A stretch of 64,000 nt of DNA, taken from the IMG/VR virus record IMGVR_UViG_3300024351_000013; one strand, 5' to 3'. Numbering within the stretch: the first letter of the stretch is position 1; the number at the start of each line of letters is the position of its first letter. The DNA is from a virus (lineage: Duplodnaviria; Caudoviricetes). Positions 1 to 64,000 of the stretch are shown piece by piece. The notes beneath the pieces are model-generated. The model made no database searches, was not told where the DNA came from, and saw only the letters and a program-made list of their open reading frames with translations. The translations under genes were made by a program, and so were the position numbers.

Positions 1-310
1 GTCCCCATTGCTTATTTGCAAAATTTTCAATGCCAACAGTTCTCATTAAATTTCTAAGTTCTTCAGCTGCGGCAGTTTTTGCTCCACCAAGAACCCATCT
101 TCCATTCTGATATTCTAAGGTTCCTTGACCATAATCGGCTTTCAAATCAAGTTTTACTTCAAGTTTATATGGTTTTTTATTATATAAAAACATTGCGTCT
201 GGTGCATTAGAATCAGAACCTGCTGGAGTAAATCCCGGAGGCACTAATTTTTTAGACAACAATTTTCTATGAATTTTACCTTCGTAGATAAACCCCTGTT
301 CGCCAGCCAT
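1..310 (-). CDS. Hypothetical protein, PD-(D/E)xK nuclease-like, runs off the window (partial)
   Basis: Manual translation from ATG at 310: MAGEQGFIYEGKIHRK...APDAMF...YKLEVKLD; E...PD...EVK spacing fits the PD-(D/E)xK motif; TAATAAATA late-promoter-like box about 25 nt upstream. Confidence 0.55.
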   Translation of the reverse strand, partial: MAGEQGFIYEGKIHRKLLSKKLVPPGFTPAGSDSNAPDAMFLYNKKPYKLEVKLDLKADYGQGTLEYQNGRWVLGGAKTAAAEELRNLMRTVGIENFANKQWG

Positions 311-347
311 TTATACAAATACTCTTTCAAGTATTTATTATTCTGTA

Positions 348-419
348 TGGAGTGTAAGGAAATCGAATCCTTATTGCTGGAATGCAAATCCAGAGTAATA
401 ACCGTTATACGAACACCCC
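348..419 (-). tRNA. tRNA-Ala(UGC), CCA not encoded
   Basis: Reverse complement folds as a cloverleaf: acceptor GGGGTGT/ACACTCC with the G3:U70 alanine identity pair and A73; anticodon arm CTGGA-TTTGCAT-TCCAG; T arm AAGGA-TTCGATT-TCCTT. Confidence 0.88.
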
Positions 420-429
420 GTGTTTAGAT

Positions 430-458
430 ATTATAAAACCCCTCAACTGAAAAGTCAA
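430..458 (-). promoter_or_regulatory. Sigma70-type promoter for the tRNA, embedded in a hairpin
   Basis: TTGACT-N17-TATAAT on the minus strand, 10 nt upstream of tRNA G1; overlaps inverted repeat AACCCCT...AGGGGTT. Confidence 0.75.
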
Positions 459-487
459 GGGGTTAGAGCAACCTTCCGACTTATTTA

Positions 488-1693
488 TCAGTCGTGCTCA
501 CCCATTGCTTTTTGCTTACGGAGTTTCTTAGGATTCTTAGTAATTCCACCAGGACCCTCTGAAGGATAATCGTGGTCGGCACGAGTTCCTACACCGTGAG
601 CAGAACCTGCTCTTGCTCTTTCTCTATCATCGGCAGTTAGACCCTTTCTTGGAGAACCATAAGCATCCTTTCTGTTGGCAGGATTGGTTCTCCTTTGCAT
701 TGCTTTTAAGAATGGCTTTCTCTTTGCAGTCATCTTGGTTTTTAATGCTGCACTATATGCTTTTGGAGTTTCGCCGTATGAACCTTCTGCTTCAGAAATA
801 ATTTCAGATCTCCACTCTTCACTCATATTTGCCATAATAGCGATTGCTGCCTCTTCAGTTTCAGCATATCCTTCATCGAGCAAATATCCTTTTACAATAT
901 CGAACATATCAAATCCAGAAACAATACTTCCTGGCTTTTTGGAACCAGTTGCCTTATTTACTGGAGCAGGGGCTGCTGCTGGGGTTGGTTTTAGTGCTGC
1001 AACGGCACCACTCTTTACAATAGCATCAGCTTTTGCTTTTTGTTGATCTGGAGCATTACCAGTTTGATATCCAAATGTCTTTTGCATTAAAGGATTTGGA
1101 GTTTTTGGTTTGATTGATTCTGGACCTGCTGCCTTTGTTCCAGGAGCTGGTTTTGCTGCAGCGGTTGGTGCTGGTTTTGTTGCAGGAGCAGTTGGCGCTG
1201 GTTTTGCTGCTGCTGGTCTTGCTGCTGGGGTTGCTGCTGGTCTTGCTGCTGCTGGTCTTGCTGCTGCTGGTTTTGCTGCTGGTTTTGCTGCTGGTTTTGC
1301 TGCTGGTTTTGCTGCAGGGGGTTTTGCTGCTTGCTTTTGGAGATATTCACCAGTTGTAGAGACTCTTCTGTTTGCCTCAACACCACTCATTCCAGTTTTC
1401 ATTAATTTTTGAACTTTTGCTTTACCACCACCAGCAGAAAATGCAGTCATTACAGGTGCTTGTGGTTTTGCTGCAGGTGCAGGTTTTCCACCCATCTGTG
1501 TTGATGTGGGAATTTCGCTCAAATATGCCTCATACATCTCTTCCCAAGTATACTCACTCAGGTCATAACCTTCTTCAATAAGAGAATTGACCCAGTTCTC
1601 AAATTCTTGCTGCTCTTTAATCTCTTGGCGGAGTTCCTCATCATAAACTGCTTGATATGCAAGAGCTGCCTCTCTAAAAATTTTAGAATCCAT
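488..1693 (-). CDS. Hypothetical Ala/Pro/Lys-rich late protein; paralogue of 9097..9645
   Basis: 401-aa ORF; central KPAA/RPAA repeats; DEGYAETEEAAIAIMANMSEEWR and TKNPKKLRKQKAMGE modules shared with 9097..9645; TATAAATA upstream. Confidence 0.85.
   Translation of the reverse strand: MDSKIFREAALAYQAVYDEELRQEIKEQQEFENWVNSLIEEGYDLSEYTWEEMYEAYLSEIPTSTQMGGKPAPAAKPQAPVMTAFSAGGGKAKVQKLMKTGMSGVEANRRVSTTGEYLQKQAAKPPAAKPAAKPAAKPAAKPAAARPAAARPAATPAARPAAAKPAPTAPATKPAPTAAAKPAPGTKAAGPESIKPKTPNPLMQKTFGYQTGNAPDQQKAKADAIVKSGAVAALKPTPAAAPAPVNKATGSKKPGSIVSGFDMFDIVKGYLLDEGYAETEEAAIAIMANMSEEWRSEIISEAEGSYGETPKAYSAALKTKMTAKRKPFLKAMQRRTNPANRKDAYGSPRKGLTADDRERARAGSAHGVGTRADHDYPSEGPGGITKNPKKLRKQKAMGEHD
1146..1330 (-). 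repeat. Coding tandem repeat (12-15 bp units, AAACCAGCAGCA) encoding KPAA/RPAAA
   Basis: Repeated gctgctggttttgct/gctgctggtcttgct on the plus strand. Confidence 0.9.
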
Positions 1694-1714
1694 TTTTACA
1701 AATACTTTTTTAGT

Positions 1715-1742
1715 TATTTATAAAAAAAGACCCCGAAGGGTC
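1715..1742 (-). terminator. Rho-independent terminator (UUCG loop) whose U-tract runs into a T4 late promoter TATAAATA
   Basis: Minus strand GACCC-TTCG-GGGTC-TTTTTTT-ATAAATA. Confidence 0.85.
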
Positions 1743-1926
1743 AAACACCAAGAACGGCAGCAATATTATCATCCAGTTGTTGAATAACTCCACGAATATC
1801 AGAGACGCGAGGAGGAACACTTACTTCATCATAAGTATATCCTTTTTGTGCGTCAAACAAAACTTGACGAACTGCTGCTGCTGTACGAGCATCCATTTTA
1901 ATTGCTACTTGTTTTTCTTTAGTCAC
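1741..1926 (-). CDS. Small hypothetical protein
   Basis: 61-aa ORF whose start overlaps the mazG stop (ATGA); coding-like composition. Confidence 0.75.
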   Translation of the reverse strand: MTKEKQVAIKMDARTAAAVRQVLFDAQKGYTYDEVSVPPRVSDIRGVIQQLDDNIAAVLGV

Positions 1927-2336
1927 AGGTCTCCCTCCTTACGATTTTCAGAACGATAAACATCAAATGCTCCTTCAGGATAACGAGCACTCAGTTTTTC
2001 ATAGTTCATCTTAAGAATTTCTTCGAAGTTAGTATCGAGTGCCATAAATGCTTGAGACAGATACCAACAGATATCTCCAAGTTCACGCTTCAAGTGAAAG
2101 GCATTCTCTTCATTGTATGGTTTACCTTGAAGGATGATTTTTTTTACAACCTCAGTAAACTCCCCCGCTTCAGCACTCATACCAAGAGCAGCAGTAAGAA
2201 GACGCGGAACATCAGCATCATTAGTTGCTTCAAGTTCAGTCATACGAGCAAGTAGTTGAGCAAAATCACTGCTTGCTGGACTTGTAGTTTGACGAACGAA
2301 TTCAATATATTTGTTTGTATCAATAACTTGAGTCAT
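1923..2336 (-). CDS. mazG: MazG-like nucleoside triphosphate pyrophosphohydrolase
   Basis: AALGMSAEAGEFTEVVKK and RELGDICWY motifs; start re-called at MTQVIDT (2336), just after the g41 stop. Confidence 0.92.
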   Translation of the reverse strand: MTQVIDTNKYIEFVRQTTSPASSDFAQLLARMTELEATNDADVPRLLTAALGMSAEAGEFTEVVKKIILQGKPYNEENAFHLKRELGDICWYLSQAFMALDTNFEEILKMNYEKLSARYPEGAFDVYRSENRKEGDL

Positions 2337-2337
2337 A

Positions 2338-3714
2338 TTAGAATTTAAATCCTTCAAATGATTTTTTAGGTTTTCTTTCTTCATAATCATACTCTTCATC
2401 CTTTCCATTGTCAAGGATATCTTGTTGAGCAGATTGTTCGCAATCATAAAGACGCATTTTAGCACGGTCAATACCAATCACAAATCTTTTATGAATGGTA
2501 GGATCATTATAACGATTCTTAAGTTGTTTTACAAGAATCTGTCCAAGACCTTCAAGTTCTTCGGTAGAAATCAACGCAAACATTAAGTCAGCAGTTGCAG
2601 GAAGACCAAAACTCTCAGAAGTATCGGTCAGTTCCACATCAGAAGAACCATAACCAGAACGAGTAGTCTGTGTAGCACTAACAATAGGAACATTAAACTC
2701 TACAGCAAGACCACGAAGTTCTTCTGCAATTGCCTTTACAAAGGTATAAGAGTTGATATTACTATTGCCCTTATACCTTGAAGATGAACAAATGTTCAGA
2801 TAGTCAATGAAAATAATATCTGGTTTAAATGATTTCTTAAGTGCAAGTTCATTTAAGAGAGACTTGAAGTGCCCAGCATGTGCAGAAGCAGTTGGATACT
2901 CTTTAATGATTAGAGTTCCTTGAGTTTTCTTTGCAAGATTCGTGACCTTGTTCTCAAACATTTGCTTGGGGAGGTCTACAATATCTTGAATAGGGACATT
3001 CAGGAGGTTTGCGTCAATTCTTTCAGCAATGCGTTCTTCTGCCATTTCCAACGTAATGTACAGAACGTTCCTCCCTTGGAGCAAGACGGAGCTAGCCACA
3101 TGGCACATGAATAGAGACTTGCCGACGCCCGTACCAGCAAGAGCGATGTTAAGAGTTTTGTTAGGGAGACCACCTTTCGTGATTTTATTAAAGTATTCAA
3201 GATCAAATTCAATTTTATCCTCCTTTTTATGATAAGATTCGTAGCGTTGTTCATAATCCTGAAGATAATCGTGCCCTACATGATTATCAAAACTTACAGC
3301 AAGAGCATCAGAAAGAATAGAAGGAATACTATCACGATTCTTCTTTTCATCATTTCCATCAGCAATATGAATAGATTCCATAAGTGCCAAATAAATGGCA
3401 CGATCCCGACACCACTTTTCAGTTGTGTCAACTAACCAATTAAACTCTGTAGGAACATCTTCAAGACAGGAAATGATTTGTGCAATTTCCTTAAAAGATT
3501 GCTCATTTATATCTGTTCTTTTTTCTACTTCAATACATAGAACTTCTTTTGTTGCTGGTTGATTATATTCTTGAACAAAAGAAAGAATTTCTTCAAATAC
3601 AATCTTTTGATTACTATCTTCAAAATATTCTGATTTAATGAAAGGTATTACTTTTCTAATAAACTGCTCATTGTGTAAAAGGTTTCTAAGAATTAGAAAC
3701 TCAACTTTCTCCAT
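2338..3714 (-). CDS. g41: Replicative DNA helicase gp41
   Basis: Walker [24 protein letters not shown]; 458 aa, T4-like. Confidence 0.96.
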
Positions 3715-4708
3715 AACTGAATTCCTTGCGTGCGATTTCGTCCAACTGTTGCATTACTTCTTCGGTGAAATATACTTCAGGTTCTTTTAGAATCTGTTTA
3801 GCATAAATTTTCTTACCATCAATCTCATAGCGACCCGCTACATTCTTCCAGAGTCCACCAATCTCACCAAGTTCCAAAAGACCATAGTAACGATCAAGAC
3901 CGCGCTCATCATAATACAGACGGACTTCAACATCTTTGTTCTCCTTACTCAAACGCGACTTAGCAGTCTTAGCTTTGATAATATTGCCGACCACTTCTGT
4001 TCCATCCTTTTCTTTCTTTTTGCTGAGATAAATGATTGAAGACGCTGCGTATTTGAGTCCGCTGCCTCCACCCATTTCTTTAGTTGGTACGTAAGCTCCG
4101 ATAACATCATAAGTGTGATTTGTTACTATCATTGGAATTTTTGCTTGACCTAGTTTTAAGGTAAGCATACGAAATGCACCTTTGATTAGTTGTGATTTAG
4201 TCATATCACGAACTTCTTTATCATTCAATGCATCATTAATCTCTTTGCTGGTAGAAAGCATTCCCAAAGAGTCTAGCACAAACATGCAAGGATTGCGCTC
4301 TCCTTCAGGTTTTTTCATGTACATATCTACTGCTTTGAGTGCCGTTCCACGAAACTCTTCAACAGTGACAACATTAACAACCACAAGACGAGAAGTATCA
4401 ATTCCACGGGATTCTAGAAGAGATTTAGTTATAGCAGCTTCAGTATCAAAGTAGAGGCAATAACCATCGGGATTATTATCCAAAAAATTCTTAACAACGG
4501 CGAGACTGAAGAAAGTCTTTCCAGTAGAAGACTCTCCAGCAATAGCAGTAATCTTATTGCCAGATACACCACCAAATATGCTACCTGAAACCAGTGCATT
4601 AAAAATGTACGAACCTGTGTCAACATACTTTTCAGTTTCATCAATATCCGAAGCAAGTTGTGTGTACTCACCACCGATTTCTTTTACAATGTCTTTAAGA
4701 AAATCCAT
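3701..4708 (-). CDS. uvsX: RecA-like recombinase UvsX
   Basis: GESSTGKT Walker A, FDTE, LDSLG, MGGGSG. Confidence 0.96.
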
Positions 4709-7203
4709 TAGGCAAAAAATAATTCAAGGTTTACTGTTTTTTCAACGCTCCACCCAATTGCATCAAGAATGATTTTGAGTGGCTCTAGAAATGCTTTCTC
4801 AAATTGTAGTTCATAGTCTATGTATTTGTCAAGATTAAGTTCCTTTGGAAATTCCTGAATGAAAGAAATAATATTTTCATGAATACTATTAGGTTTCTTC
4901 AGATAGATAAACTTAATTTTTTCCCCATTTTGGATAAGTGAATACTTATTTGTAAGTTTATTTTGTTTAATGTAATGATTAAAGAGAAGTGCTCCACGAA
5001 TATGAATTGGAGTTCCCTTGATATAAATTTGAGACGAAGACTGATACTTAACTACATCAGAGGCAGAGCGAGGGAATGAAATTTGCTCTGGTGGGAGGTT
5101 TTTAAATTCTTTGCGAGCATTCTCAATAAAATCAATTACTTCATCTTCTGTTCCACTCATCATAAGTTTTAATGCATCCTTAATCATTTTGCGACAAGGA
5201 GCTGGAGTAGAAGATTTAACAGCTTCAATACCCATCATTTTCAGTTTAGGTTCTTCATAGCGAACACCCTCACTATCCCAAACGTTAAGAATGTATCGTT
5301 TCTTAGCGGTCCAAATTCCACGGTCTGCAATGTTCTCCCGCTTCATTTGCATTTTTTGATCATATGCATTTACATAGTCCGCCAGTTCTTGGTAAGAACT
5401 TTCAATATATTTTTCAAGTTCCAACGAAGCGACCTTATCAAGGAACGAAACAACGCTTTCAGTAGTTTTCTCTCTTCCTTTGAATACAGTTTCAACCAAA
5501 GGACCCATATTAAGATAAATGGAATCAGTATCTGAAGCAATAACATAATCTACATTATCTGTTTTAAGAATTTTATTGAGGTAAGAATTCATTTTACCTT
5601 CAATCCAACGAATAGAAACCTGACCACTTAAAGTAATTGCTTCAGCATTTTCAAGTTTGTAATAACGGAAATACTGATTACCAATCGCACCATAAGCAGA
5701 GTTCAAAGAAATCTTCTTTGCCATCTGAATATTATTACAACGAGCAATCTCTTTTACAAGTTCCTTGTTCTTAGTCTTCTCATATTCTTTTTTCGCTTCA
5801 ATCATTTTCTTCTTGAAGATTACTCGGTCTTGATACATTTTTTCCATTAGTTCAGGAAGAAATCCACGAACGTCTTTGCGGAACATTGCACCATTTGCAC
5901 ATACTGCATAATCTTTATAGAGTTCAAAACTGATTTCTTGATTCAGAATTTTATCAACAGTTGCTGTGGGATGCCTTTCATCCACCAGAGTTTCTGGTGA
6001 GATGTTATATTGCATAATCAAGTGTGGATAAAGTGAATTAAGGTCAAAGTTTACAACCCAATCATACTTTCCAGGAATTGGTTCTTTTACATAAGCACCA
6101 GCATACTTTTCATTTTTTTGCGTTTTATTTCTTGGCGGAATTACAATGTTTCTTTTCTTAAGATAATTGTAGATGATGTTGTCCCACATCCGAACTTGAT
6201 AGAACACATCGGCATAATTTACTTTGGCATCATATGCCATCGTAAGTGCCAACTCAATCAGTTTCATCTTATCTTCTAAACGGTCAACAAGTTCTACGTC
6301 AACGATGTTGTACTCAATAAATTTCTGCCAACCTTGGGTATAGAAATCTTTGAAGGTATCAAACTCAGAGTGGTCAAGTTTCTTCTGACCAAGTTCTACC
6401 TCAGCAATATAATCAAGACGATATGATTCCTGTGCCTTATAAGTAAACTTCTTATAAAGATCAAGATAGTCAAGTTGAGTCATTCCACCCACATCAAATG
6501 TGGTGTGTTTGCGTCCATTAATAAACACTTCACCTTCTGTGACAAGTCCCCAATTAGAAAAACGTTTCATCAGTTTTTCGCCAAGAACACGATTCAGACG
6601 CTTGCAGATATAAGGAATATCATATAATTGAATATTCCAACCAGTCACAACATCTGGAACATCAATCATCCAATAATTAATAAAATTATTGAGAAGTTCA
6701 TATTCAGATGGGCAGTGATGATACGTTAAGTCACTACGATTATGCTTGAAAGGTCGAACCCCCCAAGTAATAATTTTTTTAGTTGTATAATCTTGAATTG
6801 TAATTGCAAGGATTTCTTCGGAACAAGATTCTACATCAGGGAATCCCTGCTCCGAAGCAACCTCAATGTCCAGAGTTACAAGTTTAATTTTATTGATATC
6901 AAACTTAATTTCATCCTCCGAATATTTTTCAGAGATGTATTGATAGATATATCGATCATTTCCATAGATCTCAAATCCATCAACTTCATCATATTTTTTA
7001 TAGAACTCTCGACAGTCCTTTACTGTTCCAGGATTAATTGGTTCTACCGATTCTCCACTTAATGTTCTATACTTAGAATCTTTTTTAGTTTTTACAAAGA
7101 GAGTTGGAAAGAACTCATCTCTTGTCTCAAATCTTTTACCATTTTCTACTCCACGAACCAAAAACTGATTTCCAATCAATTGAACATTAGTGTAAAATCT
7201 CAT
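4708..7203 (-). CDS. g43: Family B DNA polymerase gp43
   Basis: Exo motifs [17 protein letters not shown]; pol motifs [20 protein letters not shown]; no intein or intron. Confidence 0.98.
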
Positions 7204-7466
7204 TCTTTAATCAAGTCCTCATATTTTTCAAGTAGAGTTGGAGTTGGATCAACAAGTGTTAGAATCTTATCCGAACTCATCATAAACGAATCTTGTTTTG
7301 TATATCCCATCAAAAAAGGTTCTAAAACTTTCTGAGAACCATCTCTTATTAAGAAAGGTTTGATAAGTTTACAATCAGGTTCTCCAATATCAGCGCCTAC
7401 TTCTTCAATCTGACTTATCAGAATTTGATTGTTCAGTAGAACTATTACTTTGGTTATCGTTTCCAT
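7200..7466 (-). CDS. Conserved cyanophage-type hypothetical protein
   Basis: 88 aa; EVGADIGEPDCKLIKPF; ATGA-coupled to g43. Confidence 0.8.
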   Translation of the reverse strand: METITKVIVLLNNQILISQIEEVGADIGEPDCKLIKPFLIRDGSQKVLEPFLMGYTKQDSFMMSSDKILTLVDPTPTLLEKYEDLIKE

Positions 7467-7800
7467 AGTTTATAACATCGTTTAAATACATATCTTTCAG
7501 TTTATCACTTGGATTGACCATAGTGACCACCCATTCCTTTGTTAAAGGAATAACACTATCTTTAGATAGTGGCATCCACGGGAATAAGGTAACTCTAAAA
7601 GAAGCTTTTGAAGGGTCTTCTTTCATTTCCTCTTCATCAAACTTTTCTGGAACATTTGATGGGGGTGTCATTTTAACAACGCATGGTTTATTCAAGAAAT
7701 ATCCAACCATAACTGGATTTTCTTCGTCACCAACTACCATTTCTTTTACATCTGCAATCAAGTCTTCACCAGACTTAAGCAACATTAGTCTTACAGTCAT
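7405..7800 (-). CDS. Conserved hypothetical protein (Sm-like fold suspected)
   Basis: LLKSGEDLIADV N-terminus, similar to 11558..11851 and 22889..23281. Confidence 0.8.
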   Translation of the reverse strand: MTVRLMLLKSGEDLIADVKEMVVGDEENPVMVGYFLNKPCVVKMTPPSNVPEKFDEEEMKEDPSKASFRVTLFPWMPLSKDSVIPLTKEWVVTMVNPSDKLKDMYLNDVINYGNDNQSNSSTEQSNSDKSD

Positions 7801-7821
7801 TTTTACTCCATACCTCTTACT

Positions 7822-7874
7822 ATTGTAGCAACAAAAAAAGGAGGAGTCAACCTGGATTTTGCCAGGTGCTCCTC
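7822..7874 (-). promoter_or_regulatory. Terminator hairpin with a superimposed sigma70 promoter
   Basis: Hairpin GAGGAG..CCTGG-CAAAAT-CCAGG..CTCCTC plus T7 tract; TTGACT(7850-7845)-N17-TACAAT(7827-7822). Confidence 0.75.
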
Positions 7875-7897
7875 GCGCCGACGATATTCAATACTAT

Positions 7898-8059
7898 TTA
7901 TTCCCCACCGTCACCATCTCCATTACCACCAGCACTTGAACGACTTCTTACAGGAACTGCTTTTCCTTTTGGAACTTGCTTTTGTTTTCCTTGAGAATAA
8001 ACAGTATGTGGGATTGCTCCCTTATATGCAATTGTTTTGAACTCGTCAAAAGATTTCAT
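7898..8059 (-). CDS. 53-aa basic small protein with an MKSFDEF N-terminus (not in the ORF track)
   Basis: Manual translation MKSFDEFKTIAYKGAIPHTVYSQGKQKQVPKGKAVPVRSRSSAGGNGDGDGGE; CTAAATA box 12 nt upstream. Confidence 0.7.
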   Translation of the reverse strand: MKSFDEFKTIAYKGAIPHTVYSQGKQKQVPKGKAVPVRSRSSAGGNGDGDGGE

Positions 8060-8073
8060 TTTTTTATTTTTAT

Positions 8074-8508
8074 TTAGAGATAATCCTTTCGTGCATGGTG
8101 CTCAGGAACAATCTTACCAAGAACAACGGTTAGCAATCCATCCTCGAATAGAACTTCTTTAATGGTTGTATCATCTGATAATGTCCATGCTCTCTTGAAA
8201 GATCGTTGAGCCAATCCCTTATGGATGTAGTTGGTATCGGACTCCCTATCTTCCTTCTGTCCTTCGACAAAAAGTTTTCCATACTCCGTGTATACATGTA
8301 CTTCCTCCTTCTTAAATCCGGCAAGTGCAAGTTCGAGTCGTGATTCTACATTACTAACTTGAACAAGGTTATATGGGGGGTAATTAGAAGTTGTTTCATG
8401 AAGATTAAATAGACGATCAAAATATTCATCCATTCCAATACTATTGCGGTTAATCCTTTCCAATAGGGCAGGAAGATCCGACGCGGTATATCGCATGAGG
8501 TTAGTCAT
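8074..8508 (-). CDS. hsp20: Small heat shock protein Hsp20
   Basis: YPPYN, LELALAGF, HKGLAQRSFKRAWTL, FEDGLLTV; AGGAG RBS. Confidence 0.95.
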   Translation of the reverse strand: MTNLMRYTASDLPALLERINRNSIGMDEYFDRLFNLHETTSNYPPYNLVQVSNVESRLELALAGFKKEEVHVYTEYGKLFVEGQKEDRESDTNYIHKGLAQRSFKRAWTLSDDTTIKEVLFEDGLLTVVLGKIVPEHHARKDYL

Positions 8509-8592
8509 TATAGTAGCTCCTTTGAAAGCGAGGTTTGATTTTGTGATCCCAATAAGGCGATCATTAATAATTTATAACAGTTTTTATTATTT

Positions 8593-9000
8593 TTAAAGTG
8601 TGGTTTCTACTACATTATTCTTAACTGGTCTTCCAAATGTTCCAGGAGGAAACTTCATACCTTTGTTCCAAGCAGGTTTCCCCTTCATAGACATACCGGT
8701 TTTCTGTCTTGACGCTTTATCTCTTTTTGATCCAGAAGTACCTTCACCACCATCGGTTTTATTAACCAATACACCACCACTATCTTTTTTACCCCAAAAC
8801 TTTATGAGTGCTATTTCCAAAGATAATGCTTCTTGTTCTGTTAAGTTTTCTTTTATTCTTACTATTCTATCTCTATCAGGAGGTCGTTGAGCTAATCCTA
8901 ACTTTCTTTTATTTGTGTCTCTAAATCCAGAACCTTTCCCAATGTAGTAAGGAGAATATCTATCTTCACGCAAATAAGCGTAAACGTAATACCTTTCCAT
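8593..9000 (-). mobile_element. Free-standing GIY-YIG family (Seg-like) homing endonuclease with a short NUMOD3-like tail
   Basis: YYVYAYL...PYYIGKG, R and E catalytic positions, NKTDGGEG, KGKPAWNKG. Confidence 0.75.
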
Positions 9001-9001
9001 C

Positions 9002-9086
9002 TGCTTTGTTTGTGGTTATAGTTATTTATAAAAGAAAAGGAGCATTTCTGCCCCCAATCCTTTGCTTGAATAACCACAAACAAGCA
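9002..9086 (-). promoter_or_regulatory. Long inverted repeat covering the endonuclease start region, enclosing a GAAA-loop terminator and a late promoter
   Basis: Arms 9070-9086 and 9002-9019 (14 perfect bp, 1-nt bulge, 4 bp); terminator 9030-9054; TATAAATA 9023-9030. Confidence 0.75.
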
Positions 9087-9096
9087 CTAATATTTA

Positions 9097-9645
9097 TCAA
9101 CCAATAATACTCTCTCTCCACTCTTCGCTCATATTCACCATAATTGCTTCTGCTGCTTCTGGTGTTTCAGCATATCCTTCATCAAGTAAGTGTGAGAGGA
9201 TAATATCGTAAAGGTCAAAGTTTTCTCCAATCTCACCCATCGCTTGTTGCTTACGAAGTTTCTTAGGATTTTTGGTTACTGTTCCAGAACCTTCTGTATG
9301 TTTTTTATATTTTGGATCATAAGGAGAAAGTCGTCTAGATCTTGTTGCTGCTGCTTCTCTGTTTCTGTCTCTATCCGATTGAGTCATTCCAGTTCTCATA
9401 TGCCCACCAGCACCAAAAGTACCTCCCCCCTTATGTCCAAGAGATTGATGTCGTTTTATAGTTTCTGGTTCTTCTTCTCTTGATCGTGCTTTATTTTTAA
9501 GTTTCCTATACATCTCCTGTCTTTCGGGAGTTTGTCCCTTTTTTTGCCTTTCAAGTTTTGCTGCTCTATCAGCAACATCTCCTGAGGCACCCTCAACAAC
9601 TTCCATATATGCTTCTTGAAGACTACGAAATTCTTGCGCGTCCAT
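9097..9645 (-). CDS. Hypothetical basic late protein; paralogue of 488..1693
   Basis: 182 aa; TKNPKKLRKQQAMGE and LLDEGYAETPEAAEAIMVNMSEEWR modules; TATAAATA at 9666-9673. Confidence 0.85.
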   Translation of the reverse strand: MDAQEFRSLQEAYMEVVEGASGDVADRAAKLERQKKGQTPERQEMYRKLKNKARSREEEPETIKRHQSLGHKGGGTFGAGGHMRTGMTQSDRDRNREAAATRSRRLSPYDPKYKKHTEGSGTVTKNPKKLRKQQAMGEIGENFDLYDIILSHLLDEGYAETPEAAEAIMVNMSEEWRESIIG

Positions 9646-9687
9646 TTTTAATAATACTTTTTAGGTATTTATAAAATACAAGAAACG

Positions 9688-9720
9688 AAAAAAAGAGGTA
9701 TCGGCAAAACCGAACCTCTT
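9688..9720 (-). terminator. Rho-independent terminator downstream of regA
   Basis: AAGAGGTTCGG-TTTTG-CCGATACCTCTT followed by a T tract. Confidence 0.7.
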
Positions 9721-9771
9721 TTTAGGGTGTTCCGACTTTTGTAGAGTGCCGCACGAATGGCACACTACTAT

Positions 9772-10209
9772 TTATTCGGTTTCTACTGCTTTTCCTTTCT
9801 TACCAATATTATACTTCTGTTCTAAAATCCAATCTCCCTTATCCTTATAAGCAAGGACTTTGATTTGATTCAGGGGAGCAATATCATTTACAGAATCTGG
9901 TTTAATAACTGTAATTAGACCCCAATCAGCAAGAAGACGGACGATTCTATTTCTTCTCTGCACATCATTAACAGTAAGATTGGCATGTTTACCATCAAGA
10001 GCAAATAATTCTTTAAAGTGAACAATATAATACCTACCTTGCTTATGTAAAATATGGCAAGACTGATAGAGTTTTTTCTCCTTACGTGAAGCAACTCCGA
10101 TACGGGTCAGGGTTTCACGAACTTTAAGGAAGTCGTCAGGTTCATTAAGAATTACTTCTACCATTTGGTCCTGAGACCATTCAACAGTAGGTTCTACCGT
10201 AGTAGTCAT
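9772..10209 (-). CDS. regA: Translational repressor RegA
   Basis: DDFLKVRETLTRIGVASR...LYQSCHILHKQGRYYIVHFKELFALDG. Confidence 0.97.
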   Translation of the reverse strand: MTTTVEPTVEWSQDQMVEVILNEPDDFLKVRETLTRIGVASRKEKKLYQSCHILHKQGRYYIVHFKELFALDGKHANLTVNDVQRRNRIVRLLADWGLITVIKPDSVNDIAPLNQIKVLAYKDKGDWILEQKYNIGKKGKAVETE

Positions 10210-10574
10210 TTTTTTCCTCCAATATCAAGTCGTTTTTTGATGAAAGTTAGTTGTTCTTTTGTCAGGATTTTCAGTGCTTGAGATGCTTTTTCATTACTAT
10301 AACCATAGTATTGTTTAACACATTCTAAGTCTGTAACCTTATCCTTTCGGAGCCAGGGAGAAAATCTCTTCTTTTTCCTCAAACTATTTAGATAAAACGA
10401 ATATTGCATATCCTTGGAAAGATGATGATGCATATTCATTTCATTAGAAAAAAGAACACAATCAATGTGACCAGATAAACACCTATTAATAATAAAAGGT
10501 GGATATGAACTAATATCTTCGGATAAATCTTCTTTTGTAAAATTAATTGAGTTGAGCCAATCTTTGAGTTCCAT
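10206..10574 (-). CDS. g62: Clamp loader small subunit gp62
   Basis: MELKDWLNSIN...YPPFIINRCLS...LRKKKRFSPW; start re-called at 10574. Confidence 0.92.
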   Translation of the reverse strand: MELKDWLNSINFTKEDLSEDISSYPPFIINRCLSGHIDCVLFSNEMNMHHHLSKDMQYSFYLNSLRKKKRFSPWLRKDKVTDLECVKQYYGYSNEKASQALKILTKEQLTFIKKRLDIGGKK

Positions 10575-11394
10575 AATTAAATAGCAGCAATTCTTTTCTA
10601 TCTTTTTGCTCTCGCATATATTCACCAACAGAACGCATCGTATAAGTCAAATCAAACTCGGCAGCGTTCCAATCTTTAAATCGGTCTTTTACGAGTTGGT
10701 CTGAGTTATAACTAATCAATTGATGCATATTAACACGAAAATCACAATCAGCAGCAAACTTATCATGATCGAATCCTTTGTGCATTGATCCCTTACGCCC
10801 ATAGAGATTATCCTTAATATCATAAGGAGGATCGAGATACACAAAAGCAGTAGTGTCTCCATCCAAAAGATAATCGTATGAATAGTTAGTTATACGCCAA
10901 TGCTTAATTATCTTAGAATACTCAGGCAGTTTTTCAATCCCACGCAAACTGAAGTTGTTGTTGGATGCCTGTGGTGAAAATGATGAACTCTCCGTGAGAC
11001 CACTGAAACTACACTTATTGACAACATAGAAAGCCACAGCACGATCAATGCTTGGCAAATCCTTGTCATTTACTTGCTCCTTTGCTTTAAGAAAAAGTTC
11101 TTTTGCCAGGACCGGAGTATTATTTGTCGTCTTAAGATCTACAAGTTTATCTTTAATATCCACCCCAAACATCTGGAGTTGTTGCCAGAAGTTTACAAGA
11201 GGTTCATATAAATCATTCACCCAAATATCTAGGTTAGGATACTTCTTTGTGATATAAATCGCAACACTTCCACCACCAAGAAATGGTTCACGGAACTCAC
11301 GATAATCACGAAGGTCTGGAAAGTATGGTCCCATCTTTTCACATGCGCGGGATTTACCACCAGGATATCTTAGAGGTGTTTTAAGAGATTTCAT
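10543..11394 (-). CDS. dam: DNA adenine methyltransferase (D12 class)
   Basis: LRYPGGKS, EPFLGGGS, VYLDPPY; start re-called at MKSLKTP. Confidence 0.93.
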   Translation of the reverse strand: MKSLKTPLRYPGGKSRACEKMGPYFPDLRDYREFREPFLGGGSVAIYITKKYPNLDIWVNDLYEPLVNFWQQLQMFGVDIKDKLVDLKTTNNTPVLAKELFLKAKEQVNDKDLPSIDRAVAFYVVNKCSFSGLTESSSFSPQASNNNFSLRGIEKLPEYSKIIKHWRITNYSYDYLLDGDTTAFVYLDPPYDIKDNLYGRKGSMHKGFDHDKFAADCDFRVNMHQLISYNSDQLVKDRFKDWNAAEFDLTYTMRSVGEYMREQKDRKELLLFNYGTQRLAQLN

Positions 11395-11555
11395 TCTACA
11401 ATACACCTCACAGATATTTGAGTTGTTTTAGTTGCTTCTGCCATCTCACGATATCCAGATCCAACATAAATTTGACCCCCAACTACAGCAACTGCCATAG
11501 CACCCCAAAAGATGTAATACCATTTAGATTTTACTTGATGTTGCTTATTTTCCAT
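11391..11555 (-). CDS. 54-aa small membrane protein (not in the ORF track)
   Basis: Manual translation MENKQHQVKSKWYYIFWGAMAVAVVGGQIYVGSGYREMAEATKTTQISVRCIVE; one hydrophobic helix; fills the gap exactly, ATGA-coupled to dam. Confidence 0.75.
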   Translation of the reverse strand: MENKQHQVKSKWYYIFWGAMAVAVVGGQIYVGSGYREMAEATKTTQISVRCIVE

Positions 11556-11557
11556 TT

Positions 11558-11851
11558 TCACAACACCAATTTTTTCTCGTCTGGAGTAATGAGTTTACTT
11601 CCATAAATCTCATTATATTTTTTCTTAACTCCAGAATCAACTTCTGCAATATAGACAATATGATTCCTAGAAACAATAAGTTCAGGATTATCTTTATCAA
11701 TAACTGTAGCCCAAGGAGCAAATCCAACGCTTTGTCCTGTAGGAAGAACTACTAGACCATTCTTTACGGTTACAAAGCTATCATCTTCAGAAATAACTTC
11801 TGCGATGATTTCTTCGCCAGTTAAAATACGAAACAGTTTTACATTAATCAT
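11558..11851 (-). CDS. Conserved hypothetical protein (Sm-like fold suspected)
   Basis: VKLFRILTGEEIIAEV, GFAPWA. Confidence 0.8.
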   Translation of the reverse strand: MINVKLFRILTGEEIIAEVISEDDSFVTVKNGLVVLPTGQSVGFAPWATVIDKDNPELIVSRNHIVYIAEVDSGVKKKYNEIYGSKLITPDEKKLVL

Positions 11852-12792
11852 TTGAATTCACACTCCACCATAATTTCAGTAAGGGCAGCAAGAAGATTTA
11901 TTTCCTGGTCAGCAACGAACGCACATTGGTATTGATACTTAGCAATAACAAGAACGGCAGCAGGGATAGATGCGGGAACAAGGCAATCGTAAGCGGCGTC
12001 ATAAACCCTGCGAAGAAGACTAGAAGCATCGTTGTCCAGGTTGGAGACCACCCACTTTCTGACTTCAGGAAAGTTTTTATCTTTGAGGTTTTTAATAAGT
12101 TCATTTACAGAGATGTCTGAGAAAGATGCAAGAATGCCCGAGTCAATTTTTCCTCCTGTAGAATACCTCTGGCATTCGTTGAGGACCCTACGAAAATCTG
12201 GGAAGTGTTTTGTAACCAATTCTGCAACGACTTTTTCATCATACTCAATCCTTTCAGAATCCAAGATTGATTGAAGTCGTTGAAAGAAACTTCCCGCAAG
12301 TTGAACTCTTTGCTTCCCTTTGATGGTGAAGTCGATGACGGCACATCGGGAGTGAAGAGGTTCGATAATCTTGTTCTTGTAGTTACAGGTGAAGATGAAT
12401 CGACAGTTGTTATAAAATGCCTCAATATTCGCCCGTAGTAGGAGTTGAACATCGTTGCCCGTGTTGTCAGCTTCGTCAATGATGATGACTTTGTGTTTAG
12501 AAGATCCCGTAAGTGAGACGGTCGAAGCGAAGTTTTTCGCTTGGTTCCGTACAGTATCCAGGAAACGCCCTTCGTCGGATCCGTTGATGACATAATAGTC
12601 TGCCCCCAATTCATTACATAATGCTTTTGCGATGGTGGTTTTACCAATACCAGGAGGTCCTGCTAGAAGGAGATTAGGAATCTCACCTTTTGCCACAAAC
12701 TCCTTAAATGTTTTTTTAGTTTCATCAGGAAGAATACAATCCTCAATTACTTGAGGACGGTATCGTTCCACGAAAAGGAAATCACTGCTCAT
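11848..12792 (-). CDS. g44: Clamp loader ATPase subunit gp44
   Basis: VERYRP, GPPGIGKT, IIIDEAD, SRC motif. Confidence 0.96.
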   Translation of the reverse strand: MSSDFLFVERYRPQVIEDCILPDETKKTFKEFVAKGEIPNLLLAGPPGIGKTTIAKALCNELGADYYVINGSDEGRFLDTVRNQAKNFASTVSLTGSSKHKVIIIDEADNTGNDVQLLLRANIEAFYNNCRFIFTCNYKNKIIEPLHSRCAVIDFTIKGKQRVQLAGSFFQRLQSILDSERIEYDEKVVAELVTKHFPDFRRVLNECQRYSTGGKIDSGILASFSDISVNELIKNLKDKNFPEVRKWVVSNLDNDASSLLRRVYDAAYDCLVPASIPAAVLVIAKYQYQCAFVADQEINLLAALTEIMVECEFK

Positions 12793-12794
12793 AA

Positions 12795-13307
12795 TTAAAT
12801 CCACGAAGGTCGTCTTTCGGGCATACGAAGATAGTTATCAGCAACCCAAGGTTTGGATGCAATATATCTTTTGTATGCTTCAAATGTATCAATGGTGTCG
12901 TCAAACTTCCATTCCTCAGGCATAGCACGAGCAAATGGAGTCACCTCCGTAATCTTACCCTTGGGAAACAAATAGTATGCATCCACAAGGGTTTTATAAC
13001 AGGAGTGAGTTTTATTATACCGCAGGCAGTATTCATCAGACAAGTTCAATCCCCACTTGATTAACCAGTAGGCATTATGGATACTCTCCATAGCCCACTT
13101 TGTGCAGGGGTGATTGCGGAATGCTCCTTTCTCGGTCTTGTAGGGGGTTCCATCTGCCTTAGGGAGGGTGCCATACCCATATCCCCACTTATCAGATGCC
13201 ACGATAGAAAGCATCTGACAACACTCTAATGGCATCTTAACAATATGTTTATCGGGGAGACAGATAGCACTTTCAGCAGGCCATGGTGATGTAACAAATA
13301 TATTCAT
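12795..13307 (-). CDS. Pyrimidine-dimer DNA glycosylase (DenV-like) family protein
   Basis: MNIFVT...LPDKHIVKMPLECCQMLS...NHPCTKW...Y; family recalled, not searched. Confidence 0.65.
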   Translation of the reverse strand: MNIFVTSPWPAESAICLPDKHIVKMPLECCQMLSIVASDKWGYGYGTLPKADGTPYKTEKGAFRNHPCTKWAMESIHNAYWLIKWGLNLSDEYCLRYNKTHSCYKTLVDAYYLFPKGKITEVTPFARAMPEEWKFDDTIDTFEAYKRYIASKPWVADNYLRMPERRPSWI

Positions 13308-13309
13308 AA

Positions 13310-13729
13310 TCAAAAACAATACTTTTGAAGTACGTAATTCACTTTATCTGGTTTATCTTCCATCCAGAATGCTTCATGTTCCATTTGTTCGGAAGCATTA
13401 GATAATCCAACAGATTTTTGAACATCTTGAAGTTTTTCTGGCAAAAGTGACATATCTTTTAATGAAATATAAAATGGTTTATAACCATTACACATATGGG
13501 CAATATGTGTTGCTTCATGATAAACCGTTTCATTTACATAATGTTTTAGATCATAACCACCTTCTTTAATATTTTTGGTGCAAATAACCAATTTATCAAA
13601 GTCACTATAACCAAAATAATTTTTATCTCTACAATATCCAATATTTTCTTTAACTGGATAACCTGCTTTGATTACATTATTAATAATTTTATTGGCAGTA
13701 GGTGTGAGATAAAGAAGAAATTCCATCAA
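13310..13729 (-). CDS. Hypothetical protein with an HExxH zincin-like motif
   Basis: VYHEATHIAHMC with downstream EHEA. Confidence 0.7.
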   Translation of the reverse strand: MMEFLLYLTPTANKIINNVIKAGYPVKENIGYCRDKNYFGYSDFDKLVICTKNIKEGGYDLKHYVNETVYHEATHIAHMCNGYKPFYISLKDMSLLPEKLQDVQKSVGLSNASEQMEHEAFWMEDKPDKVNYVLQKYCF

Positions 13730-14391
13730 CCAAAAGTAGAATCGGGTTCCAAAGCAATATAATAGGTCACATCAAATCCAGTATTCTTGAATCGTGACAA
13801 AAGTTTGGAAGAAATTACAACTTCATAAGCACCAGGAATAATCTTGATGTTTTCTACCTTAAAGTTGAATGTGAACACTTCATCAGTTTCACCAACAACA
13901 ACAGAAAAATCATTGGAGGTATCGTTCTTCTTATCACGAACAACCAGTTTCACCACACCTGCTTCGCCAACCACAGACAAGTCAGGAAGTTGATACACAG
14001 CAGCAGCTTTAAGGAGTTTATCAAGTTCCTTGGTATCAAGAATGAAACAAACATCTTCGGAAGGAAGAGAAATAGATTTATCGGGAGGAGTAACGATTAC
14101 ATTAGGGTCTGCAAAGAAATACTTAGAACGAGACCGACCTTCCTTAATAACTACATAACCATCATTCTGGAAATCAAGTTCAGCATTCTGATGAAGATTG
14201 AGACCATTCAGAAATTGATTGAGATCGTAGATACCAAAATCTTTGGGAAGTTCTTCTTCGATTGTTGCTTCCGCGAGAATATTCTTCATTACAGAAATAG
14301 TACGAAGATTATTTCCTTCTTTAAACAGAATAGACTGGTTAATAGAAGAGAAGTTCTTGAGGAGCGTGAGAGTTTTATCAGAGAGTTTCAT
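13726..14391 (-). CDS. g45: Sliding clamp gp45
   Basis: MKLSDKTLTLLKNFSSINQSI, FGIYDLNQFL, YYIALE. Confidence 0.96.
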   Translation of the reverse strand: MKLSDKTLTLLKNFSSINQSILFKEGNNLRTISVMKNILAEATIEEELPKDFGIYDLNQFLNGLNLHQNAELDFQNDGYVVIKEGRSRSKYFFADPNVIVTPPDKSISLPSEDVCFILDTKELDKLLKAAAVYQLPDLSVVGEAGVVKLVVRDKKNDTSNDFSVVVGETDEVFTFNFKVENIKIIPGAYEVVISSKLLSRFKNTGFDVTYYIALEPDSTFG

Positions 14392-14396
14392 AATAA

Positions 14397-14804
14397 TCAG
14401 CGAAATTCAGAGAGACCGTTATCTTTACGAGTGTAGTGTCCATCAAAGTGGAGCAGAAGCATAGCATAGTGAATCACTTTAAGCAAATCACGCTTATTGC
14501 GTCCATCCTTGTCACCGTAGCGACTACCATACTTAATGATGTTTGCTTGACAGAACCCAGCAGCAAGTTCTTTTGCTGCCATTAGGTCAATTGTCTGAAC
14601 ATCTTTGTAATCTTGTTCATGACCACAGTAGTGACTACCATAAGTGCTGGTTACATAGTCTTGAATATCTTTCAGAATTTTATCTTCATTGTATTTCCAA
14701 AGATGATTAGTAGGTTCGTTCATATTCAAATGCTTTTTTGTGAGTTCAATAATATCTTCACCATCTCTATAAAGAGTGAAGTTGTTGTAAGGATACTTGT
14801 CCAT
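14397..14804 (-). CDS. DUF3310-like hypothetical protein
   Basis: SHY...TIDLM...GFCQANIIKYGSRYGDKDG...DLLKVIHYA. Confidence 0.75.
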   Translation of the reverse strand: MDKYPYNNFTLYRDGEDIIELTKKHLNMNEPTNHLWKYNEDKILKDIQDYVTSTYGSHYCGHEQDYKDVQTIDLMAAKELAAGFCQANIIKYGSRYGDKDGRNKRDLLKVIHYAMLLLHFDGHYTRKDNGLSEFR

Positions 14805-14839
14805 AATTAAGAAAAGGGAAGGCACAATTACCTTCCCCA

Positions 14840-14868
14840 ATTATATCAAACAGACTGGTATGTGTCAA
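14840..14868 (-). promoter_or_regulatory. Consensus sigma70 promoter
   Basis: TTGACA-N17-TATAAT with extended TG, overlapping the cobS-like 3' end. Confidence 0.85.
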
Positions 14869-15949
14869 TGGACTCTTCAACAGGCATCTGGAAGTCAGCA
14901 TCCACTTTGTCATAAAGTTCAAGGAATGCTTGCTTGGTTTCATCATCAAAGCGGTTCACACACACTTGGATTGCCTTTGCCTTGTCTTGGAAGATGCTGT
15001 AAGCACGGATGATGTGAACCAGACGGCGGGTGCTGATGATTTCCTCAATACCACCATCGTAGAAGGTCTTGCGGATGATATCTGCCCAGTCAACCAGGCG
15101 CTTGCAGAAATCACGGTCTTCCACGCCAAGGTCCAGAGCGATGCCTTCCAGAATCTTCTGCTCAGTAGCAGGAGCAGGGTAGGACTGCTCAAAGGTCACA
15201 GGGAAACGCTCTAGGAACGCTTCGTTGAGCACATTGGTGCCAATGAAACGTCCGTCATCAGAACCCTTACCCTTAGTATTAGCGGTGGCAATCACATTAA
15301 AACCAGCGGCAGGTTTTACCCAGCGACCAATCTTTTTCAGGAAAACACCTTTACCTTCGAGAATAGATTGCAAACAAAGAATCTTGTTAGAAGCAAGGTC
15401 AATCTCATCCAACAGAAGAATAGCACCACGCTCAAGTGCTTCAATCACGGGACCGTTGTGCCAAGCAGTATTCCCATCAACAAGACGGAAACCCCCAATA
15501 AGATCGTCTTCATCAGTCTCAATAGTGATATTGACGCGAATCAGTTCACGCTTAAGTTGAGCACACGCTTGCTCAACAGAGAACGTTTTACCGTTACCCG
15601 AAAGACCCGTAATAAACGTAGGATAAAAGAGACGGGACTGAATAATTTTTTTAACATCAGCAAAGTTACCAAACTTGACGAAGGTATCATCTTTATCGGG
15701 AATAAGGTTTTGTTCCACAGCAGGAATCGCAGCAGGTGCTTGGAAAGTGCGTTCAATTTCTTTTACTTTTTGTTGCGTAACTTCAAGATTCCATTTACCA
15801 CGACCCACTTTAAATTGGTCAAGTTTTTTTGTAACAGTTTGATAGTTAGCATCGTTCAGATTACACCAAGCACGAATATCAGCACCAGTGATAGTGCTAC
15901 CATACAGGTTTTGAAGAGAAGTGCGGATGTAGTCAGAGGAGAGTGCCAT
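14846..15949 (-). CDS. cobS: CobS-like / MoxR-clade AAA+ ATPase
   Basis: GLSGNGKT, LLLDEID, IATANTKG, NEAFLERF; start re-called at MALSSDY. Confidence 0.9.
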   Translation of the reverse strand: MALSSDYIRTSLQNLYGSTITGADIRAWCNLNDANYQTVTKKLDQFKVGRGKWNLEVTQQKVKEIERTFQAPAAIPAVEQNLIPDKDDTFVKFGNFADVKKIIQSRLFYPTFITGLSGNGKTFSVEQACAQLKRELIRVNITIETDEDDLIGGFRLVDGNTAWHNGPVIEALERGAILLLDEIDLASNKILCLQSILEGKGVFLKKIGRWVKPAAGFNVIATANTKGKGSDDGRFIGTNVLNEAFLERFPVTFEQSYPAPATEQKILEGIALDLGVEDRDFCKRLVDWADIIRKTFYDGGIEEIISTRRLVHIIRAYSIFQDKAKAIQVCVNRFDDETKQAFLELYDKVDADFQMPVEESIDTYQSV

Positions 15950-15974
15950 TTGTTTGCTTTGTTTCAACATAGTC

Positions 15975-16018
15975 ATTATAGACCAAAAAGGGGTCCTCTT
16001 GGGACCCCAGTGGTCAGT
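15975..16018 (-). promoter_or_regulatory. Hairpin/terminator plus TATAAT upstream of the AAA+ gene
   Basis: GGGGTCC-CAAGA-GGACCCC-TTTTT followed by GGTCTATAAT. Confidence 0.6.
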
Positions 16019-16199
16019 TCTCCAATTGGTTCTTGAGTTCTTTGAGATACTCTTCGCTGGCAATATGTCCAGTATATCCTGGATAGTATTTATTAACTAA
16101 AGAAGGAATACCAATAGCAGTTGTGCTGCTATTGCATTTAATCCATACTTCTTTAGTATCATATTTTACTACATGTTCAAATGGAAATTTAGTTTTCAT
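16014..16199 (-). CDS. Small hypothetical protein
   Basis: 61 aa, ATGA-coupled to the upstream gene. Confidence 0.7.
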   Translation of the reverse strand: MKTKFPFEHVVKYDTKEVWIKCNSSTTAIGIPSLVNKYYPGYTGHIASEEYLKELKNQLEN

Positions 16200-16909
16200 T
16201 TTTTATTTCGTTCTTCTTGTTTACGCTTTGCAAATTGCATATAAGTTTCACCTGGTTTTAGGCGATTACTATAATCTTGTTTTGTTTGTGCAGATGTATT
16301 TTGACCTCTGTTTTCTCGAGCTCTCATCTTGTTGCCAGCGCCACTAATAGCAGCATCTTTTTTGGGATCTGGATGCCACCAGTCACCCGCCTCACTCATA
16401 TTCTGTTCATAAGTAAATGTCTTGTTTTTAACTTTAGTATCAAACTCACCAGTTCTACCTGGATTCATTTTACCGACTTTAACACGCTTACCCTCTCCTG
16501 GCCAAGACTTATTAGTTCCCACCAGTTGAGCAGAACCCTTTGGTTTTTTTTGAATTAAGACAGAATCTTGATTATATTTTTTACCAAGTTTAGTGATTGC
16601 TTTTTTGAACTTTTTCTTACCCATTTTACCAGAAGAAACTACATGTGATTTCTCACCTACTTTTTTTTCTTGAGGAGTTCCTGGGTTTTCAGTATATCTA
16701 CCAGATACCTTAGTAGGTCCTGGAAGACCAGCACCTCTAATATCTTTCTCCAATTGTTTTGAACGCGCTTTATTTTCTTTCTTTGATTTATCGCCTCTTT
16801 GGGCAGACATAATTGCCATACCACCTTTTTCTGATTTTGAGCGAACTCTATTCAAAGATGTTTCTTGAATAGAGTAACACTCTACCACAAATTCTTGGAA
16901 TGTTTTCAT
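16196..16909 (-). CDS. Very basic hypothetical protein, DUF3293-like core, MKTFQEFVVE N-terminus
   Basis: IMSAQRG...ENKAR..QL..DIR, EKSHVV, LGKKYNQDSVL; CTAAATA at 16944-16950. Confidence 0.8.
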   Translation of the reverse strand: MKTFQEFVVECYSIQETSLNRVRSKSEKGGMAIMSAQRGDKSKKENKARSKQLEKDIRGAGLPGPTKVSGRYTENPGTPQEKKVGEKSHVVSSGKMGKKKFKKAITKLGKKYNQDSVLIQKKPKGSAQLVGTNKSWPGEGKRVKVGKMNPGRTGEFDTKVKNKTFTYEQNMSEAGDWWHPDPKKDAAISGAGNKMRARENRGQNTSAQTKQDYSNRLKPGETYMQFAKRKQEERNKK

Positions 16910-19095
16910 GCTACCAAAGAAATAAATTCTCCTAATACTTTTTTATTTAGTTTTTTAGTCTTCAAAGATTTCACAAAAGCAGATTTGATTTGAGATTTGG
17001 TTGCATCTTCAGCAATTTCAAATTCAGTATCTTGAGAAAGTGCGGTTGCAGACATTCCAAAGTATGCATCATATCCAGAGTTAGTAATAGTGAAACTCTT
17101 CAGTTTTTTCCAATCACTCAGGATTTTATCATACACCTTACCATCATTGATAGAGTGATAAAGACCAATAAACCGACTTGCATTGCGACTTTCAAGAACA
17201 CGAATACCAATAAAGTTTGTATTAGAAAACTTATCTTTCAAGTTCCTGAGAAGAGCATCAGTAAACTCATGATAACCATATCCAATCTTATAGGTAGTTC
17301 CAAGTTTGCGGTCACGCAGGAAGGTTAGTTCTGGATTAATATATCCAGTTCCAAGAAATGGTTTCTTTTCCCACTGGCGTTTGACTTCTTTGTGATAAAC
17401 AAGTTGATTTGCCTCACCATCAGTCAAAACAATACACTGCACCTTCTGAAGTTTATTTTCTTTTTGAAACTTAGGAAGAATTTGGTTAAGAGTAATCAGT
17501 GCCTCATTTAGAGGAGTTCCAGAAAGACAAAGACGACTCGGATAGGTATAAGAAGAACTATAAGTCCTACCAAAACAATAAGCAAGACGCCAAATGTTGA
17601 GCATTTGATTCTCAAGAACTTTACCAGAAACTTTACTAGTAAGAATGTTCATCATCGAGAAAGTTTCATCTACAACCAGAAGACCATCTTTCTTTTGATA
17701 ATGTGGAGTACGGTCTGCAGCGAGATAACGATCATTCTCATAATCATACTCACCGCGACGCCACTCACTAGTAAAAGCATAAACCTCAAAAGGAATGGAA
17801 ACTTTCTTACAAAACCAAACAATGTTAAAGAGTTGTTTACAAGTATCAAGCATCACATCGCACATAGAACCACTCCAGTCCAACACAAATACCAGACCAT
17901 GATTTTTGCCATCAGGAATCACAGATACTTTCTTGAACAAGTCTTCATTGTACTTGTAAGTATGAAGACGAGTTGTATCGAGAATACCAGTGCGAGCAGT
18001 TGATGCACGAGCATACTGGTCTGCTGCCTTACGGCACTCAAATTCTTTTACAAGGTAATTGACTTCTTTTTGGGCAGAAGACTTGAACTTCTTGAACTCA
18101 GTATCAGATTCTTTATAAAGATTTACTGGAGTATATCCCTTTTCTTGTGCGTGTTCATTATGAATTTTTTGTTGATGAGCAAAAGAATCATCAATATCTT
18201 TATGAACTTCAGAGTTCTTACCAATAACAGTATCAAGATTTACTTGAGGAACCTCAATATAAACATTTTCATATCCATCGTTACCCACAAGGTCACGAAT
18301 CTTATCTTCCAAAGACTCTGCAGTGCGAACTTCAGGTTCTTCTTTTTCCCCAGAAGATTTTACAGGAGTTTCATCACCTTGAGCAGTGCCGCCATAGGAC
18401 TCAGAAGACTCTTTTTTGGAGGAGTTATCACTCTCACCTTCTTGCTCAGAAGAGGAGTCATTAGTCTCTACAAAATCGCTTGCAGGAGACTGCGAGTTCC
18501 CTTGAGTTTCTTGCGAATCAAAGTCAGCAACCTTCTGCTGTTGTTCCTTTTCTTTTTTACAATACTTATAAAGTTCTTCAGCAGCAATCAATGTATCTGC
18601 AAAACTTTCACAAGCATCAATGATATTAATGATTTCTTTTTCCTCTGGAGCAAAATCAAGAGTCAAAAAGTTACCAACTTTAAAATAAAGGTTAGCACGA
18701 TCGGCAAGATTAAAAGTAGAAATATCTTCTTCTTTAAGTTGAAAGAAATCTTCTTCGTTCAGTTCCTTATAACCATTGAAGAAAGTCTTAGCAAGTCCAG
18801 CATACTTACGCTTCATCAGTTTCTCAATGCGGGCATCTTCTACCACATTCACAAACTGCTGAGGAACCTTTGCAGTCTCAGTCCAATCTTCATCAGGAGT
18901 GAAGAGAGCATGACCCACCTCATGACCCACCAGAAGGTCATACACAAGACCACTTGCCTTTTCCCACAAAGGAAGGGTGAGAACACGAGTATGAACATTG
19001 AAGCACGCTGTAGGAACTTTCTTGTGCTCCACTACAAGGTCTTCAGTGGCAAGCAGTTTGGCAAGTTGGGATTTGATTTCGTGAGAGACTGCCAT
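16906..19095 (-). CDS. CobT-like protein: N-terminal HExxH metallopeptidase-like domain, acidic linker and C-terminal vWA domain
   Basis: HEVGH; MIDAS DWSGS, GTPL, LTDGE; start re-called at MAVSHE. Confidence 0.85.
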   Translation of the reverse strand: MAVSHEIKSQLAKLLATEDLVVEHKKVPTACFNVHTRVLTLPLWEKASGLVYDLLVGHEVGHALFTPDEDWTETAKVPQQFVNVVEDARIEKLMKRKYAGLAKTFFNGYKELNEEDFFQLKEEDISTFNLADRANLYFKVGNFLTLDFAPEEKEIINIIDACESFADTLIAAEELYKYCKKEKEQQQKVADFDSQETQGNSQSPASDFVETNDSSSEQEGESDNSSKKESSESYGGTAQGDETPVKSSGEKEEPEVRTAESLEDKIRDLVGNDGYENVYIEVPQVNLDTVIGKNSEVHKDIDDSFAHQQKIHNEHAQEKGYTPVNLYKESDTEFKKFKSSAQKEVNYLVKEFECRKAADQYARASTARTGILDTTRLHTYKYNEDLFKKVSVIPDGKNHGLVFVLDWSGSMCDVMLDTCKQLFNIVWFCKKVSIPFEVYAFTSEWRRGEYDYENDRYLAADRTPHYQKKDGLLVVDETFSMMNILTSKVSGKVLENQMLNIWRLAYCFGRTYSSSYTYPSRLCLSGTPLNEALITLNQILPKFQKENKLQKVQCIVLTDGEANQLVYHKEVKRQWEKKPFLGTGYINPELTFLRDRKLGTTYKIGYGYHEFTDALLRNLKDKFSNTNFIGIRVLESRNASRFIGLYHSINDGKVYDKILSDWKKLKSFTITNSGYDAYFGMSATALSQDTEFEIAEDATKSQIKSAFVKSLKTKKLNKKVLGEFISLVA

Positions 19096-19264
19096 TGGAT
19101 TTGTTTCGTATGAGACCATCATAAAACGAAAGGTCGCCTTTTGGGCGACCCATGTGACGCTTTTTGAACTGGGCGAGTCGTGCTTTCGCTTGCCTCAGTG
19201 CTTGCGGTTTAAGTTTTCGTTTCTGTTCTTTCTTGGAATGGTGCTTCCAGTTTGGGACTTGCAT
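19043..19264 (-). CDS. Small basic hypothetical protein
   Basis: MQVPNWKHHSKKEQKRKLKPQALRQAK; the C-terminal half runs through a hairpin and may be a non-conserved extension. Confidence 0.55.
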   Translation of the reverse strand: MQVPNWKHHSKKEQKRKLKPQALRQAKARLAQFKKRHMGRPKGDLSFYDGLIRNKSNGSLSRNQIPTCQTACH

Positions 19265-19278
19265 TGTTCTTGAGTGGT

Positions 19279-20991
19279 TCAGACCACCATACGCGAAAAA
19301 CCTTTTACTTTCTCAAACTTTATGACACTTTCAAATCTGTCCTCAAGACCTGTCTTATGAGAGATAACAAAAATGTTTGCGTCTTTAATCACATAACGAA
19401 TAATCTTAAGGAACTCTTCAGTTCCAAATCCATCAAGTGAAGAATCAAACACCTCATCCATAATCAAAAGATTTGTATTGACGGAGTTCTTCATTCTTGC
19501 AACTTCTCTCCATGTGAAGAGTAGAGCAAGGTCAATTCTCATTTTCTCTCCTTCACTAAAGGAAGCATAAGAGAAATCTTCGTGAATAGGTGACTGGACG
19601 GTTTCGTTAAACTCCTCATCAAGTGTAAAGTTAATGTAGAAGTCCATCATCTGCAAATAGCGATTAACTTGCTGATTGATGAGAGGCAAATACTTCTTGA
19701 TGATTTTGGATTTTACTCCACCGTCTTTAAGTAAACTATACGAAAAATCGTAATAGTTGATTGTGTCTTTTTTAGAAGCGAGGTCGTCGTATGTAGTTTT
19801 TAAGTTGTCTCTGAAGGATTCTAACTTCTCATGTTCAGAATTTCGGTTTGCAAGGTTCTCGGTAAGAACTTGAATTTCTGATTCAAGATTTCGGATTTGT
19901 CTCCGCAATCCATTAATCTTAATATTGTTTTGAGAAATGCCATTCGTTAATTTTGAAATCTCCTTCGACAGAGTATTGAATTGACGCTCTCGCTCCTCTT
20001 CCTCTTTAATTGCCTCCTCTAGTTCTTTATACCCAGATTGCAACTCCTTTGCTTTAGATTGAGCGTCGTTAATTCTATTTATTCTGAAGGTCTCTTCAAT
20101 GGATTGAGTGCAGGTGGGGCATACCGTATTCTCTGTGAAGAACTTATGCTCTTTAGTAATGGTAGATACTTTTTGTGAGATTTTACCTTTCAAGTTTCCC
20201 AACTTACGAAGTTTATCAGCATATCCAACTAACTTATCTTGCTCTCTAATATACTCATAAAGAGGTTCTTCTAAAGAACCATTTTCATCCATATGTTGTT
20301 GAATTTCTTTATCTAAATCGGAAATTTTCCGATTATTGTTATCAATACTTTCTTTTCCGCGATTCTCAAGTTCTTCGATAAACTCTTGTTGCATCTTAAC
20401 CTTATCGAGCAAAGATTCTTTCTTTAAGTCAAGAACTTTAATATCTTCTTTTGCCTGACGAATCTTTTCTTTAATTACCGCGTTCATTGAAGAGAAAATC
20501 TTAATATCAAGAAGATCTTCAATCACTTCACGACGATGAGCAGCAGAAAGTTGCATGAAAGGAACAAAAGTACTGGAACCCAAAATTACAATTTGAGTAA
20601 AAGACTTGTAGTTCATTTTAAGAACAGTCTGTTCAAACCACTTTTGTTGGTCTAGAGCAGCTGAAGACTGGTCTAAAGGAGTATCATTTCTCCAAATCTC
20701 AAACAGTGCCGGTTTTATTCCTCTTACAACTTTCCAATCAGTGTTTCCAATTGAAAACTCAACTTCAACTCTACAATCCTTCTCATTTACAGAGTTGATT
20801 AGTTGTGGTTTATTAATCTTACGAAATGGTTTTCCAAATAAAGAAAATGTAAGTGCATCCAAAACGGTGCTTTTTCCAGCTCCGTTTGTGCCGACGATTA
20901 GATTAGTTTTATTTTCAGTAAAATCAACTTCCGTATATTGATTTCCAGTACTTAAGAAGTTTTTCCATCTAATAGTTTTAAATAAAATCAT
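19279..20991 (-). CDS. g46: Recombination endonuclease ATPase subunit gp46 (Rad50/SbcC-like)
   Basis: GTNGAGKST, CPTC hook, FSEGEK signature, MDEVFD. Confidence 0.97.
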   Translation of the reverse strand: MILFKTIRWKNFLSTGNQYTEVDFTENKTNLIVGTNGAGKSTVLDALTFSLFGKPFRKINKPQLINSVNEKDCRVEVEFSIGNTDWKVVRGIKPALFEIWRNDTPLDQSSAALDQQKWFEQTVLKMNYKSFTQIVILGSSTFVPFMQLSAAHRREVIEDLLDIKIFSSMNAVIKEKIRQAKEDIKVLDLKKESLLDKVKMQQEFIEELENRGKESIDNNNRKISDLDKEIQQHMDENGSLEEPLYEYIREQDKLVGYADKLRKLGNLKGKISQKVSTITKEHKFFTENTVCPTCTQSIEETFRINRINDAQSKAKELQSGYKELEEAIKEEEERERQFNTLSKEISKLTNGISQNNIKINGLRRQIRNLESEIQVLTENLANRNSEHEKLESFRDNLKTTYDDLASKKDTINYYDFSYSLLKDGGVKSKIIKKYLPLINQQVNRYLQMMDFYINFTLDEEFNETVQSPIHEDFSYASFSEGEKMRIDLALLFTWREVARMKNSVNTNLLIMDEVFDSSLDGFGTEEFLKIIRYVIKDANIFVISHKTGLEDRFESVIKFEKVKGFSRMVV

Positions 20992-21250
20992 GTTCAGTGT
21001 TTGGAGGAATTACAATATCATCAGGAGTAATAACAGTATACTGGTATCCATGCATTTCGCAAGTTTTTACCATTACTTCATCTTCAATTTCAATTACATG
21101 CATTTCTGGAAATCCATCTTCCTCTAGCATCATAGCATATCGAGTAGCATCATCTTCTTCCTGAAAGAGATATAAAATGTGTTCTCCTTCATCGTCAATT
21201 ACAGAATATGCACCCTCAGTTTCTTTGCCATTAATTGTTAAGATAAACAT
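20978..21250 (-). CDS. Conserved hypothetical protein
   Basis: 90-aa acidic ORF between g47 and g46. Confidence 0.8.
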   Translation of the reverse strand: MFILTINGKETEGAYSVIDDEGEHILYLFQEEDDATRYAMMLEEDGFPEMHVIEIEDEVMVKTCEMHGYQYTVITPDDIVIPPNTEHDFI

Positions 21251-22285
21251 TTAAATTAACTCACAAGCCTCTTGATATATTTCTTGCATCATTTTTTGAA
21301 TGATTGATTTATCAAGATTTATTTCAGCCTCCTGAATATATCTATTCAGAATGGAGATAGTGTCTTCACTTTCGAATGCTTCAAACTCTACAGGTTCCTG
21401 AATATCGAAGTTCTCAATAATTTTGAGTTCTGCAATATTTGAAGCGTAAAGTTTATCAACAAATTTTTCAAACTTCTTAGTGTCTGATTTCTTACGAACA
21501 ACAACTTTTACAATCTTATTTTCATACTCGCGAGTATCAAATGTTTGATAATTTGTATCCTCATAATAAATGTTATGAAACATCTTATAAGGATTATTGA
21601 TTGGAGTATGTTCTAAAGTTTCTGTATCAAAGATAGTAAATCCACGAGTATCATTTACATCTGTCCAGTAAATCTCATAAGGATTTCCCAAGTAGAAAAC
21701 AGTTCCATTATCAGAACGAGTGTGGTAATGACCAGAAAATACCTTAGAGAAGTCCTTAAAAAGATTTGCTTCCAGTCCATGTTCCATAATGATTTGACGG
21801 TTTACACGAAAACCTTGGAACTCAAGATGACCCATGGCAACTTTTGCCTTTGTTTTCTTAATCATTTTAAGTGACTGCTCTTCATTTTCCACGCAAATCC
21901 AAGGAAGGAGAAGAACATCAAGATTTCCAACCTTGATTTCTGTTGGTGAAGAATATGTTTGAATATTAGGATAATCTTTCAACAGAAGTTGAGGTGAATT
22001 TGTGTTGTTGGTATTTTTATAATAACTATCATGATTACCAACAATCATATGGACATGATATTTTTTGAGTGGTTCAAATACTACTCGTTTTGCCCACTCT
22101 AAACTTTGATAATCAATTGACTTTCTACTATCAAAAGCATCACCCATGTGAATAACTGTATCAATCCCGTACTGTTCCAGCGTCGGGAAAAACACATTCT
22201 TATAAAAAAGTTCAAAATAATCATGAAAAAGTTTTGAACCTTTTCTTGCACCGTAGTGAGTGTCTGTAATAATAGCGACTTTCAT
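21251..22285 (-). CDS. g47: Recombination endonuclease subunit gp47 (Mre11/SbcD-like)
   Basis: DTHYG, GDAFD, GNHD, GHL, SGHYH. Confidence 0.97.
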   Translation of the reverse strand: MKVAIITDTHYGARKGSKLFHDYFELFYKNVFFPTLEQYGIDTVIHMGDAFDSRKSIDYQSLEWAKRVVFEPLKKYHVHMIVGNHDSYYKNTNNTNSPQLLLKDYPNIQTYSSPTEIKVGNLDVLLLPWICVENEEQSLKMIKKTKAKVAMGHLEFQGFRVNRQIIMEHGLEANLFKDFSKVFSGHYHTRSDNGTVFYLGNPYEIYWTDVNDTRGFTIFDTETLEHTPINNPYKMFHNIYYEDTNYQTFDTREYENKIVKVVVRKKSDTKKFEKFVDKLYASNIAELKIIENFDIQEPVEFEAFESEDTISILNRYIQEAEINLDKSIIQKMMQEIYQEACELI

Positions 22286-22783
22286 TCAATAACGAAGTTT
22301 GGAGTGGACACCATCTTTGATGCTATTATAATCGGAATAGTTCCCGCCGTCAATAGTGTTGTCGTCAGCAAACACTTCAGAAAATCCAGAGCGTTCAAGG
22401 ATTTTGTTTTTGATTTCCAGTTGACGCTTCTCTCTTTGAATACGGCGAAGGAATGCGTAGTGAATGATTTGAGTAAAGTATGCAAAAGGATTTTGTGATT
22501 TCTCTGGATTGAAATTGTGAATGTACTGAACGCAGTTTTCAATACCGTCAGAAATCATATCTTCCTTGAACATGTAGTTCACGAAGTTTGGTTTGAAGGA
22601 AAGATGATTAGCGATCTTCAGAAAACACTCTCCAATGTAGCGAGGAATGGGAGGTTTTGGTTTATTCTGTAGAAGAGCGATTTCTTTATCTTCTCTATAC
22701 TTAATGAGAGCAGCAAGAAACTCTTTGTTGTTTACGTAATGCTCTGACCTCTTTCTCTTGGTCATAACTGCTGTGGTTATCAT
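22286..22783 (-). CDS. g55: Late transcription sigma factor gp55
   Basis: HYVNNKEFL, YIGECFLKIA, EDMISDGIE, NPFAYFTQI. Confidence 0.97.
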   Translation of the reverse strand: MITTAVMTKRKRSEHYVNNKEFLAALIKYREDKEIALLQNKPKPPIPRYIGECFLKIANHLSFKPNFVNYMFKEDMISDGIENCVQYIHNFNPEKSQNPFAYFTQIIHYAFLRRIQREKRQLEIKNKILERSGFSEVFADDNTIDGGNYSDYNSIKDGVHSKLRY

Positions 22784-22808
22784 AAGTTTTTATCATTATT
22801 ATGTATAG

Positions 22809-22859
22809 ATTATACCATTTATGCAAATGCTTGACAAGGTATCCAAATACCTGTACAAT
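22809..22859. promoter_or_regulatory. Back-to-back sigma70 promoters with overlapping -35 boxes
   Basis: Minus: TTGTCA(22837-22832)-N17-TATAAT(22814-22809) toward g55; plus: TTGACA(22831-22836)-N17-TACAAT(22854-22859). Confidence 0.7.
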
Positions 22860-22888
22860 AACCTTTGTCGGGGTTGATAAGTTATATC

Positions 22889-23281
22889 TTAGCTATTTTT
22901 ATAAAGCTTCTCTAATATCTCTTTAGCATCGTTGACATTGGCAAGGTATCCCATTCTACGATTAAGTTTTGATTGATTCGTACCATCCTTACTTGAGTGG
23001 CGGACATAGGACTGGTACATCATGATCATTTCAATATCAGAAGATTCTGAAAGAGTGAGTACGTCTTCTAGATTAATTATAAACATATCTTCTTTGGTTG
23101 TTTTCAACCATGGTTCCAGTTTATATCCAACAACACTAGTTCTATTTTTGATTTCACAAATAGTAATTGGATTTGAAATGATTAATATTGTCCTATCTTC
23201 TTCTTCGGAAGCTGCTACTTTGGCAAAGATTTCTTCGCCTGTTTTTAACTTGATTGTGCAGTAAAAATCATCTTCTATCAT
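22889..23281 (-). CDS. Conserved hypothetical protein (Sm-like fold suspected)
   Basis: IKLKTGEEIFAKV; ATGA-coupled to uvsW. Confidence 0.8.
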   Translation of the reverse strand: MIEDDFYCTIKLKTGEEIFAKVAASEEEDRTILIISNPITICEIKNRTSVVGYKLEPWLKTTKEDMFIINLEDVLTLSESSDIEMIMMYQSYVRHSSKDGTNQSKLNRRMGYLANVNDAKEILEKLYKNS

Positions 23282-24744
23282 TTTTTCTTAAGTTGTATGG
23301 TGATTATTTCATAGTTAAAATTTTCTTCATTATAGATTTTAATTCTTTCAATGAGGTGATTCAGAGTATAATTTTTTCTTGAGTTATAAGTGCAGTCGTC
23401 TGAAATATCATAAAGTATTGCTTTTGTTTTGTTAGTTCCTTTTCTTAGTACTCTTCCAATACTTTGTAAATTTCTAATTCTTGATTTGCTTGGAGAGGCA
23501 AATATAACATTATGAAGATTTTTGATATTGATGCCAGTACTGAAAGTTCCGTAGGATGCTACGATTATGGCATTGTCTTCTCTTTCTGTAATTTCCCTAA
23601 CTAATTCCCTCTCTTCAGTATCAACTCCACCATGAATAAAAAATACTTTACGATCATTTCGCTTGTTAGTATTTATCTTTTCGTATAAAATTGCACCATG
23701 AGCTTCTACTCGTGAAAACAGAACAAGAGTGTTACCTTTTAAATCTAAAGAAAGATTTGTAATAAATTTATTTCTTTGGTCATGAGATATTAAGTATTGT
23801 ATCTCATCTTCATAGGTTTCAAATTTTTGTGGAGCATGTTTGAGGACAAGGCAGCGAATATCTAATTGAGAAATATGTCCTTGCTGCATCAACTCATAAG
23901 TTCTAGTAACTTTATATGAAGGTCCAAAAAGTCCTTCAAGAACCCATTTGTGTGTTTGAGTTCCATCAAGAGTTCCAGTAAAACCAAAACGATATTTTGC
24001 ATGATGAAGTTTGGTCATGATATCGACAAGAGATTTGCTCTTGAATAAGTGAGCTTCATCCCCTATGATTACGCCATAATCTTCAAAGAATGGGCGTTCT
24101 AGTTTATAGATAGATTGCCAGGTAGTGATAGTGACAGAATGTTTATTTGTCTTCTCTCTACCAGAATAAATTTTGTGACAGTATGACTCAGCATCCCAAC
24201 CATAGTCTTCAAAATCCTTGTACATCTGCTCTACAAGAGATGTCGTTGGAACAACTAAAAGAATTTTTTGTCCTTTATCTACATAATACCTTACAAGGGA
24301 ATAAATCATTAAGGATTTACCTGAGGCTGTGGGTGATATCAGCAATTTTCTATTATGCCTTAGAGCATCGTATACTCCCTCTATTTGATAGTCTCTTGGA
24401 GAATGAGAACAAATAGATTGCATATAATCTTTTACACCTTCATATGAGATGCCCTCGTTAATTTCAAAAGGCAATCCATAGAATTTATTTTCTTTAAACT
24501 CATAGGTGTAATTATGCAGTTTTAGTTTGTCGATAATTTTATCTAACAAACCAGCATATATTTCTCCAGTATGAGTACTTAACAATCGAATCTTGCCGTC
24601 CCAGTGCCTGCTTCTATACTGGGACATGAATTTCGCAGATTCAACTTCAAAAGTAAAATATGGTTGAAGTTCGTACAAAATATGAGGTTCACAATGTAGC
24701 TTAATGTAAACCTCATTTTTCTTTTCAATGATTACATCACTCAT
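23278..24744 (-). CDS. uvsW: SF2 helicase UvsW
   Basis: SPTASGKS, GDEAH, TGT, QSIGRVLR. Confidence 0.97.
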   Translation of the reverse strand: MSDVIIEKKNEVYIKLHCEPHILYELQPYFTFEVESAKFMSQYRSRHWDGKIRLLSTHTGEIYAGLLDKIIDKLKLHNYTYEFKENKFYGLPFEINEGISYEGVKDYMQSICSHSPRDYQIEGVYDALRHNRKLLISPTASGKSLMIYSLVRYYVDKGQKILLVVPTTSLVEQMYKDFEDYGWDAESYCHKIYSGREKTNKHSVTITTWQSIYKLERPFFEDYGVIIGDEAHLFKSKSLVDIMTKLHHAKYRFGFTGTLDGTQTHKWVLEGLFGPSYKVTRTYELMQQGHISQLDIRCLVLKHAPQKFETYEDEIQYLISHDQRNKFITNLSLDLKGNTLVLFSRVEAHGAILYEKINTNKRNDRKVFFIHGGVDTEERELVREITEREDNAIIVASYGTFSTGINIKNLHNVIFASPSKSRIRNLQSIGRVLRKGTNKTKAILYDISDDCTYNSRKNYTLNHLIERIKIYNEENFNYEIITIQLKKK

Positions 24745-24771
24745 AGCATTAATATTGCTATGATTATTTAT

Positions 24772-25209
24772 TTACCCAAGTCCAGCGTTAAATCTCATAA
24801 ATTCAATTGCATTTTTAATTTGATAAGTTCTATTTTGAATCATCTTTAGAATACTTTCAATATAAGTCAACATTGTATCGTAGTAATCAATCTTCAGGCA
24901 TACTGTCGAAAGTTTTTCATCAGCATCAAGATACTTTTGCATTGTGTCTTTATCACGAATCTTTTTGGGGAATGGATTTTCTACATATACCTCTGGATCT
25001 GATTTTCCAGAATAGTATTCATATCTTTCGTGACGAATATTTCTTTTCTGTTGCTCTGCTTTTTTTCTTAAAAGAAATATTGTATTGTATAAATCAAAAT
25101 ATTTTGCATGAAGAACTGGAATATTTGTGGACTCTGTGTGCAAATTATCCATATCAATTTTGGAGTCCTGCTCCCACATCTTTTGAATCATATCCAGATC
25201 AAAACTCAT
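24772..25209 (-). CDS. uvsY: Recombination mediator UvsY
   Basis: DSKIDMDNLHTES..IP.LHAKY; IKNAIEF at the C-terminus. Confidence 0.92.
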   Translation of the reverse strand: MSFDLDMIQKMWEQDSKIDMDNLHTESTNIPVLHAKYFDLYNTIFLLRKKAEQQKRNIRHERYEYYSGKSDPEVYVENPFPKKIRDKDTMQKYLDADEKLSTVCLKIDYYDTMLTYIESILKMIQNRTYQIKNAIEFMRFNAGLG

Positions 25210-25757
25210 AAGGGATTTCCACCAAGATCTACTATATTGTAAATAGTATACTTGAAAGATACGTCTGCTGTAAAGTATTGTACATCAGTTTGTGTTGCAT
25301 CAAAACTTAAAGTTCCTAATGAGTATGGAAATAAATCTTTAAATGTAATTTGAAAATTTGGAATTGATGAACTTGTCAGTACTTGTAAAGTTCCATCGGA
25401 ATATAATCCCATTTGTTTCTGGGATTCAATCTTTGGATTTATGAATCCGGTTTCTTGGAAATCGTAAATTTGTTCCAAACTTTCTGGATACCCAAGACCC
25501 CTCATCCAATTTTGAATTTCCATATAGTTTTGTAGATCTTCATCTACAAGAAATCTAAGAGTCAAATCTCCAAATACAATTTTATCTCCTGGGACATCAA
25601 TATCTTTTAGATACGATGGTTGAGATGCAAGACCAAGAGTTATTTCTGGAATATTTGCTGAATTGCAGAAGAAAGCAACTTTCGGAGTTCTCTTTAACGT
25701 AAATTTAAATCCTGTTGGAGATAGAAAATTCCTATTCTCTGGTTGTCCAATCGTCAT
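25206..25757 (-). CDS. g3: Tail completion and sheath stabiliser gp3
   Basis: NFLSPTGFKF, FFCNSANIP, FLVDEDL.NY; start re-called at MTIGQ. Confidence 0.88.
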   Translation of the reverse strand: MTIGQPENRNFLSPTGFKFTLKRTPKVAFFCNSANIPEITLGLASQPSYLKDIDVPGDKIVFGDLTLRFLVDEDLQNYMEIQNWMRGLGYPESLEQIYDFQETGFINPKIESQKQMGLYSDGTLQVLTSSSIPNFQITFKDLFPYSLGTLSFDATQTDVQYFTADVSFKYTIYNIVDLGGNPL

Positions 25758-25773
25758 GGTATTTTTTAAATAT

Positions 25774-26250
25774 TTAGATAACTCTTTCCCATCTACTGCC
25801 AGGACCATTATATTTTATAGACCTGCTTATACTACTTTCCAATACTCCAGTATCTTTCCTTGCTTCTTTCATAGACGAATAAACTTTTTCAGTTTTTTTA
25901 TCTTTGACTGATACAATTCTTGATTGTCTTGTCGCTTCTTTTACATGCTCTGGGCACGAACGACCAAGAGTTCCTCCGTCTCCTCCTAAAGTGGCATTAT
26001 ACTGTGGTTTTAGTTTATCTATCCAATAAATTTCTCTTTCTCCATTATTATATTCTTCAGTTTGTTCTATTATTTCCCATGTAAAGTTATCTCTTCCATA
26101 TTTACGTAAAGCATTTGGAAATGGTGCATTACTATTTTTATTAAAAGCATACCACCAGTGTTTATATTCTCTATTTTCAATAGGACCTTTACATCTACCT
26201 ATATAAAATTTATTATTAATTTTATTAGTTGATTTGTAAATATAAAACAT
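25774..26250 (-). mobile_element. Free-standing GIY-YIG (Seg-like) homing endonuclease with a C-terminal NUMOD1-like HTH
   Basis: MFYIYKSTNKINNKFYIG, ALRKYG.DNF, EREIYWI, YN.TLGGDG, YSSMKEARKDTG; start re-called at 26250. Confidence 0.85.
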
Positions 26251-26273
26251 ATCACGGAAGTTTTTAACTATAG

Positions 26274-26308
26274 TATTTATAAAAAAAGAGGACCTTTTTG
26301 AGGTCCTC
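26274..26308 (-). terminator. g23 terminator fused to a late promoter
   Basis: GAGGACC-TCAAAAA-GGTCCTC-TTTTTTT-ATAAATA. Confidence 0.85.
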
Positions 26309-26329
26309 CAAGTAATCTCCATATGAGAT

Positions 26330-27775
26330 TTACATGAGATTTTTGACCGCAACTCTACGATAGTAACGGTTAGCGTTAACGGTAAGACTACCGAGACCCT
26401 GGTTCTTGCCTTCAGCGAATGGGTTAGCAACAAGACCGTAGCGGGTCTTAAAGCCAATTTTGGGCTGGAAGCTGTTCTCACCAACGGCACGAACCATTTG
26501 GAGAGGAACATATGGGCAATAGAAGAGACCAGCATCATAAGGTGAAGAACCCTTATAACCAACAACATAGTACTGGTTACCTGGAGTCTCATTACCTGAA
26601 GTCAGGTTAGATGCATATGGGTCAATATATACGCGGAACTTGCCCATTAGAGTACCAGCAAAAGTATTGCCAGTGTCATCAACGGTTAGGTTAGCGTTGA
26701 GTGCAGGGGTGTAATCGAGAACACCAGCCATGGTCAGTGCTGAAGCAACGTCAGCAGAGCACATGATGATGTTGCCCTTTCCGCGACGAGTTCTTTGTGC
26801 GATTGCGTTAGCATCACGCTCGATTTGGAATAGAAGACCCTTGAACTTCTCAACGGACCAACGACCATTTGAGTCAATGTCGAGGTCGAAGATACCTGGG
26901 GTTGCAACGTTTTGTGCAGCACCCTGTTCAGCAACCTTGTAGATGGTACGAATAACTTCGCGGTTGATCTCTGCAAGAATCTCAGTTGAGAGAATATTTG
27001 CGAGTTCCGCTTCAGCATTCAGACCATGGATTGCCTTCAGGTCTTGAGCAAGCTCAAGGCTGTACTCTGCTTTCAGAGCGCGGCTCTTAGCAGTAACAGT
27101 GACCTTCTCGATTGAGAAAGCCATCTGATTGAAGTGATCACCATCTACTCCGTCGCCAAGGGCTTCTGCGTCATTAGTACGCATTCCTTGACCGACATTA
27201 TAAGCAGAAGTGGTTGCACTGCTAACTGGGTTGAGAACAGATGGGTTCGAACCCTTCTGAGTCGTTGTACCCATACCAGCGGCAACATCGCTGAATCCAC
27301 CGGTAGCATCGAATGCTGAATTGTTTCCGGAGAATCCAGTATCTACTTCATCATAGAAGGTTTCAGAGCCACTCTGGTTAGTGTAGCGTGAACGCATTGC
27401 GAAGATAAGACCAGTAGGACCGCTCATTGGTTGAACGCCAGCGAGGTCATAAGCGACCAGGTTAGGCATTGAACGACGAATGAGTGAAATCAGAACTGGA
27501 TCGAAACCTGCGGTAGGACCACCAGCAGCAGCACCGCCACTGAATCCGTGTGCAGATGCACCAGCAGCTCCGTATGAACCGGTAGCGTTGGTTGGTGCTT
27601 CCATCAGGTTGGTAATACCACCTGTGTTAAATGCTGATTCCTCTCTTAGGAATTTTTCTTGGTTTTCGAGCAGGACAGCGGTTACAGCTCTACGATGAGA
27701 ATCTCTGATTGGATCAAGACCCTGATAGTCTAAGAGTGGTGCCCACTTTTCCTGCAGATGCTCGGAATGGAACAT
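26330..27775 (-). CDS. g23: Major capsid protein gp23
   Basis: EKWAPLL, FDPVLISLIRR, GVQPMSGPTGLIFAMRS, YCPYVPLQ, FKTRYG. Confidence 0.99.
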   Translation of the reverse strand: MFHSEHLQEKWAPLLDYQGLDPIRDSHRRAVTAVLLENQEKFLREESAFNTGGITNLMEAPTNATGSYGAAGASAHGFSGGAAAGGPTAGFDPVLISLIRRSMPNLVAYDLAGVQPMSGPTGLIFAMRSRYTNQSGSETFYDEVDTGFSGNNSAFDATGGFSDVAAGMGTTTQKGSNPSVLNPVSSATTSAYNVGQGMRTNDAEALGDGVDGDHFNQMAFSIEKVTVTAKSRALKAEYSLELAQDLKAIHGLNAEAELANILSTEILAEINREVIRTIYKVAEQGAAQNVATPGIFDLDIDSNGRWSVEKFKGLLFQIERDANAIAQRTRRGKGNIIMCSADVASALTMAGVLDYTPALNANLTVDDTGNTFAGTLMGKFRVYIDPYASNLTSGNETPGNQYYVVGYKGSSPYDAGLFYCPYVPLQMVRAVGENSFQPKIGFKTRYGLVANPFAEGKNQGLGSLTVNANRYYRRVAVKNLM

Positions 27776-27835
27776 TTGCTTTTACCTTTTTACTAAGTGT
27801 TTGTTTTTTTTGGGTTTGAATTATATTAAATTCAA

Positions 27836-29023
27836 TTATTTGCCAAATGCTGAAAGCGTTCTTAGATATGCAGCCATTGAATCCGAATAAGATTCGGGCG
27901 CAACGTCAGCACCTTCGGACAGTGTTTCAGTCTTAGCAGATGGAGATACAACTCTTGAAGGGAAATATGATTCCTTCAAAGTCTCCAGTTTTTCACGATA
28001 TTCTTCTTCACTTTCAAACTCAACACTTTCGGCAAGTGAAGCGAGCTTGTCTTTCTGAGTGTCTGCAAGACCATCAGCGACCTGTTCAAAGATTCCATCA
28101 GCAACCGACTCTGCGAGACGCTTGTTGAGTGAAACGTTCTTCTCAATCTGCTCGTTGAGTTTTGTCTCCATTTCATCAAGTTTATCTACCATGCTCTCAA
28201 GCACATCATATTTATCTTCAGGGATTGATACATAATGTTCTTCAAAAAGACCCTTCATTCCTTGGAGGAATGATTCGGTCATTTCGGTCTTAAGACCTTG
28301 CTCAATAACGAGTGCATTTTCTTGCATCCACTCGTCAGCAACATACTCAAGATAAGCGTCTACACGCTCAGCAAGCTCAGTCTTAATTTCTTCTACTTCC
28401 TCTGCAAGTGCAGTGGCATACTGCTCTTCAAGTGCCTCTTGAATATCGGCAACTTTTGAACGAAGAGCTGCTTCGAAGATAGTGCGTGCTTTCTCTTGGA
28501 ATTCCTCAGAAAGCTCCTCACCTTCAAGTAGAGCATTGACATCTTCTTCGATATCAAACTCTTCCTTCATGTCTTCTTCATCCTCATCCTCATCTTCTTC
28601 TTCGTCTTCGTCTTCTTCTTTCTTTGCTTTTTTCTTGGGTGTTTCTTCCTCTTCTTCCGCAGCCTCAGCAACTACTTCTTCTTCCTCACCCTCTTCAATC
28701 TCTTCTTCGATTAAATCTTCATCTTCGAGTTCTTCCTCTTCTTTGTGAAGACCCTTCATTGGATCTGCACCTTTAGCACCTTTGTTGACAACATCTCTTA
28801 CTTGCTTAAGAGTTGCGCCAGGTGTCTTAAGTTTTGCAGAATCGTCATCAGGACGATAATTAGAAGGATCGGGACCACCAAGATCTTCCCAACCAGCAGT
28901 TTGACCATCAGGAATTCCTGTGGTTAGTTTTGGCATCGCTTCCGCCGCTTTAGCATTTGCATTAACAGCGGTTCGGGATTGCTTTGTGCCTACTTCCATT
29001 TCTTGTAAATCTCCACGAGACAT
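27836..29023 (-). CDS. g22: Prohead core scaffold gp22
   Basis: Acidic; KARTIFEAA, YLEYVADEW; TATAAATA at 29061-29068. Confidence 0.93.
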   Translation of the reverse strand: MSRGDLQEMEVGTKQSRTAVNANAKAAEAMPKLTTGIPDGQTAGWEDLGGPDPSNYRPDDDSAKLKTPGATLKQVRDVVNKGAKGADPMKGLHKEEEELEDEDLIEEEIEEGEEEEVVAEAAEEEEETPKKKAKKEEDEDEEEDEDEDEEDMKEEFDIEEDVNALLEGEELSEEFQEKARTIFEAALRSKVADIQEALEEQYATALAEEVEEIKTELAERVDAYLEYVADEWMQENALVIEQGLKTEMTESFLQGMKGLFEEHYVSIPEDKYDVLESMVDKLDEMETKLNEQIEKNVSLNKRLAESVADGIFEQVADGLADTQKDKLASLAESVEFESEEEYREKLETLKESYFPSRVVSPSAKTETLSEGADVAPESYSDSMAAYLRTLSAFGK

Positions 29024-29078
29024 TTGAACTCTCCGTTTAACCTTAGTTATAAACTATATTTATTTATAAATTAACAAA

Positions 29079-29729
29079 TTACAATGAATTTAAAAACTCA
29101 TCGAACAAGGATAACTTGTATTCTTCAAGGATACCCTGATCAACTAAAGTATTTATTCTACGTTTAGTGTTTTCCGCTACCTTCTCTCTAAGAATACCAC
29201 CATCCCAAATCCACTCCTTTCCTTCCATGATTCCTTGAACAAAGGCATCAGGTGCTGAAGGATCTGCTACAATATCAGCAGCAGTTGCAAGCATAAAGTC
29301 TTCACCAACTTCTCTATAACCTTTTTGATTCTCTCTTAAAGAACCAATACCACGAGAAGAAACGCCAAGGCAAACACCTTCTTTAAGAAGAGATTCTGCA
29401 ATTTTGCCCATTGGAGTTGAAAGGATTTGTGCCTTACCAATGAAATTATTGCCCTCTTGATGGAGTTCAGTAATCTTGTGAGAAACTCTATCAAGGTTTA
29501 CGGTTGGTCCATCTGGGTGCCCAAGTTCACCGAGAGCACGACCTTTTTGAACATAGTTTTCGTTATAACGATTGACTTCCCTTTCCATGATTGAAAAAGG
29601 ATAAAGTCTACCGTTGCGATTTACGCATTCACTTTGAAGGAAAATTCCTTTAATAAACATTGATTTTTTACCGTTTACATTTTCGGTAATAACTTCAACC
29701 TTTTCGATTTCTTCTCTGATTAGTTTCAT
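29079..29729 (-). CDS. g21: Prohead protease gp21
   Basis: NRNGRLY, ALGELGHP, GVSSRG, DIVADPSAPDA. Confidence 0.97.
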   Translation of the reverse strand: MKLIREEIEKVEVITENVNGKKSMFIKGIFLQSECVNRNGRLYPFSIMEREVNRYNENYVQKGRALGELGHPDGPTVNLDRVSHKITELHQEGNNFIGKAQILSTPMGKIAESLLKEGVCLGVSSRGIGSLRENQKGYREVGEDFMLATAADIVADPSAPDAFVQGIMEGKEWIWDGGILREKVAENTKRRINTLVDQGILEEYKLSLFDEFLNSL

Positions 29730-29734
29730 TTTTC

Positions 29735-30001
29735 TTAGTTGGTAAATCCTACTTTGGAAGCTTTAATTGCGGATGATGTCCAAATAACATCATTTGGAAA
29801 CTTTTCCAAAAACTCTACGGCGTAACTTGGCATAGTGAAGAAATTTGTTGTTGCTGCACCAACCATTGTGGAAACGCCTACCGTAACAAGACTTCCAGTG
29901 TCATTACAAAGTCTCACGCAGGTTGCACTACTAATACTTGATGCTGTACCAGCAGTAGTTCCTGTAGTTACTTCAGATTCAATTATTTTAGTTCTTTGCA
30001 T
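29735..30001 (-). CDS. Small hypothetical protein, probably structural
   Basis: 88-aa beta-rich ORF in the head operon. Confidence 0.75.
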   Translation of the reverse strand: MQRTKIIESEVTTGTTAGTASSISSATCVRLCNDTGSLVTVGVSTMVGAATTNFFTMPSYAVEFLEKFPNDVIWTSSAIKASKVGFTN

Positions 30002-30037
30002 TTGTATAATAAAGACTTTATTAGTTATTTATTATTA

Positions 30038-31621
30038 TTAGTCTTCCACATAAATGAACGAAGCACTAGCAGCAGTAATATTAGATGTTGATGAAATTAC
30101 TGCGGTTATAAAATTATTTGGTGGAACATGAAGTCCAATTTCTGATAAATCAACATCAATCGTTGAGTTGTCTGATACATGGAAAGCAGCAACAGCAGGA
30201 ATTGGTTGTGCTGCTAAAGTAAATAATCCAGTACTATCCTGAGTTGCATAAAGTGATGCATTAAAATCACTTTGAGTAGTCCATCTCAAATAATTTGTAA
30301 GAACTGGGTTCCAATATATACGAATAACTGCTGGGTCTCCTGTTGTATTTACTGATGCAGTAAGTCTTCTGGGAAGTAAATCTCTGGTATTAATCTTACC
30401 TTGATAGACTAGTTTATTCTTAAGAGAAATGAGATGATATAAAGAACCAGGAATGTTCATACTATCATTTCTGGTTGTAGTCACTGAATATGGAAGTTTT
30501 GTTCTTTCAACAATACCTTCAATTGCTCCCATAAAAGAAGAACCTCTACAAGTAACAACACCCACACCATTATTCAAATTTGCAGCAACATATCCAATCT
30601 TCATTGATGGATTTGCTAGGTGTGGTAGTTCGTTTCTATTAGAATAGTGCTCGTTATGGAAGAAAATCATATCCCCATTTAGAGGATTTTCAATCGCATA
30701 TCTAATCTCACCAGCACCTAACCAACGGAAGTTGATTTGATATACATTTAACTTAGATGGGTCTAGAGTAATACCAGAGTATCCAGTTCCATCAAGTTTA
30801 TCTAAATTAAAATCTTCTTGGAAAGTCCAGTTTTCTGTTTGTACTACACCTGCCTGTTCTATTTGATTTGTAAAAGATGCTGGTGCGGTGCTTGTGATAT
30901 TAAAAGTTCCAGTTTGAGGTCCAAGAGATGTTGCTAAAAATCTTAATCTTGATTGATCATACTCAACCAACCATAAAGCATTAAAGAGTGCTTGTGCTCT
31001 TAATCCTTGTACGAGTTGAGAAAGATTTCCTGCAAGTGTTCCTGAATTTACTGTTACTGCAGTGAAAGATGTTCCATTGAGAGTGACTGTTACATCTCCA
31101 TTATCAAGTGTAGTAAAGTCAAATCCTTGAATTCTTGCCTTACCACCATTAGCACGAAGCACACCAAACTTTCCATTGGTATGTGCATATCCAATTTGAA
31201 TTGCTTGTTCTTGATTGAATAGTCCTGCTCTTTGTGTAAATCCTACTGGGTTATTTGAGAACGAACCAGTAAATCTGCAAACAACACCTTGTCCTGGACG
31301 ATATCTGATAAAGTTAGTGCTTCTGATTACACCATAAGAATTTGCAGAAGAACCAGCACCAACTATGAATGTGGAGTTTGCATGAGTAGCAACTCCTGTT
31401 GCACTAAATGTAAATGTCTCAAACTCTCTTGGGTCTAATCCATAGACAGCATCTGCCTGAATTTTTGGTGTGATTGTGATTGAAATATTTTCACCAAAGG
31501 CAGACTTGGAACAAGCACTCTCATTTAGAATATTTCCATACTCATCAGCACGGAGATAAACCTCATGCAAAGTTCTTTCTTGATTTAGATAGTCTTGTGT
31601 AGTCTTATTCCACTGAGCCAT
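30038..31621 (-). CDS. Hypothetical beta-rich protein, probably virion-associated
   Basis: 527 aa, T/G/S/N-rich, inside the g20-g21 late operon. Confidence 0.75.
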   Translation of the reverse strand: MAQWNKTTQDYLNQERTLHEVYLRADEYGNILNESACSKSAFGENISITITPKIQADAVYGLDPREFETFTFSATGVATHANSTFIVGAGSSANSYGVIRSTNFIRYRPGQGVVCRFTGSFSNNPVGFTQRAGLFNQEQAIQIGYAHTNGKFGVLRANGGKARIQGFDFTTLDNGDVTVTLNGTSFTAVTVNSGTLAGNLSQLVQGLRAQALFNALWLVEYDQSRLRFLATSLGPQTGTFNITSTAPASFTNQIEQAGVVQTENWTFQEDFNLDKLDGTGYSGITLDPSKLNVYQINFRWLGAGEIRYAIENPLNGDMIFFHNEHYSNRNELPHLANPSMKIGYVAANLNNGVGVVTCRGSSFMGAIEGIVERTKLPYSVTTTRNDSMNIPGSLYHLISLKNKLVYQGKINTRDLLPRRLTASVNTTGDPAVIRIYWNPVLTNYLRWTTQSDFNASLYATQDSTGLFTLAAQPIPAVAAFHVSDNSTIDVDLSEIGLHVPPNNFITAVISSTSNITAASASFIYVED

Positions 31622-31624
31622 AAA

Positions 31625-31945
31625 TTAGTCAATCCATTCTAATTTTGATGGGTGATATCGTCTTGCGTTTCTAATGTTTAAATTTTTTTCTTCTGTGGGA
31701 TATATTTGTTGAACTACTGCCCCCGGATAATTACTTTGCAGTTGTTCTCCCAAATCTCTTTTGGATGGAATTCCATTTTTAGTCATTAATTCCATCCGAT
31801 ATAAGCTCCCTTGCCACAAAACATCTGCAATATACTCTTCACCAACCTGCTGTGGTTGTTCTGATTGAGAATTAATGTAAAGGTTTCCAGTAAAATCACC
31901 AGCAATATTAACTGATTCAGATATAAATTGCTTGAATGATTTCAT
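31625..31945 (-). CDS. Hypothetical protein with an MKSFKQFISE N-terminus
   Basis: 106-aa ORF in the head operon. Confidence 0.8.
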   Translation of the reverse strand: MKSFKQFISESVNIAGDFTGNLYINSQSEQPQQVGEEYIADVLWQGSLYRMELMTKNGIPSKRDLGEQLQSNYPGAVVQQIYPTEEKNLNIRNARRYHPSKLEWID

Positions 31946-31946
31946 A

Positions 31947-32105
31947 TTATTCCTCTTCTGTTTCGCTATTAAACATTGCGTTTGCTACAGCAGGACGAAA
32001 ATCGTCAATCTTTTCTGCAGACTTGTTAAAAAGTAGTTCTTTAATTTTATCGCTGATTTGTGAAGGTGACTGATCACCCACAATCATATCCATAAGTTCA
32101 TCCAT
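31947..32105 (-). CDS. 52-aa acidic small protein after the portal (possible prohead core protein; not in the ORF track)
   Basis: Manual translation MDELMDMIVGDQSPSQISDKIKELLFNKSAEKIDDFRPVVANAMFNSETEEE; TATAAATA at 32132-32139. Confidence 0.75.
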   Translation of the reverse strand: MDELMDMIVGDQSPSQISDKIKELLFNKSAEKIDDFRPAVANAMFNSETEEE

Positions 32106-32134
32106 TTTAATAACCTATAAGTAATCGTTTTTAT

Positions 32135-33823
32135 TTATATTTCGCCCCCCTTGGGCATTTCCATTGCCTTTGTACTTGGTTCCATTGGAGCAGCATTAAT
32201 TTCTGGTTCCATTACTGGTTGACCCAAATCCATTCCAGCAGTTCCTTGCTCCATTCCTGGTTGGATTGGCATTCCTGTCATAGGATCGACTGGTGCAGAT
32301 GGATCTGGAATAATCCCATCTTCTATTTCTTTCTTGATAATTTTATCTTGCTCAATAATTTCTTCATCAGTTTGGCGAAGAATTTTGCGACGAACATAGT
32401 CTTGAGAAAAATACTTCCCAACATATGGTTCTGCAATTTGAACCATACCGAGTCTTTCATTTAGCAACTCAGCATCCTTAAGTTCTGCAAAGTGGTTATC
32501 ATATAGGAAGTCATATTGAATATGTTCTTCCATAATATTCCAATCTTCAGGAGTTATAATATTCTTTAAGATTAATTGTGTTCTCAGCATATCGTGGAAC
32601 ATGTATGAGAATCTCTTTCTCAAACGAGAAACGAACTTACTGAACTTAACTTCATCTCTTAGAATTTCGGATGAACGACCAAGATTAAATCCACCTTCTC
32701 CATCCATTCTTGATGGGGGAACATTTAAAGAACGATAGAGTTTTTTCTTGAAGTACTCAATGTCAGTAATTTCTCCAAGATTTTGCCCACCCGGAAGAGT
32801 TGTGATTTCAGTTCCTCTACCACCTTCACGACGAGGGAGCCAAAAATCCTCAAGCATTGCCATGAACTTTTTGTCATCACGAATTTCGCCTGTATTTGCG
32901 TCATAGACAAGTTTGTTACGATAGCGCATCATAACATCACGAAGATATTGTTCCGCTTTTACCTTGGGAAGATTGCCCACATCAATGTAGAAAATTCTTC
33001 TTTCTGGCGCTCTTGATAAACGATAAATTACCAAAGAGTCCTCAATCATTCTTAATTGATTGAGTGATTTAATTGCTTTATGAAGATATGACAGTGTTGA
33101 TCCTTTGTTTCTATCGACAAGACCGGAAGTGCAGTATGTGATAGAATCTTTGGACATTTTGATACCCTGAGAACCTCCCATAGAAGAAGGATTTCCTGTT
33201 GGATATGTCATTTTTGGATTATAAATGAAATATTCCTCAATCTGAGGAAACTCAAAATCCATTGGATTATCTGTATTAATATTTGATAATCTATACTTAT
33301 CTTTCTCAGTTTTTTTCTGCTGTCTTACATACCGCATTTTCATGGGGTCAATATAACGAAGTTCTTGAATTCCTTCGTGAGGATTCTTCAAATCAATTAT
33401 TTTATGATAATATAATCTGCCATCAACATACCAATTTCTATAAATTTCATGGGACTTTTTATCAAAGTCGAGCAATGATAAAATATGTTTAAATTCTTGC
33501 CTTATTTTCTTCTTAATTCCATCACTCGCATTCAGATTGTCTAAGTCAATTTGGATGGGAGTATCATTTGTATCCGAGACAATCGCTTCATTTACAATAT
33601 CTTCAATAGCACTATCACACTCTGGATGTAATGCCATCTCACGATATCTTTTAATTAAATCAAACTCTGTTCTATAAACACCTTCAATATCAACATAAGA
33701 ACCAAAAAAACCACTACTCAAGTAGTGGTCAGACGAGTCCTCGTTATTAGGAGGAACTGGACTGACCACTCCCGGAGACAGTGGTTCTTTATCCTCAATA
33801 GAGAATCCAAATAGTCTTGCCAT
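32135..33823 (-). CDS. g20: Portal protein gp20
   Basis: YREMALHPECDSAIEDIVNE, RAPERRIFYIDVG, DFWLPRREGGRGTEI. Confidence 0.98.
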   Translation of the reverse strand: MARLFGFSIEDKEPLSPGVVSPVPPNNEDSSDHYLSSGFFGSYVDIEGVYRTEFDLIKRYREMALHPECDSAIEDIVNEAIVSDTNDTPIQIDLDNLNASDGIKKKIRQEFKHILSLLDFDKKSHEIYRNWYVDGRLYYHKIIDLKNPHEGIQELRYIDPMKMRYVRQQKKTEKDKYRLSNINTDNPMDFEFPQIEEYFIYNPKMTYPTGNPSSMGGSQGIKMSKDSITYCTSGLVDRNKGSTLSYLHKAIKSLNQLRMIEDSLVIYRLSRAPERRIFYIDVGNLPKVKAEQYLRDVMMRYRNKLVYDANTGEIRDDKKFMAMLEDFWLPRREGGRGTEITTLPGGQNLGEITDIEYFKKKLYRSLNVPPSRMDGEGGFNLGRSSEILRDEVKFSKFVSRLRKRFSYMFHDMLRTQLILKNIITPEDWNIMEEHIQYDFLYDNHFAELKDAELLNERLGMVQIAEPYVGKYFSQDYVRRKILRQTDEEIIEQDKIIKKEIEDGIIPDPSAPVDPMTGMPIQPGMEQGTAGMDLGQPVMEPEINAAPMEPSTKAMEMPKGGEI

Positions 33824-33858
33824 AATTTATTTTTTGTTCTTTGCCTTTTGACTATTTA

Positions 33859-34443
33859 TCAAGCTTTAGATGCGGTTGCTCCGCTAATAATTTCGTAAGA
33901 CTGAACTTGGAATTCCACAGTAAATTCTTCAATAGTATCTCCACTATCATATGAAAGATCAATGTTAGAAACACTTGTTGGGAAAATGTCAACAAACTTA
34001 TAAGCAGCTAAGATAGAACTGTCCGAACCTGCGTTAGTGGTACTATTTACTGTAGCACCTCTTCCAAGTTGATAGACAGTTGCATTGCTCATATAAGCTG
34101 CTGGATTTGTCGCTCCAAGGTTATTATCAAGTTTTGCAATAAGTTCACTCCATGCTTCAAATGCTCTTCTAAGTTTGAAGTCTTCGTCGTTGATGATGGT
34201 TACTGTCCAAGCATCAATGCTTCTATCTCCTGCAACTTTAAATGTTCTTCCTCTAAAAGGAACATCAATTGCTGCAATATTTGATGCCGGTAAAGCGGCT
34301 GCTTTACATAGATACTTGAATTTATCTGCGTCCCAAGAAATTCCAGATGGAAAAGTTGTCAATTCAACTTCAAATAGATTGGGACGAGCACCACCACCAC
34401 TTAGAGCACTCTTAAATTGAGAGATTGTCTTGAGTCTTGCCAC
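33859..34443 (-). CDS. g19: Tail tube protein gp19
   Basis: GGARPNLFEV, CKAAALPAS, FRGR..K.AGDR, IEEFTVEF. Confidence 0.97.
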   Translation of the reverse strand: MARLKTISQFKSALSGGGARPNLFEVELTTFPSGISWDADKFKYLCKAAALPASNIAAIDVPFRGRTFKVAGDRSIDAWTVTIINDEDFKLRRAFEAWSELIAKLDNNLGATNPAAYMSNATVYQLGRGATVNSTTNAGSDSSILAAYKFVDIFPTSVSNIDLSYDSGDTIEEFTVEFQVQSYEIISGATASKA

Positions 34444-34481
34444 GGTTCGTTACCTCCTTAAGGTTATTTATTGAATAATAA

Positions 34482-36689
34482 TCAAACAGTACCTGCAACT
34501 TCTTCAAAACTTACACCTGTGCGTGTAGCAACAAAGGTGAGAGTTACATAATTAATAGACTTAGCTGGTTTCAGGAAGATATCTGCTCTGAATTCGTTAT
34601 TGTCAATAACGTCAGGAGTATTGTTTGTTGTATCACAAACAACTAAGAAACCGTACAGACCTCTCTTCGCTTGAATATCGCGTAGATATGGTTCTACAAT
34701 ATTCTTAAAGTTTGCTCTTGTCAGTTCATCATTTAATTCGAATAGTTGAGCTTGTGCTGCGCTCTGTAGTGCTTGTTCAATTGTTAAGAATAAGCGACGA
34801 ACATTAATTCTATCAAATGCTGATGCATATCCAAGTGCTGTCTTATCTCCAAAGAGAAGAGTTCCGATTCCAGGTTGAGTAATGACTGCATTAATTCTTG
34901 CTGGATATAGTTGGTCTCTTTGTGCTTTACTTGGGTTATATGCCAACTTAATTGCATTATTAATGATTCCTCGTTGCTGACCAGCAGGTGAGAACCAAGG
35001 ATATGCAATGATATTAGTGCGACACATTAACCCAGCAATATCAGCGTTGCATGGAATATATACAAACTTATTATTAAATCTATCATAAGTGTACTTATAT
35101 CCACTATCAAATATTGCATATGATGAAGAAGACCCAACAGAGTTAAAGTACTTGATTAGATTTGTTGTCTGAGTAGTAGAATTGCTTTGTCCAATTAGAT
35201 TTCCTCTATGAGGTCCAATTACAGCAACACAATCCTTTCTCTGACCTGCAATTGAAATCAGATATTGTGCTTTTGCGATTGAATCATTTTCATCGGTTAG
35301 TCCAGGACCCATGATTAAATAATCAACCTGAACATCGTCTTTGTTTGAGAATAGATTGTACGAAGTTTGCAAGTCTGCAAGAGTCACTGCCATTGAACCA
35401 TTGGCACCATAATCTTGTCCGCCATTTAATGCATAAGTTACATTACCTACTGCACTAAATGTTACATCTTGTGCATTTTGACCCCAATCACCTTTAGATG
35501 GTGAATTCTCTGTTACATTAGGAATAAATGCTTGAGTAGTTCCATCAGCTTTAGTGAATGAAACTGCCCTTGGTGCTGTTCTCCAATATCCATCGGCAGC
35601 AGATGATGGAGATTTGCCTGCATAGATTTGTGACGAGTAATCTGCCAAGAATTGCTTATAGTAAATTCTTTGTGGCGAATTTACTGCCGAAATAGCATCA
35701 AGTGCTTTTGATAGACCAACATGCTTTTCAAGAATAGTCCCTGGATTTTGGGTGATTGTTCCCTTATCATCAACAACTACTACGTGAATACCATCACCTT
35801 TACCATTTCTGTTTAAAGCGTGAATAGATGTGGTTGGTTTTGGTGCAATTGAACTCCAGAAAATAGTGCTATTTTCTAGACCAAGTTTTTGTTGATTATA
35901 CCAATCAGAAACAGATACTGAATTGAGGTTTCCTTGATATGAACCCGAACCGTCAATGAAGTTTAATGTTTGTGTTCCTTTAAATGCAGCAAATTCGGTC
36001 CCTTCTGCATAATCAATTTTTGTTTCTGTTCCTCCACTGGAAACTCTTGAAACAACTTTAACAGTGATGGAGCTATTGCTACCAGTTACTGCAGTTGTTA
36101 CTCCAGTGATAATTCCTTTTAGATATCCGGTAAAAGTTCCAGATCCTGGAATTGAAATGCCATTTAAGTTAGCTGTCACGCCATATCCAATAGCGACACC
36201 ATCAGAAGACAAATCTGAGGATGTTACATTGATGACCTGATCTGCTAAATCATCAATTACACAAACTTTCAGACCATTTGCCCAAGTTCCTGGATTTTTT
36301 GCTGCGTATGTAAAATTCTGAGCTTCTGTATGCTCCGCGTTGTAATCATCATAGTTATCAATGTCTAAAGATGCAGTGGATCCAATTCCAACTCCAGCGT
36401 TAGCATTGTTTAAGTTTGGTGATTTAGTTCTAATAACTTTTAGAACACCACCATATGAAAGATAGGATGATGCACTCATCCAATATTCATACTGGTTATC
36501 ATTTTGTGATGGTTTTCCGAAAGTATTGATTAAATCCTGCTCTGTTGCAATATCAACAGCGTAGTTTACAGGACCAATTGGAAAAGGGCCAGCAATCGCA
36601 CCAATATTATCTAAAACATTATCAGCTCTTCCTACTGTTAAGTCAACCTCTCTGACGAGTACGCCTGGAGATAATTGAGGAGTCGCCAT
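34482..36689 (-). CDS. g18: Tail sheath protein gp18
   Basis: SPGVLVREVD, PWFSPAG, FDRINVRRLF, KPAKSINY. Confidence 0.98.
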   Translation of the reverse strand: MATPQLSPGVLVREVDLTVGRADNVLDNIGAIAGPFPIGPVNYAVDIATEQDLINTFGKPSQNDNQYEYWMSASSYLSYGGVLKVIRTKSPNLNNANAGVGIGSTASLDIDNYDDYNAEHTEAQNFTYAAKNPGTWANGLKVCVIDDLADQVINVTSSDLSSDGVAIGYGVTANLNGISIPGSGTFTGYLKGIITGVTTAVTGSNSSITVKVVSRVSSGGTETKIDYAEGTEFAAFKGTQTLNFIDGSGSYQGNLNSVSVSDWYNQQKLGLENSTIFWSSIAPKPTTSIHALNRNGKGDGIHVVVVDDKGTITQNPGTILEKHVGLSKALDAISAVNSPQRIYYKQFLADYSSQIYAGKSPSSAADGYWRTAPRAVSFTKADGTTQAFIPNVTENSPSKGDWGQNAQDVTFSAVGNVTYALNGGQDYGANGSMAVTLADLQTSYNLFSNKDDVQVDYLIMGPGLTDENDSIAKAQYLISIAGQRKDCVAVIGPHRGNLIGQSNSTTQTTNLIKYFNSVGSSSSYAIFDSGYKYTYDRFNNKFVYIPCNADIAGLMCRTNIIAYPWFSPAGQQRGIINNAIKLAYNPSKAQRDQLYPARINAVITQPGIGTLLFGDKTALGYASAFDRINVRRLFLTIEQALQSAAQAQLFELNDELTRANFKNIVEPYLRDIQAKRGLYGFLVVCDTTNNTPDVIDNNEFRADIFLKPAKSINYVTLTFVATRTGVSFEEVAGTV

Positions 36690-36773
36690 GTTTTTCTCCG
36701 TAAAGTCTCAGTTTATCTAAAAAATATTTATTAAAAATATACTTTACATAGGGGAAACTGGAAGTGAACACAC

Positions 36774-37004
36774 TTACCAGTCAGGATATTCCCATGGAAG
36801 TGGTTTTGGTAATTTTTTTCTTCTATTTTTTATCCTTTTTACGGTACATTCTTTGCATTCATACGAATATGAAGATGATACTGGTCCCCTATCTTTACGT
36901 GTTCTATAAAAACTATCTACTAAATTTTTTATTTCACCACATGTTCTACATCTTCTATCCGAAAGAAGTAAATGTCCTAGGTTTAATTGTTTATCTAAGT
37001 CCAT
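36774..37004 (-). CDS. Small Zn-ribbon protein (EndoVII/HNH N-terminal-like, no nuclease domain)
   Basis: CRTC...CKEC; start re-called at MDLDK. Confidence 0.7.
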   Translation of the reverse strand: MDLDKQLNLGHLLLSDRRCRTCGEIKNLVDSFYRTRKDRGPVSSSYSYECKECTVKRIKNRRKKLPKPLPWEYPDW

Positions 37005-38653
37005 TACGATAGATAATCCCACATGTAAGAACGATCTCCATACTCATCAACAAACCATCTATCACCGTCATTATCAACAAAACTATTGCTATCTAATCCA
37101 TCGGATATAAATCCAAAAGGAGACATGTCCTGTTCGATTTGATTTTTTTGTTCTTCGTATAATCTTTTTCTTACATCTTGATCGGTCAATTCTTTAAAAT
37201 AATCCTGAGCAACCAACCAAGCATATATTACCAGACACATTGCAAGGTCGTCGTTGCACCCCTCTTCTGCTTCAAAAGAGTTGTGTTTCTGAATAAATGT
37301 GGTAAGCTCTGAAATAATTTCGTAGTCATTGAGAAAGAGTTTACTTTCTTCAATCATTGTCTTGAGGTTTAGACATCCAACTTTTTTCACAGTTTTGGAC
37401 ATCTTGACGCCAAGTTGAGTTTTCTTTCCAGAAAATCCTTGCCCAACAATTTGACCTGCTCTACCTCTCATAGAACACATGAGAAGATTATTATATTCCA
37501 AGTCATATTGAAGGATACTTGCTACTTGGTCTCCAACATCATTAACCTCACATAAAATATAGGAATTATTATATGCTGTTGCTGCCTCGTGAATTATGCT
37601 GGGGAAAAGCATAGGTTTGATTTCATTGTTCCTATATTTGGCAACAACTTTATGGGGAAATTCTGTTATATCAATAACAGTAAATGCAGAGTAATCATTC
37701 CCTACGCCTCTAGCAACATCCACAGTGATGAGGTAATCATGATTCTCCTCTGGGTCCACATAAACATCCAAACCCGCACTACGGGTCTTGGGGGCATCGT
37801 AGACGAGCGTTCTGAGTTTGGATGGTGCAATAAGAGTATCGACAGAACCTAAGAATTCGCATTCAAACTCAACTTTGAATTGTTGGTCGGAAGTGTTTGC
37901 AATAGTTTGCTTCTTCCACTCCTCATCTCTTCCCGGTACTTCACTCCAATGAACATCTGTAAATACATATTCATTCTTACCTTTTTCGGCATCATGCCAC
38001 ATTCGGTAGAAGTGATTCATACCGTGTGGAGTGGATACAATTATAACTTTGGTTTGTTTACCAGAAGTAATAGTAGGATAAACAGATGCAAAGAAGGAAT
38101 CTGCGATATGGTTTGGAACGAAAGCGAATTCATCGAGAAAGAGGATATTGAACGACATGCCTCGGACAGCACTTGCAGATGTAGAAGCTGCCAATATCTT
38201 ACTGCCATTTTCTAACTCCAATGATCCTTTATTCCAGGATATAATACCTTGCTGCATCCACTTGGGAAGATTCTCATAAGCAGTTTGTAACCTATCTAAA
38301 AGTTCTCTTGCTGTTGCTGCTTTGTTTGCAAGAATGCCAATATTTACATTATCATTAAATACCGCATAATGTAATAGAAAAGATACTACAGTGGTTGATT
38401 TTCCCGTCTGTCGTGGCATCTTGCAGATATTAAATCTGTGATTGTGGAAGTTATTAATTAACTTCTCTTGAAAATGATATGGTTTAAATGTTTGAAGACC
38501 ATGATCCAGAGTTACAATTTTTACATAATTGTTTGCAAAGTAAACTGGGTCATCTTTACACTTCACAAATTCAAGAATCTGTTCTTGAGTAAATTCGATA
38601 GGGGTATTTGCTTTTTTTAAAAGCGGATTACCAAGATAAACATCATTTGGCAT
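37004..38653 (-). CDS. g17: Large terminase gp17
   Basis: PRQTGKST, LDEFAF, STPHG, DVARG.G.DYS, DDLAM. Confidence 0.98.
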   Translation of the reverse strand: MPNDVYLGNPLLKKANTPIEFTQEQILEFVKCKDDPVYFANNYVKIVTLDHGLQTFKPYHFQEKLINNFHNHRFNICKMPRQTGKSTTVVSFLLHYAVFNDNVNIGILANKAATARELLDRLQTAYENLPKWMQQGIISWNKGSLELENGSKILAASTSASAVRGMSFNILFLDEFAFVPNHIADSFFASVYPTITSGKQTKVIIVSTPHGMNHFYRMWHDAEKGKNEYVFTDVHWSEVPGRDEEWKKQTIANTSDQQFKVEFECEFLGSVDTLIAPSKLRTLVYDAPKTRSAGLDVYVDPEENHDYLITVDVARGVGNDYSAFTVIDITEFPHKVVAKYRNNEIKPMLFPSIIHEAATAYNNSYILCEVNDVGDQVASILQYDLEYNNLLMCSMRGRAGQIVGQGFSGKKTQLGVKMSKTVKKVGCLNLKTMIEESKLFLNDYEIISELTTFIQKHNSFEAEEGCNDDLAMCLVIYAWLVAQDYFKELTDQDVRKRLYEEQKNQIEQDMSPFGFISDGLDSNSFVDNDGDRWFVDEYGDRSYMWDYLS

Positions 38654-38670
38654 AATAAATCAACTCCAAA

Positions 38671-40155
38671 TTAACAGTTCCAAGCTCTAAGAGACTTGTT
38701 AATTCTTGAATTAGGATCGTTTGCTGTTTTTGCTGATGTTAGTTTCTTTTTCATTCCGGACATCCGGGCACAGAATGACGCTCTGCGAGGATTTCCAACC
38801 TCTTTTGAAGGTGCCTTGAGGTCGCTTCCTGGATTTGCCTTTTCATAAGACCTTCTTCCCTTTTCGTTGAGACCACCCTTAGAGTTTTTACCTTCCTTAT
38901 TTTGCCATGCCTCACCTTCTTCCAATTCAACTCCTTCACCCATTGGTTTTACATAATTTTTGTTTGGTCCTGGTTTTGCAGAACTTCCTCCTTGTGGTCC
39001 AACCATTTGAATTAGTGGTTGACCTGGTTGAATTTCTGAGATAGAATGATATACAACTACTGAACCTGGATAAACTTTTTGAATCTCATCATTAATTTCT
39101 TTTCTTGATGGTGTCTTCACTTGCGGGAAAAACATCTTAAGTGAATAATATTTTCCTCTCCATGAAAGAGTTACAGCAATTACATTTCCAGTTTGTGCTT
39201 GAAGTCTTGTTGCTTCTTGAATCGGCTTTGATGCAGTTCCTTTAATTGGTTCTGGTTTGATAATGTCAATGACTTCGGCAAATGTATTTCCATCCAAATC
39301 TTCAATAGTTTGCTCTGGCATTACCATTTTTTTAGACTTTACTTTCTTTGGAGAATGTGAGCAACCACAGTCTTCTAAAATTTTATCAACTAATTTTTTC
39401 TCTTCTGACACACAATTTGGAACAGTCTTCTTTCCTTTCTTTTTCATTCCTACTTGTTTATAACCAGACCAACAAGCTTCGTCAAACTCATGCTCCCCAC
39501 TATCAAGGTAATCTGCTGCAGTATCAATATAATCCGCTGCCTTTGTAATTTTTGATTGGACCCATGCTTCCAAATCACCTTCTCCTTTAGAGAACTTAGT
39601 TTGCAATCTTTTTACTGCATTTGCAATTGTTTGGAGTTCTCCACGAGCCATTGAATATTCTTCATCCTTAACAGAAACTTTATCCCACGCTTTTCCGCCG
39701 TAGGAGCATTCTGATCTTGTTTCTCTCTTATCGCATAGAGGACAATATCTTTCTTCTTCGTGCATATGAGTTTCCTCTGTTTTATTACCCCAGTTTGCAG
39801 CACCGACTTTACGACACTTGACAAGTGCTCCGGATGCATATGCACTTGGCCAAACATCATATCTCGATTTTACTTTATTATAGCAAGCATCTTTTTTGCC
39901 ACTACCTTTTCCTTTCTTATCAGATTCTTCATTCATTTTTTTCTTCCTTCCTTGGCAATGAGCTCTCTGAGAAAATCCTTTGGGGTTGTCACAATCTATA
40001 GACTTTTTATATTTATCTGACCACTCCTCTTCTACAGACTTTTTAGGTTTATCTGTAGAAACATATGTTGGTTTAGACGCACCAGTTTTTTGTTGTTGTC
40101 CAGGATCTGCTGCTTTCTTTCTTCTTGCTGCCGAATGTCTTTCTGCTGGCGTCAT
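38671..40155 (-). CDS. Modular basic hypothetical protein, C-terminal part of a gene split by an in-frame TAA
   Basis: String of short K/R- and Cys-containing modules; in frame with 40168..40542 across one stop codon. Confidence 0.75.
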   Translation of the reverse strand: MTPAERHSAARRKKAADPGQQQKTGASKPTYVSTDKPKKSVEEEWSDKYKKSIDCDNPKGFSQRAHCQGRKKKMNEESDKKGKGSGKKDACYNKVKSRYDVWPSAYASGALVKCRKVGAANWGNKTEETHMHEEERYCPLCDKRETRSECSYGGKAWDKVSVKDEEYSMARGELQTIANAVKRLQTKFSKGEGDLEAWVQSKITKAADYIDTAADYLDSGEHEFDEACWSGYKQVGMKKKGKKTVPNCVSEEKKLVDKILEDCGCSHSPKKVKSKKMVMPEQTIEDLDGNTFAEVIDIIKPEPIKGTASKPIQEATRLQAQTGNVIAVTLSWRGKYYSLKMFFPQVKTPSRKEINDEIQKVYPGSVVVYHSISEIQPGQPLIQMVGPQGGSSAKPGPNKNYVKPMGEGVELEEGEAWQNKEGKNSKGGLNEKGRRSYEKANPGSDLKAPSKEVGNPRRASFCARMSGMKKKLTSAKTANDPNSRINKSLRAWNC

Positions 40156-40167
40156 ACTTGCTCTTTT

Positions 40168-40542
40168 TTATGAAGAGACGCACTTAGGTACTCCTTCACC
40201 TGGTTCATCACTTGCACATGTGCCACCAGTTACAACATTGACCCAACCAGGTTTTCCGTCTTTTGATTTACTTTTAAACCACTTATGGAGATTGCCTTCA
40301 GAAACATCTTTAAATTTTTTATGATGCTTCTTGGCATCTGCCTCCATCTTTTTAAGGCGAGTATAATAATCTGGAATTTCGTCAAGATGTTGAAGAGCAA
40401 TATTTCTTGCCAATTCGTGGTCTTGAGTATGCTCGTGCTCAATTGGTTCACCCATGTCAAGTTGCTTTTGTATGAAAGAAACATTAAGACGATGTTTCTT
40501 TGCAATTTGCTCAACTGTTTTATGTGACTTAATCTTGGGCAT
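40168..40542 (-). CDS. Hypothetical protein (DUF5661-like), N-terminal part of the split gene
   Basis: GEPIEHEHT..IALQHLDEIPDYYTRLKKME; CTAAATA upstream. Confidence 0.75.
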   Translation of the reverse strand: MPKIKSHKTVEQIAKKHRLNVSFIQKQLDMGEPIEHEHTQDHELARNIALQHLDEIPDYYTRLKKMEADAKKHHKKFKDVSEGNLHKWFKSKSKDGKPGWVNVVTGGTCASDEPGEGVPKCVSS

Positions 40543-40556
40543 CAGAAGTTTTATTT

Positions 40557-41906
40557 TTATTTAGGAATTTGGTCTGCTTTTAATTTAAATCCAGTTTTCT
40601 TCCACCATTCTGCAATTTGATGATAAGACCTAATATGAGCTGGACCTTGACCATCTACAATTACCCAATCATCCTTTAAACCATTAAATTCTTCACTATT
40701 GATTATACAAGTATCAAACTTTTTAATTTCTTCAACAAATAGTGGGAATGTATAAACTTTTCCCAATGAGAAAACAAGATTTTCTACAATTGGTTGCAGA
40801 TTAGATTCTGGAATATCAAAATGGAATTCGTCATCATAGTAATAAGTATCAATTATTTTTTGAGCACGCTCTCTTTTAAGGATATATGCAGTCGCAGACC
40901 AGTCATCAAATTGTCTTTCCCTAACTTTAATATCGGTCATTTGATCTCTGACCCACATAAGTTGAACGCATTCCCAATCTGAGGGTAAATTATCAACAAA
41001 CTCTCCCCAAGTAAAGTTCCAATTCTTAATAGTTTCTAATGAAAGATCATCCTCACAAAAAAATCCATAAGGTTCATCTGTTTCATTTAACCACCTCTTA
41101 ATACATCTCATATGAGAAGTGCAACATCCTTTACTTGCATTGGTCAAAGTGTGAACATATTGACCATGAAGAATATCATTACACTCTATAAATCTTTTGG
41201 ATACTACTGAGTTAATTTTTTCAATATCATATTCTTTAAATTGATTTTCTAAATGAGTTCTTCTATCAATGGATTCTTCTAAACTCAAATAATATATCGA
41301 AGGAAATCCTTTTAATTTTGTTTTATCTTCGTCAAGAAGATATGGGAAATCCATACCTAAAACATTAAAATTATTTTTAACTGATTTTTTATGAGAATCA
41401 TTCATTTGATCATAATAATCATCAACCAATATTTTAAACAATCTTCTACACTCTTCAGATTTTCCCCACCAATATGAACAAACTGCTTTTTCAAAAATTA
41501 ACCCATATTTTCCGGGATACTCAACATCGGTTCTTAGTGGTTCTTGATTAAAATCGCAAAAAGTTAAAGCTGTATTTGAAAGTGTATATGCTTCAGTATA
41601 ACTCTTATTCCACTCTTCATATCTTGAAAGAATATAATATGCTTCTGGTCTTCTTGGTAAAACAGTAATTGCATGGTTTAGGAGACCTTTGACAGTATAC
41701 CAACGGTTTCCTTGTTTGTTAAAACAATATGACATTCTAATCAAAGACTCATAAACTAAATTCAAATCATCCGCTCTATCTGCTGCCCTCAAATAATAAG
41801 AAATTGCGGATGCAGTTTGGCCCAATATTTCATATTGTACTGCAAGATTAAAATTGCTTTCAGCATTTTCTGTATCTTGAATGTAATTATAAAGTGTATC
41901 ATCCAT
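40557..41906 (-). CDS. TPR-domain protein fused to a GT25-like glycosyltransferase
   Basis: Helical repeats at the N-terminus; YYLSLEESIDRR, GCCTSH, FFCEDD. Confidence 0.7.
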   Translation of the reverse strand: MDDTLYNYIQDTENAESNFNLAVQYEILGQTASAISYYLRAADRADDLNLVYESLIRMSYCFNKQGNRWYTVKGLLNHAITVLPRRPEAYYILSRYEEWNKSYTEAYTLSNTALTFCDFNQEPLRTDVEYPGKYGLIFEKAVCSYWWGKSEECRRLFKILVDDYYDQMNDSHKKSVKNNFNVLGMDFPYLLDEDKTKLKGFPSIYYLSLEESIDRRTHLENQFKEYDIEKINSVVSKRFIECNDILHGQYVHTLTNASKGCCTSHMRCIKRWLNETDEPYGFFCEDDLSLETIKNWNFTWGEFVDNLPSDWECVQLMWVRDQMTDIKVRERQFDDWSATAYILKRERAQKIIDTYYYDDEFHFDIPESNLQPIVENLVFSLGKVYTFPLFVEEIKKFDTCIINSEEFNGLKDDWVIVDGQGPAHIRSYHQIAEWWKKTGFKLKADQIPK

Positions 41907-42876
41907 TAATAAAATCCTCCAGAAATTGTCCAGGTACTCTTAAAACATATGCGGCATTATCTTGAAAACCAAAAGTAATCAAGTAATCTTCTTTATACTT
42001 TGCCATACCACAAGCAAATTCAATTTTTGCATTAAGGAAAGAAAACTGCTGCGAAATTTTTTGTATATTCCAGTCCTTATCCCAAAAAGTGAAACGATGC
42101 CTGTATGTTGCATCTTTCCTTCCCGCTTCACTTCTATACAAATCGGTTTCGTGATTTAGGGTTAAGTATCCACCATTATATGACAGGACTTGAGAACCTC
42201 CTCTCAGATCTCTATTATGTTGAACCCAATTTTTAATGATTACACTTTCTGTACTGTTATTCTGGACATCAACTTTGACTATCTCTGTACCATTTGTCCA
42301 CTTGACAAAGTGATAGGGCATGTCTAAGATTGGCATCCAGTTTTTATTACAATACTCTTTGTCGGGTGGAGGACCTGGGATTCTAAATCTCGATACCTCG
42401 TTTACAGAATTTTCATTAATTTCAATTTCCGAAAGTTCCATTCTTCCGGTTCCGATAGTATCTAAATCTCTTCTAACACCACACAAAAATAATTTGCTGT
42501 CCCATTCTATCAATCTTGCATCTTCGAGACCAACAAATTCCCACAACGGTGGTTTATCAAAAGCAGATGTATCTACTTTTGAAAAGTATGAAATATTCAA
42601 ATCATCATCAAGTTCACAGATAAAATTAGTTGTTGTTAGTGTATTGTCGTTATCTGGATTTAGATACACTAAAGGACCATACGGATGTTCGTAATTTTTT
42701 AACTCCGAATGGTATAGAGTATATTGAATGTGCCTCACATTCGCTAAAATTTTATTGTCTTTAACAAGTATGGATGGGTTACATAACCCAGTACCATTTG
42801 TTTCATTTGATGGTATTATTAATGGTTTTATTTTTCCACCATTATCTAAAACCTGCTTCACAAAGCCTACAGACAT
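41899..42876 (-). CDS. Beta-propeller glycoside hydrolase/phosphorylase-like protein (GH130/GH43-like)
   Basis: CNPSI, GLEDARL, KNWMP, RGGS, EFACG, FGFQD blade motifs. Confidence 0.6.
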   Translation of the reverse strand: MSVGFVKQVLDNGGKIKPLIIPSNETNGTGLCNPSILVKDNKILANVRHIQYTLYHSELKNYEHPYGPLVYLNPDNDNTLTTTNFICELDDDLNISYFSKVDTSAFDKPPLWEFVGLEDARLIEWDSKLFLCGVRRDLDTIGTGRMELSEIEINENSVNEVSRFRIPGPPPDKEYCNKNWMPILDMPYHFVKWTNGTEIVKVDVQNNSTESVIIKNWVQHNRDLRGGSQVLSYNGGYLTLNHETDLYRSEAGRKDATYRHRFTFWDKDWNIQKISQQFSFLNAKIEFACGMAKYKEDYLITFGFQDNAAYVLRVPGQFLEDFING

Positions 42877-42914
42877 AAGATCACCAGAAAATCAATTGAG
42901 ATTTTAAAACTGTT

Positions 42915-43277
42915 CTATTTATTGTACATTTTTACCTCCCTATATTCGGAATTGAATTCCTCATCAATTCTTTTCTTTATGTCTGCTCTTTTATCATTAG
43001 TAATATAGACACTTCGGGCAAGTTCAATGAACTTTTTCCCAAAGTCTTTATTTTTTTCTAACTCTCTCAATTCATCTTCAATCTTCCAAAGTTTTTGATT
43101 AACTTCCCTCAGTTCATTCATGTACTCAAGAGTGAATTGGATAAGAGTATTTTTGATTTGATTTAAGTCCTCAAGTTCTTTGAGAACATATTCATTGTTA
43201 GTAAACATAGACTTAATTTCAAGAATCGAAATTTTATCTAATAGTTCACCTACTGATACTGGAATTGTAATCTTCAT
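42915..43277 (-). CDS. Hypothetical protein (DUF6165-like)
   Basis: IPVSVGELLDKISILEIK, LWKIED, ARSVYITND.R. Confidence 0.7.
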   Translation of the reverse strand: MKITIPVSVGELLDKISILEIKSMFTNNEYVLKELEDLNQIKNTLIQFTLEYMNELREVNQKLWKIEDELRELEKNKDFGKKFIELARSVYITNDKRADIKKRIDEEFNSEYREVKMYNK

Positions 43278-44569
43278 GCTATTTTCTTATAAGAATCAAC
43301 AGTCTCTTCTATAAATTCAATCATCTGGTCGTTTATAGTTGGGGAGCATCCAATAAAAAATACATTCTCAAGAACTTTCATTGCATTTGGATAATCAAAT
43401 CCAGAACCAAGATGTCGGTAAGCTGGATGAATCAAAAGATTGCCTGCAAAATAATTTCTTGTTTGTATCTTGTTATCTTCCAAGTGCTTAACAAGTTTCT
43501 CCTTGTTAGTATTGCATACAATCGGAACACCAAACCAACTTGTTTCAGACTGCGGTAACTCATCAATCACTCTTACTCCAGGAATAGATTCGAAGATTTG
43601 ATGAATTCGTGCCTTATTATATCTGCGAAGATAATGAATTTCATCAAACTTTTTAAGTTGCACTGAACCGATTGAACCAAGCATATCAATTGGTTTGAGA
43701 TTATAACCAATTTGTCCGAAGATGTACTTATGGTCTACAACCTTATCATATCCAACTAACCATTTATCAAATCTCTTACCACAAGTTCCACAAGAAAGAA
43801 GATTTTGTGAACCAACGCAATAGCAATCTCTTCCCCACCAAGCAAAACTACGAGCAATATCAATCACTTCTTTAATATTAGAAGACACCATACCACCTTC
43901 AATCGTTGTAATATGATGTGCTGGATAGAAAGAACAAGAAGATGCAACAGAGTAGTCTGTAAGATACTTACCTTTCCATTTACTTCCAAGGCTATCGCAG
44001 TTATCAGAAATTAACTCAAGTTTATAACGATCACAAATCTCAAGTAGATAATCAAAGTTATATGCATTTCCGAGAACAGGTGAAGAAAATACTGCTCTTG
44101 TTCTTGGGGTTATTTTGGATTTAAGTTCATCCAAATTCCAATTCAAATCAGTATAATCAATATCAACAAAGACTGGTTTTAGATTGTTTTGAAGGATGGG
44201 ATTAAGAGTAGTTGGAAATCCACAAACAGATACAATAATTTCATCACCATCTTGCCAATCAAAATATTTCTTGAGAGCAGCAATCATTACAAGATTTGCT
44301 GAGCTCCCAGAATTTACCATTACTGAATGTTGAAAGTTAAACTTCTGTGAGAATTCTTTCTCAAACTTATTCACTGCCTCACCGGAAGATAACCACTTTC
44401 CAGTCAGGAAGGTTTTCATTGCAACTTGAATTTCTTCGTGATTCCAGTAGGGACCAGAGTAAAAAATATTTGATTCTCCCTTCACATAATCATTATTATA
44501 GAGATACTTAAAGAAAGATTCATCACTTTCAAAAAGGTCATCAATAAATTGCTTTACTTGTTCTTTCAT
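43274..44569 (-). CDS. rfbH: RfbH/DdhC-type CDP-4-keto-6-deoxyglucose 3-dehydrase (DegT/DnrJ fold)
   Basis: VNSGSSANL, DNCDSLG; SFYPAHHIT with His at the usual Lys position; GRDCYC...C..C Fe-S-type motif. Confidence 0.85.
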   Translation of the reverse strand: MKEQVKQFIDDLFESDESFFKYLYNNDYVKGESNIFYSGPYWNHEEIQVAMKTFLTGKWLSSGEAVNKFEKEFSQKFNFQHSVMVNSGSSANLVMIAALKKYFDWQDGDEIIVSVCGFPTTLNPILQNNLKPVFVDIDYTDLNWNLDELKSKITPRTRAVFSSPVLGNAYNFDYLLEICDRYKLELISDNCDSLGSKWKGKYLTDYSVASSCSFYPAHHITTIEGGMVSSNIKEVIDIARSFAWWGRDCYCVGSQNLLSCGTCGKRFDKWLVGYDKVVDHKYIFGQIGYNLKPIDMLGSIGSVQLKKFDEIHYLRRYNKARIHQIFESIPGVRVIDELPQSETSWFGVPIVCNTNKEKLVKHLEDNKIQTRNYFAGNLLIHPAYRHLGSGFDYPNAMKVLENVFFIGCSPTINDQMIEFIEETVDSYKKIA

Positions 44570-44571
44570 TT

Positions 44572-45339
44572 TTAATTCACAATATAGGAGAAATTTTCTT
44601 CAAGACAACCTTGCCAAGCTAATTGTAAAATTCTTTCAAACCAATGTGCTTCTACGGGATTGTCATTATAATCAGTATAATACATCATTTTTTTATAAAA
44701 GTTTTTGCTGTACTTTAGGATGCAATTTTTTGGTACGGCATAATTTGCTGCGGGAGCAAAACTTATAAATTTGGGAATTTGGTAATCTTCTATAATAAAC
44801 AAGTCTTTCATGAATTCCAGAAAATTAGAGATTCTAGGATAAGTTTTTGCTTTTCTAAAATCTTCTTCCGAAAAAACACACCCCATTGTGTAGTTTTTTA
44901 ATTCCCACTCTATGGGTAGAGAAAACAAATTGTTATTTAAAATATAAGGAAAATTATTTTGAATATGATTTCCACCATCAATAGGAACAAACCAATTCGC
45001 TTTTAGAGCATATATAAATCTCTTCTCTGTTGTATATGAAGTTTTTCCATTTGGGGGTTCTTTTTTTAATAGATTTCCTTTGATGTGAATCATCATGTCC
45101 GGAAGATTGTCATAGTGGTCTACAATAAATCTACCGATATCATAAGGATTTGAACCAACATTAGGTGAAGGTATAACTTTTCCTAAGTGACATATCTTCG
45201 ATTTATTCGGAAAATCGTTAGGCGTTCGATCGTAAATAAGAGTATTTTCTGGAGAAAATCCATAGTCATAAGTCATTTTTAGCCACTCTAAGTCATGATT
45301 AGAATGATTACTGACTACAAGAATTTTTGATATTGACAT
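44572..45339 (-). CDS. DUF3431-like putative glycosyltransferase-associated protein
   Basis: NVG....IGRFIVDHYDNLPD, ANYAVPK..I, AHWFER. Confidence 0.6.
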   Translation of the reverse strand: MSISKILVVSNHSNHDLEWLKMTYDYGFSPENTLIYDRTPNDFPNKSKICHLGKVIPSPNVGSNPYDIGRFIVDHYDNLPDMMIHIKGNLLKKEPPNGKTSYTTEKRFIYALKANWFVPIDGGNHIQNNFPYILNNNLFSLPIEWELKNYTMGCVFSEEDFRKAKTYPRISNFLEFMKDLFIIEDYQIPKFISFAPAANYAVPKNCILKYSKNFYKKMMYYTDYNDNPVEAHWFERILQLAWQGCLEENFSYIVN

Positions 45340-45360
45340 AGTAAATGATTATATGGTTTA

Positions 45361-46185
45361 CTATAACATATTGCAAAGCATATGCAAACCGTATTTAAAA
45401 TTAATTTGTGGTTCGAATTTGAGAGACTTTAATTTGTCGATATTCAAAGTCATATTTTTAATTTGAATATATTGCTGATTAGTTGGTATTGGAACACTAA
45501 TTAATTTACTATGACTATTTGTAATACTTTTTGCTGTTTCTATAATATATTTAAAGTTATTTGATGTTCCCGAAGCAATATTATAAATTTCGTTGTGGTG
45601 TCCAAATTCCAAAATTATCTCAATTGCTTTACATACATCTTCAACAAACATATAGTCTTTTAAATAATCTCCGTTATCATAAAGATGAACATCTTCATTT
45701 TTCTTCAATTGTTTTATGATATGTGCCAGGACATTTTTCTTCAAAGAAATTGTTTTATCCAATCCATAAACATTTCCAATTCTTAAAATTCTATATTTAA
45801 TATTAAAGGTCTTGCAAAAGGAAATTAATAATTGCTCTGCACATCTTTTTGTTACAGAATAAAATCCAGTTGGATTGCAATTATCAGTTTCTTTTGCATC
45901 TATAATATCATTACCATAAACAAAACATGAACTAATAAAATTAAATGTGATGTCTTTATCTTTGCAATTGGATAAGACATCCATCAGAAAATTTAGATTA
46001 GTGTTTATATCTATATGAAGATCATTAAAAACATTTTGATTTGTGGTGGTGCTTATAAAATATAAAACTTCTTTGGTATCAAATTCTATACTTTGCTTTG
46101 GAATTATATTTACTTTTTGTGAGTATAATCTACAAAATGTTCCTCCAATAAATCCAGTCCCCCCAAAAACTGCTATTTTACTCAT
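45361..46185 (-). CDS. NAD-dependent epimerase/reductase (extended SDR)
   Basis: GGTGFIG, YSVTK, R.GNVYG. Confidence 0.9.
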   Translation of the reverse strand: MSKIAVFGGTGFIGGTFCRLYSQKVNIIPKQSIEFDTKEVLYFISTTTNQNVFNDLHIDINTNLNFLMDVLSNCKDKDITFNFISSCFVYGNDIIDAKETDNCNPTGFYSVTKRCAEQLLISFCKTFNIKYRILRIGNVYGLDKTISLKKNVLAHIIKQLKKNEDVHLYDNGDYLKDYMFVEDVCKAIEIILEFGHHNEIYNIASGTSNNFKYIIETAKSITNSHSKLISVPIPTNQQYIQIKNMTLNIDKLKSLKFEPQINFKYGLHMLCNML

Positions 46186-47165
46186 ACAAAATTCATGTGA
46201 TTACTATCATAAAGACTCTTTATCGCTTGAGTTCTTTCTGGATAAGTTAAAGTTTCTGGATTAAATCCTGTTGCAAAGATAATAATATTTGGATTTTGTG
46301 TGAGTTTTCCAATTTCTAACAAGTGATTAAATGCTTTTCCTAGAAGTCCTCCACCAAAATTCATTGCTTCACTGAGTGCATGGAAAGCATAGTTTGCAGA
46401 CTTTTCTACCTCTTTAAGATTAACTAAACAAATACTACACATGATGAACACATCAATCCTTTGTGGATCAAAATATGCTTTGGAGATATTGAGATATTGT
46501 TGACCTACCTCAAGTACTTTATTGAGATTTTTGACCTGATAGTAGTGCTTAAAAATAAACCAAAGATAATAATTATTTTCTGGATTATTTTGATATTCTC
46601 TCTCGCAGATTGAAAGATAGAAAAGTTCTTTATCAATACTTGGTTGAAGGTTTTTAGTAATCTTAATTGTAGTATCTACTGCAACCTCACCAAGATGTTC
46701 TTCAGTTGGAAGAAACATTGGAGTTTCGTGAACTGCATTTACCCAAGTATAGTTTTTAGTTCTATGAAAACGAACATGTGCAGTTTGACCTAGAGTTGGT
46801 TCTTCATCATCAATTTTATCATACCTTTCATGTTTAAATGTTGTAAACTCTTCAGAGATTACTGCAAGACCCTCTGGGAAAAAATCATCTATTTCTTCAT
46901 TAAAATCTATAGAAAAAGCCCAATCAGTTTCCACATAAGATAATGCCTGATTTCTTGCTACTGAAAAATCAAACTCTGCACGAGTCTGTGGATGCTCGTA
47001 GACTTTAATACCAGCATCTTTAAGTAGTTGAATTGTATTGTCTGTACTTCCAGTATCGACTACAACGACATCATCAAATTTCTCTGCATTCTTGAGAAAC
47101 TTTTCAATATTTTTTTCTTCGTTCTTTGCGATTGCGTATAGTGTAACTTTCATTTTAATCCTCAC
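46182..47165 (-). CDS. GT2 glycosyltransferase with C-terminal TPR-like helices
   Basis: IAKNEE, VVVDTGSTD.T, DFSVARN, SIDFNE, VHE. Confidence 0.85.
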   Translation of the reverse strand: MRIKMKVTLYAIAKNEEKNIEKFLKNAEKFDDVVVVDTGSTDNTIQLLKDAGIKVYEHPQTRAEFDFSVARNQALSYVETDWAFSIDFNEEIDDFFPEGLAVISEEFTTFKHERYDKIDDEEPTLGQTAHVRFHRTKNYTWVNAVHETPMFLPTEEHLGEVAVDTTIKITKNLQPSIDKELFYLSICEREYQNNPENNYYLWFIFKHYYQVKNLNKVLEVGQQYLNISKAYFDPQRIDVFIMCSICLVNLKEVEKSANYAFHALSEAMNFGGGLLGKAFNHLLEIGKLTQNPNIIIFATGFNPETLTYPERTQAIKSLYDSNHMNFV

Positions 47166-47207
47166 TTGTTGTTTTTAATAATTTCTGATTTATTAGGACC
47201 CCATCCA

Positions 47208-47528
47208 CTATGAGGATTGATGAAGGTTTGATAGAAGTCGTATGTACCGCGAATTATCAGCAGTGTAATTATTTTGATTGAATCCTGGATAACCCATTAA
47301 AAACAATCCAGGAGGATTTTTAAGTGTAACCATTAAGTTACACTCTACCAATCTTGCCTTAATTCCTTCTTTATGTAAAAGTTTAAGTACAATATCACTC
47401 ATACTCAAACAATATCCAGAACCTGCTTCGGTCATTCCAGATTTATGAAGACCATCTACAACTCCCTTAATAATGTTAAAATATTCAGTTTCAACTACAG
47501 GATGATTTTTCATAATTATTTTTCCCAA
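47208..47528 (-). CDS. Hypothetical protein, possibly truncated (transglutaminase-like Cys motif)
   Basis: GYCLSMS..VLKLL..EGI; abrupt end, with an open alternative frame continuing to about 47163. Confidence 0.5.
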   Translation of the reverse strand: MGKIIMKNHPVVETEYFNIIKGVVDGLHKSGMTEAGSGYCLSMSDIVLKLLHKEGIKARLVECNLMVTLKNPPGLFLMGYPGFNQNNYTADNSRYIRLLSNLHQSS

Positions 47529-48082
47529 GCATTATCGTAATGATGTAAAGCAGTTGTTTTTTTATAACCAAGAGTTTTGAAAATATTTTCTATTTCATGT
47601 TTTTTATCACCAAGATGTAATTCTTCATATTCAATTCTTTGAATATCATAATTATTCCAATCTGTTGTTAATAAAATTTCAGAGTCAATTCCTTCAATAT
47701 CCAATAGTAACCAATCCAATTCCTTGATATCATACTTTTCAAATAATTGATTTATAGTTATACAAGGAACTTCAAAATATCTAATTCCGTCACTTGGATA
47801 ATAAATTTCAATATGAGACTTCACACAAGAAGCGACATGGTACATTGGACCATCATTTTGATGATAATAAAGTTTTAATGTGTCTTCATTGTAAGAAGGA
47901 ACTTTAATTGCAACATTCTCAATAACAGAATTTTGATATTGAGAATAGCAATTTTTTAAATTTCCAATATGTAGTGGATTTGCTTCAACAAAAAGTCCAA
48001 ATTCTAATTCATTATAATTTTCTTTGAGATGTTTAGATAAATCATCATCACCTTTATTAGAACCAATTTGAACTACTTTCAT
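47516..48082 (-). CDS. FkbM family methyltransferase
   Basis: QIGSN.G, VEANP, ENVAI, LLDIEG. Confidence 0.85.
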   Translation of the reverse strand: MKVVQIGSNKGDDDLSKHLKENYNELEFGLFVEANPLHIGNLKNCYSQYQNSVIENVAIKVPSYNEDTLKLYYHQNDGPMYHVASCVKSHIEIYYPSDGIRYFEVPCITINQLFEKYDIKELDWLLLDIEGIDSEILLTTDWNNYDIQRIEYEELHLGDKKHEIENIFKTLGYKKTTALHHYDNAWEK

Positions 48083-48777
48083 AAAAACTTTTTCCAATCA
48101 ATACAAGGTGATAATAAATCTGCTTGACAATGTGTAGAATAACCAGGAAGTGATGATATTAAAACTCTTCCTCTCTGTGCTAACTCCAGAAATTTTTGGT
48201 GGTCCGCAGAAGGTTCCACACCTGTAGAATATTTAGTGTGCGTGTAAAAGTCCTCTACAAGAGTTGAATACTTCACAGCAAATGTATTGGTTGTTGAAGG
48301 AGTTGCCATCCAATGACAAGAATCTGTAAATAAAACTTTAGTTCGGAACTCTGCATAATACTCACCATACTTGTCTCTGTGGTCGTACAAGGTCGCATAA
48401 GAGATGGGAAGGGCGAATGCCTCTAACAGAACTTTATCCCACCCTGGTTGATGAATATAATCATCTTCCAAGAAGTAAATGATATCATCTTGAGAATGAT
48501 TTTGTGTTTTAATATACTTCAAAGTTTCTATAAAGCTCTTTGCTTCTCCGCCGCAATTGATCGTATATATATTTTCTTCATTTGATAGGAAAGTATCTTC
48601 TATCTTTCCATAATGTTCGTCATAAATGATTGCGTATTTTGTTGTTTCTGGATTGAGAGTATTTTTGAAGTTTTGGAATACCTTTTCTTTGTCCCACCAA
48701 GAAGGTCTTTGTTTTCCAGGACTCTCTTGAATTTTGGAATAATAGCAATGTCTCAAATAAACATTAATTTTTGTCAT
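48079..48777 (-). CDS. Putative GT-A fold glycosyltransferase
   Basis: IIYFLEDDYIH DxD-type motif, STTNTF. Confidence 0.65.
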   Translation of the reverse strand: MTKINVYLRHCYYSKIQESPGKQRPSWWDKEKVFQNFKNTLNPETTKYAIIYDEHYGKIEDTFLSNEENIYTINCGGEAKSFIETLKYIKTQNHSQDDIIYFLEDDYIHQPGWDKVLLEAFALPISYATLYDHRDKYGEYYAEFRTKVLFTDSCHWMATPSTTNTFAVKYSTLVEDFYTHTKYSTGVEPSADHQKFLELAQRGRVLISSLPGYSTHCQADLLSPCIDWKKFL

Positions 48778-48779
48778 TT

Positions 48780-49460
48780 CTAAAAAGGATAATTGGGTGT
48801 TTGTATTGTTGTTTCTCCTGGTTCATCATATGCATAAAATCCATATTGAATAATCGTAAATAGATTAGCGTGCATAAACTCATCGTTCATTGTAGTAATA
48901 CCATCAACCAGAAGACGAGAAACCATTAACTTCGCAACAGCAGGGTCAATTGCATATGCATGTGCCCGACCTATTTTACGAGTGAAAGTATCAGGTGATT
49001 GCATATGAATTGGAGTTGGTTGAACGGACATCCCATTATACTTCTGTTCCTTACAACCAAGATATGTGATTGCATTATAAAAAGGATAGGGACCAAAAAA
49101 TTTCTCTACCATTATAGCATCGTGCTCTAATATAACGATAGGTCTATCTATTGTGATACAATGAAACCACAAACTAAAGTGAGATAAGCAACACCCAATT
49201 TGAGATGGTGTCATAAATTTATGATTGACCTTCAACCATTTCAAGTAATCTTTGTCTTGAAGATGTTTCGGTATTACAATTTCTCCAGAAGAACCATCAA
49301 AACCTTCCCAAAGAGTATAAGGTTGCTCTACTGCAATACAACTCTCTATACATCTTTGAGTTAAGGTCTTTGAAGTTTCATTATTTGGTAGAGTAATAAT
49401 ATAAGTATTTTCTATAAAAGAATTCTCTGTTGGATAAAAACTTTCTAATGTTCGCTTCAT
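48780..49460 (-). CDS. GT25-like glycosyltransferase
   Basis: YIITL, IGCCLSH..LW, VILEHDA, AHAYAI. Confidence 0.75.
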   Translation of the reverse strand: MKRTLESFYPTENSFIENTYIITLPNNETSKTLTQRCIESCIAVEQPYTLWEGFDGSSGEIVIPKHLQDKDYLKWLKVNHKFMTPSQIGCCLSHFSLWFHCITIDRPIVILEHDAIMVEKFFGPYPFYNAITYLGCKEQKYNGMSVQPTPIHMQSPDTFTRKIGRAHAYAIDPAVAKLMVSRLLVDGITTMNDEFMHANLFTIIQYGFYAYDEPGETTIQTPNYPF

Positions 49461-50056
49461 TCTAAATTGCCTGATATTGAAATTCTATAATCATCACTTG
49501 TAGAAAATGGATAGACGCAATGAGATAAATGTGCTGGGAACAATACTATTCTACCACACCAATCCTCATTGACATATAAGGTTTCTAAAGTAAGTTGTCC
49601 TAAAATATTTGGATAGATGAATTGGAAAGTTGATGCTGCTTTTGCTTTTGTATCTTTTACATGAGCCGCATTCAACTCTTCTTCTACTTTGTATGGAATT
49701 TTTAACCAGCAAACAAAACTAAAAGTGCTGCTGTGATGGTGAATTGGATTAAACTCATTCTTCTTTTGAAAATTGACCCACAGATGAGTGAGTTTAAAGT
49801 CACTTGGTTTTTTGTAGAAATTCCAATAGTCTGTATATGACTTACACATTTCATTGAGATATGGTTGCAAAACTAACATAGACTTTTGCAACTCATATTG
49901 ATTTTCTATATTTCCTGCAAGACCATTATTGTAATTTGAATGAGAATGAAAATCAGAAGAGATTTCATTTACTTCATTCATTACTTGATTATAAAGTTCT
50001 TCTGGAAGAACACCAGATGTGACACCGGGATTTGGTAATGATATATGACTAAACAT
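49457..50056 (-). CDS. Putative 2OG-Fe(II) oxygenase
   Basis: WVN...NPIHHH..FSFV.W, VLFPA.L.H.V.P, RISISGN. Confidence 0.8.
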   Translation of the reverse strand: MFSHISLPNPGVTSGVLPEELYNQVMNEVNEISSDFHSHSNYNNGLAGNIENQYELQKSMLVLQPYLNEMCKSYTDYWNFYKKPSDFKLTHLWVNFQKKNEFNPIHHHSSTFSFVCWLKIPYKVEEELNAAHVKDTKAKAASTFQFIYPNILGQLTLETLYVNEDWCGRIVLFPAHLSHCVYPFSTSDDYRISISGNLE

Positions 50057-50852
50057 AGGTTTTTAATTTCTCCAAATCATATTCATTCCACCAAGACTTC
50101 CAATCAATAAAGAAGTCTCTATCATATTCTCCTTGCATATGTAGTGCTAAAGAAGGAATTGGAGTAAAGCAGAAATGTCCTCTTTCATAATAAACCCTAC
50201 AAATACTATCCATTTCCATCGTTTCACTTACCTCACTTGTTCCCATTTTGTGGAACAAGTCCCAGTGCTTTCTAATAATATCAACATGAGTCATTAAAGT
50301 CACTGCTACATGAAAATTAGTTCTCCAATATCTATCTTTTGATACTACAAGATGACAAGGAACTGCAGTGTTTTCTGCTTCGTGATACTCTGCTGGCTTA
50401 TTGAATGGAAAGATACTTGCAGGAGAACCTAGATTACAACTAAACTGATTAATTGCATGTATCATCAGTTCAACAGAGTCTTGTTGATGAAGAAAATCAT
50501 CTTGAACATAATAGACCCAATCTTTTCCATAATCTCTTCCATGTTCGTAGCACCTCAAAATAGATGGCATAATACCATAAGTCTCAAGATGGGTTAGATT
50601 AACTTTGAACTTTGCAATGCTGATAAGTTTTTCTAAAATATCTAAAAATTCTTTGTCCGAGTGGTCATCAAAGATTTGAAGTTCTATTTCATAATCTGGA
50701 TAATGTTCTTGTGCGTAATTGAGACTATCAATCAAAGAAAAGATACACCTTGAAGAAACTTCGATCTTTGGTGCTTCACAATATCTTCCAGAATCTTTAT
50801 CTCGGTTTCCTTTTGAATGAGTCTGGACGACAACTAACAAATGAGTTTTCAT
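50049..50852 (-). CDS. Putative GT-A fold glycosyltransferase
   Basis: IFDDHS, WVYYVQDDFLH, PIPSLALH. Confidence 0.65.
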   Translation of the reverse strand: MKTHLLVVVQTHSKGNRDKDSGRYCEAPKIEVSSRCIFSLIDSLNYAQEHYPDYEIELQIFDDHSDKEFLDILEKLISIAKFKVNLTHLETYGIMPSILRCYEHGRDYGKDWVYYVQDDFLHQQDSVELMIHAINQFSCNLGSPASIFPFNKPAEYHEAENTAVPCHLVVSKDRYWRTNFHVAVTLMTHVDIIRKHWDLFHKMGTSEVSETMEMDSICRVYYERGHFCFTPIPSLALHMQGEYDRDFFIDWKSWWNEYDLEKLKTYV

Positions 50853-51631
50853 ATATCAAACTTGGAATAAAGTTTTATATTCTCTTCTCCTATTACTTCA
50901 ATAGGATTTTGTGAAATTTTGGCAAGATTTGGACGAATATCATGAAGCCCTCTAAGTCCCCATTCTTCGTCCTTTTGTTCTCCACAAGCATTTTCAATGT
51001 TATTGAAAGTATTTGTATGAGATGGAACTTCTAAAAACTCATAGATTTTACTCAGTTCTTCTTCTGGATTATTGACTAGAGCATTATATTCAACTAAATG
51101 AACCCAATCTGGATATTTGTTGAGTCCATAAACCATACTCTCATAAGAAGGAGCAACATAATATCTCCAAATATATTCTGCACGATTATTATTTGTAATT
51201 GGTAGATTATCATTCCTTAAATGATTATCAATGAAATTATCATAGTGCTTTGACCTTTCTATGAGTGAAATATAAGATGTAAGAACTTCTGGAATAGAAC
51301 GATAAGTTGCTACAATTTTTGGTTTGTTGGAAAGAAACATTTGAACGGTATCAAGATTCTTTCCCCAAAACCGATGCTTATCTAGAATTGTTGATTTTGG
51401 AATGTGATTATAAAAGTTTGCAAGAACTGCCTTATAGACATTATACGAAATTGCCTTGCGGTCAAAGGTAAATTGGATATCTAAAGTATTAAATGATTTC
51501 TCAATATCAGTTACTACATCACCTAATGGAGATGTTGGTGATACATAAATGTCTGGATGTTGATTGAGAAGTGACCCAAGTAATGTAGAACCACTTCTTG
51601 GAAGTCCTCCAAGAAAATATAATGTCTTCAT
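50849..51631 (-). CDS. PAPS-dependent sulfotransferase
   Basis: GGLPRSGSTLL (5'-PSB loop), R....LTS (3'-PB), VEYNALV.NP. Confidence 0.88.
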   Translation of the reverse strand: MKTLYFLGGLPRSGSTLLGSLLNQHPDIYVSPTSPLGDVVTDIEKSFNTLDIQFTFDRKAISYNVYKAVLANFYNHIPKSTILDKHRFWGKNLDTVQMFLSNKPKIVATYRSIPEVLTSYISLIERSKHYDNFIDNHLRNDNLPITNNNRAEYIWRYYVAPSYESMVYGLNKYPDWVHLVEYNALVNNPEEELSKIYEFLEVPSHTNTFNNIENACGEQKDEEWGLRGLHDIRPNLAKISQNPIEVIGEENIKLYSKFDI

Positions 51632-51655
51632 AGTTTATTTCTTTCTTATTATGTA

Positions 51656-53335
51656 TTATATCACAGGATCGATGTATGTGAGTGCTACCGAAAACCTATC
51701 TCCACTAGAAACTTGTTTCCAGTTGGTTCCTCCTGCGAATGTAGTGATTGGAGTTGATTTACTAGTACCAGAACCATTGATTCCCTGTTGTCCATTAGAA
51801 TTATCACCCCAAGTCCATAAAGTTCCATCGGTCTTGATTGCTATTGTAATACGACATATATTAGAACCACTACAACCAACTTGTTTCCAGTTGGTTCCTC
51901 CTGCGAATGTAGTGACTGGAGTAGATGCATCGTTTCCAGCACCAGATCTAGTGATTCCTAGTTGTCCCTCATAATTACGACCCCAAGTCCATAAAGTTCC
52001 ATCAGTTTTGATTGCTGCTGTATGATAACCACCACCAGAAACTTGTTTCCAGTTGGTTCCTCCTGCGAATGTAGTGATCGGAGTGGATACATTAGTATTT
52101 GAATTGTTTCCTAATTGTGCAGAAGTATTATAACCCCAAGTCCAAAGAGTTCCATCAGTTTTAATTGCTGTAGAAAAACTACCTCCATTACTTATTTGAC
52201 TCCAATTAGTCCCTCCAGCAAATGTTGTGACTGGAGTTGATCTATTACCAGTAGCATTAATTCCAAGTCTTCCAAAAGATCCATCACCCCAAACCCATAA
52301 AGTTCCATCAGTTTTGATTGCCGCTATATGGCCTCTTCCGGCAGTAACTTGTTTCCAGTTGGTTCCTCCTGTGAATGTAGTGACTGGAGTTGATTTATTA
52401 TCTGTTGCAGCGTTTCCCATTTGTCCGACAAAACCACGACCCCAAGACCATAAAGTTCCATCAGTTTTAATTGCTACAGTAGAACGATAACCTCCAGCAT
52501 TAACTTGTTTCCAGTTGTTTCCTCCTGCGAATGTAGTGACTGGAGTTAATTTATTGGTTGTTGTACTGTCTCCTAGTTGTCCAGTATTATTACTACCCCA
52601 AAGCCATAAAGTTCCATCCGTTTTAATTGCTGCAGTATGAGTGTCTCCACAAGAAAGTTGTTTCCAATTGGTTCCACCAGCAAATGTTGTGATTGGAGTG
52701 AGTTTACCAGTTGTTGTATTGTCTCCTAGTCGTCCATCAGAATTAGTGCCCCAAGTCCATAAGTTTCCTTCACGAAACAAATCAGCAGGAACAAAAACAT
52801 TATCAAAACTATAAGTCAATCCATCATTACCTGTTACTATACTTCCATAGGTTGGAACATAAACACCAGCAGAAGATTTTCTTTCTATTTGAACTCCCCA
52901 AAAATCAAGAACAAGATTTGTATTGTTATCAGAATATAAGTCAATAAAACTTTTTGCGGTTGCTGTTGGAACTCCACTTGTAGTTACTCTTACCCACTGA
53001 TTAGTAATTAATTGTGATGAGTAATCAACTGAAGGACTTCCATCTGCTAAATCAGTAAATGCACTACCAGTTCCACTAATTCTCCTTACAAAAAAACTTG
53101 TCGTATAAGTATCAGTTCCGTTGGGAGTGAATGAAGGAAAATTAACTCTTAATAATGCATTAGTTGTATTATTGCATGTAAATCTAATTGCTGTATTTGT
53201 TCCATCAGGTGCAGTTATTCCTGTAGTTATTGTTGCACCTGCGGGAAAATTATTAATCCACGTAACAGTCCCTTCATAAGTGGAATATGCCACTAAATTT
53301 TCTCTATTGTTGATAAAATTATAAAATACTGGCAT
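51656..53335 (-). CDS. RCC1/BLIP-II 7-repeat beta-propeller protein with an inserted N-terminal lectin-like domain
   Basis: Seven LW.WG...LG...STPVTTFAGGTNWKQV units; about 160-aa insert after MPVFYNF. Confidence 0.85.
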   Translation of the reverse strand: MPVFYNFINNRENLVAYSTYEGTVTWINNFPAGATITTGITAPDGTNTAIRFTCNNTTNALLRVNFPSFTPNGTDTYTTSFFVRRISGTGSAFTDLADGSPSVDYSSQLITNQWVRVTTSGVPTATAKSFIDLYSDNNTNLVLDFWGVQIERKSSAGVYVPTYGSIVTGNDGLTYSFDNVFVPADLFREGNLWTWGTNSDGRLGDNTTTGKLTPITTFAGGTNWKQLSCGDTHTAAIKTDGTLWLWGSNNTGQLGDSTTTNKLTPVTTFAGGNNWKQVNAGGYRSTVAIKTDGTLWSWGRGFVGQMGNAATDNKSTPVTTFTGGTNWKQVTAGRGHIAAIKTDGTLWVWGDGSFGRLGINATGNRSTPVTTFAGGTNWSQISNGGSFSTAIKTDGTLWTWGYNTSAQLGNNSNTNVSTPITTFAGGTNWKQVSGGGYHTAAIKTDGTLWTWGRNYEGQLGITRSGAGNDASTPVTTFAGGTNWKQVGCSGSNICRITIAIKTDGTLWTWGDNSNGQQGINGSGTSKSTPITTFAGGTNWKQVSSGDRFSVALTYIDPVI

Positions 53336-53340
53336 TTCTT

Positions 53341-53706
53341 TTATTTTGGAGGAATCTCTACAAAAACAACTGGAGTATTCATTTTTTCACTCCAGTTTTG
53401 AAGATATTGTTTAACTTCAGAATTCATTTCTTTATTATTTATTGGAAGAACTTTTAGATATTGACCATCTCCACTTCCCTCAACAGAGACCAGAACATCA
53501 CACTTATCAGGTCGCATTTCTTCTGGTAGTAAATGCTGCGTCCAAGCACATTGATAGTCTCTACAAGATTCTGGTCGTGCCTTATGAACTCCACAACCAT
53601 TACATTCCAGATACTTACAAGACTTTCCTGCACCAAACTCCCAAGCAAAAGCATCACCAATCAACCAAGTACAACAAGCAGTACATTCTCCACATTCACG
53701 AAACAT
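53341..53706 (-). CDS. YkgJ-like cysteine-cluster (Zn/Fe-S) protein
   Basis: CGECTACC...C.YL...GC..H..RP..C..Y.C; start re-called at MFRECG. Confidence 0.75.
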   Translation of the reverse strand: MFRECGECTACCTWLIGDAFAWEFGAGKSCKYLECNGCGVHKARPESCRDYQCAWTQHLLPEEMRPDKCDVLVSVEGSGDGQYLKVLPINNKEMNSEVKQYLQNWSEKMNTPVVFVEIPPK

Positions 53707-54352
53707 AATCATCCTCCTTATAATAGTAAGTATATGAATCAAAAATTCCCGGTTGGTATATTGTTTTTGGATTTGAATTTGGATTACTTCCAATCCAAAG
53801 TTCTCTATCTATACGATAATCACTATAAAGAAACTTATGGTCTAGTGTTTGGATATGTTTGGCATTGGACCACCAAAAATTTCCAGTAAAATTATAAGTT
53901 CCTTCTAATGGTTTGGTGGTTGTACCATCAGACCATAAAGTTTCTCCCACAGAATTTAGATTTGAACCAACACAATCATATTCATCCAACATTTCCACAC
54001 ACTCTTTCCACCTATCAATTACAAAATACTCCATCATCAATCTCCAAGCATTTGCAATCAAAGTTCCTTTGCTTGCTCCCTTAGTGTGAAAATACAAAAT
54101 TTTATAATCCGGATTTTCATGCGCAAAATCTTTTAATGCAATCATCGTTTCCGTTTCTTCTGTCCAATTTTTATTGTAAACGACTTTTGCTTTTGTTGGT
54201 ATATAAAACATTTCTTGGCTGCCATTTACTCCAATATGAAAATGATCTATTTTATTCATTAGACCAGATACAAATAATCGATTAATCTGTTGTTGGTAGA
54301 TAAATGCGGAAATTTCATTTTGAAATGTATGATAAAAAACTGCTAACTTCAT
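53696..54352 (-). CDS. Hypothetical protein, putative glycosyltransferase-like
   Basis: ILYFHTKG, WRLMMEY, GNFWW, RELWIG; located in the glyco operon. Confidence 0.55.
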   Translation of the reverse strand: MKLAVFYHTFQNEISAFIYQQQINRLFVSGLMNKIDHFHIGVNGSQEMFYIPTKAKVVYNKNWTEETETMIALKDFAHENPDYKILYFHTKGASKGTLIANAWRLMMEYFVIDRWKECVEMLDEYDCVGSNLNSVGETLWSDGTTTKPLEGTYNFTGNFWWSNAKHIQTLDHKFLYSDYRIDRELWIGSNPNSNPKTIYQPGIFDSYTYYYKEDDYVS

Positions 54353-55137
54353 GTATGATACACCCCACCATTTTCGCCAGACATCCCCTTTACCATTGTA
54401 AGACCAAGATTTGGAACACTAATGATATTGTTCTTGTTTATAAATCGATAAAGTGAATGTTCTACATCAGTTCCAGAAGTAAATTGTATCATTTTTTCCA
54501 TATAAGTAAATGCCCCTTCAAGAGCCTCAACCGCTTCATTAAATAAAACTCTATCAAAAGACCAAAGACCAGTATTCATCATACCTTTTGCACCATATAA
54601 GTATGCATAGACATTTTCAAGATTACTTTCATTGAAACTTTCACCTTCTTCCAAAAGATAATCGTATTTTTTTACAATATATTTTCCTTCCAGAAACTTA
54701 CTTTCATAATCTTTAATATCAAAATGATCATTCAATAAGTATCTACCAGTAAGTTTAAAAACTCTTTGACTATCAGTGAATAGATTGTGCTGTTTAATTT
54801 CATAAAGAGTATTGAGTAATCCTCTTGTTTCCAACAATGATTTGCCATAAGTAATCAATTCTGGTCTTTCTTCAAGATTTTCATAAATTTGCTTTAGTAC
54901 TGGTTCATCATAAAACTCTAAAAACAAATCTGATTTTTCTTTAAGAATATCTTTTTGTTTCTCATCAATAGGTTTAGAAGAACACTCAAATAAAACCACA
55001 TAAGACTCTGAAACTTTCTTACGAATACATTCAATCGTTTCTAATGTTTGATTGAATCTCTGTTCTTCATTATAAGCACTAAACTCATCCTCTTTAAAAT
55101 GTTTGAGTGCTGAACCGACTAAAAATAAAAATTTCAT
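54349..55137 (-). CDS. Hypothetical protein, putative glycosyltransferase-like
   Basis: RFNQTLETI, VFKLTGRY; ATGA-coupled. Confidence 0.5.
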   Translation of the reverse strand: MKFLFLVGSALKHFKEDEFSAYNEEQRFNQTLETIECIRKKVSESYVVLFECSSKPIDEKQKDILKEKSDLFLEFYDEPVLKQIYENLEERPELITYGKSLLETRGLLNTLYEIKQHNLFTDSQRVFKLTGRYLLNDHFDIKDYESKFLEGKYIVKKYDYLLEEGESFNESNLENVYAYLYGAKGMMNTGLWSFDRVLFNEAVEALEGAFTYMEKMIQFTSGTDVEHSLYRFINKNNIISVPNLGLTMVKGMSGENGGVYHT

Positions 55138-55592
55138 AAGTAATCTGTATTAAAACTAATAATAATTCTTTCTTCTGTTTCTTCTTCCGTATAATGAACT
55201 AAATCACTTGAGAAGATAACCAACAATCCAGGATAAGGTTTAATTGATGTATCTGGAAAAATGAGTGGAGTGCTTCCAGAAATATAAAATGCTCCACTTA
55301 TAATACTTTCTCCATGATTATGTGCTTTGAGTTTATTTCCTGGTTGTGAGATATTGAACCAACTATTGATAAACTTTAGAGGTGAAATCTCATACTTATT
55401 ACAATACAGTCTAACATATTGCTTAAGAACATTTCTTAATCCAGTCAGTTCTGAATACATTAAAGTAGGCATTCCATGATTATAAGTAGAAACACCTTTT
55501 GTTATAAGTCCGTGAGAAGCAGTTTCTATTTCAAGAAGTTTGCTCTTGATGGTATTTAGATTTAAAAAAGAAAGATTATATTCCTCTATCAT
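55134..55592 (-). CDS. Putative 2OG-Fe(II) oxygenase (TIGR02466-like)
   Basis: SWFN, AHNH..ISGAFY, LVIFSS.L.H, R..ISFN. Confidence 0.8.
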   Translation of the reverse strand: MIEEYNLSFLNLNTIKSKLLEIETASHGLITKGVSTYNHGMPTLMYSELTGLRNVLKQYVRLYCNKYEISPLKFINSWFNISQPGNKLKAHNHGESIISGAFYISGSTPLIFPDTSIKPYPGLLVIFSSDLVHYTEEETEERIIISFNTDYL

Positions 55593-56925
55593 TCAAAAAC
55601 TCTCCTAGTTGCTTCAGTGGTTCATCCCAGTTTCTTGGTTTCTTTTGTCGGAACAGATGAATATTATCTCCATACCACATACACTTTCCTGTAGAGGAAG
55701 TCCAAACATAATATTCCATAATAGGAACAAAGACACAGACTTCTTTACCCATTGATGCTGCTACATGTGCCACAAAACTACAAGAAGTCACTACCAAATC
55801 AAGGTTCTTGATGATTGAGAATGTGTCGGCATATTCTCTATTAGGAACTGATAGTGATTGTTTGATTTCGGGATACTCATTGGCATCCTTATTATCACTG
55901 TGAGTTTGAAGTGAATAAAGTGAGTATCCTTTGTTTCCAAGAACACTCATATAGTCTTTGAGTTCTACTGAACGGAAAGTGTTCTGCTCGAACCCAGAAC
56001 TAGAAGCCCAGAACATTCCAACCTTATATCCAGTGTCTTCTTTTATCCACTCCCATTTCTTATCGTATTCTGGGAGTGTTTGGAGATAAGGTTCTCTTCC
56101 CATATCTTTGAGTTGCAGATTGAGATAATATGGAAGTGCCAGACCATAAACCCAGAAAGCATCTTTAGGAAACTCTGGTTTATCCCAAATACAAACAGCA
56201 TCATATCCATTATGTTTGAAGAGTTCTACAAGTTCTCTGCGAGTAGAACTCCAAATTGGTTTCATTCCCAAGTCTTTGAGGTGTTTCATAAACCGAATAT
56301 GAATGACTTCATCACCGGCGCCACATTGATTATCTACAATGATCGTTCTTCCTGGCGTCACTGTTCCATCCCATTTTTCAAAATCGGGATGTTTTTGATT
56401 CTTATATGCTTCTACTTCCCCTGCTTTGAGAAAGTGTTGAAGTCCCGTATGAATATCATCCTTACGGAAATAATGTCCTGATAGATTATGATATGCTTTT
56501 CTTTCAATCTCTTCTGGTAGTTTATATTTGAGAAGATTGAAGAGTAGTTTTTCTGACTTCTCTTTTTGATTGAGTGCAGAATACGCGAAGGTTTCCTCAA
56601 GAAGCAATTCAGTATCTTGCGGATTTATCTTCTTGCACTTATCAATTTGGGTAATAGATTTCTCTGGATGATTTGATTGATTATATGCATTAATCAAATT
56701 CATAGAGGTCGTATATTTTTCTTCTTTTGTTTGTGCTAATTTGAGAGACTTTTCTCCATACTCAATTGCCTTGGAGAAGTTCTTAAGTTCAAAAAATATT
56801 TTTGCTACATCATTATATTGAGAAAAAACTTGTGCTTGTTTTCCAAAGGCATCAAGTAATTCGAATGTTAGTTGCTGTTCTTTAAATGAATATAATGTCT
56901 TTGCTACCAATTCAAGTGGGTTCAT
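55576..56925 (-). CDS. TPR protein fused to a GT9-like (GT-B) domain
   Basis: N-terminal TPRs; W.G....TI.V....G.GD.I..IRF, DLVVTSCS.VAH.AASMG. Confidence 0.75.
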   Translation of the reverse strand: MNPLELVAKTLYSFKEQQLTFELLDAFGKQAQVFSQYNDVAKIFFELKNFSKAIEYGEKSLKLAQTKEEKYTTSMNLINAYNQSNHPEKSITQIDKCKKINPQDTELLLEETFAYSALNQKEKSEKLLFNLLKYKLPEEIERKAYHNLSGHYFRKDDIHTGLQHFLKAGEVEAYKNQKHPDFEKWDGTVTPGRTIIVDNQCGAGDEVIHIRFMKHLKDLGMKPIWSSTRRELVELFKHNGYDAVCIWDKPEFPKDAFWVYGLALPYYLNLQLKDMGREPYLQTLPEYDKKWEWIKEDTGYKVGMFWASSSGFEQNTFRSVELKDYMSVLGNKGYSLYSLQTHSDNKDANEYPEIKQSLSVPNREYADTFSIIKNLDLVVTSCSFVAHVAASMGKEVCVFVPIMEYYVWTSSTGKCMWYGDNIHLFRQKKPRNWDEPLKQLGEFLNDRGI

Positions 56926-56947
56926 ATTGAATAATTTATTTTGTAGG

Positions 56948-56954
56948 TATTTAG
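56948..56954 (-). promoter_or_regulatory. Late-promoter-like CTAAATA at the head of the modification operon
   Basis: CTAAATA 23 nt upstream of the 56925 ATG; the same box precedes g3 and 40542. Confidence 0.55.
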
Positions 56955-56959
56955 ATACC

Positions 56960-58165
56960 TCATAAATTGTCAGAGCTTTTAATTGTCGCTATATGACCAC
57001 CTCCAGCTGAAACTTGTTTCCAATTGGTCCCTCCAATAACTGTTGTGACTGGAGTGGATCTAGTAATTGTGTCATTAGTTCCAAGTCTTCCACTATTACC
57101 ACTACCCCAAGTCCATAAAGTCCCATCAGTCTTGGTTGCTACTGTATGACCCTCGCCAGTAGAAACTTGTTTCCAGCTAGTTCCCCCTGCAAATGTTGTA
57201 ACTGGAGTTGTAAAATTGCCAGATGTGCCCCCATTTCCGAGTCTTCCAAAACTAGCATAACCCCAAGACCATAAAGTTCCGTCATTCTTCACTGCCGCTG
57301 TATGGGTATCTCCAGCAGAAGCTTGCTTCCAGTTGTTCCCTCCAGCAAATGTTGTAACTGGAGTACATCTGTTGGTGAATCCACCATCTCCTATTTGCCC
57401 CTGTGCTCCGCGTCCAAAAGTCCATAAAGTTCCATCAGTCTTTATTGCGACATTATGATGAAAGAAAGCATGGACACTTCTCCAATTAGTTCCTCCAGCA
57501 AGTGTTGTGACTGGAGTAGATATTGCAACTGTACTATTAATTCCAAGTTGTCCGTAAGTTCCATCCCCCCAAGTCCATAAAGTCCCATCAGTCTTGGTTG
57601 CTATGACATGACGATATCCGCCACTAACTGTTCTCCAATTAGTTCCTCCTGCAAATGTTGTGACGGGGGTAAGTTTGTTTGTTGCCGTATTGTCACCAAG
57701 TCTACCAAATCCCCCTGGACCCCAAATCCATAAAGTTCCGTCAGTTTTTATTGCCATCGTATTATTGAGTCCTACACTCAAATATTTCCAATCAGTTCCT
57801 CCTGCAAATGTTGTGACGGGAGTAAGTTTGTTAATTGTTGTATTGTCTCCAAGTCTACCACCACTATTATTGCCCCAAGTCCACAAAGTTCCATCAGTCT
57901 TGGTTGCTACAGTATGAAATCTTCCTGCAAAAACTTGCTTCCAGTTAGATCCTCCTGATAATGTTGTGATTGGGGTTGATTTATTGGTTGTTGTATTATC
58001 TCCCAAAACTCCACTATTACCGTATCCCCAAGACCACAACTCCGGAGTCTTTCCAATTTGTTGAGCAATATTTGGATAAACACTCATTAAGTATTCTTTG
58101 GTAATTAATTTATTACCAAGGTCAGTTCCAAAACTATCCCCAAAATTAGTTACTGGATTTGGCAT
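56960..58165 (-). CDS. RCC1/BLIP-II 7-repeat beta-propeller protein
   Basis: Seven repeats of KTDGTLW.WG / TPVTTFAGG.NWK. Confidence 0.9.
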   Translation of the reverse strand: MPNPVTNFGDSFGTDLGNKLITKEYLMSVYPNIAQQIGKTPELWSWGYGNSGVLGDNTTTNKSTPITTLSGGSNWKQVFAGRFHTVATKTDGTLWTWGNNSGGRLGDNTTINKLTPVTTFAGGTDWKYLSVGLNNTMAIKTDGTLWIWGPGGFGRLGDNTATNKLTPVTTFAGGTNWRTVSGGYRHVIATKTDGTLWTWGDGTYGQLGINSTVAISTPVTTLAGGTNWRSVHAFFHHNVAIKTDGTLWTFGRGAQGQIGDGGFTNRCTPVTTFAGGNNWKQASAGDTHTAAVKNDGTLWSWGYASFGRLGNGGTSGNFTTPVTTFAGGTSWKQVSTGEGHTVATKTDGTLWTWGSGNSGRLGTNDTITRSTPVTTVIGGTNWKQVSAGGGHIATIKSSDNL

Positions 58166-58166
58166 A

Positions 58167-58835
58167 TCACTCTATTGGTGGTTGAGGAATTTCTGGAAGT
58201 TCTCTCACAATCACATCATAAACCTCATCAATTGTCGTGCAAGCATCAATCTCTTGAAGTTTTGCAAGTTCCCAATCAAATGCATCTTGAACTACTTTAT
58301 CAATTTCACTGATAATAGTTTGAAGATTTTCTGTGGTAACTTCTAACCAAGCATTGGCAAACTTATAATTATGAGGACCTGGTGCTGCACTTAACTTACT
58401 TGCTAGCATCAACCTTTCTTCTCTTGAAGTTGATACTTGAACTGAATTACCATTAATATCTAAGGCAATTGTCGTATTTTCTTTTTCTTTTCTATATGGA
58501 GCAACTTCTTGCTTACGAATTACTTTGACTTCTTCTAGACTCTTATCAATAATTGGATAAGTAAATACTACTTTGATTGGAGTACCATCTTCTTCAATAA
58601 TTTCCCAAGTAAGATTTCCGATGTTGTGATACTTTGGATCATGTTCTGGAATTACTTTTTCAATTGGCAGAAGATGTGTAAGACCATCACTAAAATGAAT
58701 TGGAAGGTCTGTATAACTTTGTGGAGAAATTCTTTCTTCTACTTCAAGGTCTTCCAAATCGGCATTAATGTATTTCACATTAAATCCCATTGGGCCAAGT
58801 TCTAATGAATTATTATGAATAAGTGCGATTTCCAT
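58167..58835 (-). CDS. DUF4376-like protein (possible fibre assembly chaperone)
   Basis: V.TSREER, VQDAFDWE...L.EI; sits between fibre-like genes. Confidence 0.65.
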   Translation of the reverse strand: MEIALIHNNSLELGPMGFNVKYINADLEDLEVEERISPQSYTDLPIHFSDGLTHLLPIEKVIPEHDPKYHNIGNLTWEIIEEDGTPIKVVFTYPIIDKSLEEVKVIRKQEVAPYRKEKENTTIALDINGNSVQVSTSREERLMLASKLSAAPGPHNYKFANAWLEVTTENLQTIISEIDKVVQDAFDWELAKLQEIDACTTIDEVYDVIVRELPEIPQPPIE

Positions 58836-58852
58836 AGCAATTTTTTAAGTAT

Positions 58853-60037
58853 TTATGATATTGGTAGGTCTGGTGTGGTTCCAGAGAAGACTGCTGATGT
58901 ATGTCGAAATTCTGCAGAAACTTGTTTCCAGTTAGTTCCTCCTGCAAAAGAAGTAACTGGAGTATTTTTTTGAATTGAATCATTGGCTCCAAGTTGAGCA
59001 TAAGCAGATGAACCCCAGATCCATAAGGTTCCATCAGTTTTAATTGCTGCGGTATGAGAATCTCCACCAGAAATTTGTTTCCAGTTAGTTCCTCCAGAAA
59101 ATGTTGTTGATGGAATTGATTTTTTGAGGGTTATCGTATTATCTCCCAATTCACCTCTAGCACCATAACCCCAAGTCCATAAGGTTCCATTAGTTTTAAT
59201 TGCTGCTGTATGATATCCTCCAGAAGAAACTTGTTTCCAGTTGGTTCCTCCAGTAAATGTTGTGATTGGAGTGTTTTTTTGGATTGTTGTATTGTCTCCC
59301 AAATTCCCATAATTATTATAACCCCAAAGCCATAAAGTCCCATCGGTTTTAATTGCTGCCGTGAAAACACCGCCACCAGAAACTTGTTTCCAGTTGGTTC
59401 CTCCGGCGAATGTTGTGACTGGGGTTGATCTATGGACTGTGGTATTATCTCCTATTCCTCCGAATGAATTGCGTCCCCAAAGCCATAGAGTTCCATCGGT
59501 TTTAGTTGCTGCAATATGGCCACCTCCACAAGAAACTTGTTTCCAGTTAGTTCCTCCAGAAAATGTAGTGACTGGAGTACTTCTGGCACCTGTGGCGTTA
59601 ATTCCTATTTGTGAATACTGATTCAGTCCCCAACACCACAAAGTTCCATCAGTTTTTATTGCTGCTGCATGATATTGTGCAGAAGAAACTTGTCTCCAGT
59701 TGGTTCCTCCAGCAAATGTAGTGACTGGGGTTGATTTTGTGACTGATGTATTGTCTCCTAATATTCCAAAGGAATTAATTCCCCAAGTCCATAAAGTCCC
59801 ATCAGTTTTTATTGCTGCTTTATTTTTAAATCCACCGGCAACTTGTTTCCAGTTGGTTCCTCCAGCAAATGTAGTAACTGGAGTAGATCTATTACCAGTA
59901 GCGTTGATTCCCAATTGGCTAACATCATTACGCCCCCAAGTCCATAATTCATCACCAACCCACTGGTCTATCAACCAAGATTCAGTGACAAAATAATTTT
60001 CCAAATCTCCTTCTGGTGAGAAAAACTGATTAGGCAT
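58853..60037 (-). CDS. RCC1/BLIP-II 7-repeat beta-propeller protein
   Basis: Seven repeats of the same consensus. Confidence 0.9.
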   Translation of the reverse strand: MPNQFFSPEGDLENYFVTESWLIDQWVGDELWTWGRNDVSQLGINATGNRSTPVTTFAGGTNWKQVAGGFKNKAAIKTDGTLWTWGINSFGILGDNTSVTKSTPVTTFAGGTNWRQVSSAQYHAAAIKTDGTLWCWGLNQYSQIGINATGARSTPVTTFSGGTNWKQVSCGGGHIAATKTDGTLWLWGRNSFGGIGDNTTVHRSTPVTTFAGGTNWKQVSGGGVFTAAIKTDGTLWLWGYNNYGNLGDNTTIQKNTPITTFTGGTNWKQVSSGGYHTAAIKTNGTLWTWGYGARGELGDNTITLKKSIPSTTFSGGTNWKQISGGDSHTAAIKTDGTLWIWGSSAYAQLGANDSIQKNTPVTSFAGGTNWKQVSAEFRHTSAVFSGTTPDLPIS

Positions 60038-60110
60038 TTAACTTTTTCTCCAACTCTTCGATACGAACCTGTTGTTCTTTAATTGCTTCAATCAATACAC
60101 CCACAAGATT
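60031..60110 (-). pseudogene. Orphan 3' end of a peptidase-S74 (intramolecular chaperone) fibre gene
   Basis: NLVGVLIEAIKEQQVRIEELEKKLNA-stop with no start codon; 38/44 nt identical to 63707..63750. Confidence 0.75.
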
Positions 60111-60140
60111 TATAGGTATTTATCTGAAACTACAAAAAAA

Positions 60141-61349
60141 TTAAACACCAAATCTTCCACGAGTAGCATTAAAGTTCTGTTGAACTTCTGATGCTGAAAG
60201 AACGCGATTATAAAAAACACATGAACTCATAAATCCATCAAAATTTACTCCGTTTGCACTAACGCTCTGTCCAATTTTTGCATTATTACCAGTACCAGTA
60301 TAAGCACCTCCCCCAGTGTGAGAGTTGTCCAAAACACCATTTATATAAATTCTTTTTGCATATGTTGTGTTGTTTAATGTAAAAACAATATGATACCATG
60401 TTCCAGTACTTAAAGTTCTTGTCCCAGATAGATCATCAAAAAACATTCCAAAATAAAGACGACTATTTCTTTGATTTAAATGAAGAGCAGTTCTTGTACC
60501 AAATGAACCATGTTGCAATAAAACTTTATCACTAGAATCAACGCTAGTTGTGTTTATAGTATCAAAATTTACCCAAAAACTGATAGTCCAGTTTCCTTGA
60601 AAAAAAGAATCAGTTAATCCAGTTGGAACAATGTGATCATTACTGCCATCAAAAACAAGAGTTCCTCCATTAGAACCGCTGTAAAATGGGCCATTTGTCA
60701 AAGTTCCGGTATTACTATTACCACTCAAGTCTCTAAAAACACTGCCTCCATAATAACTTGATGTAAATGAAGTTGGTGTAGTTGTTCCTGATGGCACTCT
60801 TTCTACTTGAAGACCATCCCACCATATAGTTTGTCCAGTTCCGCCAGTGTCTGGTCCATCTAATCTTACATGAATATAAGCAATGGTCGCATCAGCCATT
60901 GTTACATAATAATTCACTCTTGTCCATTCTGTAGTAATATTAAAAGTTGTTGATGTTATTGTTAACCATGCACCATTAACAAATCCTGTACCTGAACTAT
61001 TGGCACCAAATATAAAAATTTGTCCAGTTGTTGCAACATCTGCTTTGACATAAACACTTACAACCCAAGTCTGTCCATTTGCTGCTGGTGCAATATTCCA
61101 AGTAGAACTATTGTAAGTTCCTATATGTGGGTCATTTCCAGTTACTGCCATTTTCAGTGGAGTATTGCCAACTGGAGAACTTATTGTATCTCTTGAAATT
61201 GTACAAGCATTTAAACCAGCGGTTGAGCACCAAGTAAAAATATCAGTAGAATATTGAAACTCATTTTGAGAATAAGATTTCTTATTTGCTGGATCAAGTG
61301 CAAGAACCAACCCCGTCTCTGATGTATCTGGACCGCTATAAACTCCCAT
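60141..61349 (-). CDS. LamG/concanavalin-A-like virion protein with an internal carbohydrate-binding-like domain
   Basis: GLVLALD..N.KSY, DLSGNSNTGTLTNGP, WYHIV, YNRVLS..EV.QNFNA.RGRFG. Confidence 0.8.
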   Translation of the reverse strand: MGVYSGPDTSETGLVLALDPANKKSYSQNEFQYSTDIFTWCSTAGLNACTISRDTISSPVGNTPLKMAVTGNDPHIGTYNSSTWNIAPAANGQTWVVSVYVKADVATTGQIFIFGANSSGTGFVNGAWLTITSTTFNITTEWTRVNYYVTMADATIAYIHVRLDGPDTGGTGQTIWWDGLQVERVPSGTTTPTSFTSSYYGGSVFRDLSGNSNTGTLTNGPFYSGSNGGTLVFDGSNDHIVPTGLTDSFFQGNWTISFWVNFDTINTTSVDSSDKVLLQHGSFGTRTALHLNQRNSRLYFGMFFDDLSGTRTLSTGTWYHIVFTLNNTTYAKRIYINGVLDNSHTGGGAYTGTGNNAKIGQSVSANGVNFDGFMSSCVFYNRVLSASEVQQNFNATRGRFGV

Positions 61350-62878
61350 TAGATTCCAAACCTCCCTCTTAATGCGTTAAAATTTTGTGAAATTTCATCA
61401 GCACTCAATGCAGCATTATACATTTTTACGCATCCAACATTGTTTTCTGAATAGTAATAAAAGGCACCAGTATTTCCATCTCCCGCACCACCTAATCTTA
61501 AATCATCACTAGTTCCAGAAAAAGCAGTAGATGTTAAGGTATCAGTTTTCTTAAGAACTCCATTTAAATATGTCTTAAAAGTAGTCCCAGATTTTGTTAC
61601 TGCAACATGAAACCATTGACCTTCAATAATGTCAGTTCCGGATGTTCCTAAAGATAAACTCGTTAGATTTTTTATTGTTGGTCCGGTATTATCCCAAATA
61701 TAATACAACAAAGAACTGGCATTATATAAAAACATACTGTGGTATCCTCGATAAGTGACTAAAACACTTTCTCCCTCACAAGTATCGTATAGTGTTGGAT
61801 TTCTATCATTAATTCTTGCCCACACTTCTGTCGTATGGTCATTATACAGATATGTATTGGAAGCAAGAGCACCAGAAGCAGTTACACTCATATTACCACC
61901 AATCTTATATGCACCAGTCATTGCCCTAGAAGTTACGGTTCCCATATTGGCACTTAAGTTATAAGTTCCTGCTCCACCAGTTCCCGTTCCAAACGATGAA
62001 ATTGTAAGAGCTGGTGTTAATCCGGTGTATGATAGTGCCATTCCATTTGTAATGGTTCCACTTGAAACTGCAGATACTGTAAGAACTGTTCCTGAAATAG
62101 ATCCAGTAAAGTCTGCAAAGGTTTCATTGCGATCAAATCTTATAGAGTTAGTTGTTGCATCGTAAGAGATATATTGTGGTTGATTAATTGTATGAGAATA
62201 GTTTGAGATTGTTGATGTTGCTGTTGTTGGTCTTGTGACTGTTGATGCTACTGTTTGAACATATGGTGATGCTGATGCTTGCGACCCCCTTTCGACTTGC
62301 CATCCCCACACATAAACATTGTGTCCAGAGACATTGGAAGTTCCTTGATCTCTTACATAAACTCTAGAAACCGCTCCAGTATTATCTCCACTATTATAGG
62401 TAACAATTGCTCTATACCAACCATCTGGATATTGAATTAGTTGTGAAGTTGCAGTTGTTCCCGCAGTTGTGGTTAAATATGTTGTTGGACTGGAACCCCA
62501 AGTAATCTCTAAAACTGCCTGCCTAAAAGTTCCTACAGTAAAATATAAATTTATTGTACTTTTTGGACTAGTTCCAGACTTAAGAAAAACTGAAAATGTA
62601 TAGTTTGTATTTGTAGTTACTACTAAGTTTTTATCGACATTGCAAGTATTTGAACCTCCATTTGTGGTTGAAGTTAAAGTATCTGCAGTTAATGTTCCGT
62701 TAGGAGAAACAATGCTATTTGTTGTTATTGATACGTCACTTGAGAAACTATTCTGCGATATGTCTTCACTGTAAGTTATTAAATTTTCACTGCCATTATA
62801 GCATTTCTGAATGTTTCCGAAGTCCAAGTTGAGTAACAAATTTCGTGTTACTATCTGTGGCGAATGAGAGAGTCCCAT
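61349..62878 (-). CDS. LamG-like virion protein with an N-terminal spike/CBM-like domain
   Basis: NLITYSE..SPNGT.TAD...WGWQVE; WFHVAVT...YLNG, YNAALS.DEI.QNFNALRGRFGI. Confidence 0.8.
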   Translation of the reverse strand: MGLSHSPQIVTRNLLLNLDFGNIQKCYNGSENLITYSEDISQNSFSSDVSITTNSIVSPNGTLTADTLTSTTNGGSNTCNVDKNLVVTTNTNYTFSVFLKSGTSPKSTINLYFTVGTFRQAVLEITWGSSPTTYLTTTAGTTATSQLIQYPDGWYRAIVTYNSGDNTGAVSRVYVRDQGTSNVSGHNVYVWGWQVERGSQASASPYVQTVASTVTRPTTATSTISNYSHTINQPQYISYDATTNSIRFDRNETFADFTGSISGTVLTVSAVSSGTITNGMALSYTGLTPALTISSFGTGTGGAGTYNLSANMGTVTSRAMTGAYKIGGNMSVTASGALASNTYLYNDHTTEVWARINDRNPTLYDTCEGESVLVTYRGYHSMFLYNASSLLYYIWDNTGPTIKNLTSLSLGTSGTDIIEGQWFHVAVTKSGTTFKTYLNGVLKKTDTLTSTAFSGTSDDLRLGGAGDGNTGAFYYYSENNVGCVKMYNAALSADEISQNFNALRGRFGI

Positions 62879-63648
62879 TAGATTTCAAACCTCCCTCTAA
62901 GTGCATTAAAGTTTTGTGAAATTTCTGCTGTTGTTAGAGCTCTATTATAAACTTGAACATTACTTATTGATCCCTCAAAATTATGATACCCTGTAGATGG
63001 TGTATTTAATGATGCAGTATTACCAATATCAATATTGTATATTTGCACTGTAGCAGTTCCAACTGTTAAAGTTGTTGGTGAAGATGCATTTAGATACCCA
63101 TAAGCAACAGAACCATTCCAAGTTACTACTGCATTATACCAAGTGTTTGTATTTACTAATGTGTTTGATATTGGGGTATTTGTGCCCCTAATAGCAGCAA
63201 CACATTTATTTGTATTTGTGCCATAAACAGTAGATGTTCCAGCAACAAATATTCCAAATGTCGCTCCAGTTGCAATACCGCCACTTCTTCCGAAAATATG
63301 ATAAGAACAATTTCCACCATTCAATGCATCACTTCTTGATTGTGTTGGAGAAACTGGAAATTTAAACCAAGCAGAAACACTCCAAGATCCATTTGTATCT
63401 GCAAAAAGATTATTAGCAATTGTAAAACTGGAATTGCCATTTGTTACATAATCATCAACTCCATCAAAAACAATAGATCCACCATTAGAACTATTGTAAG
63501 TAGGACCATTAGTTAAAGTTCCAGTATTACTATTACCACTCAAATCGGTCCAAGTCGCTCCACTTCCGGGATAACTCTTTGTATTTCCAGCATCAAGTGC
63601 TAATACAAGACCATTTGTAACTGTGCCGGGATTATAAGCAACTGCCAT
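62878..63648 (-). CDS. LamG-like virion protein
   Basis: GLVLALDAGN.KSYPGSG.TW.DLSG, WYNAVVTW, YNRALT..EI.QNFNALRGRF. Confidence 0.82.
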   Translation of the reverse strand: MAVAYNPGTVTNGLVLALDAGNTKSYPGSGATWTDLSGNSNTGTLTNGPTYNSSNGGSIVFDGVDDYVTNGNSSFTIANNLFADTNGSWSVSAWFKFPVSPTQSRSDALNGGNCSYHIFGRSGGIATGATFGIFVAGTSTVYGTNTNKCVAAIRGTNTPISNTLVNTNTWYNAVVTWNGSVAYGYLNASSPTTLTVGTATVQIYNIDIGNTASLNTPSTGYHNFEGSISNVQVYNRALTTAEISQNFNALRGRFEI

Positions 63649-64000
63649 TATGAAAAATCCTTTTCCTTCAAACTCTTAATTTCTTCCTTAAGGATATTTA
63701 TTTGTTCTTGCTGTTCTTTGATTGCTTCAATCAATACGCCAACAATATTTCCATAAGATACTGACTTAAGACCATCTTCGTTTTCTGCAACAACTTCTGG
63801 AAGTACCTTCTCAATATCTTGTGCAATCACACCAATTGAAGGTTGACTATTTTCATCTTTCCACTTATATCTTACACCCTCAAGTTGAGTTACTAAAGAT
63901 AGTGCATTTTTAATTGGTTGAATATCAGTTTTTTGTGTCCTATCAGATAGTGACGTAAATACTGTTGCGGATAATGTTCCTGTTGATGGATTAAAAGTGC
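63648..64000 (-). CDS. Tail-fibre gene 3' end with a peptidase S74 chaperone domain (partial)
   Basis: Frame open to the window edge: SDRTQKTDI..I.NAL..V..L.GV.Y.WK...IGVIAQ..EKVLPEVV...VSYGNIVGVLIEAIKEQQ. Confidence 0.9.
   Translation of the reverse strand, partial: TFNPSTGTLSATVFTSLSDRTQKTDIQPIKNALSLVTQLEGVRYKWKDENSQPSIGVIAQDIEKVLPEVVAENEDGLKSVSYGNIVGVLIEAIKEQQEQINILKEEIKSLKEKDFS

Follow-up and report, generated by a model that had tools for sequence, protein, structure and literature searches.

A block of about 16 kb of sugar-handling and tailoring enzymes (20 ORFs, g1 to g20, every one on the minus strand; 40557-56925 of the 64,000-nucleotide window, the whole stretch of DNA that was analysed) was read, with moderate confidence, as a phage-encoded cytoplasmic protein-decoration system that probably acts mainly on fibre proteins of the phage itself, RCC1 propellers first among them. 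The source is a T4-like freshwater cyanomyophage, kin of Synechococcus phage S-SRM01. Because a conserved core of the block accompanies genes for RCC1 fibres in numerous phages and in some bacteria, the phage's own fibres, and not host LPS or DNA, were taken as the most likely target. The initial annotation had likewise proposed that virion proteins are decorated; soluble enzymes, the lack of a ThyA-family gene in the S-SRM01 genome, a GmaR/SunS-like g14, a TPST-like g7 and RCC1 synteny give that proposal partial support, and it is from these features that we infer the acceptor.

The genes overlap at 11 of 19 junctions, chiefly as ATGA, and the widest gap is ~54 nt, which bears out the earlier description of a tightly coupled block. 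The island lies in the fibre module, adjoining the large terminase gene. The genes immediately upstream of g1 (56960-60037, minus strand) encode one tail-fibre-like and two RCC1 propeller proteins, the g1-proximal RCC1 gene ending 34 nt ahead of g1. The core is common to S-SRM01, a phage isolated on a named host, in which fibre genes flank the block on both sides. A further RCC1 gene is embedded in the block, as annotated: g6 (51656-53335), a candidate acceptor, combines a fibre-type N-terminal domain with a 7-blade RCC1 propeller (Pfam RCC1; NF048003 head-spike-fibre domain, 73.5 bits), and the phage head-spike-fibre domain is also carried by the protein of 61349-62878. Threonine exceeds 13% only in the fibre-like genes of 56960-63648 and in g6 (17%). 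Thr-rich neighbours had been offered as an argument for glycosylation; this was dropped, as Thr richness is ordinary in beta-rich fibres and is no evidence of sites.

The late-type box said to begin the block is present (CTAAATA, 56948-56954, minus strand) and precedes the g1 start by 29 nt. CTAAATA differs from the late box published for cyanomyophages, NATAAATA, of which it is a variant; each of its eight occurrences in the window falls on the coding strand, and the spacing to g1 is the same as that of the ATAAATA boxes preceding late genes, among them those for sheath and portal. ATAAATA, the canonical late-box core, occurs 46 nt before the g19 start (42916-42922, minus strand). Judged by these motifs, the block is probably expressed late, along with the fibre genes. 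The extended -10-like site reported before the sulfotransferase gene g7 is present (TGATATAAT, 51655-51663, minus strand, overlapping the g6 stop codon), and such sites occur at chance frequency, with 82 sigma-70-like matches in the region vs 80.8 expected.

The anchor of the cassette is g1 (55576-56925), in which a TPR domain (approximately residues 1-175, found by profile) is joined to a GT9-fold glycosyltransferase domain (residues 187-449). The AlphaFold2 model (pLDDT 91) matched GT9 3tov (Z 17.0), WaaF (Z 15.5) and TibC (Z 15.3) in VIA, and its top whole-chain Foldseek matches were the protein O-glycosyltransferases SPINDLY and OGT. It is the region's most conserved gene, with 84-93% identity across 21 relatives vs 50-65% for its neighbours.

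Three TPR-fused glycosyltransferases had been annotated. Besides g1, g14 (46182-47165; conserved at 62-75%) consists of a GT2 domain and a helical TPR-like C-terminus of the GmaR/SunS type; it matched GmaR (7.4e-10), a flagellin O-GlcNAc transferase of Listeria, SunS (6e-7, query residues 7-247) and a ThuS-like peptide glycosyltransferase (1.2e-5) in the PDB, and its helical C-terminus can be aligned with SunS. In the third, g20 (40557-41906), the TPR-like helical N-terminus was sub-threshold. The GT25 call for g20 was upheld (phrog_2835 glucosyltransferase, 6e-47), as were those for two genes that vary in presence among relatives, g8 (GT2, 50049-50852) and g10 (GT25, 48780-49460). Among the GT-like unknowns, g3 (54349-55137) has a GT-A fold and is nucleotide-sugar transferase-like, with no invariant DxD (AlphaFold2 pLDDT 90; VIA-align Z 13.5 to GnT-I, 13.0 to SpsA and 12.1 to PBCV-1 A64R); in distant loci it immediately follows the TPR-GT9 gene. 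The others are still leads: g4 (53696-54352; Atlas features 0.98 to DUF8361 clusters, and RgpF with a 15% share), g11 (48079-48777; conserved, weakly GT2-like around an EDD motif, E 0.018) and g16 (44572-45339; a DUF3431 protein). For g19 (41899-42876), annotated as a glycosidase-like propeller, the propeller stood and its identity was revised, using Atlas, to GH130/BMT(GT91)-like; it is probably a glycosyl transferase or phosphorylase, and viral fusion proteins with FkbM, GT2 and TPR parts are its structural neighbours.

The nucleotide-sugar enzymes include g17 (43274-44569), an E1/RfbH-type PMP and [2Fe-2S] NDP-4-keto-6-deoxyhexose 3-dehydrase, which matched PDB 3BCX at 4e-69, conserves SFYPAHHIT and WGRDCYC, and scored 369 bits with the RfbH profile against a cut-off of 423. 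Assignment of g17 as an aminotransferase was rejected in favour of a 3-dehydrase for 3,6-dideoxyhexose synthesis. The second, g15 (45361-46185), is a short SDR NDP-sugar reductase/epimerase with GxxGxxG and YxxxK motifs.

Domain calls confirmed the FkbM methyltransferase (g12, 47516-48082, probably starting at the ATG at 48082), the PAPS sulfotransferase (g7, 50849-51631, Pfam) and two 2OG-Fe(II) oxygenases, both 2OG-FeII_Oxy_5: g2 (55134-55592; PF13759, E 1e-12; TIGR02466) and the variable g9 (49457-50056), which accompanies g10. Compared with the PDB, the g7 family profile was nearest to TPST1/2 (TPST1, 2.4e-12 over positions 4-203), a likeness that may be a matter of which sulfotransferases have been solved. 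A methylated and sulfated glycan had been proposed earlier; because the nearest solved relatives of the g7 family are protein-tyrosine sulfotransferases, the sulfate may instead be added to protein. The annotated Cys-cluster protein corresponds to g5 (53341-53712; 10 Cys; phrog_9155). It is probably CxxCxxCC/YkgJ-like, with homologues that match PF03692 (CxxCxxCC) below cut-off only, and its real start is probably an internal ATG at 53712 or 53706. Two other genes are g18 (42915-43277), a conserved DUF6165/DUF4254 protein, and g13 (47208-47513), which is small and possibly a remnant.

In the proposed order of steps, the TPR domain of g1 would bind a folded or nascent fibre protein and the GT9 part would attach the first sugar. 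The conserved partners g3, g4, g11, g14, g5, g2 and g7 would extend and tailor the modification, g7 adding sulfate to the glycan or else to tyrosine directly. The strain-variable g8, g9, g10, g12, g15, g16, g17, g19 and g20 would diversify the glycan in the fashion of an O-antigen locus, with g17 and g15 making a 3,6-dideoxyhexose.

GT9, GT25 and 3,6-dideoxyhexose enzymes are classic components of LPS and O-antigen synthesis, and soluble glycosyltransferases also work on undecaprenyl-linked intermediates at the inner membrane face. It is possible, though less likely than fibre decoration, that the soluble glycosyltransferases and sugar-nucleotide enzymes of the block modify undecaprenyl-linked O-antigen, LPS-core or exopolysaccharide intermediates of the host, whose flippase, polymerase and ligase would then export the product; this might block superinfection, prevent adsorption of progeny to debris or alter grazing. 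The GT25, GT9-fold and RfbH-type enzymes come from families associated with LPS, the combination of a conserved core with variable genes recalls O-antigen loci, and cyanobacteria produce sulfated polysaccharides. Published work on the cyanophages P-SSM2 and S-SCSM2R has likewise put forward host surface modification as the role of their sugar islands (PMC1079782; PMC12801897). The initial annotation placed such LPS-like islands near cyanomyophage genes g15-g18, but inexactly: those described in the literature are located by hli03 or phoH, and gp17-gp18 is the hypervariable region that is known. Against a host-surface role, a membrane helix was predicted in 0 of the 20 block proteins (top 19-residue hydropathy, 1.45), and no flippase, polymerase, ligase, initiating phosphoglycosyltransferase or exporter was found within the 20 genes. 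The O-antigen modifiers known from phages (Gtr, Oac and Wzy types) are membrane proteins. In addition, the block sits within the fibre module with a late-type box ahead of it, and RCC1 linkage in phages and bacteria would be unexpected for a role in LPS. The nearest characterised relatives of g14 (GmaR, SunS) and of the g7 family (TPST) have protein substrates, which, together with the lack of membrane proteins, favours a cytoplasmic protein acceptor over host LPS.

Linkage with RCC1 genes in relatives, whose absence would by the initial annotation have refuted its reading, was present in deeply diverged phages and in bacteria. Among viral g1-homologue loci (best 80 of at least 593 matches), an RCC1 gene, verified by Pfam, lay on the same strand ≤2.6 kb upstream at 39 of 39 close loci, at 36 of 48 distant loci (<60% identity) and in 8 of 9 locus clusters formed at 50% identity; a nearby RCC1 gene was missing at 7 of the 48 distant loci in this set and at 25 of 57 bacterial loci. 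The remaining 32 bacterial loci had a same-strand RCC1 gene within 8 kb, about half of them within 400 nt, and were from Bdellovibrionota, Saccharibacteria/Nomurabacteria, Bacteroidota, Methylobacter and Phycisphaerales; a sulfotransferase gene adjoined in 6 of the 57. No RCC1 gene was found in 14 control genomes; counting against the reading, the number of RCC1 genes per Bdellovibrio genome ranges from several to about a dozen. In phage GAP32, an RCC1-domain protein was detected in the virion by mass spectrometry (PMC5259590). As many viral loci may share ancestry, the synteny could in part be inherited position in the fibre module.

A different cytoplasmic acceptor, whether a host protein (such as one of the pilus or S-layer, or a translation factor), a phage protein that is not part of the virion or a small molecule/glycolipid, was considered unlikely; the RCC1 propellers would then be partners, such as lectins or scaffolds. 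TPR domains bind proteins of many kinds, the g1 family is a very large one, with 22,446 cluster representatives at E ≤ 0.001 that include many giant multi-copy proteins, and some loci (L022, L062-65, L069 and L071) hold the cassette without an RCC1 gene. In most loci, however, the RCC1 gene is on the same strand and just upstream, for which the simplest reading is a gene pair of enzyme and substrate, of the kind that TibC forms with its adhesin, and no candidate acceptor other than RCC1 was conserved next to g1.

Glycosylation of phage DNA that evades restriction, of the T4 type or as arabinosyl-hmC hypermodification, is highly improbable: some phage glycosyltransferases are known to hypermodify DNA, using diverse glycans (Pyle 2024, cited in PMC12619734), and DNA modification was proposed for the S-SCSM2R island (PMC12801897), but no ThyA/dCMP-hydroxymethylase-family gene was found in the complete S-SRM01 genome or two large related contigs, which argues against hmC-type glycosylation, and a DNA pathway is a poor fit for the TPR fusions, the TPST-like sulfotransferase, the E1 dehydrase and the linkage to RCC1.

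Decoration of the phage's own fibres, the reading that we prefer, has a parallel in TibC/Aah and the adhesins TibA/AIDA-I (PDB 4RAP), in which a soluble GT9-fold enzyme, matched by g1 as given above, is encoded beside a repetitive beta-rich adhesin-like protein, the putative cytoplasmic substrate. Unlike TibC, g1 carries an N-terminal TPR domain (sequence identity is ~10%) and neighbours an RCC1 propeller rather than an autotransporter, and the cassette adds a sulfotransferase, a Cys-cluster protein and GT-A partners. FlmG, a TPR-guided flagellin O-glycosyltransferase (PMC7591256), GmaR, SunS/ThuS (enzymes of peptide S-glycosylation) and OGT/SPINDLY (GT41) also combine a TPR substrate-binding part with a cytoplasmic glycosyltransferase. 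Among these, GmaR and SunS are directly similar in sequence to g14, and OGT/SPINDLY best match the whole chain of g1, whose catalytic domain, in contrast to GT41, has the GT9 fold; g1 and g14 differ from all of them in being phage-borne, with predicted acceptors.

In mycobacteriophages, phage glycosyltransferases encoded beside structural genes decorate virion proteins (Freeman et al. 2023, as summarised in PMC12619734). The block shares the placement of GT genes beside structural genes, decoration here being predicted from the genes. The mycobacteriophage system reportedly has about two glycosyltransferases, with glycans on capsid and tail-tube C-termini, whereas the present block has 20 genes, covers sugar-nucleotide synthesis, methylation and sulfation as well as oxygenases, and belongs to a cyanobacterial myovirus whose RCC1 fibres are the suspected targets. 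The 'LPS / cell-wall' islands of P-SSM2, S-SM2, S-SSM7, S-SCSM1 and S-SCSM2R are likewise big clusters of GT and NDP-sugar genes in cyanomyophages of >200 kb; theirs, near hli03 or phoH, were read as host-surface or DNA functions, whereas the block described here lies in the fibre module beside the large terminase and has an RCC1-linked TPR-GT9 anchor and genes for a TPST-like sulfotransferase and an E1 dehydrase. Chloroviruses and mimiviruses, although eukaryotic giant viruses with other acceptor proteins, similarly encode soluble cytoplasmic GTs and methyltransferases for capsid or fibril glycosylation of their own structural proteins. The g3 match to chlorovirus PBCV-1 A64R (PDB 2P6W; Z 12.1) is at fold level only, and Nucleocytoviricota GT-TPR-methyltransferase fusions are among the structural neighbours of g19 and g3.

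Every gene in the window lies on the minus strand, and the block is filled, from 56925 down to 40557, by 20 ORFs (g1 to g20 in transcription order), with 11 of the 19 junctions overlapping and gaps of at most about 54 nt. The genes flanking it code for two more RCC1 proteins and tail-fibre-like proteins, as well as for the portal, the tail sheath and the large subunit of the terminase. In the databases, the window has one close relative, S-SRM01, a freshwater Synechococcus myovirus (Kyanoviridae, 240,842 bp), to which 16% of the block could be matched at ~82% nucleotide identity; the S-SRM01 paper does not discuss the block. A single tRNA-Ala gene (TGC) is located at 348–419, minus strand. At 38671–40542, ORFs 40168–40542 and 38671–40155 share one frame, have one stop codon plus four sense codons between them, and jointly span PHROG families 727 and 3477; they look like one modular gene split by the stop.

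Searches of Pfam, NCBIfam and PHROGs assigned g8 and g14 to GT2, g10 and g20 to GT25, g12 to the FkbM methyltransferases, g7 to the sulfotransferases, g15 to the SDR family, g2 and g9 to the 2OG-FeII_Oxy_5 oxygenases and g6 to the seven-blade RCC1 propellers. The inventory in the initial annotation was therefore real and largely as described, with corrections that include g17 (43274–46185, together with the short SDR g15), which had been called an aminotransferase and is an E1-type 3-dehydrase (PDB 3BCX, 4e-69). The alignment of g17 with 3BCX retains SFYPAHHIT, WGRDCYC and further Cys residues, that is, the DegT fold with His for the Schiff-base Lys and the Cys cluster of E1/RfbH enzymes, at an NCBIfam RfbH score of 369 bits, under the equivalog cut-off of 423. 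Together, g17 and g15 point by sequence to a 3,6-dideoxyhexose. No homologues of E3, RfbF or RfbG were found among the 20 proteins. A cytidylyltransferase, a 4,6-dehydratase and an E3 reductase are all missing from the block, and host enzymes or a substituting ferredoxin would be needed to complete the pathway.

g19 is a GH130/BMT-like propeller with Atlas structural neighbours among viral FkbM/GT2/TPR fusions, giant-virus proteins included, and g5 is a ten-Cys protein with homologues that reach the CxxCxxCC family sub-threshold. g4, g11 and g16 are weak glycosyltransferase-like leads; the Atlas search returned a weak WavE lead for g3 and a weak RgpF lead for g4, and g20 and g10 matched PDB sequences only marginally. 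Of 10 block proteins compared with PHROGs, 8 had no match, and NCBIfam had none for g3, g4, g5, g8, g10, g11, g13, g16, g18 and g19. The small ORF g13 (47208–47528), which had no family match and a homologue in one related locus only (L017, 78% identity), may be a gene remnant. The variable central part of the block (44001–48000) has a lowered GC content of 0.29–0.31, versus 0.33–0.43 in the rest of the window, which fits recent acquisition of this segment.

The best evidence on the acceptor comes from synteny. Among 21 close IMG/VR relatives, compared with a 10-kb flank that may hide g15 and later genes, g1 was the best-conserved gene (84–93% amino acid identity), the core g2–g7, g11, g14 and g18 was retained, and g8–g10, g12, g13 and g19 came and went. 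In a profile scan, g1 had at least 593 homologues in viruses; the best 80 (25–71% identity), which as nearest relatives may share ancestry, were analyzed and their loci divided into close and distant at 60% g1 identity. Within these best 80, all 39 close loci and 36 of the 48 distant loci with enough upstream sequence had a same-strand RCC1 gene no more than 2.6 kb upstream, and 38 of 57 distant loci had a sulfotransferase gene no more than 2.6 kb away. The genes typically ran in the order RCC1, sulfotransferase, Cys-cluster protein, small methyltransferase and TPR-GT9, in many cases with a g3 homologue after them. When g1 homologues were clustered at 50% identity, all nine clusters had RCC1 nearby and eight had it upstream on the same strand. 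Loci lacking RCC1 were a minority (L022, L062–L065, L069 and L071). Two distant phages carry a compact cassette of one or two sulfotransferases, a Cys-cluster protein, a Methyltransf_11 enzyme and a TPR-GT9 (L022, 7143–11332; L052, 7105–11410), with RCC1 directly upstream in L052 and absent in L022.

In bacteria, a same-strand RCC1 gene was found within 8 kb of the g1-like gene in 32 of 57 loci, about half of them within 400 nt, and an adjacent sulfotransferase gene as well in 6 loci. The taxa with this linkage were Bdellovibrionota, Saccharibacteria/Nomurabacteria, Bacteroidota, Methylobacter and Phycisphaerales. RCC1 repeats were absent from 14 control genomes, but Bdellovibrio genomes contain several to about a dozen RCC1 genes and 55–65 RCC1 repeats each, so the statistics carry less weight. 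These counts bear out, in viruses and bacteria, the linkage of glycosyltransferase and RCC1 genes that the initial annotation had proposed to look for. In seven loci, among them the Bdellovibrio bacteriovorus Bd16 chromosome (L125; the others are L108, L110, L136, L137, L149 and L150), a g1-like GT9-fold gene is paired with RCC1 genes of up to ~1,090 aa, and in g1/RCC1 pairs of CPR bacteria, Methylobacter and Phycisphaerales a sulfotransferase gene is adjacent as well.

The RCC1 proteins look structural. The NCBIfam head-spike-fibre domain was detected in g6 and in the protein encoded at 61349–62878, in S-SRM01, which encodes the RCC1 proteins gp335, gp337 and gp344, RCC1/fibre genes border the block on one side and tail-fibre/endosialidase-like genes on the other, and in phage GAP32 an RCC1-domain protein was confirmed as a virion protein by mass spectrometry (PMC5259590). 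Downstream of the block, S-SRM01 (22–10584) has tail-fibre genes plus three genes annotated as endosialidases, where the window has the terminase gene, so the downstream neighbour of the island varies between relatives. Thr richness, which had been offered as an argument for glycosylation, was discarded as evidence for modification sites: it marks every fibre-like gene in the window and is ordinary for beta-rich fibres.

A search of the PDB with the g1 sequence returned TPR proteins only, so its catalytic domain had to be assigned by fold. In an AlphaFold2 model built from a 46-sequence alignment (pLDDT 91), a TPR domain (residues ~1–175) precedes a GT9-fold domain (187–449), which aligned to GT9 structure 3tov with Z 17.0 (rmsd 3.1, 247 residues), to WaaF (1psw) with Z 15.5, to the protein heptosyltransferase TibC (4rap) with Z 15.3 and to 2h1h with Z 14.9. 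The modeled catalytic part is thus a GT-B fold superposable on WaaC, WaaF and TibC. Pfam PF01075 did not match g1 itself and matched 5 of the 46 family members (best E 9e-5). Whole-chain Foldseek searches placed SPINDLY and OGT on top with probability 1.0, but with TM of only 0.28–0.37. The g3 model (pLDDT 90) is a GT-A domain with Z 13.5 to GnT-I, 13.0 to SpsA and 12.1 to the chlorovirus capsid glycosyltransferase A64R. Complex prediction for g1 and the adjacent RCC1 protein (56960–58165) gave a score of 0.00, which speaks neither for nor against binding.

As judged by sequence and fold matches, the nearest relatives of g14, g7 and g1 are protein-directed enzymes. g14 matched GmaR (7.4e-10, query 10–100) and SunS (6e-7, query 7–247) in the PDB, with a ThuS-like enzyme also near; the alignment with SunS covers the GT-A domain and reaches into the first helical repeat, the NCBIfam SunS score of 30.6 bits is far under the cut-off of 350, and no Pfam TPR match was found at the C terminus. 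g14 thereby shares with GmaR/SunS-type GT2-TPR enzymes a GT-A domain of family-level similarity and TPR-like helices. A 32-sequence profile of the g7 family matched TPST1 (2.4e-12, positions 4–203) and TPST2 (5.6e-9), with polyketide and carbohydrate sulfotransferases well below. With its PAPS-binding 5′-PSB loop GLPRSGST, g7 is a predicted protein-tyrosine sulfotransferase-like enzyme, and the likeness may reflect which sulfotransferases have been solved.

Taken together, there is about an even chance that the block encodes a cytoplasmic system for decorating proteins, with the phage's own fibre proteins, and RCC1 propellers in particular, as its targets. The conserved anchor set would comprise g1, g3, g5, g7 and g14 with their partners, and the variable set would diversify the glycan. 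Remodelling of the host surface, one literature reading of cyanophage sugar islands, is rather less probable: GT9, GT25 and RfbH-type enzymes belong to families classically associated with LPS, and soluble glycosyltransferases can work on lipid-linked intermediates, but none of the 20 block proteins has a membrane-spanning segment (no 19-residue hydropathy reached 1.6), so the block holds no flippase, polymerase, ligase, initiating transferase or exporter. To our knowledge, the phage O-antigen modifiers described to date are membrane proteins; GtrABC/Oac/Wzy-type systems use an integral membrane flippase, transferase or acetyltransferase, and no such protein occurs in the block. Decoration of some other cytoplasmic acceptor by the same enzymes is unlikely. 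Modification of DNA, also a literature reading of these islands (stuffer DNA being a third), is highly improbable, because T4-type DNA glycosylation through hmC/hmU uses a ThyA-family dCMP/dUMP hydroxymethylase, and this family (PF00303) was absent from the relatives searched, the complete S-SRM01 genome and two related ~155-kb contigs, which makes such a route unlikely.

Decoration of the phage's own fibres agrees with the motifs at the gene starts, which make late expression plausible. The late-type CTAAATA box that the initial annotation placed at the block start is present 29 nt ahead of g1; the cyanomyophage late box as published is NATAAATA, and CTAAATA has been described for Aeromonas phage Aeh1. 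CTAAATA occurs 8 times in the window, always on the coding strand, and is overall rarer than chance. All 28 copies of the core ATAAATA in the whole window are on the coding strand; 13 of them lie 21–53 nt ahead of gene starts (sheath and portal genes included), and g19 is preceded by a copy at 46 nt. The distribution of the core is a clean map of candidate late promoters in the window. The extended −10 reported before g7 exists as a site, but sigma-70-like matches in the region are no commoner than in shuffled sequence, and sigma-70-like and terminator-like sites, with counts equal to chance, were set aside as evidence.

More tentatively, the TPR-GT9, TPST-like sulfotransferase, CxxCxxCC Cys-cluster protein, small methyltransferase or GT-A partner and RCC1 gene may form a cassette, undescribed so far, that specifically modifies RCC1 beta-propeller adhesins and is common to aquatic phages, Bdellovibrionota and CPR bacteria; in cyanomyophages it would have grown into a strain-variable glycan island producing a sulfated, methylated dideoxyhexose fibre coat. 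The question of what cyanomyophage sugar islands target dates from 2005, and names for the islands have ranged from LPS, cell-wall and DNA-modification genes to stuffer DNA. The present island suggests a concrete answer that can be put to the test, namely that the target would be RCC1 fibre proteins of the phage itself, with g1, alongside g3, g5 and g7, as candidate enzymes; S-SRM01, isolated on a named Synechococcus host and carrying the conserved core, makes the idea directly testable. A dedicated RCC1 cassette would resolve the target of the cyanophage 'LPS genes'. If the fibre-protein reading holds, the reach of virion glycosylation and sulfation would grow beyond mycobacteriophages and giant viruses to include abundant aquatic myoviruses, with consequences for host range, the stability of particles, grazing and antigenic diversity, and the Bdellovibrio and CPR cassettes would indicate that modified propeller adhesins form a broader class yet to be studied.

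Sugar islands are already known in cyanomyophages, and self-glycosylation is known in other viruses, namely mycobacteriophages and giant viruses. The RCC1-linked TPR-GT9/sulfotransferase cassette was not found in the searchable literature, nor was anything relevant on cyanophage virion glycoproteins or on RCC1 with a phage glycosyltransferase and sulfotransferase. As a cluster of glycosyltransferase and NDP-sugar genes in a large T4-like cyanophage, the block belongs with the cyanophage 'LPS/CWSM' islands; its position differs from that of the published clusters, which lie near hli03 or phoH. The combination of a TPR domain with a GT-B domain predicted for g1 is that of OGT, SPINDLY and FlmG, the last a described TPR-glycosyltransferase design (PMC7591256). 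The N-terminal TPR is common to g1 and GT41 (OGT/SPINDLY), whereas the catalytic domain of g1 aligns far better to GT9. In BAHT systems (TibC/Aah) the enzyme gene adjoins the gene of its substrate; here the end of an RCC1 gene lies 34 nt ahead of g1, making the RCC1 product a candidate substrate by analogy, and the arrangement is kept in most viral loci (best 80 of at least 593) and about half of the bacterial loci.

Follow-up and report, generated by a model that had tools for sequence, protein, structure and literature searches.

Introduction

Repeat proteins that keep a conserved scaffold while changing at a few interaction-face positions are exemplified by the WD40 domains of the Podospora anserina NLR proteins HNWD, HET-E and HET-D. 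As summarized in a preprint (bioRxiv 10.1101/2025.01.13.632504, which cites Paoletti 2007 and Chevanne 2010 for these 'high internal conservation' repeats), the hypervariable positions are under diversifying selection, and the repeats are exchanged, evolve in concert and change in number by recombination, including between paralogous loci. They belong to intracellular NACHT immune receptors of a eukaryote, whereas the proteins considered here have an RCC1 rather than a WD40 fold and are stand-alone phage proteins of a tail-fibre module.

Among phages, RCC1-like propellers are known from the virions of large myoviruses, where mass spectrometry detected gp237-239 of the Escherichia coli phage W70, which are assigned to PHROG 4219 (PMC11370258), and GAP_001 of the Cronobacter phage GAP32, with the same RCC1/BLIP-II InterPro domain, IPR009091 (PMC5259590); it is through these two phages that the presence of phage RCC1 proteins in particles is documented. 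The two papers assign the proteins no binding role, suggesting DNA condensation, and do not analyse hypervariable loops or conversion. These myoviruses infect enterobacteria, and for the cyanophage proteins described below a place in the virion is a prediction. Phages 121Q and PBECO4 also carry multi-copy RCC1 sets, with several tandem or nearby paralogues per genome.

Outside phages, the RCC1-like domains (RLDs) of UVR8, HERC2 and RCC1 (4DNW, 7Q40, 1A12) share the seven-bladed fold, but have diverged blades (about 25-30% identity), fixed partners and no internal hypervariability, and function as photoreceptor, in E3 ligases or as Ran-GEF, contexts of which none applies here. RCC1/BLIP-II propellers with unusually similar blades form about 10% of the set catalogued by Pereira and Lupas 2022 (PMC9218822), who explain the similarity by recent amplification and describe no loop hypervariability, conversion tracts or tail-fibre context; their overall highly repetitive dataset includes viruses, although its RCC1/BLIP-II members are not stated to be viral.

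Here, we describe three RCC1-like genes of a cyanophage whose products we read, with a probability of roughly 0.6, as RLD propellers of a fibre or host-recognition module with a hypervariable specificity face, diversified by selection, by gene conversion and by duplication, fusion or loss of propellers.

The locus and its source phage

The window, by which we mean the whole 64,000-nucleotide stretch analysed, derives from a T4-like cyanomyovirus of fresh water, a relative of Synechococcus phage S-SRM01. The three genes, here A, B and C, lie within 8.4 kb together with six non-RCC1 genes, namely a DUF4376-like gene, a TPR protein gene, a 2OG oxygenase gene and three hypotheticals (Table 1). The same locus is found in S-SRM01 and, on more than 50 freshwater viral contigs, in 53 IMG/VR loci and in the related sequences L055-L059. 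The five genes between B and A have an identical order in S-SRM01 and in L055-L059, and served as the divergence baseline for the RCC1 genes. The DUF4376-like gene, the stop of which lies 1 nt ahead of the start of gene B, matches PHROG 10508 and PHROG 1141, both annotated as 'tail fiber protein', and is kept at the same position in 24 distinct related loci as two allele classes.

Table 1. Features of the RCC1-like locus, in positions of the window
Feature	Residues	Positions	Strand	Basis
RCC1-like gene A	559 aa	51656-53335	minus	complete ORF
Gene A, extra N-terminal domain, CBM_4_9-like	aa 1-170	52826-53335	minus	
Gene A, usual N-terminal peptide	aa 171-191	52763-52825	minus	
Gene A, seven blades		51659-52762	minus	LWxWG anchors
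Five syntenic genes between B and A		53341-56925	minus	Pfam
Three hypotheticals		54349-55137, 53696-54352, 53341-53793	minus	
2OG-Fe(II) oxygenase		55134-55592	minus	Pfam
TPR protein		55576-56925	minus	Pfam
RCC1-like gene B	401 aa	56960-58165	minus	complete ORF
Gene B, N-terminal segment	42 aa	58040-58165	minus	
Gene B, seven blades		56963-58039	minus	LWxWG anchors
DUF4376-like gene, between C and B	222 aa	58167-58835	minus	Pfam DUF4376, weak (E 1.3e-4)
RCC1-like gene C	394 aa	58853-60037	minus	complete ORF
Gene C, conserved N-terminal peptide	30 aa	59948-60037	minus	
Gene C, seven blades		58856-59947	minus	LWxWG anchors
Startless Peptidase_S74 fibre C-terminus remnant, just upstream of C		60040-60108	minus	translation match
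Three-gene Laminin_G_3 cassette, between S74 remnant and intact S74 copy		60141-63648		

Three paralogous seven-bladed propellers

A, B and C are paralogous seven-bladed RLD beta-propellers. Each complete ORF has, as a reading of the DNA from sequence alone had counted, exactly seven LWxWG-anchored units, of 51-58 residues, and all three proteins match the relevant profiles as repeats: Pfam RCC1 (PF00415) in seven stretches per protein at 194-207 bits (curated cut-off 21.7), and WD40_RLD (PF25390) at 237-250 bits (cut-off 150; E ~1e-70). An AlphaFold2 model of gene B, built from a 52-row alignment (pLDDT 89.2, pTM 0.86), has the 28 strands of seven four-stranded blades, which in the 51-residue repeat consensus occupy columns 1-5, 20-25, 33-38 and 42-47. 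Foldseek aligned this model with UVR8, HERC1/2, RPGR and RCC1 at TM 0.79-0.91, the best matches being the UVR8 and HERC2 RLDs (TM 0.80-0.91); for UVR8, HERC2 and RCC1 the structural E-values were 1e-30 to 1e-34, and sequence homology is evident at E 1e-24 to 1e-46, including 2e-24 for RCC1 proper (1I2M/1A12). Since a bacterial host lacks Ran, membership in the Ran-GEF sense of RCC1, which is defined by a Ran-binding face bearing a beta-wedge and by an N-terminal tail that binds chromatin, is not to be expected.

Probable virion-borne binders or possible effectors

The genomic setting of the three genes, taken together with the virion proteomics of other phages, suggests that their products are virion-borne binders, probably exposed as accessory proteins that recognize a variable structure on the host surface. 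All three match PHROG 4219 (E-values: A 3e-39, B 1e-36, C 5e-45), the family of the W70 virion proteins. In L055, the gene C orthologue is translationally coupled to a tail-fibre gene (Peptidase_S74, 940 aa), whose stop overlaps the start of the orthologue; in the window, a remnant of such a gene has its stop overlapping the ATG of gene C and matches in translation the last 25 residues of the L055 fibre protein, with an intact S74 copy ending near 63650. Laminin_G_3 neighbours flank the RCC1 locus. The N-terminal domain of gene A, which is lacking from the S-SRM01 and L055 orthologues, matches PHROG tail and tail-fibre families (E ~1e-5) and a CBM_4_9 cluster of the Atlas (feature score 0.93, TM 0.63-0.70), and shares 77% identity with the N-terminus of a protein of 762 aa encoded upstream of the fibre genes of another relative, L010.

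An unlikely alternative is that the propellers are non-virion effectors, intracellular or secreted, which would bind host proteins that vary, for example enzymes of defence or of surface remodelling, and inhibit them much as BLIP-II does; the variable face would then track an arms race with these targets and not with a receptor. RLD propellers are generic scaffolds for protein-protein interaction, no exact late promoter (TATAAATA) was found upstream of the RCC1 genes, and these are interleaved with 2OG oxygenase, sulfotransferase and glycosyltransferase genes (the latter two directly after gene A), a neighbourhood that makes a non-structural role possible. The coupling to the S74 gene, the CBM-like fusion with its LamG neighbours and the mass-spectrometric detection of PHROG 4219 members in virions all point instead to a fibre module. 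The BLIP-II likeness on which host-enzyme inhibition had earlier been suggested has also faded to that of a superfamily cousin, the nearest solved relatives being the eukaryotic proteins named above, with BLIP-II absent among the 31 PDB sequences that matched at E 1e-5 or better and among the best 50 of at least 500 Foldseek matches.

Hypervariable loops under diversifying selection

Across 448 blades of the family, 27 of the 51 columns have an entropy below 1 bit and 12 exceed 2.5 bits. The residues after WG (columns 6, 8, 9 and 11) and those of the S-x-G-x-x-H motif (columns 38 and 40-42) are the most variable, as the sequence-only reading had noticed, and to these a third stretch, at columns 14-21, has to be added. 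The hypervariable columns sit in the loops at 6-19 and 39-41, plus neighbours 38 and 42; the strands and the loops at 26-32 and 48-51 are nearly invariant across the phage family. Because the variable loops are the first and third of four inter-strand loops in a beta-meander, both are predicted to lie on one face of the propeller. Homology points the same way, columns 40-41 aligning with W-R in the GWRHT motif of UVR8, that is, with the interface Trp/Arg at G-x-x-H-T. The single variable face proposed earlier is thus supported by strand topology and homology, while its use for binding is something we infer.

These columns change quickly. Identity to the syntenic S-SRM01 blade at variable columns is 0.28-0.33, compared with 0.31-0.35 to any other blade, such that positional orthology is lost there, the flanking TPR and 2OG proteins being 91% and 82% identical between the two phages. 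For eight unsaturated pairs, dN/dS is 1.8-2.9 in hypervariable codons and 0.1-0.2 in the framework, values that are pairwise, that concern columns picked by their variability, which biases dN upward, and in which conversion tracts also raise dN and dS. As in the Podospora HNWD-type repeats, a few hypervariable positions per repeat appear to be under diversifying selection, and the fast evolution of two loops per blade fits a putative host-binding role for the predicted face.

A conserved framework and its recombination

The 21 units, earlier described as near-identical, are in fact 56-80% identical in DNA (mean 67%) and 43-76% in protein (mean 59%), and so lack the repeat identity of at least 80% within a gene that characterizes the Podospora repeats (80-100% according to the preprint cited above). 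The longest exact run common to window blades is 42 nt and the median 14 nt. Framework DNA does recur as had been claimed: a quoted 21-mer occurs 3 times exactly and 17 times when up to two mismatches are allowed, and for a quoted 26-mer the counts are 4 and 12, with 0 expected by chance in either case. Framework synonymous codon identity is 0.66 in the window against 0.42 expected from window codon usage, and across the family reaches 0.71 within genomes as compared with 0.65 between them. Synonymous conservation on this family-wide scale could reflect selection on mRNA rather than homogenization.

Recombination is demonstrable in relatives, where conversion tracts of 45-110 nt link blades of one gene and paralogues. 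Near-identical 54-nt tracts that include variable loops occur in 0.22% of within-genome and 0.010% of between-genome blade pairs, an enrichment of ~20-fold, and mosaic blade pairs have 60-108 identical nt adjoining a diverged loop. Two relatives (L009 and L052) that are 99.3% identical over 9.2 kb differ in three patches, one being a 74-nt tract within a blade, synonymous framework changes included, the L009 version of which matches a paralogue (4/69 positions). Blade 7 of P0013, the L055 counterpart of gene C, repeats 63 nt of blade 2 of the same gene exactly, and as this allele is identical on 19 contigs it is no assembly artefact. In gene A of L055, the blades show 13-32 differences over 153 nt, near the 80% threshold. 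Whole propellers have also been multiplied, giving relatives with 7, 14, 21 or 33 blades, and one blade has been deleted in one case, although most of these relatives come from metagenome assemblies, where collapsed repeats can look like the loss of a blade. The exchange of blades that had been envisaged is hence borne out in part: what moves are sub-blade tracts and whole propellers rather than single blades swapped entire. The window encodes UvsX, UvsY, a UvsW-like helicase and gp46/47 homologues, in keeping with the machinery proposed, and the phage's own UvsX/UvsY system may mediate the conversions.

Within the window itself the mosaicism expected earlier leaves weak traces that are not significant, the PHI test giving p=0.057 and no variable loops being near-identical. 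The closest variable-loop pair is 4/33 nt apart, loop 2 of A4 and C1 differs at 5/45 nt, the common framework runs of blades A5-A7 reach 38-42 nt, and identical runs are the shortest among the six genomes compared. It might then be supposed that no ongoing exchange is relevant to the window, its units being 21 old descendants of one amplified blade that constraint on the structure and a preference for certain codons have kept alike, while the loops drift neutrally and the conversions in relatives reflect incidental repeat instability. The PHI result, the lowest homogeneity among the relatives compared, a star-like propeller tree and the commonness of single-blade amplification in RCC1/BLIP-II propellers (PMC9218822) would all suit such a history, which we nonetheless consider improbable. 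The dN/dS at hypervariable codons is above neutrality; non-preferred codons (e.g. GTC, AAC, TTA and ACC) are fixed at framework columns; framework pS between gene A and its S-SRM01 orthologue is 0.23 against ~0.5 in flanking genes; tract sharing is enriched within genomes; and gene C differs from P0013, its nearest relative (89% amino acid identity), in loop-sized tracts, mainly in loop 2 of blades 4-7. The blades group neither by position nor by gene, whereas such grouping would have spoken against exchange.

Least probable of all is that the propellers serve mainly as substrates or scaffolds for the adjacent glycosylation and tailoring island, with Asn/Thr/Ser-rich loops whose glycans would decorate or camouflage the virion and a variability that would record changing glycosites and not a protein paratope. 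N-x-S/T sequons do reach 2.0-2.5 per 100 residues (0.72 in other window proteins) and are concentrated at column 15, where 36% of blades have one, and at column 19 (26%); T, N and S are enriched roughly two-fold in hypervariable columns; and sulfotransferase and glycosyltransferase genes come directly after gene A. The excess of sequons, however, follows from a T/N/S richness common in fibre proteins, and the most variable columns (6, 8, 9, 40 and 41) are not sequon positions.

Comparison with programmed diversification

Diversity-generating retroelements (DGRs), as in the Mtd protein of Bordetella phage BPP-1, likewise give a phage-encoded binding protein a fixed scaffold with few hypervariable surface positions, although on a C-type lectin fold rather than a propeller. 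They depend on a reverse transcriptase together with a template repeat and leave adenine-specific changes, none of which was found here. No RVT_1 match with E up to 0.01 was present in S-SRM01 or two 100%-complete relatives, while control genomes matched, and the 116 mismatches in seven near-identical blade pairs have A in 31 cases in the first blade and 37 in the second, with all 12 substitution types represented. These results speak against the genes being DGR targets and support diversification independent of reverse transcription, as the sequence-only reading had it. Its analogy with the assembly of VLRs, in which an incomplete germline gene is filled in with copies of flanking cassettes and one population comes to hold many variants, does not hold, because the genes are complete and recur unchanged in many samples: L055 and L058 differ by 1 nt in 16.9 kb, and the dominant contigs in four runs show 0 differences from the window, rare variants being invisible in contigs. 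Change is thus germline and on an evolutionary scale.

A model for propeller diversification

In the reading that we favour, the hypervariable propeller face would be the specificity surface and would be remodelled in three ways. Amino acids would be substituted under diversifying selection; homologous gene conversion in short tracts would act among the blades of a gene as well as between paralogues, its breakpoints falling in conserved framework DNA; and whole propellers or single blades would be duplicated, fused or lost. The outcome for the phage family would be a germline turnover of binding surfaces on an evolutionary scale, with no programmed shuffling.

Architecture and distribution of the propeller genes

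The window comes from the genome of a T4-like myovirus, and among isolates the freshwater Synechococcus phage S-SRM01 (Kyanoviridae) is nearest, with ~79% DNA identity over part of the region. The window's genes for DNA polymerase, a gp41-like helicase, gp46/47 homologues, UvsX, UvsY, a UvsW-like helicase, the late sigma factor, the major head protein, portal, sheath and terminase all lie on the minus strand, as do the three RCC1-like genes A, B and C, among which six further genes are placed. The count of exactly seven units per gene made from the sequence alone proved correct, with LWxWG-anchored repeats (blades) of 51-residue period in each gene, and each product matches Pfam RCC1 (seven stretches) and WD40_RLD at E ~1e-70.

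S-SRM01 carries three syntenic RCC1 genes (gp335, gp337 and gp344) directly after its long-tail-fibre and baseplate genes, and the locus is also found in 53 IMG/VR loci and five JGI contigs, the L022 and L031 loci differing by 1 nt. Gene content changes by whole propellers, a gene having 7, 14, 21 or ~33 blades and a locus two to four such genes; giant RCC1 polypeptides of 19, 21 and ~33 blades, equivalent to three to five tandem propellers, occur in relatives (see the table). C has matches at E ≤ 1e-20 to no fewer than 7,970 database proteins.

Features of the propeller locus in the window and in related viral loci (L-numbers)
Sequence	Coordinates	Strand	Feature
Window	51656-60037	minus	span of the RCC1-like genes
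Window	51656-53335	minus	gene A, complete ORF, 559 aa
Window	52826-53335	minus	gene A residues 1-170, CBM_4_9-like jelly-roll domain
Window	56209-56928		TPR gene
Window	56960-58165	minus	gene B, complete ORF, 401 aa
Window	58853-60037	minus	gene C, complete ORF, 394 aa
Window	60040-60108	minus	Peptidase_S74 C-terminus remnant, startless, 25 residues, matches end of L055 S74 protein
Window	60141-63648		three Laminin_G_3 genes
Window	~63650-63830	minus	intact Peptidase_S74 fibre C-terminus copy
Window	50849 and downstream		sulfotransferase and glycosyltransferase island
L009	7792-8102		recombination patch relative to L052
L055	11879-13105		gene B
L055	16747-17934		gene A
L057	16747-17778		gene A, lacking blade 2
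L036	2-5233		giant RCC1 polypeptide, truncated at contig end
L033	9835-13311		giant RCC1 polypeptide
L040	6267-9776		giant RCC1 polypeptide
L053	2537-6853		giant RCC1 polypeptide

A conserved framework and variable loops

The 21 blades are clearly homologous, but to call them near-identical, as the sequence-only reading did, overstates their likeness: pairwise identity is 56-80% for DNA (mean 67%) and 43-76% for protein (mean 59%), DNA identity being the higher. Its two recurrent framework strings are real, with 17 and 12 copies at ≤2 mismatches where 0 are expected by chance. At the framework columns (the nearly invariant positions of the repeat), 66% of blade pairs share a codon, where window codon usage would predict 42%, and non-preferred codons are fixed at several of them; synonymous identity of framework codons is 0.71 within genomes and a little lower, 0.65, between them. 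Blades at the same position in different genes are exactly as alike as blades at different positions (66.9% identity in both cases).

In a common 51-column register built from 1,141 blades, 27 columns are nearly invariant and 12 exceed 2.5 bits of entropy (6, 8, 9, 11, 16-19, 38 and 40-42; 448 blades from 64 distinct genes). The AlphaFold2 model of B, from a 52-row alignment (pLDDT 89), has seven four-stranded blades, the closest structural and sequence matches being UVR8, the HERC1/2 RLDs, RPGR and RCC1, with BLIP-II absent among the structural and sequence matches listed. Strands occupy columns 1-5, 20-25, 33-38 and 42-47, which puts the hypervariable columns in the first and third loops (6-19 and 39-41) and at the edges of these; the second (26-32) and fourth (48-51) loops are conserved. 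In an up-and-down beta-meander alternate loops share a face, and because it is the first and third loops that vary, the variable loops are predicted to lie on one face of the propeller and the conserved loops on the other, a placement derived from strand topology rather than from coordinate-based exposure of the variable columns. The GWRHT motif of UVR8 lies on the interaction face of that protein, and its W-R aligns with columns 40-41.

Turnover of the loops

The TPR and 2OG oxygenase proteins encoded between B and A are 91% and 82% identical to those of S-SRM01 (dS 0.83 and 0.57, respectively). Over the 23 variable columns, a window blade compares with its syntenic S-SRM01 blade at 0.28-0.33 and with any other blade at 0.31-0.35, and from these alignments loop turnover evidently erases blade orthology between phages whose flanking proteins are 82-91% identical. 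Each window blade has as its nearest neighbour a blade from some other phage, at an arbitrary position, and the propeller tree has a star-like shape. For eight unsaturated pairs, orthologous or paralogous, dN/dS is 1.8-2.9 for hypervariable codons, ~1 for intermediate columns and 0.1-0.2 for the framework.

Gene conversion in relatives and candidate exchanges in the window

Two related loci, L009 and L052, share 99.3% identity over 9.2 kb; apart from one isolated site in the same gene, the 66 differing positions all cluster into three patches. Blade 1 of an RCC1 gene holds one of these patches, a 74-nt tract with synonymous framework changes among its differences, and the L009 version differs from blade 1 of a paralogue at 4/69 nt. 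A recombination patch between the two loci, which are otherwise 100% identical over 9 kb, runs from the 3' end of the DUF4376-like gene into the next RCC1 gene, of which it takes in the first ~100 nt; DUF4376 alleles form two classes, with ~70-87% and ~41-49% identity to that of the window, and the pattern may reflect linkage or a physical interaction. Near-identical 54-nt tracts over variable loops join 0.22% of within-genome blade pairs vs 0.010% of between-genome pairs (~20x), and individual blade pairs are mosaic: a stretch of 60-108 identical nt runs up to a diverged loop, and the breakpoints are seen in both directions. As the tracts are shorter than a blade, the exchange of whole blades, as first envisaged, is rejected as the main mode.

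The nearest relative of gene C is P0013 on contig L055 (89% amino acid identity); between the two, loops 1 and 3 are kept blade by blade and loop 2 is replaced in blades 4-7 (12-16/45 nt differ). Within P0013, blade 7 repeats 63 nt of blade 2 exactly, and blades 4 and 6 differ at 2/45 nt; 19 contigs, from several samples, carry this allele unchanged, so it is not an assembly chimera. Exact tracts of 55-77 nt join L055 B and A (B2-A5, B6-A4, B5-A2 and B4-A1, numbered by gene and blade), a pattern suggesting that paralogues exchanged several blades together in the lineage to which the window's closest relative belongs. Gene A of L057 equals that of L055 minus exactly blade 2, a difference for which repeat collapse by the assembler is a possible cause, in a phage population identical elsewhere. 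L056 and L059 have deletions in the DUF4376, sulfotransferase and gene A 3' regions, either true structural variants or assembly collapses.

The window itself is the least homogenised of six genomes compared (median longest identical run of 14 nt vs 20-24 nt) and gives a PHI p of 0.057, and for these reasons the expected mosaicism and recombinational exchange are demonstrated for the family and the nearest-relative lineage but not for the recent history of the window. Its best exchange candidates are loop 2 of A4 and C1 (5/45 nt differ) and framework runs of 38-42 nt in A5-A7. The dominant Logan contigs of four riverine runs, which may be the window's source, equal the window sequence, although such contigs are blind to rare variants. 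In these runs, some joints between blades have low depth (12-40 vs 70-300, sides <40 nt), and minor variants lie near contig ends in gene A; both are unusable as evidence, looking the same as related phages or graph artefacts. Over the TPR gene, a minor contig in runs X14 and X20 (depth 11-16 vs 79-90) differs at 88/720 nt, which points to the presence in those river samples of either a related phage or a recombinant allele.

Diversification independent of reverse transcriptase was anticipated correctly: the check, made on three complete relatives in place of the window's own genome, found no reverse transcriptase in S-SRM01 or the two others, and mismatches are not adenine-specific, which together rule out a diversity-generating retroelement target. 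The proposed likeness to VLRs fails, since the genes are complete and identical across many samples.

Function of the propellers

On L055 a Peptidase_S74 fibre gene (940 aa) precedes C, its stop overlapping the start of C, and the DUF4376-like gene between C and B matches tail-fibre PHROGs. In the window two copies of the S74 C-terminus, both with the motif GVLIEAIKEQQ, flank the Laminin_G_3 genes, as if a 3.6-kb LamG cassette had entered through recombination at a conserved S74 segment. Gene A has an extra N-terminal domain, characterised by PHROG and Atlas (a single-sequence AlphaFold2 model of A was unusable, pLDDT 39), that its orthologues in S-SRM01 and L055 do not have. This domain shares 77% identity with the N-terminal part of a fibre-region protein (762 aa) of the related locus L010, and by these matches gene A is a CBM_4_9-like domain fused onto an RCC1 propeller. 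A, B and C all match PHROG 4219; the W70 PHROG 4219 proteins and the RCC1-like protein of GAP32 are virion proteins by mass spectrometry, and RCC1-like genes are multi-copy in 121Q and PBECO4 (PMC11370258, PMC5259590).

On the strength of the S74 overlap, LamG, DUF4376, the CBM_4_9 fusion and the PHROG 4219 virion proteins, we favour the propellers as virion-exposed accessory binders for a variable host surface structure, with a probability slightly better than even (about 0.55). The complex prediction for B and the DUF4376-like protein (median score 0.18, mark 0.32) gives no verdict either way; the exact late promoter TATAAATA is absent near A, B and C, and TATAAATC, ~70 nt upstream of C, is uninformative. 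Competing with this are a role as effectors or inhibitors, against which the fibre-associated context and virion relatives weigh, and one as glycan carriers. The three proteins have 2.0-2.5 N-x-S/T sequons per 100 residues vs 0.72 in other window proteins, located in loop 2, columns 15 and 19 of each blade, and their genes adjoin the sulfotransferase and glycosyltransferase island; that they are glycosylation substrates is possible on these sequence features.

Mechanism and significance

The closest mechanistic analogue of these propellers is the WD40 repertoire of the Podospora HNWD NLRs, which combines conserved repeats, hypervariable face positions, diversifying selection and concerted evolution (bioRxiv 10.1101/2025.01.13.632504). 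Highly repetitive RCC1/BLIP-II propellers have been catalogued (PMC9218822), but no paper on hypervariable RCC1 proteins in cyanophages was found within a limited literature coverage, the S-SRM01 paper being without discussion of them, nor was an earlier description of conversion or hypervariability of this sort in phage RCC1 proteins. We tentatively propose a phage counterpart of the fungal NLR repertoire, a scheme we think rather doubtful as a whole, in which framework DNA would be kept, partly at synonymous sites, as a recombination substrate, and loop-sized cassettes would be copied by T4-type UvsX/UvsY among at least 21 blades of one genome and between co-infecting phages. The outcome would be a conversion-based re-tuning, independent of reverse transcriptase, of a multivalent host-binding surface and hence of host range.

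Host-range evolution in phages is usually ascribed to point mutation, modular swapping of fibre tips or diversity-generating retroelements. The locus adds a fourth pattern beside these three, new here and found in an abundant group of freshwater cyanophages, namely a repeat propeller with a frozen scaffold and fast loop turnover, to which short-tract conversion between repeats and whole-propeller changes in copy number contribute. If the propellers are virion-borne binders, they would offer a tractable natural scaffold with which to study or engineer cyanophage-Synechococcus specificity, and would explain the recurrent multi-copy RCC1-like proteins of unassigned role in the virion proteomes of large myoviruses. 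Should they prove non-structural, phages would still provide in them a clear case of an arms-race protein family.
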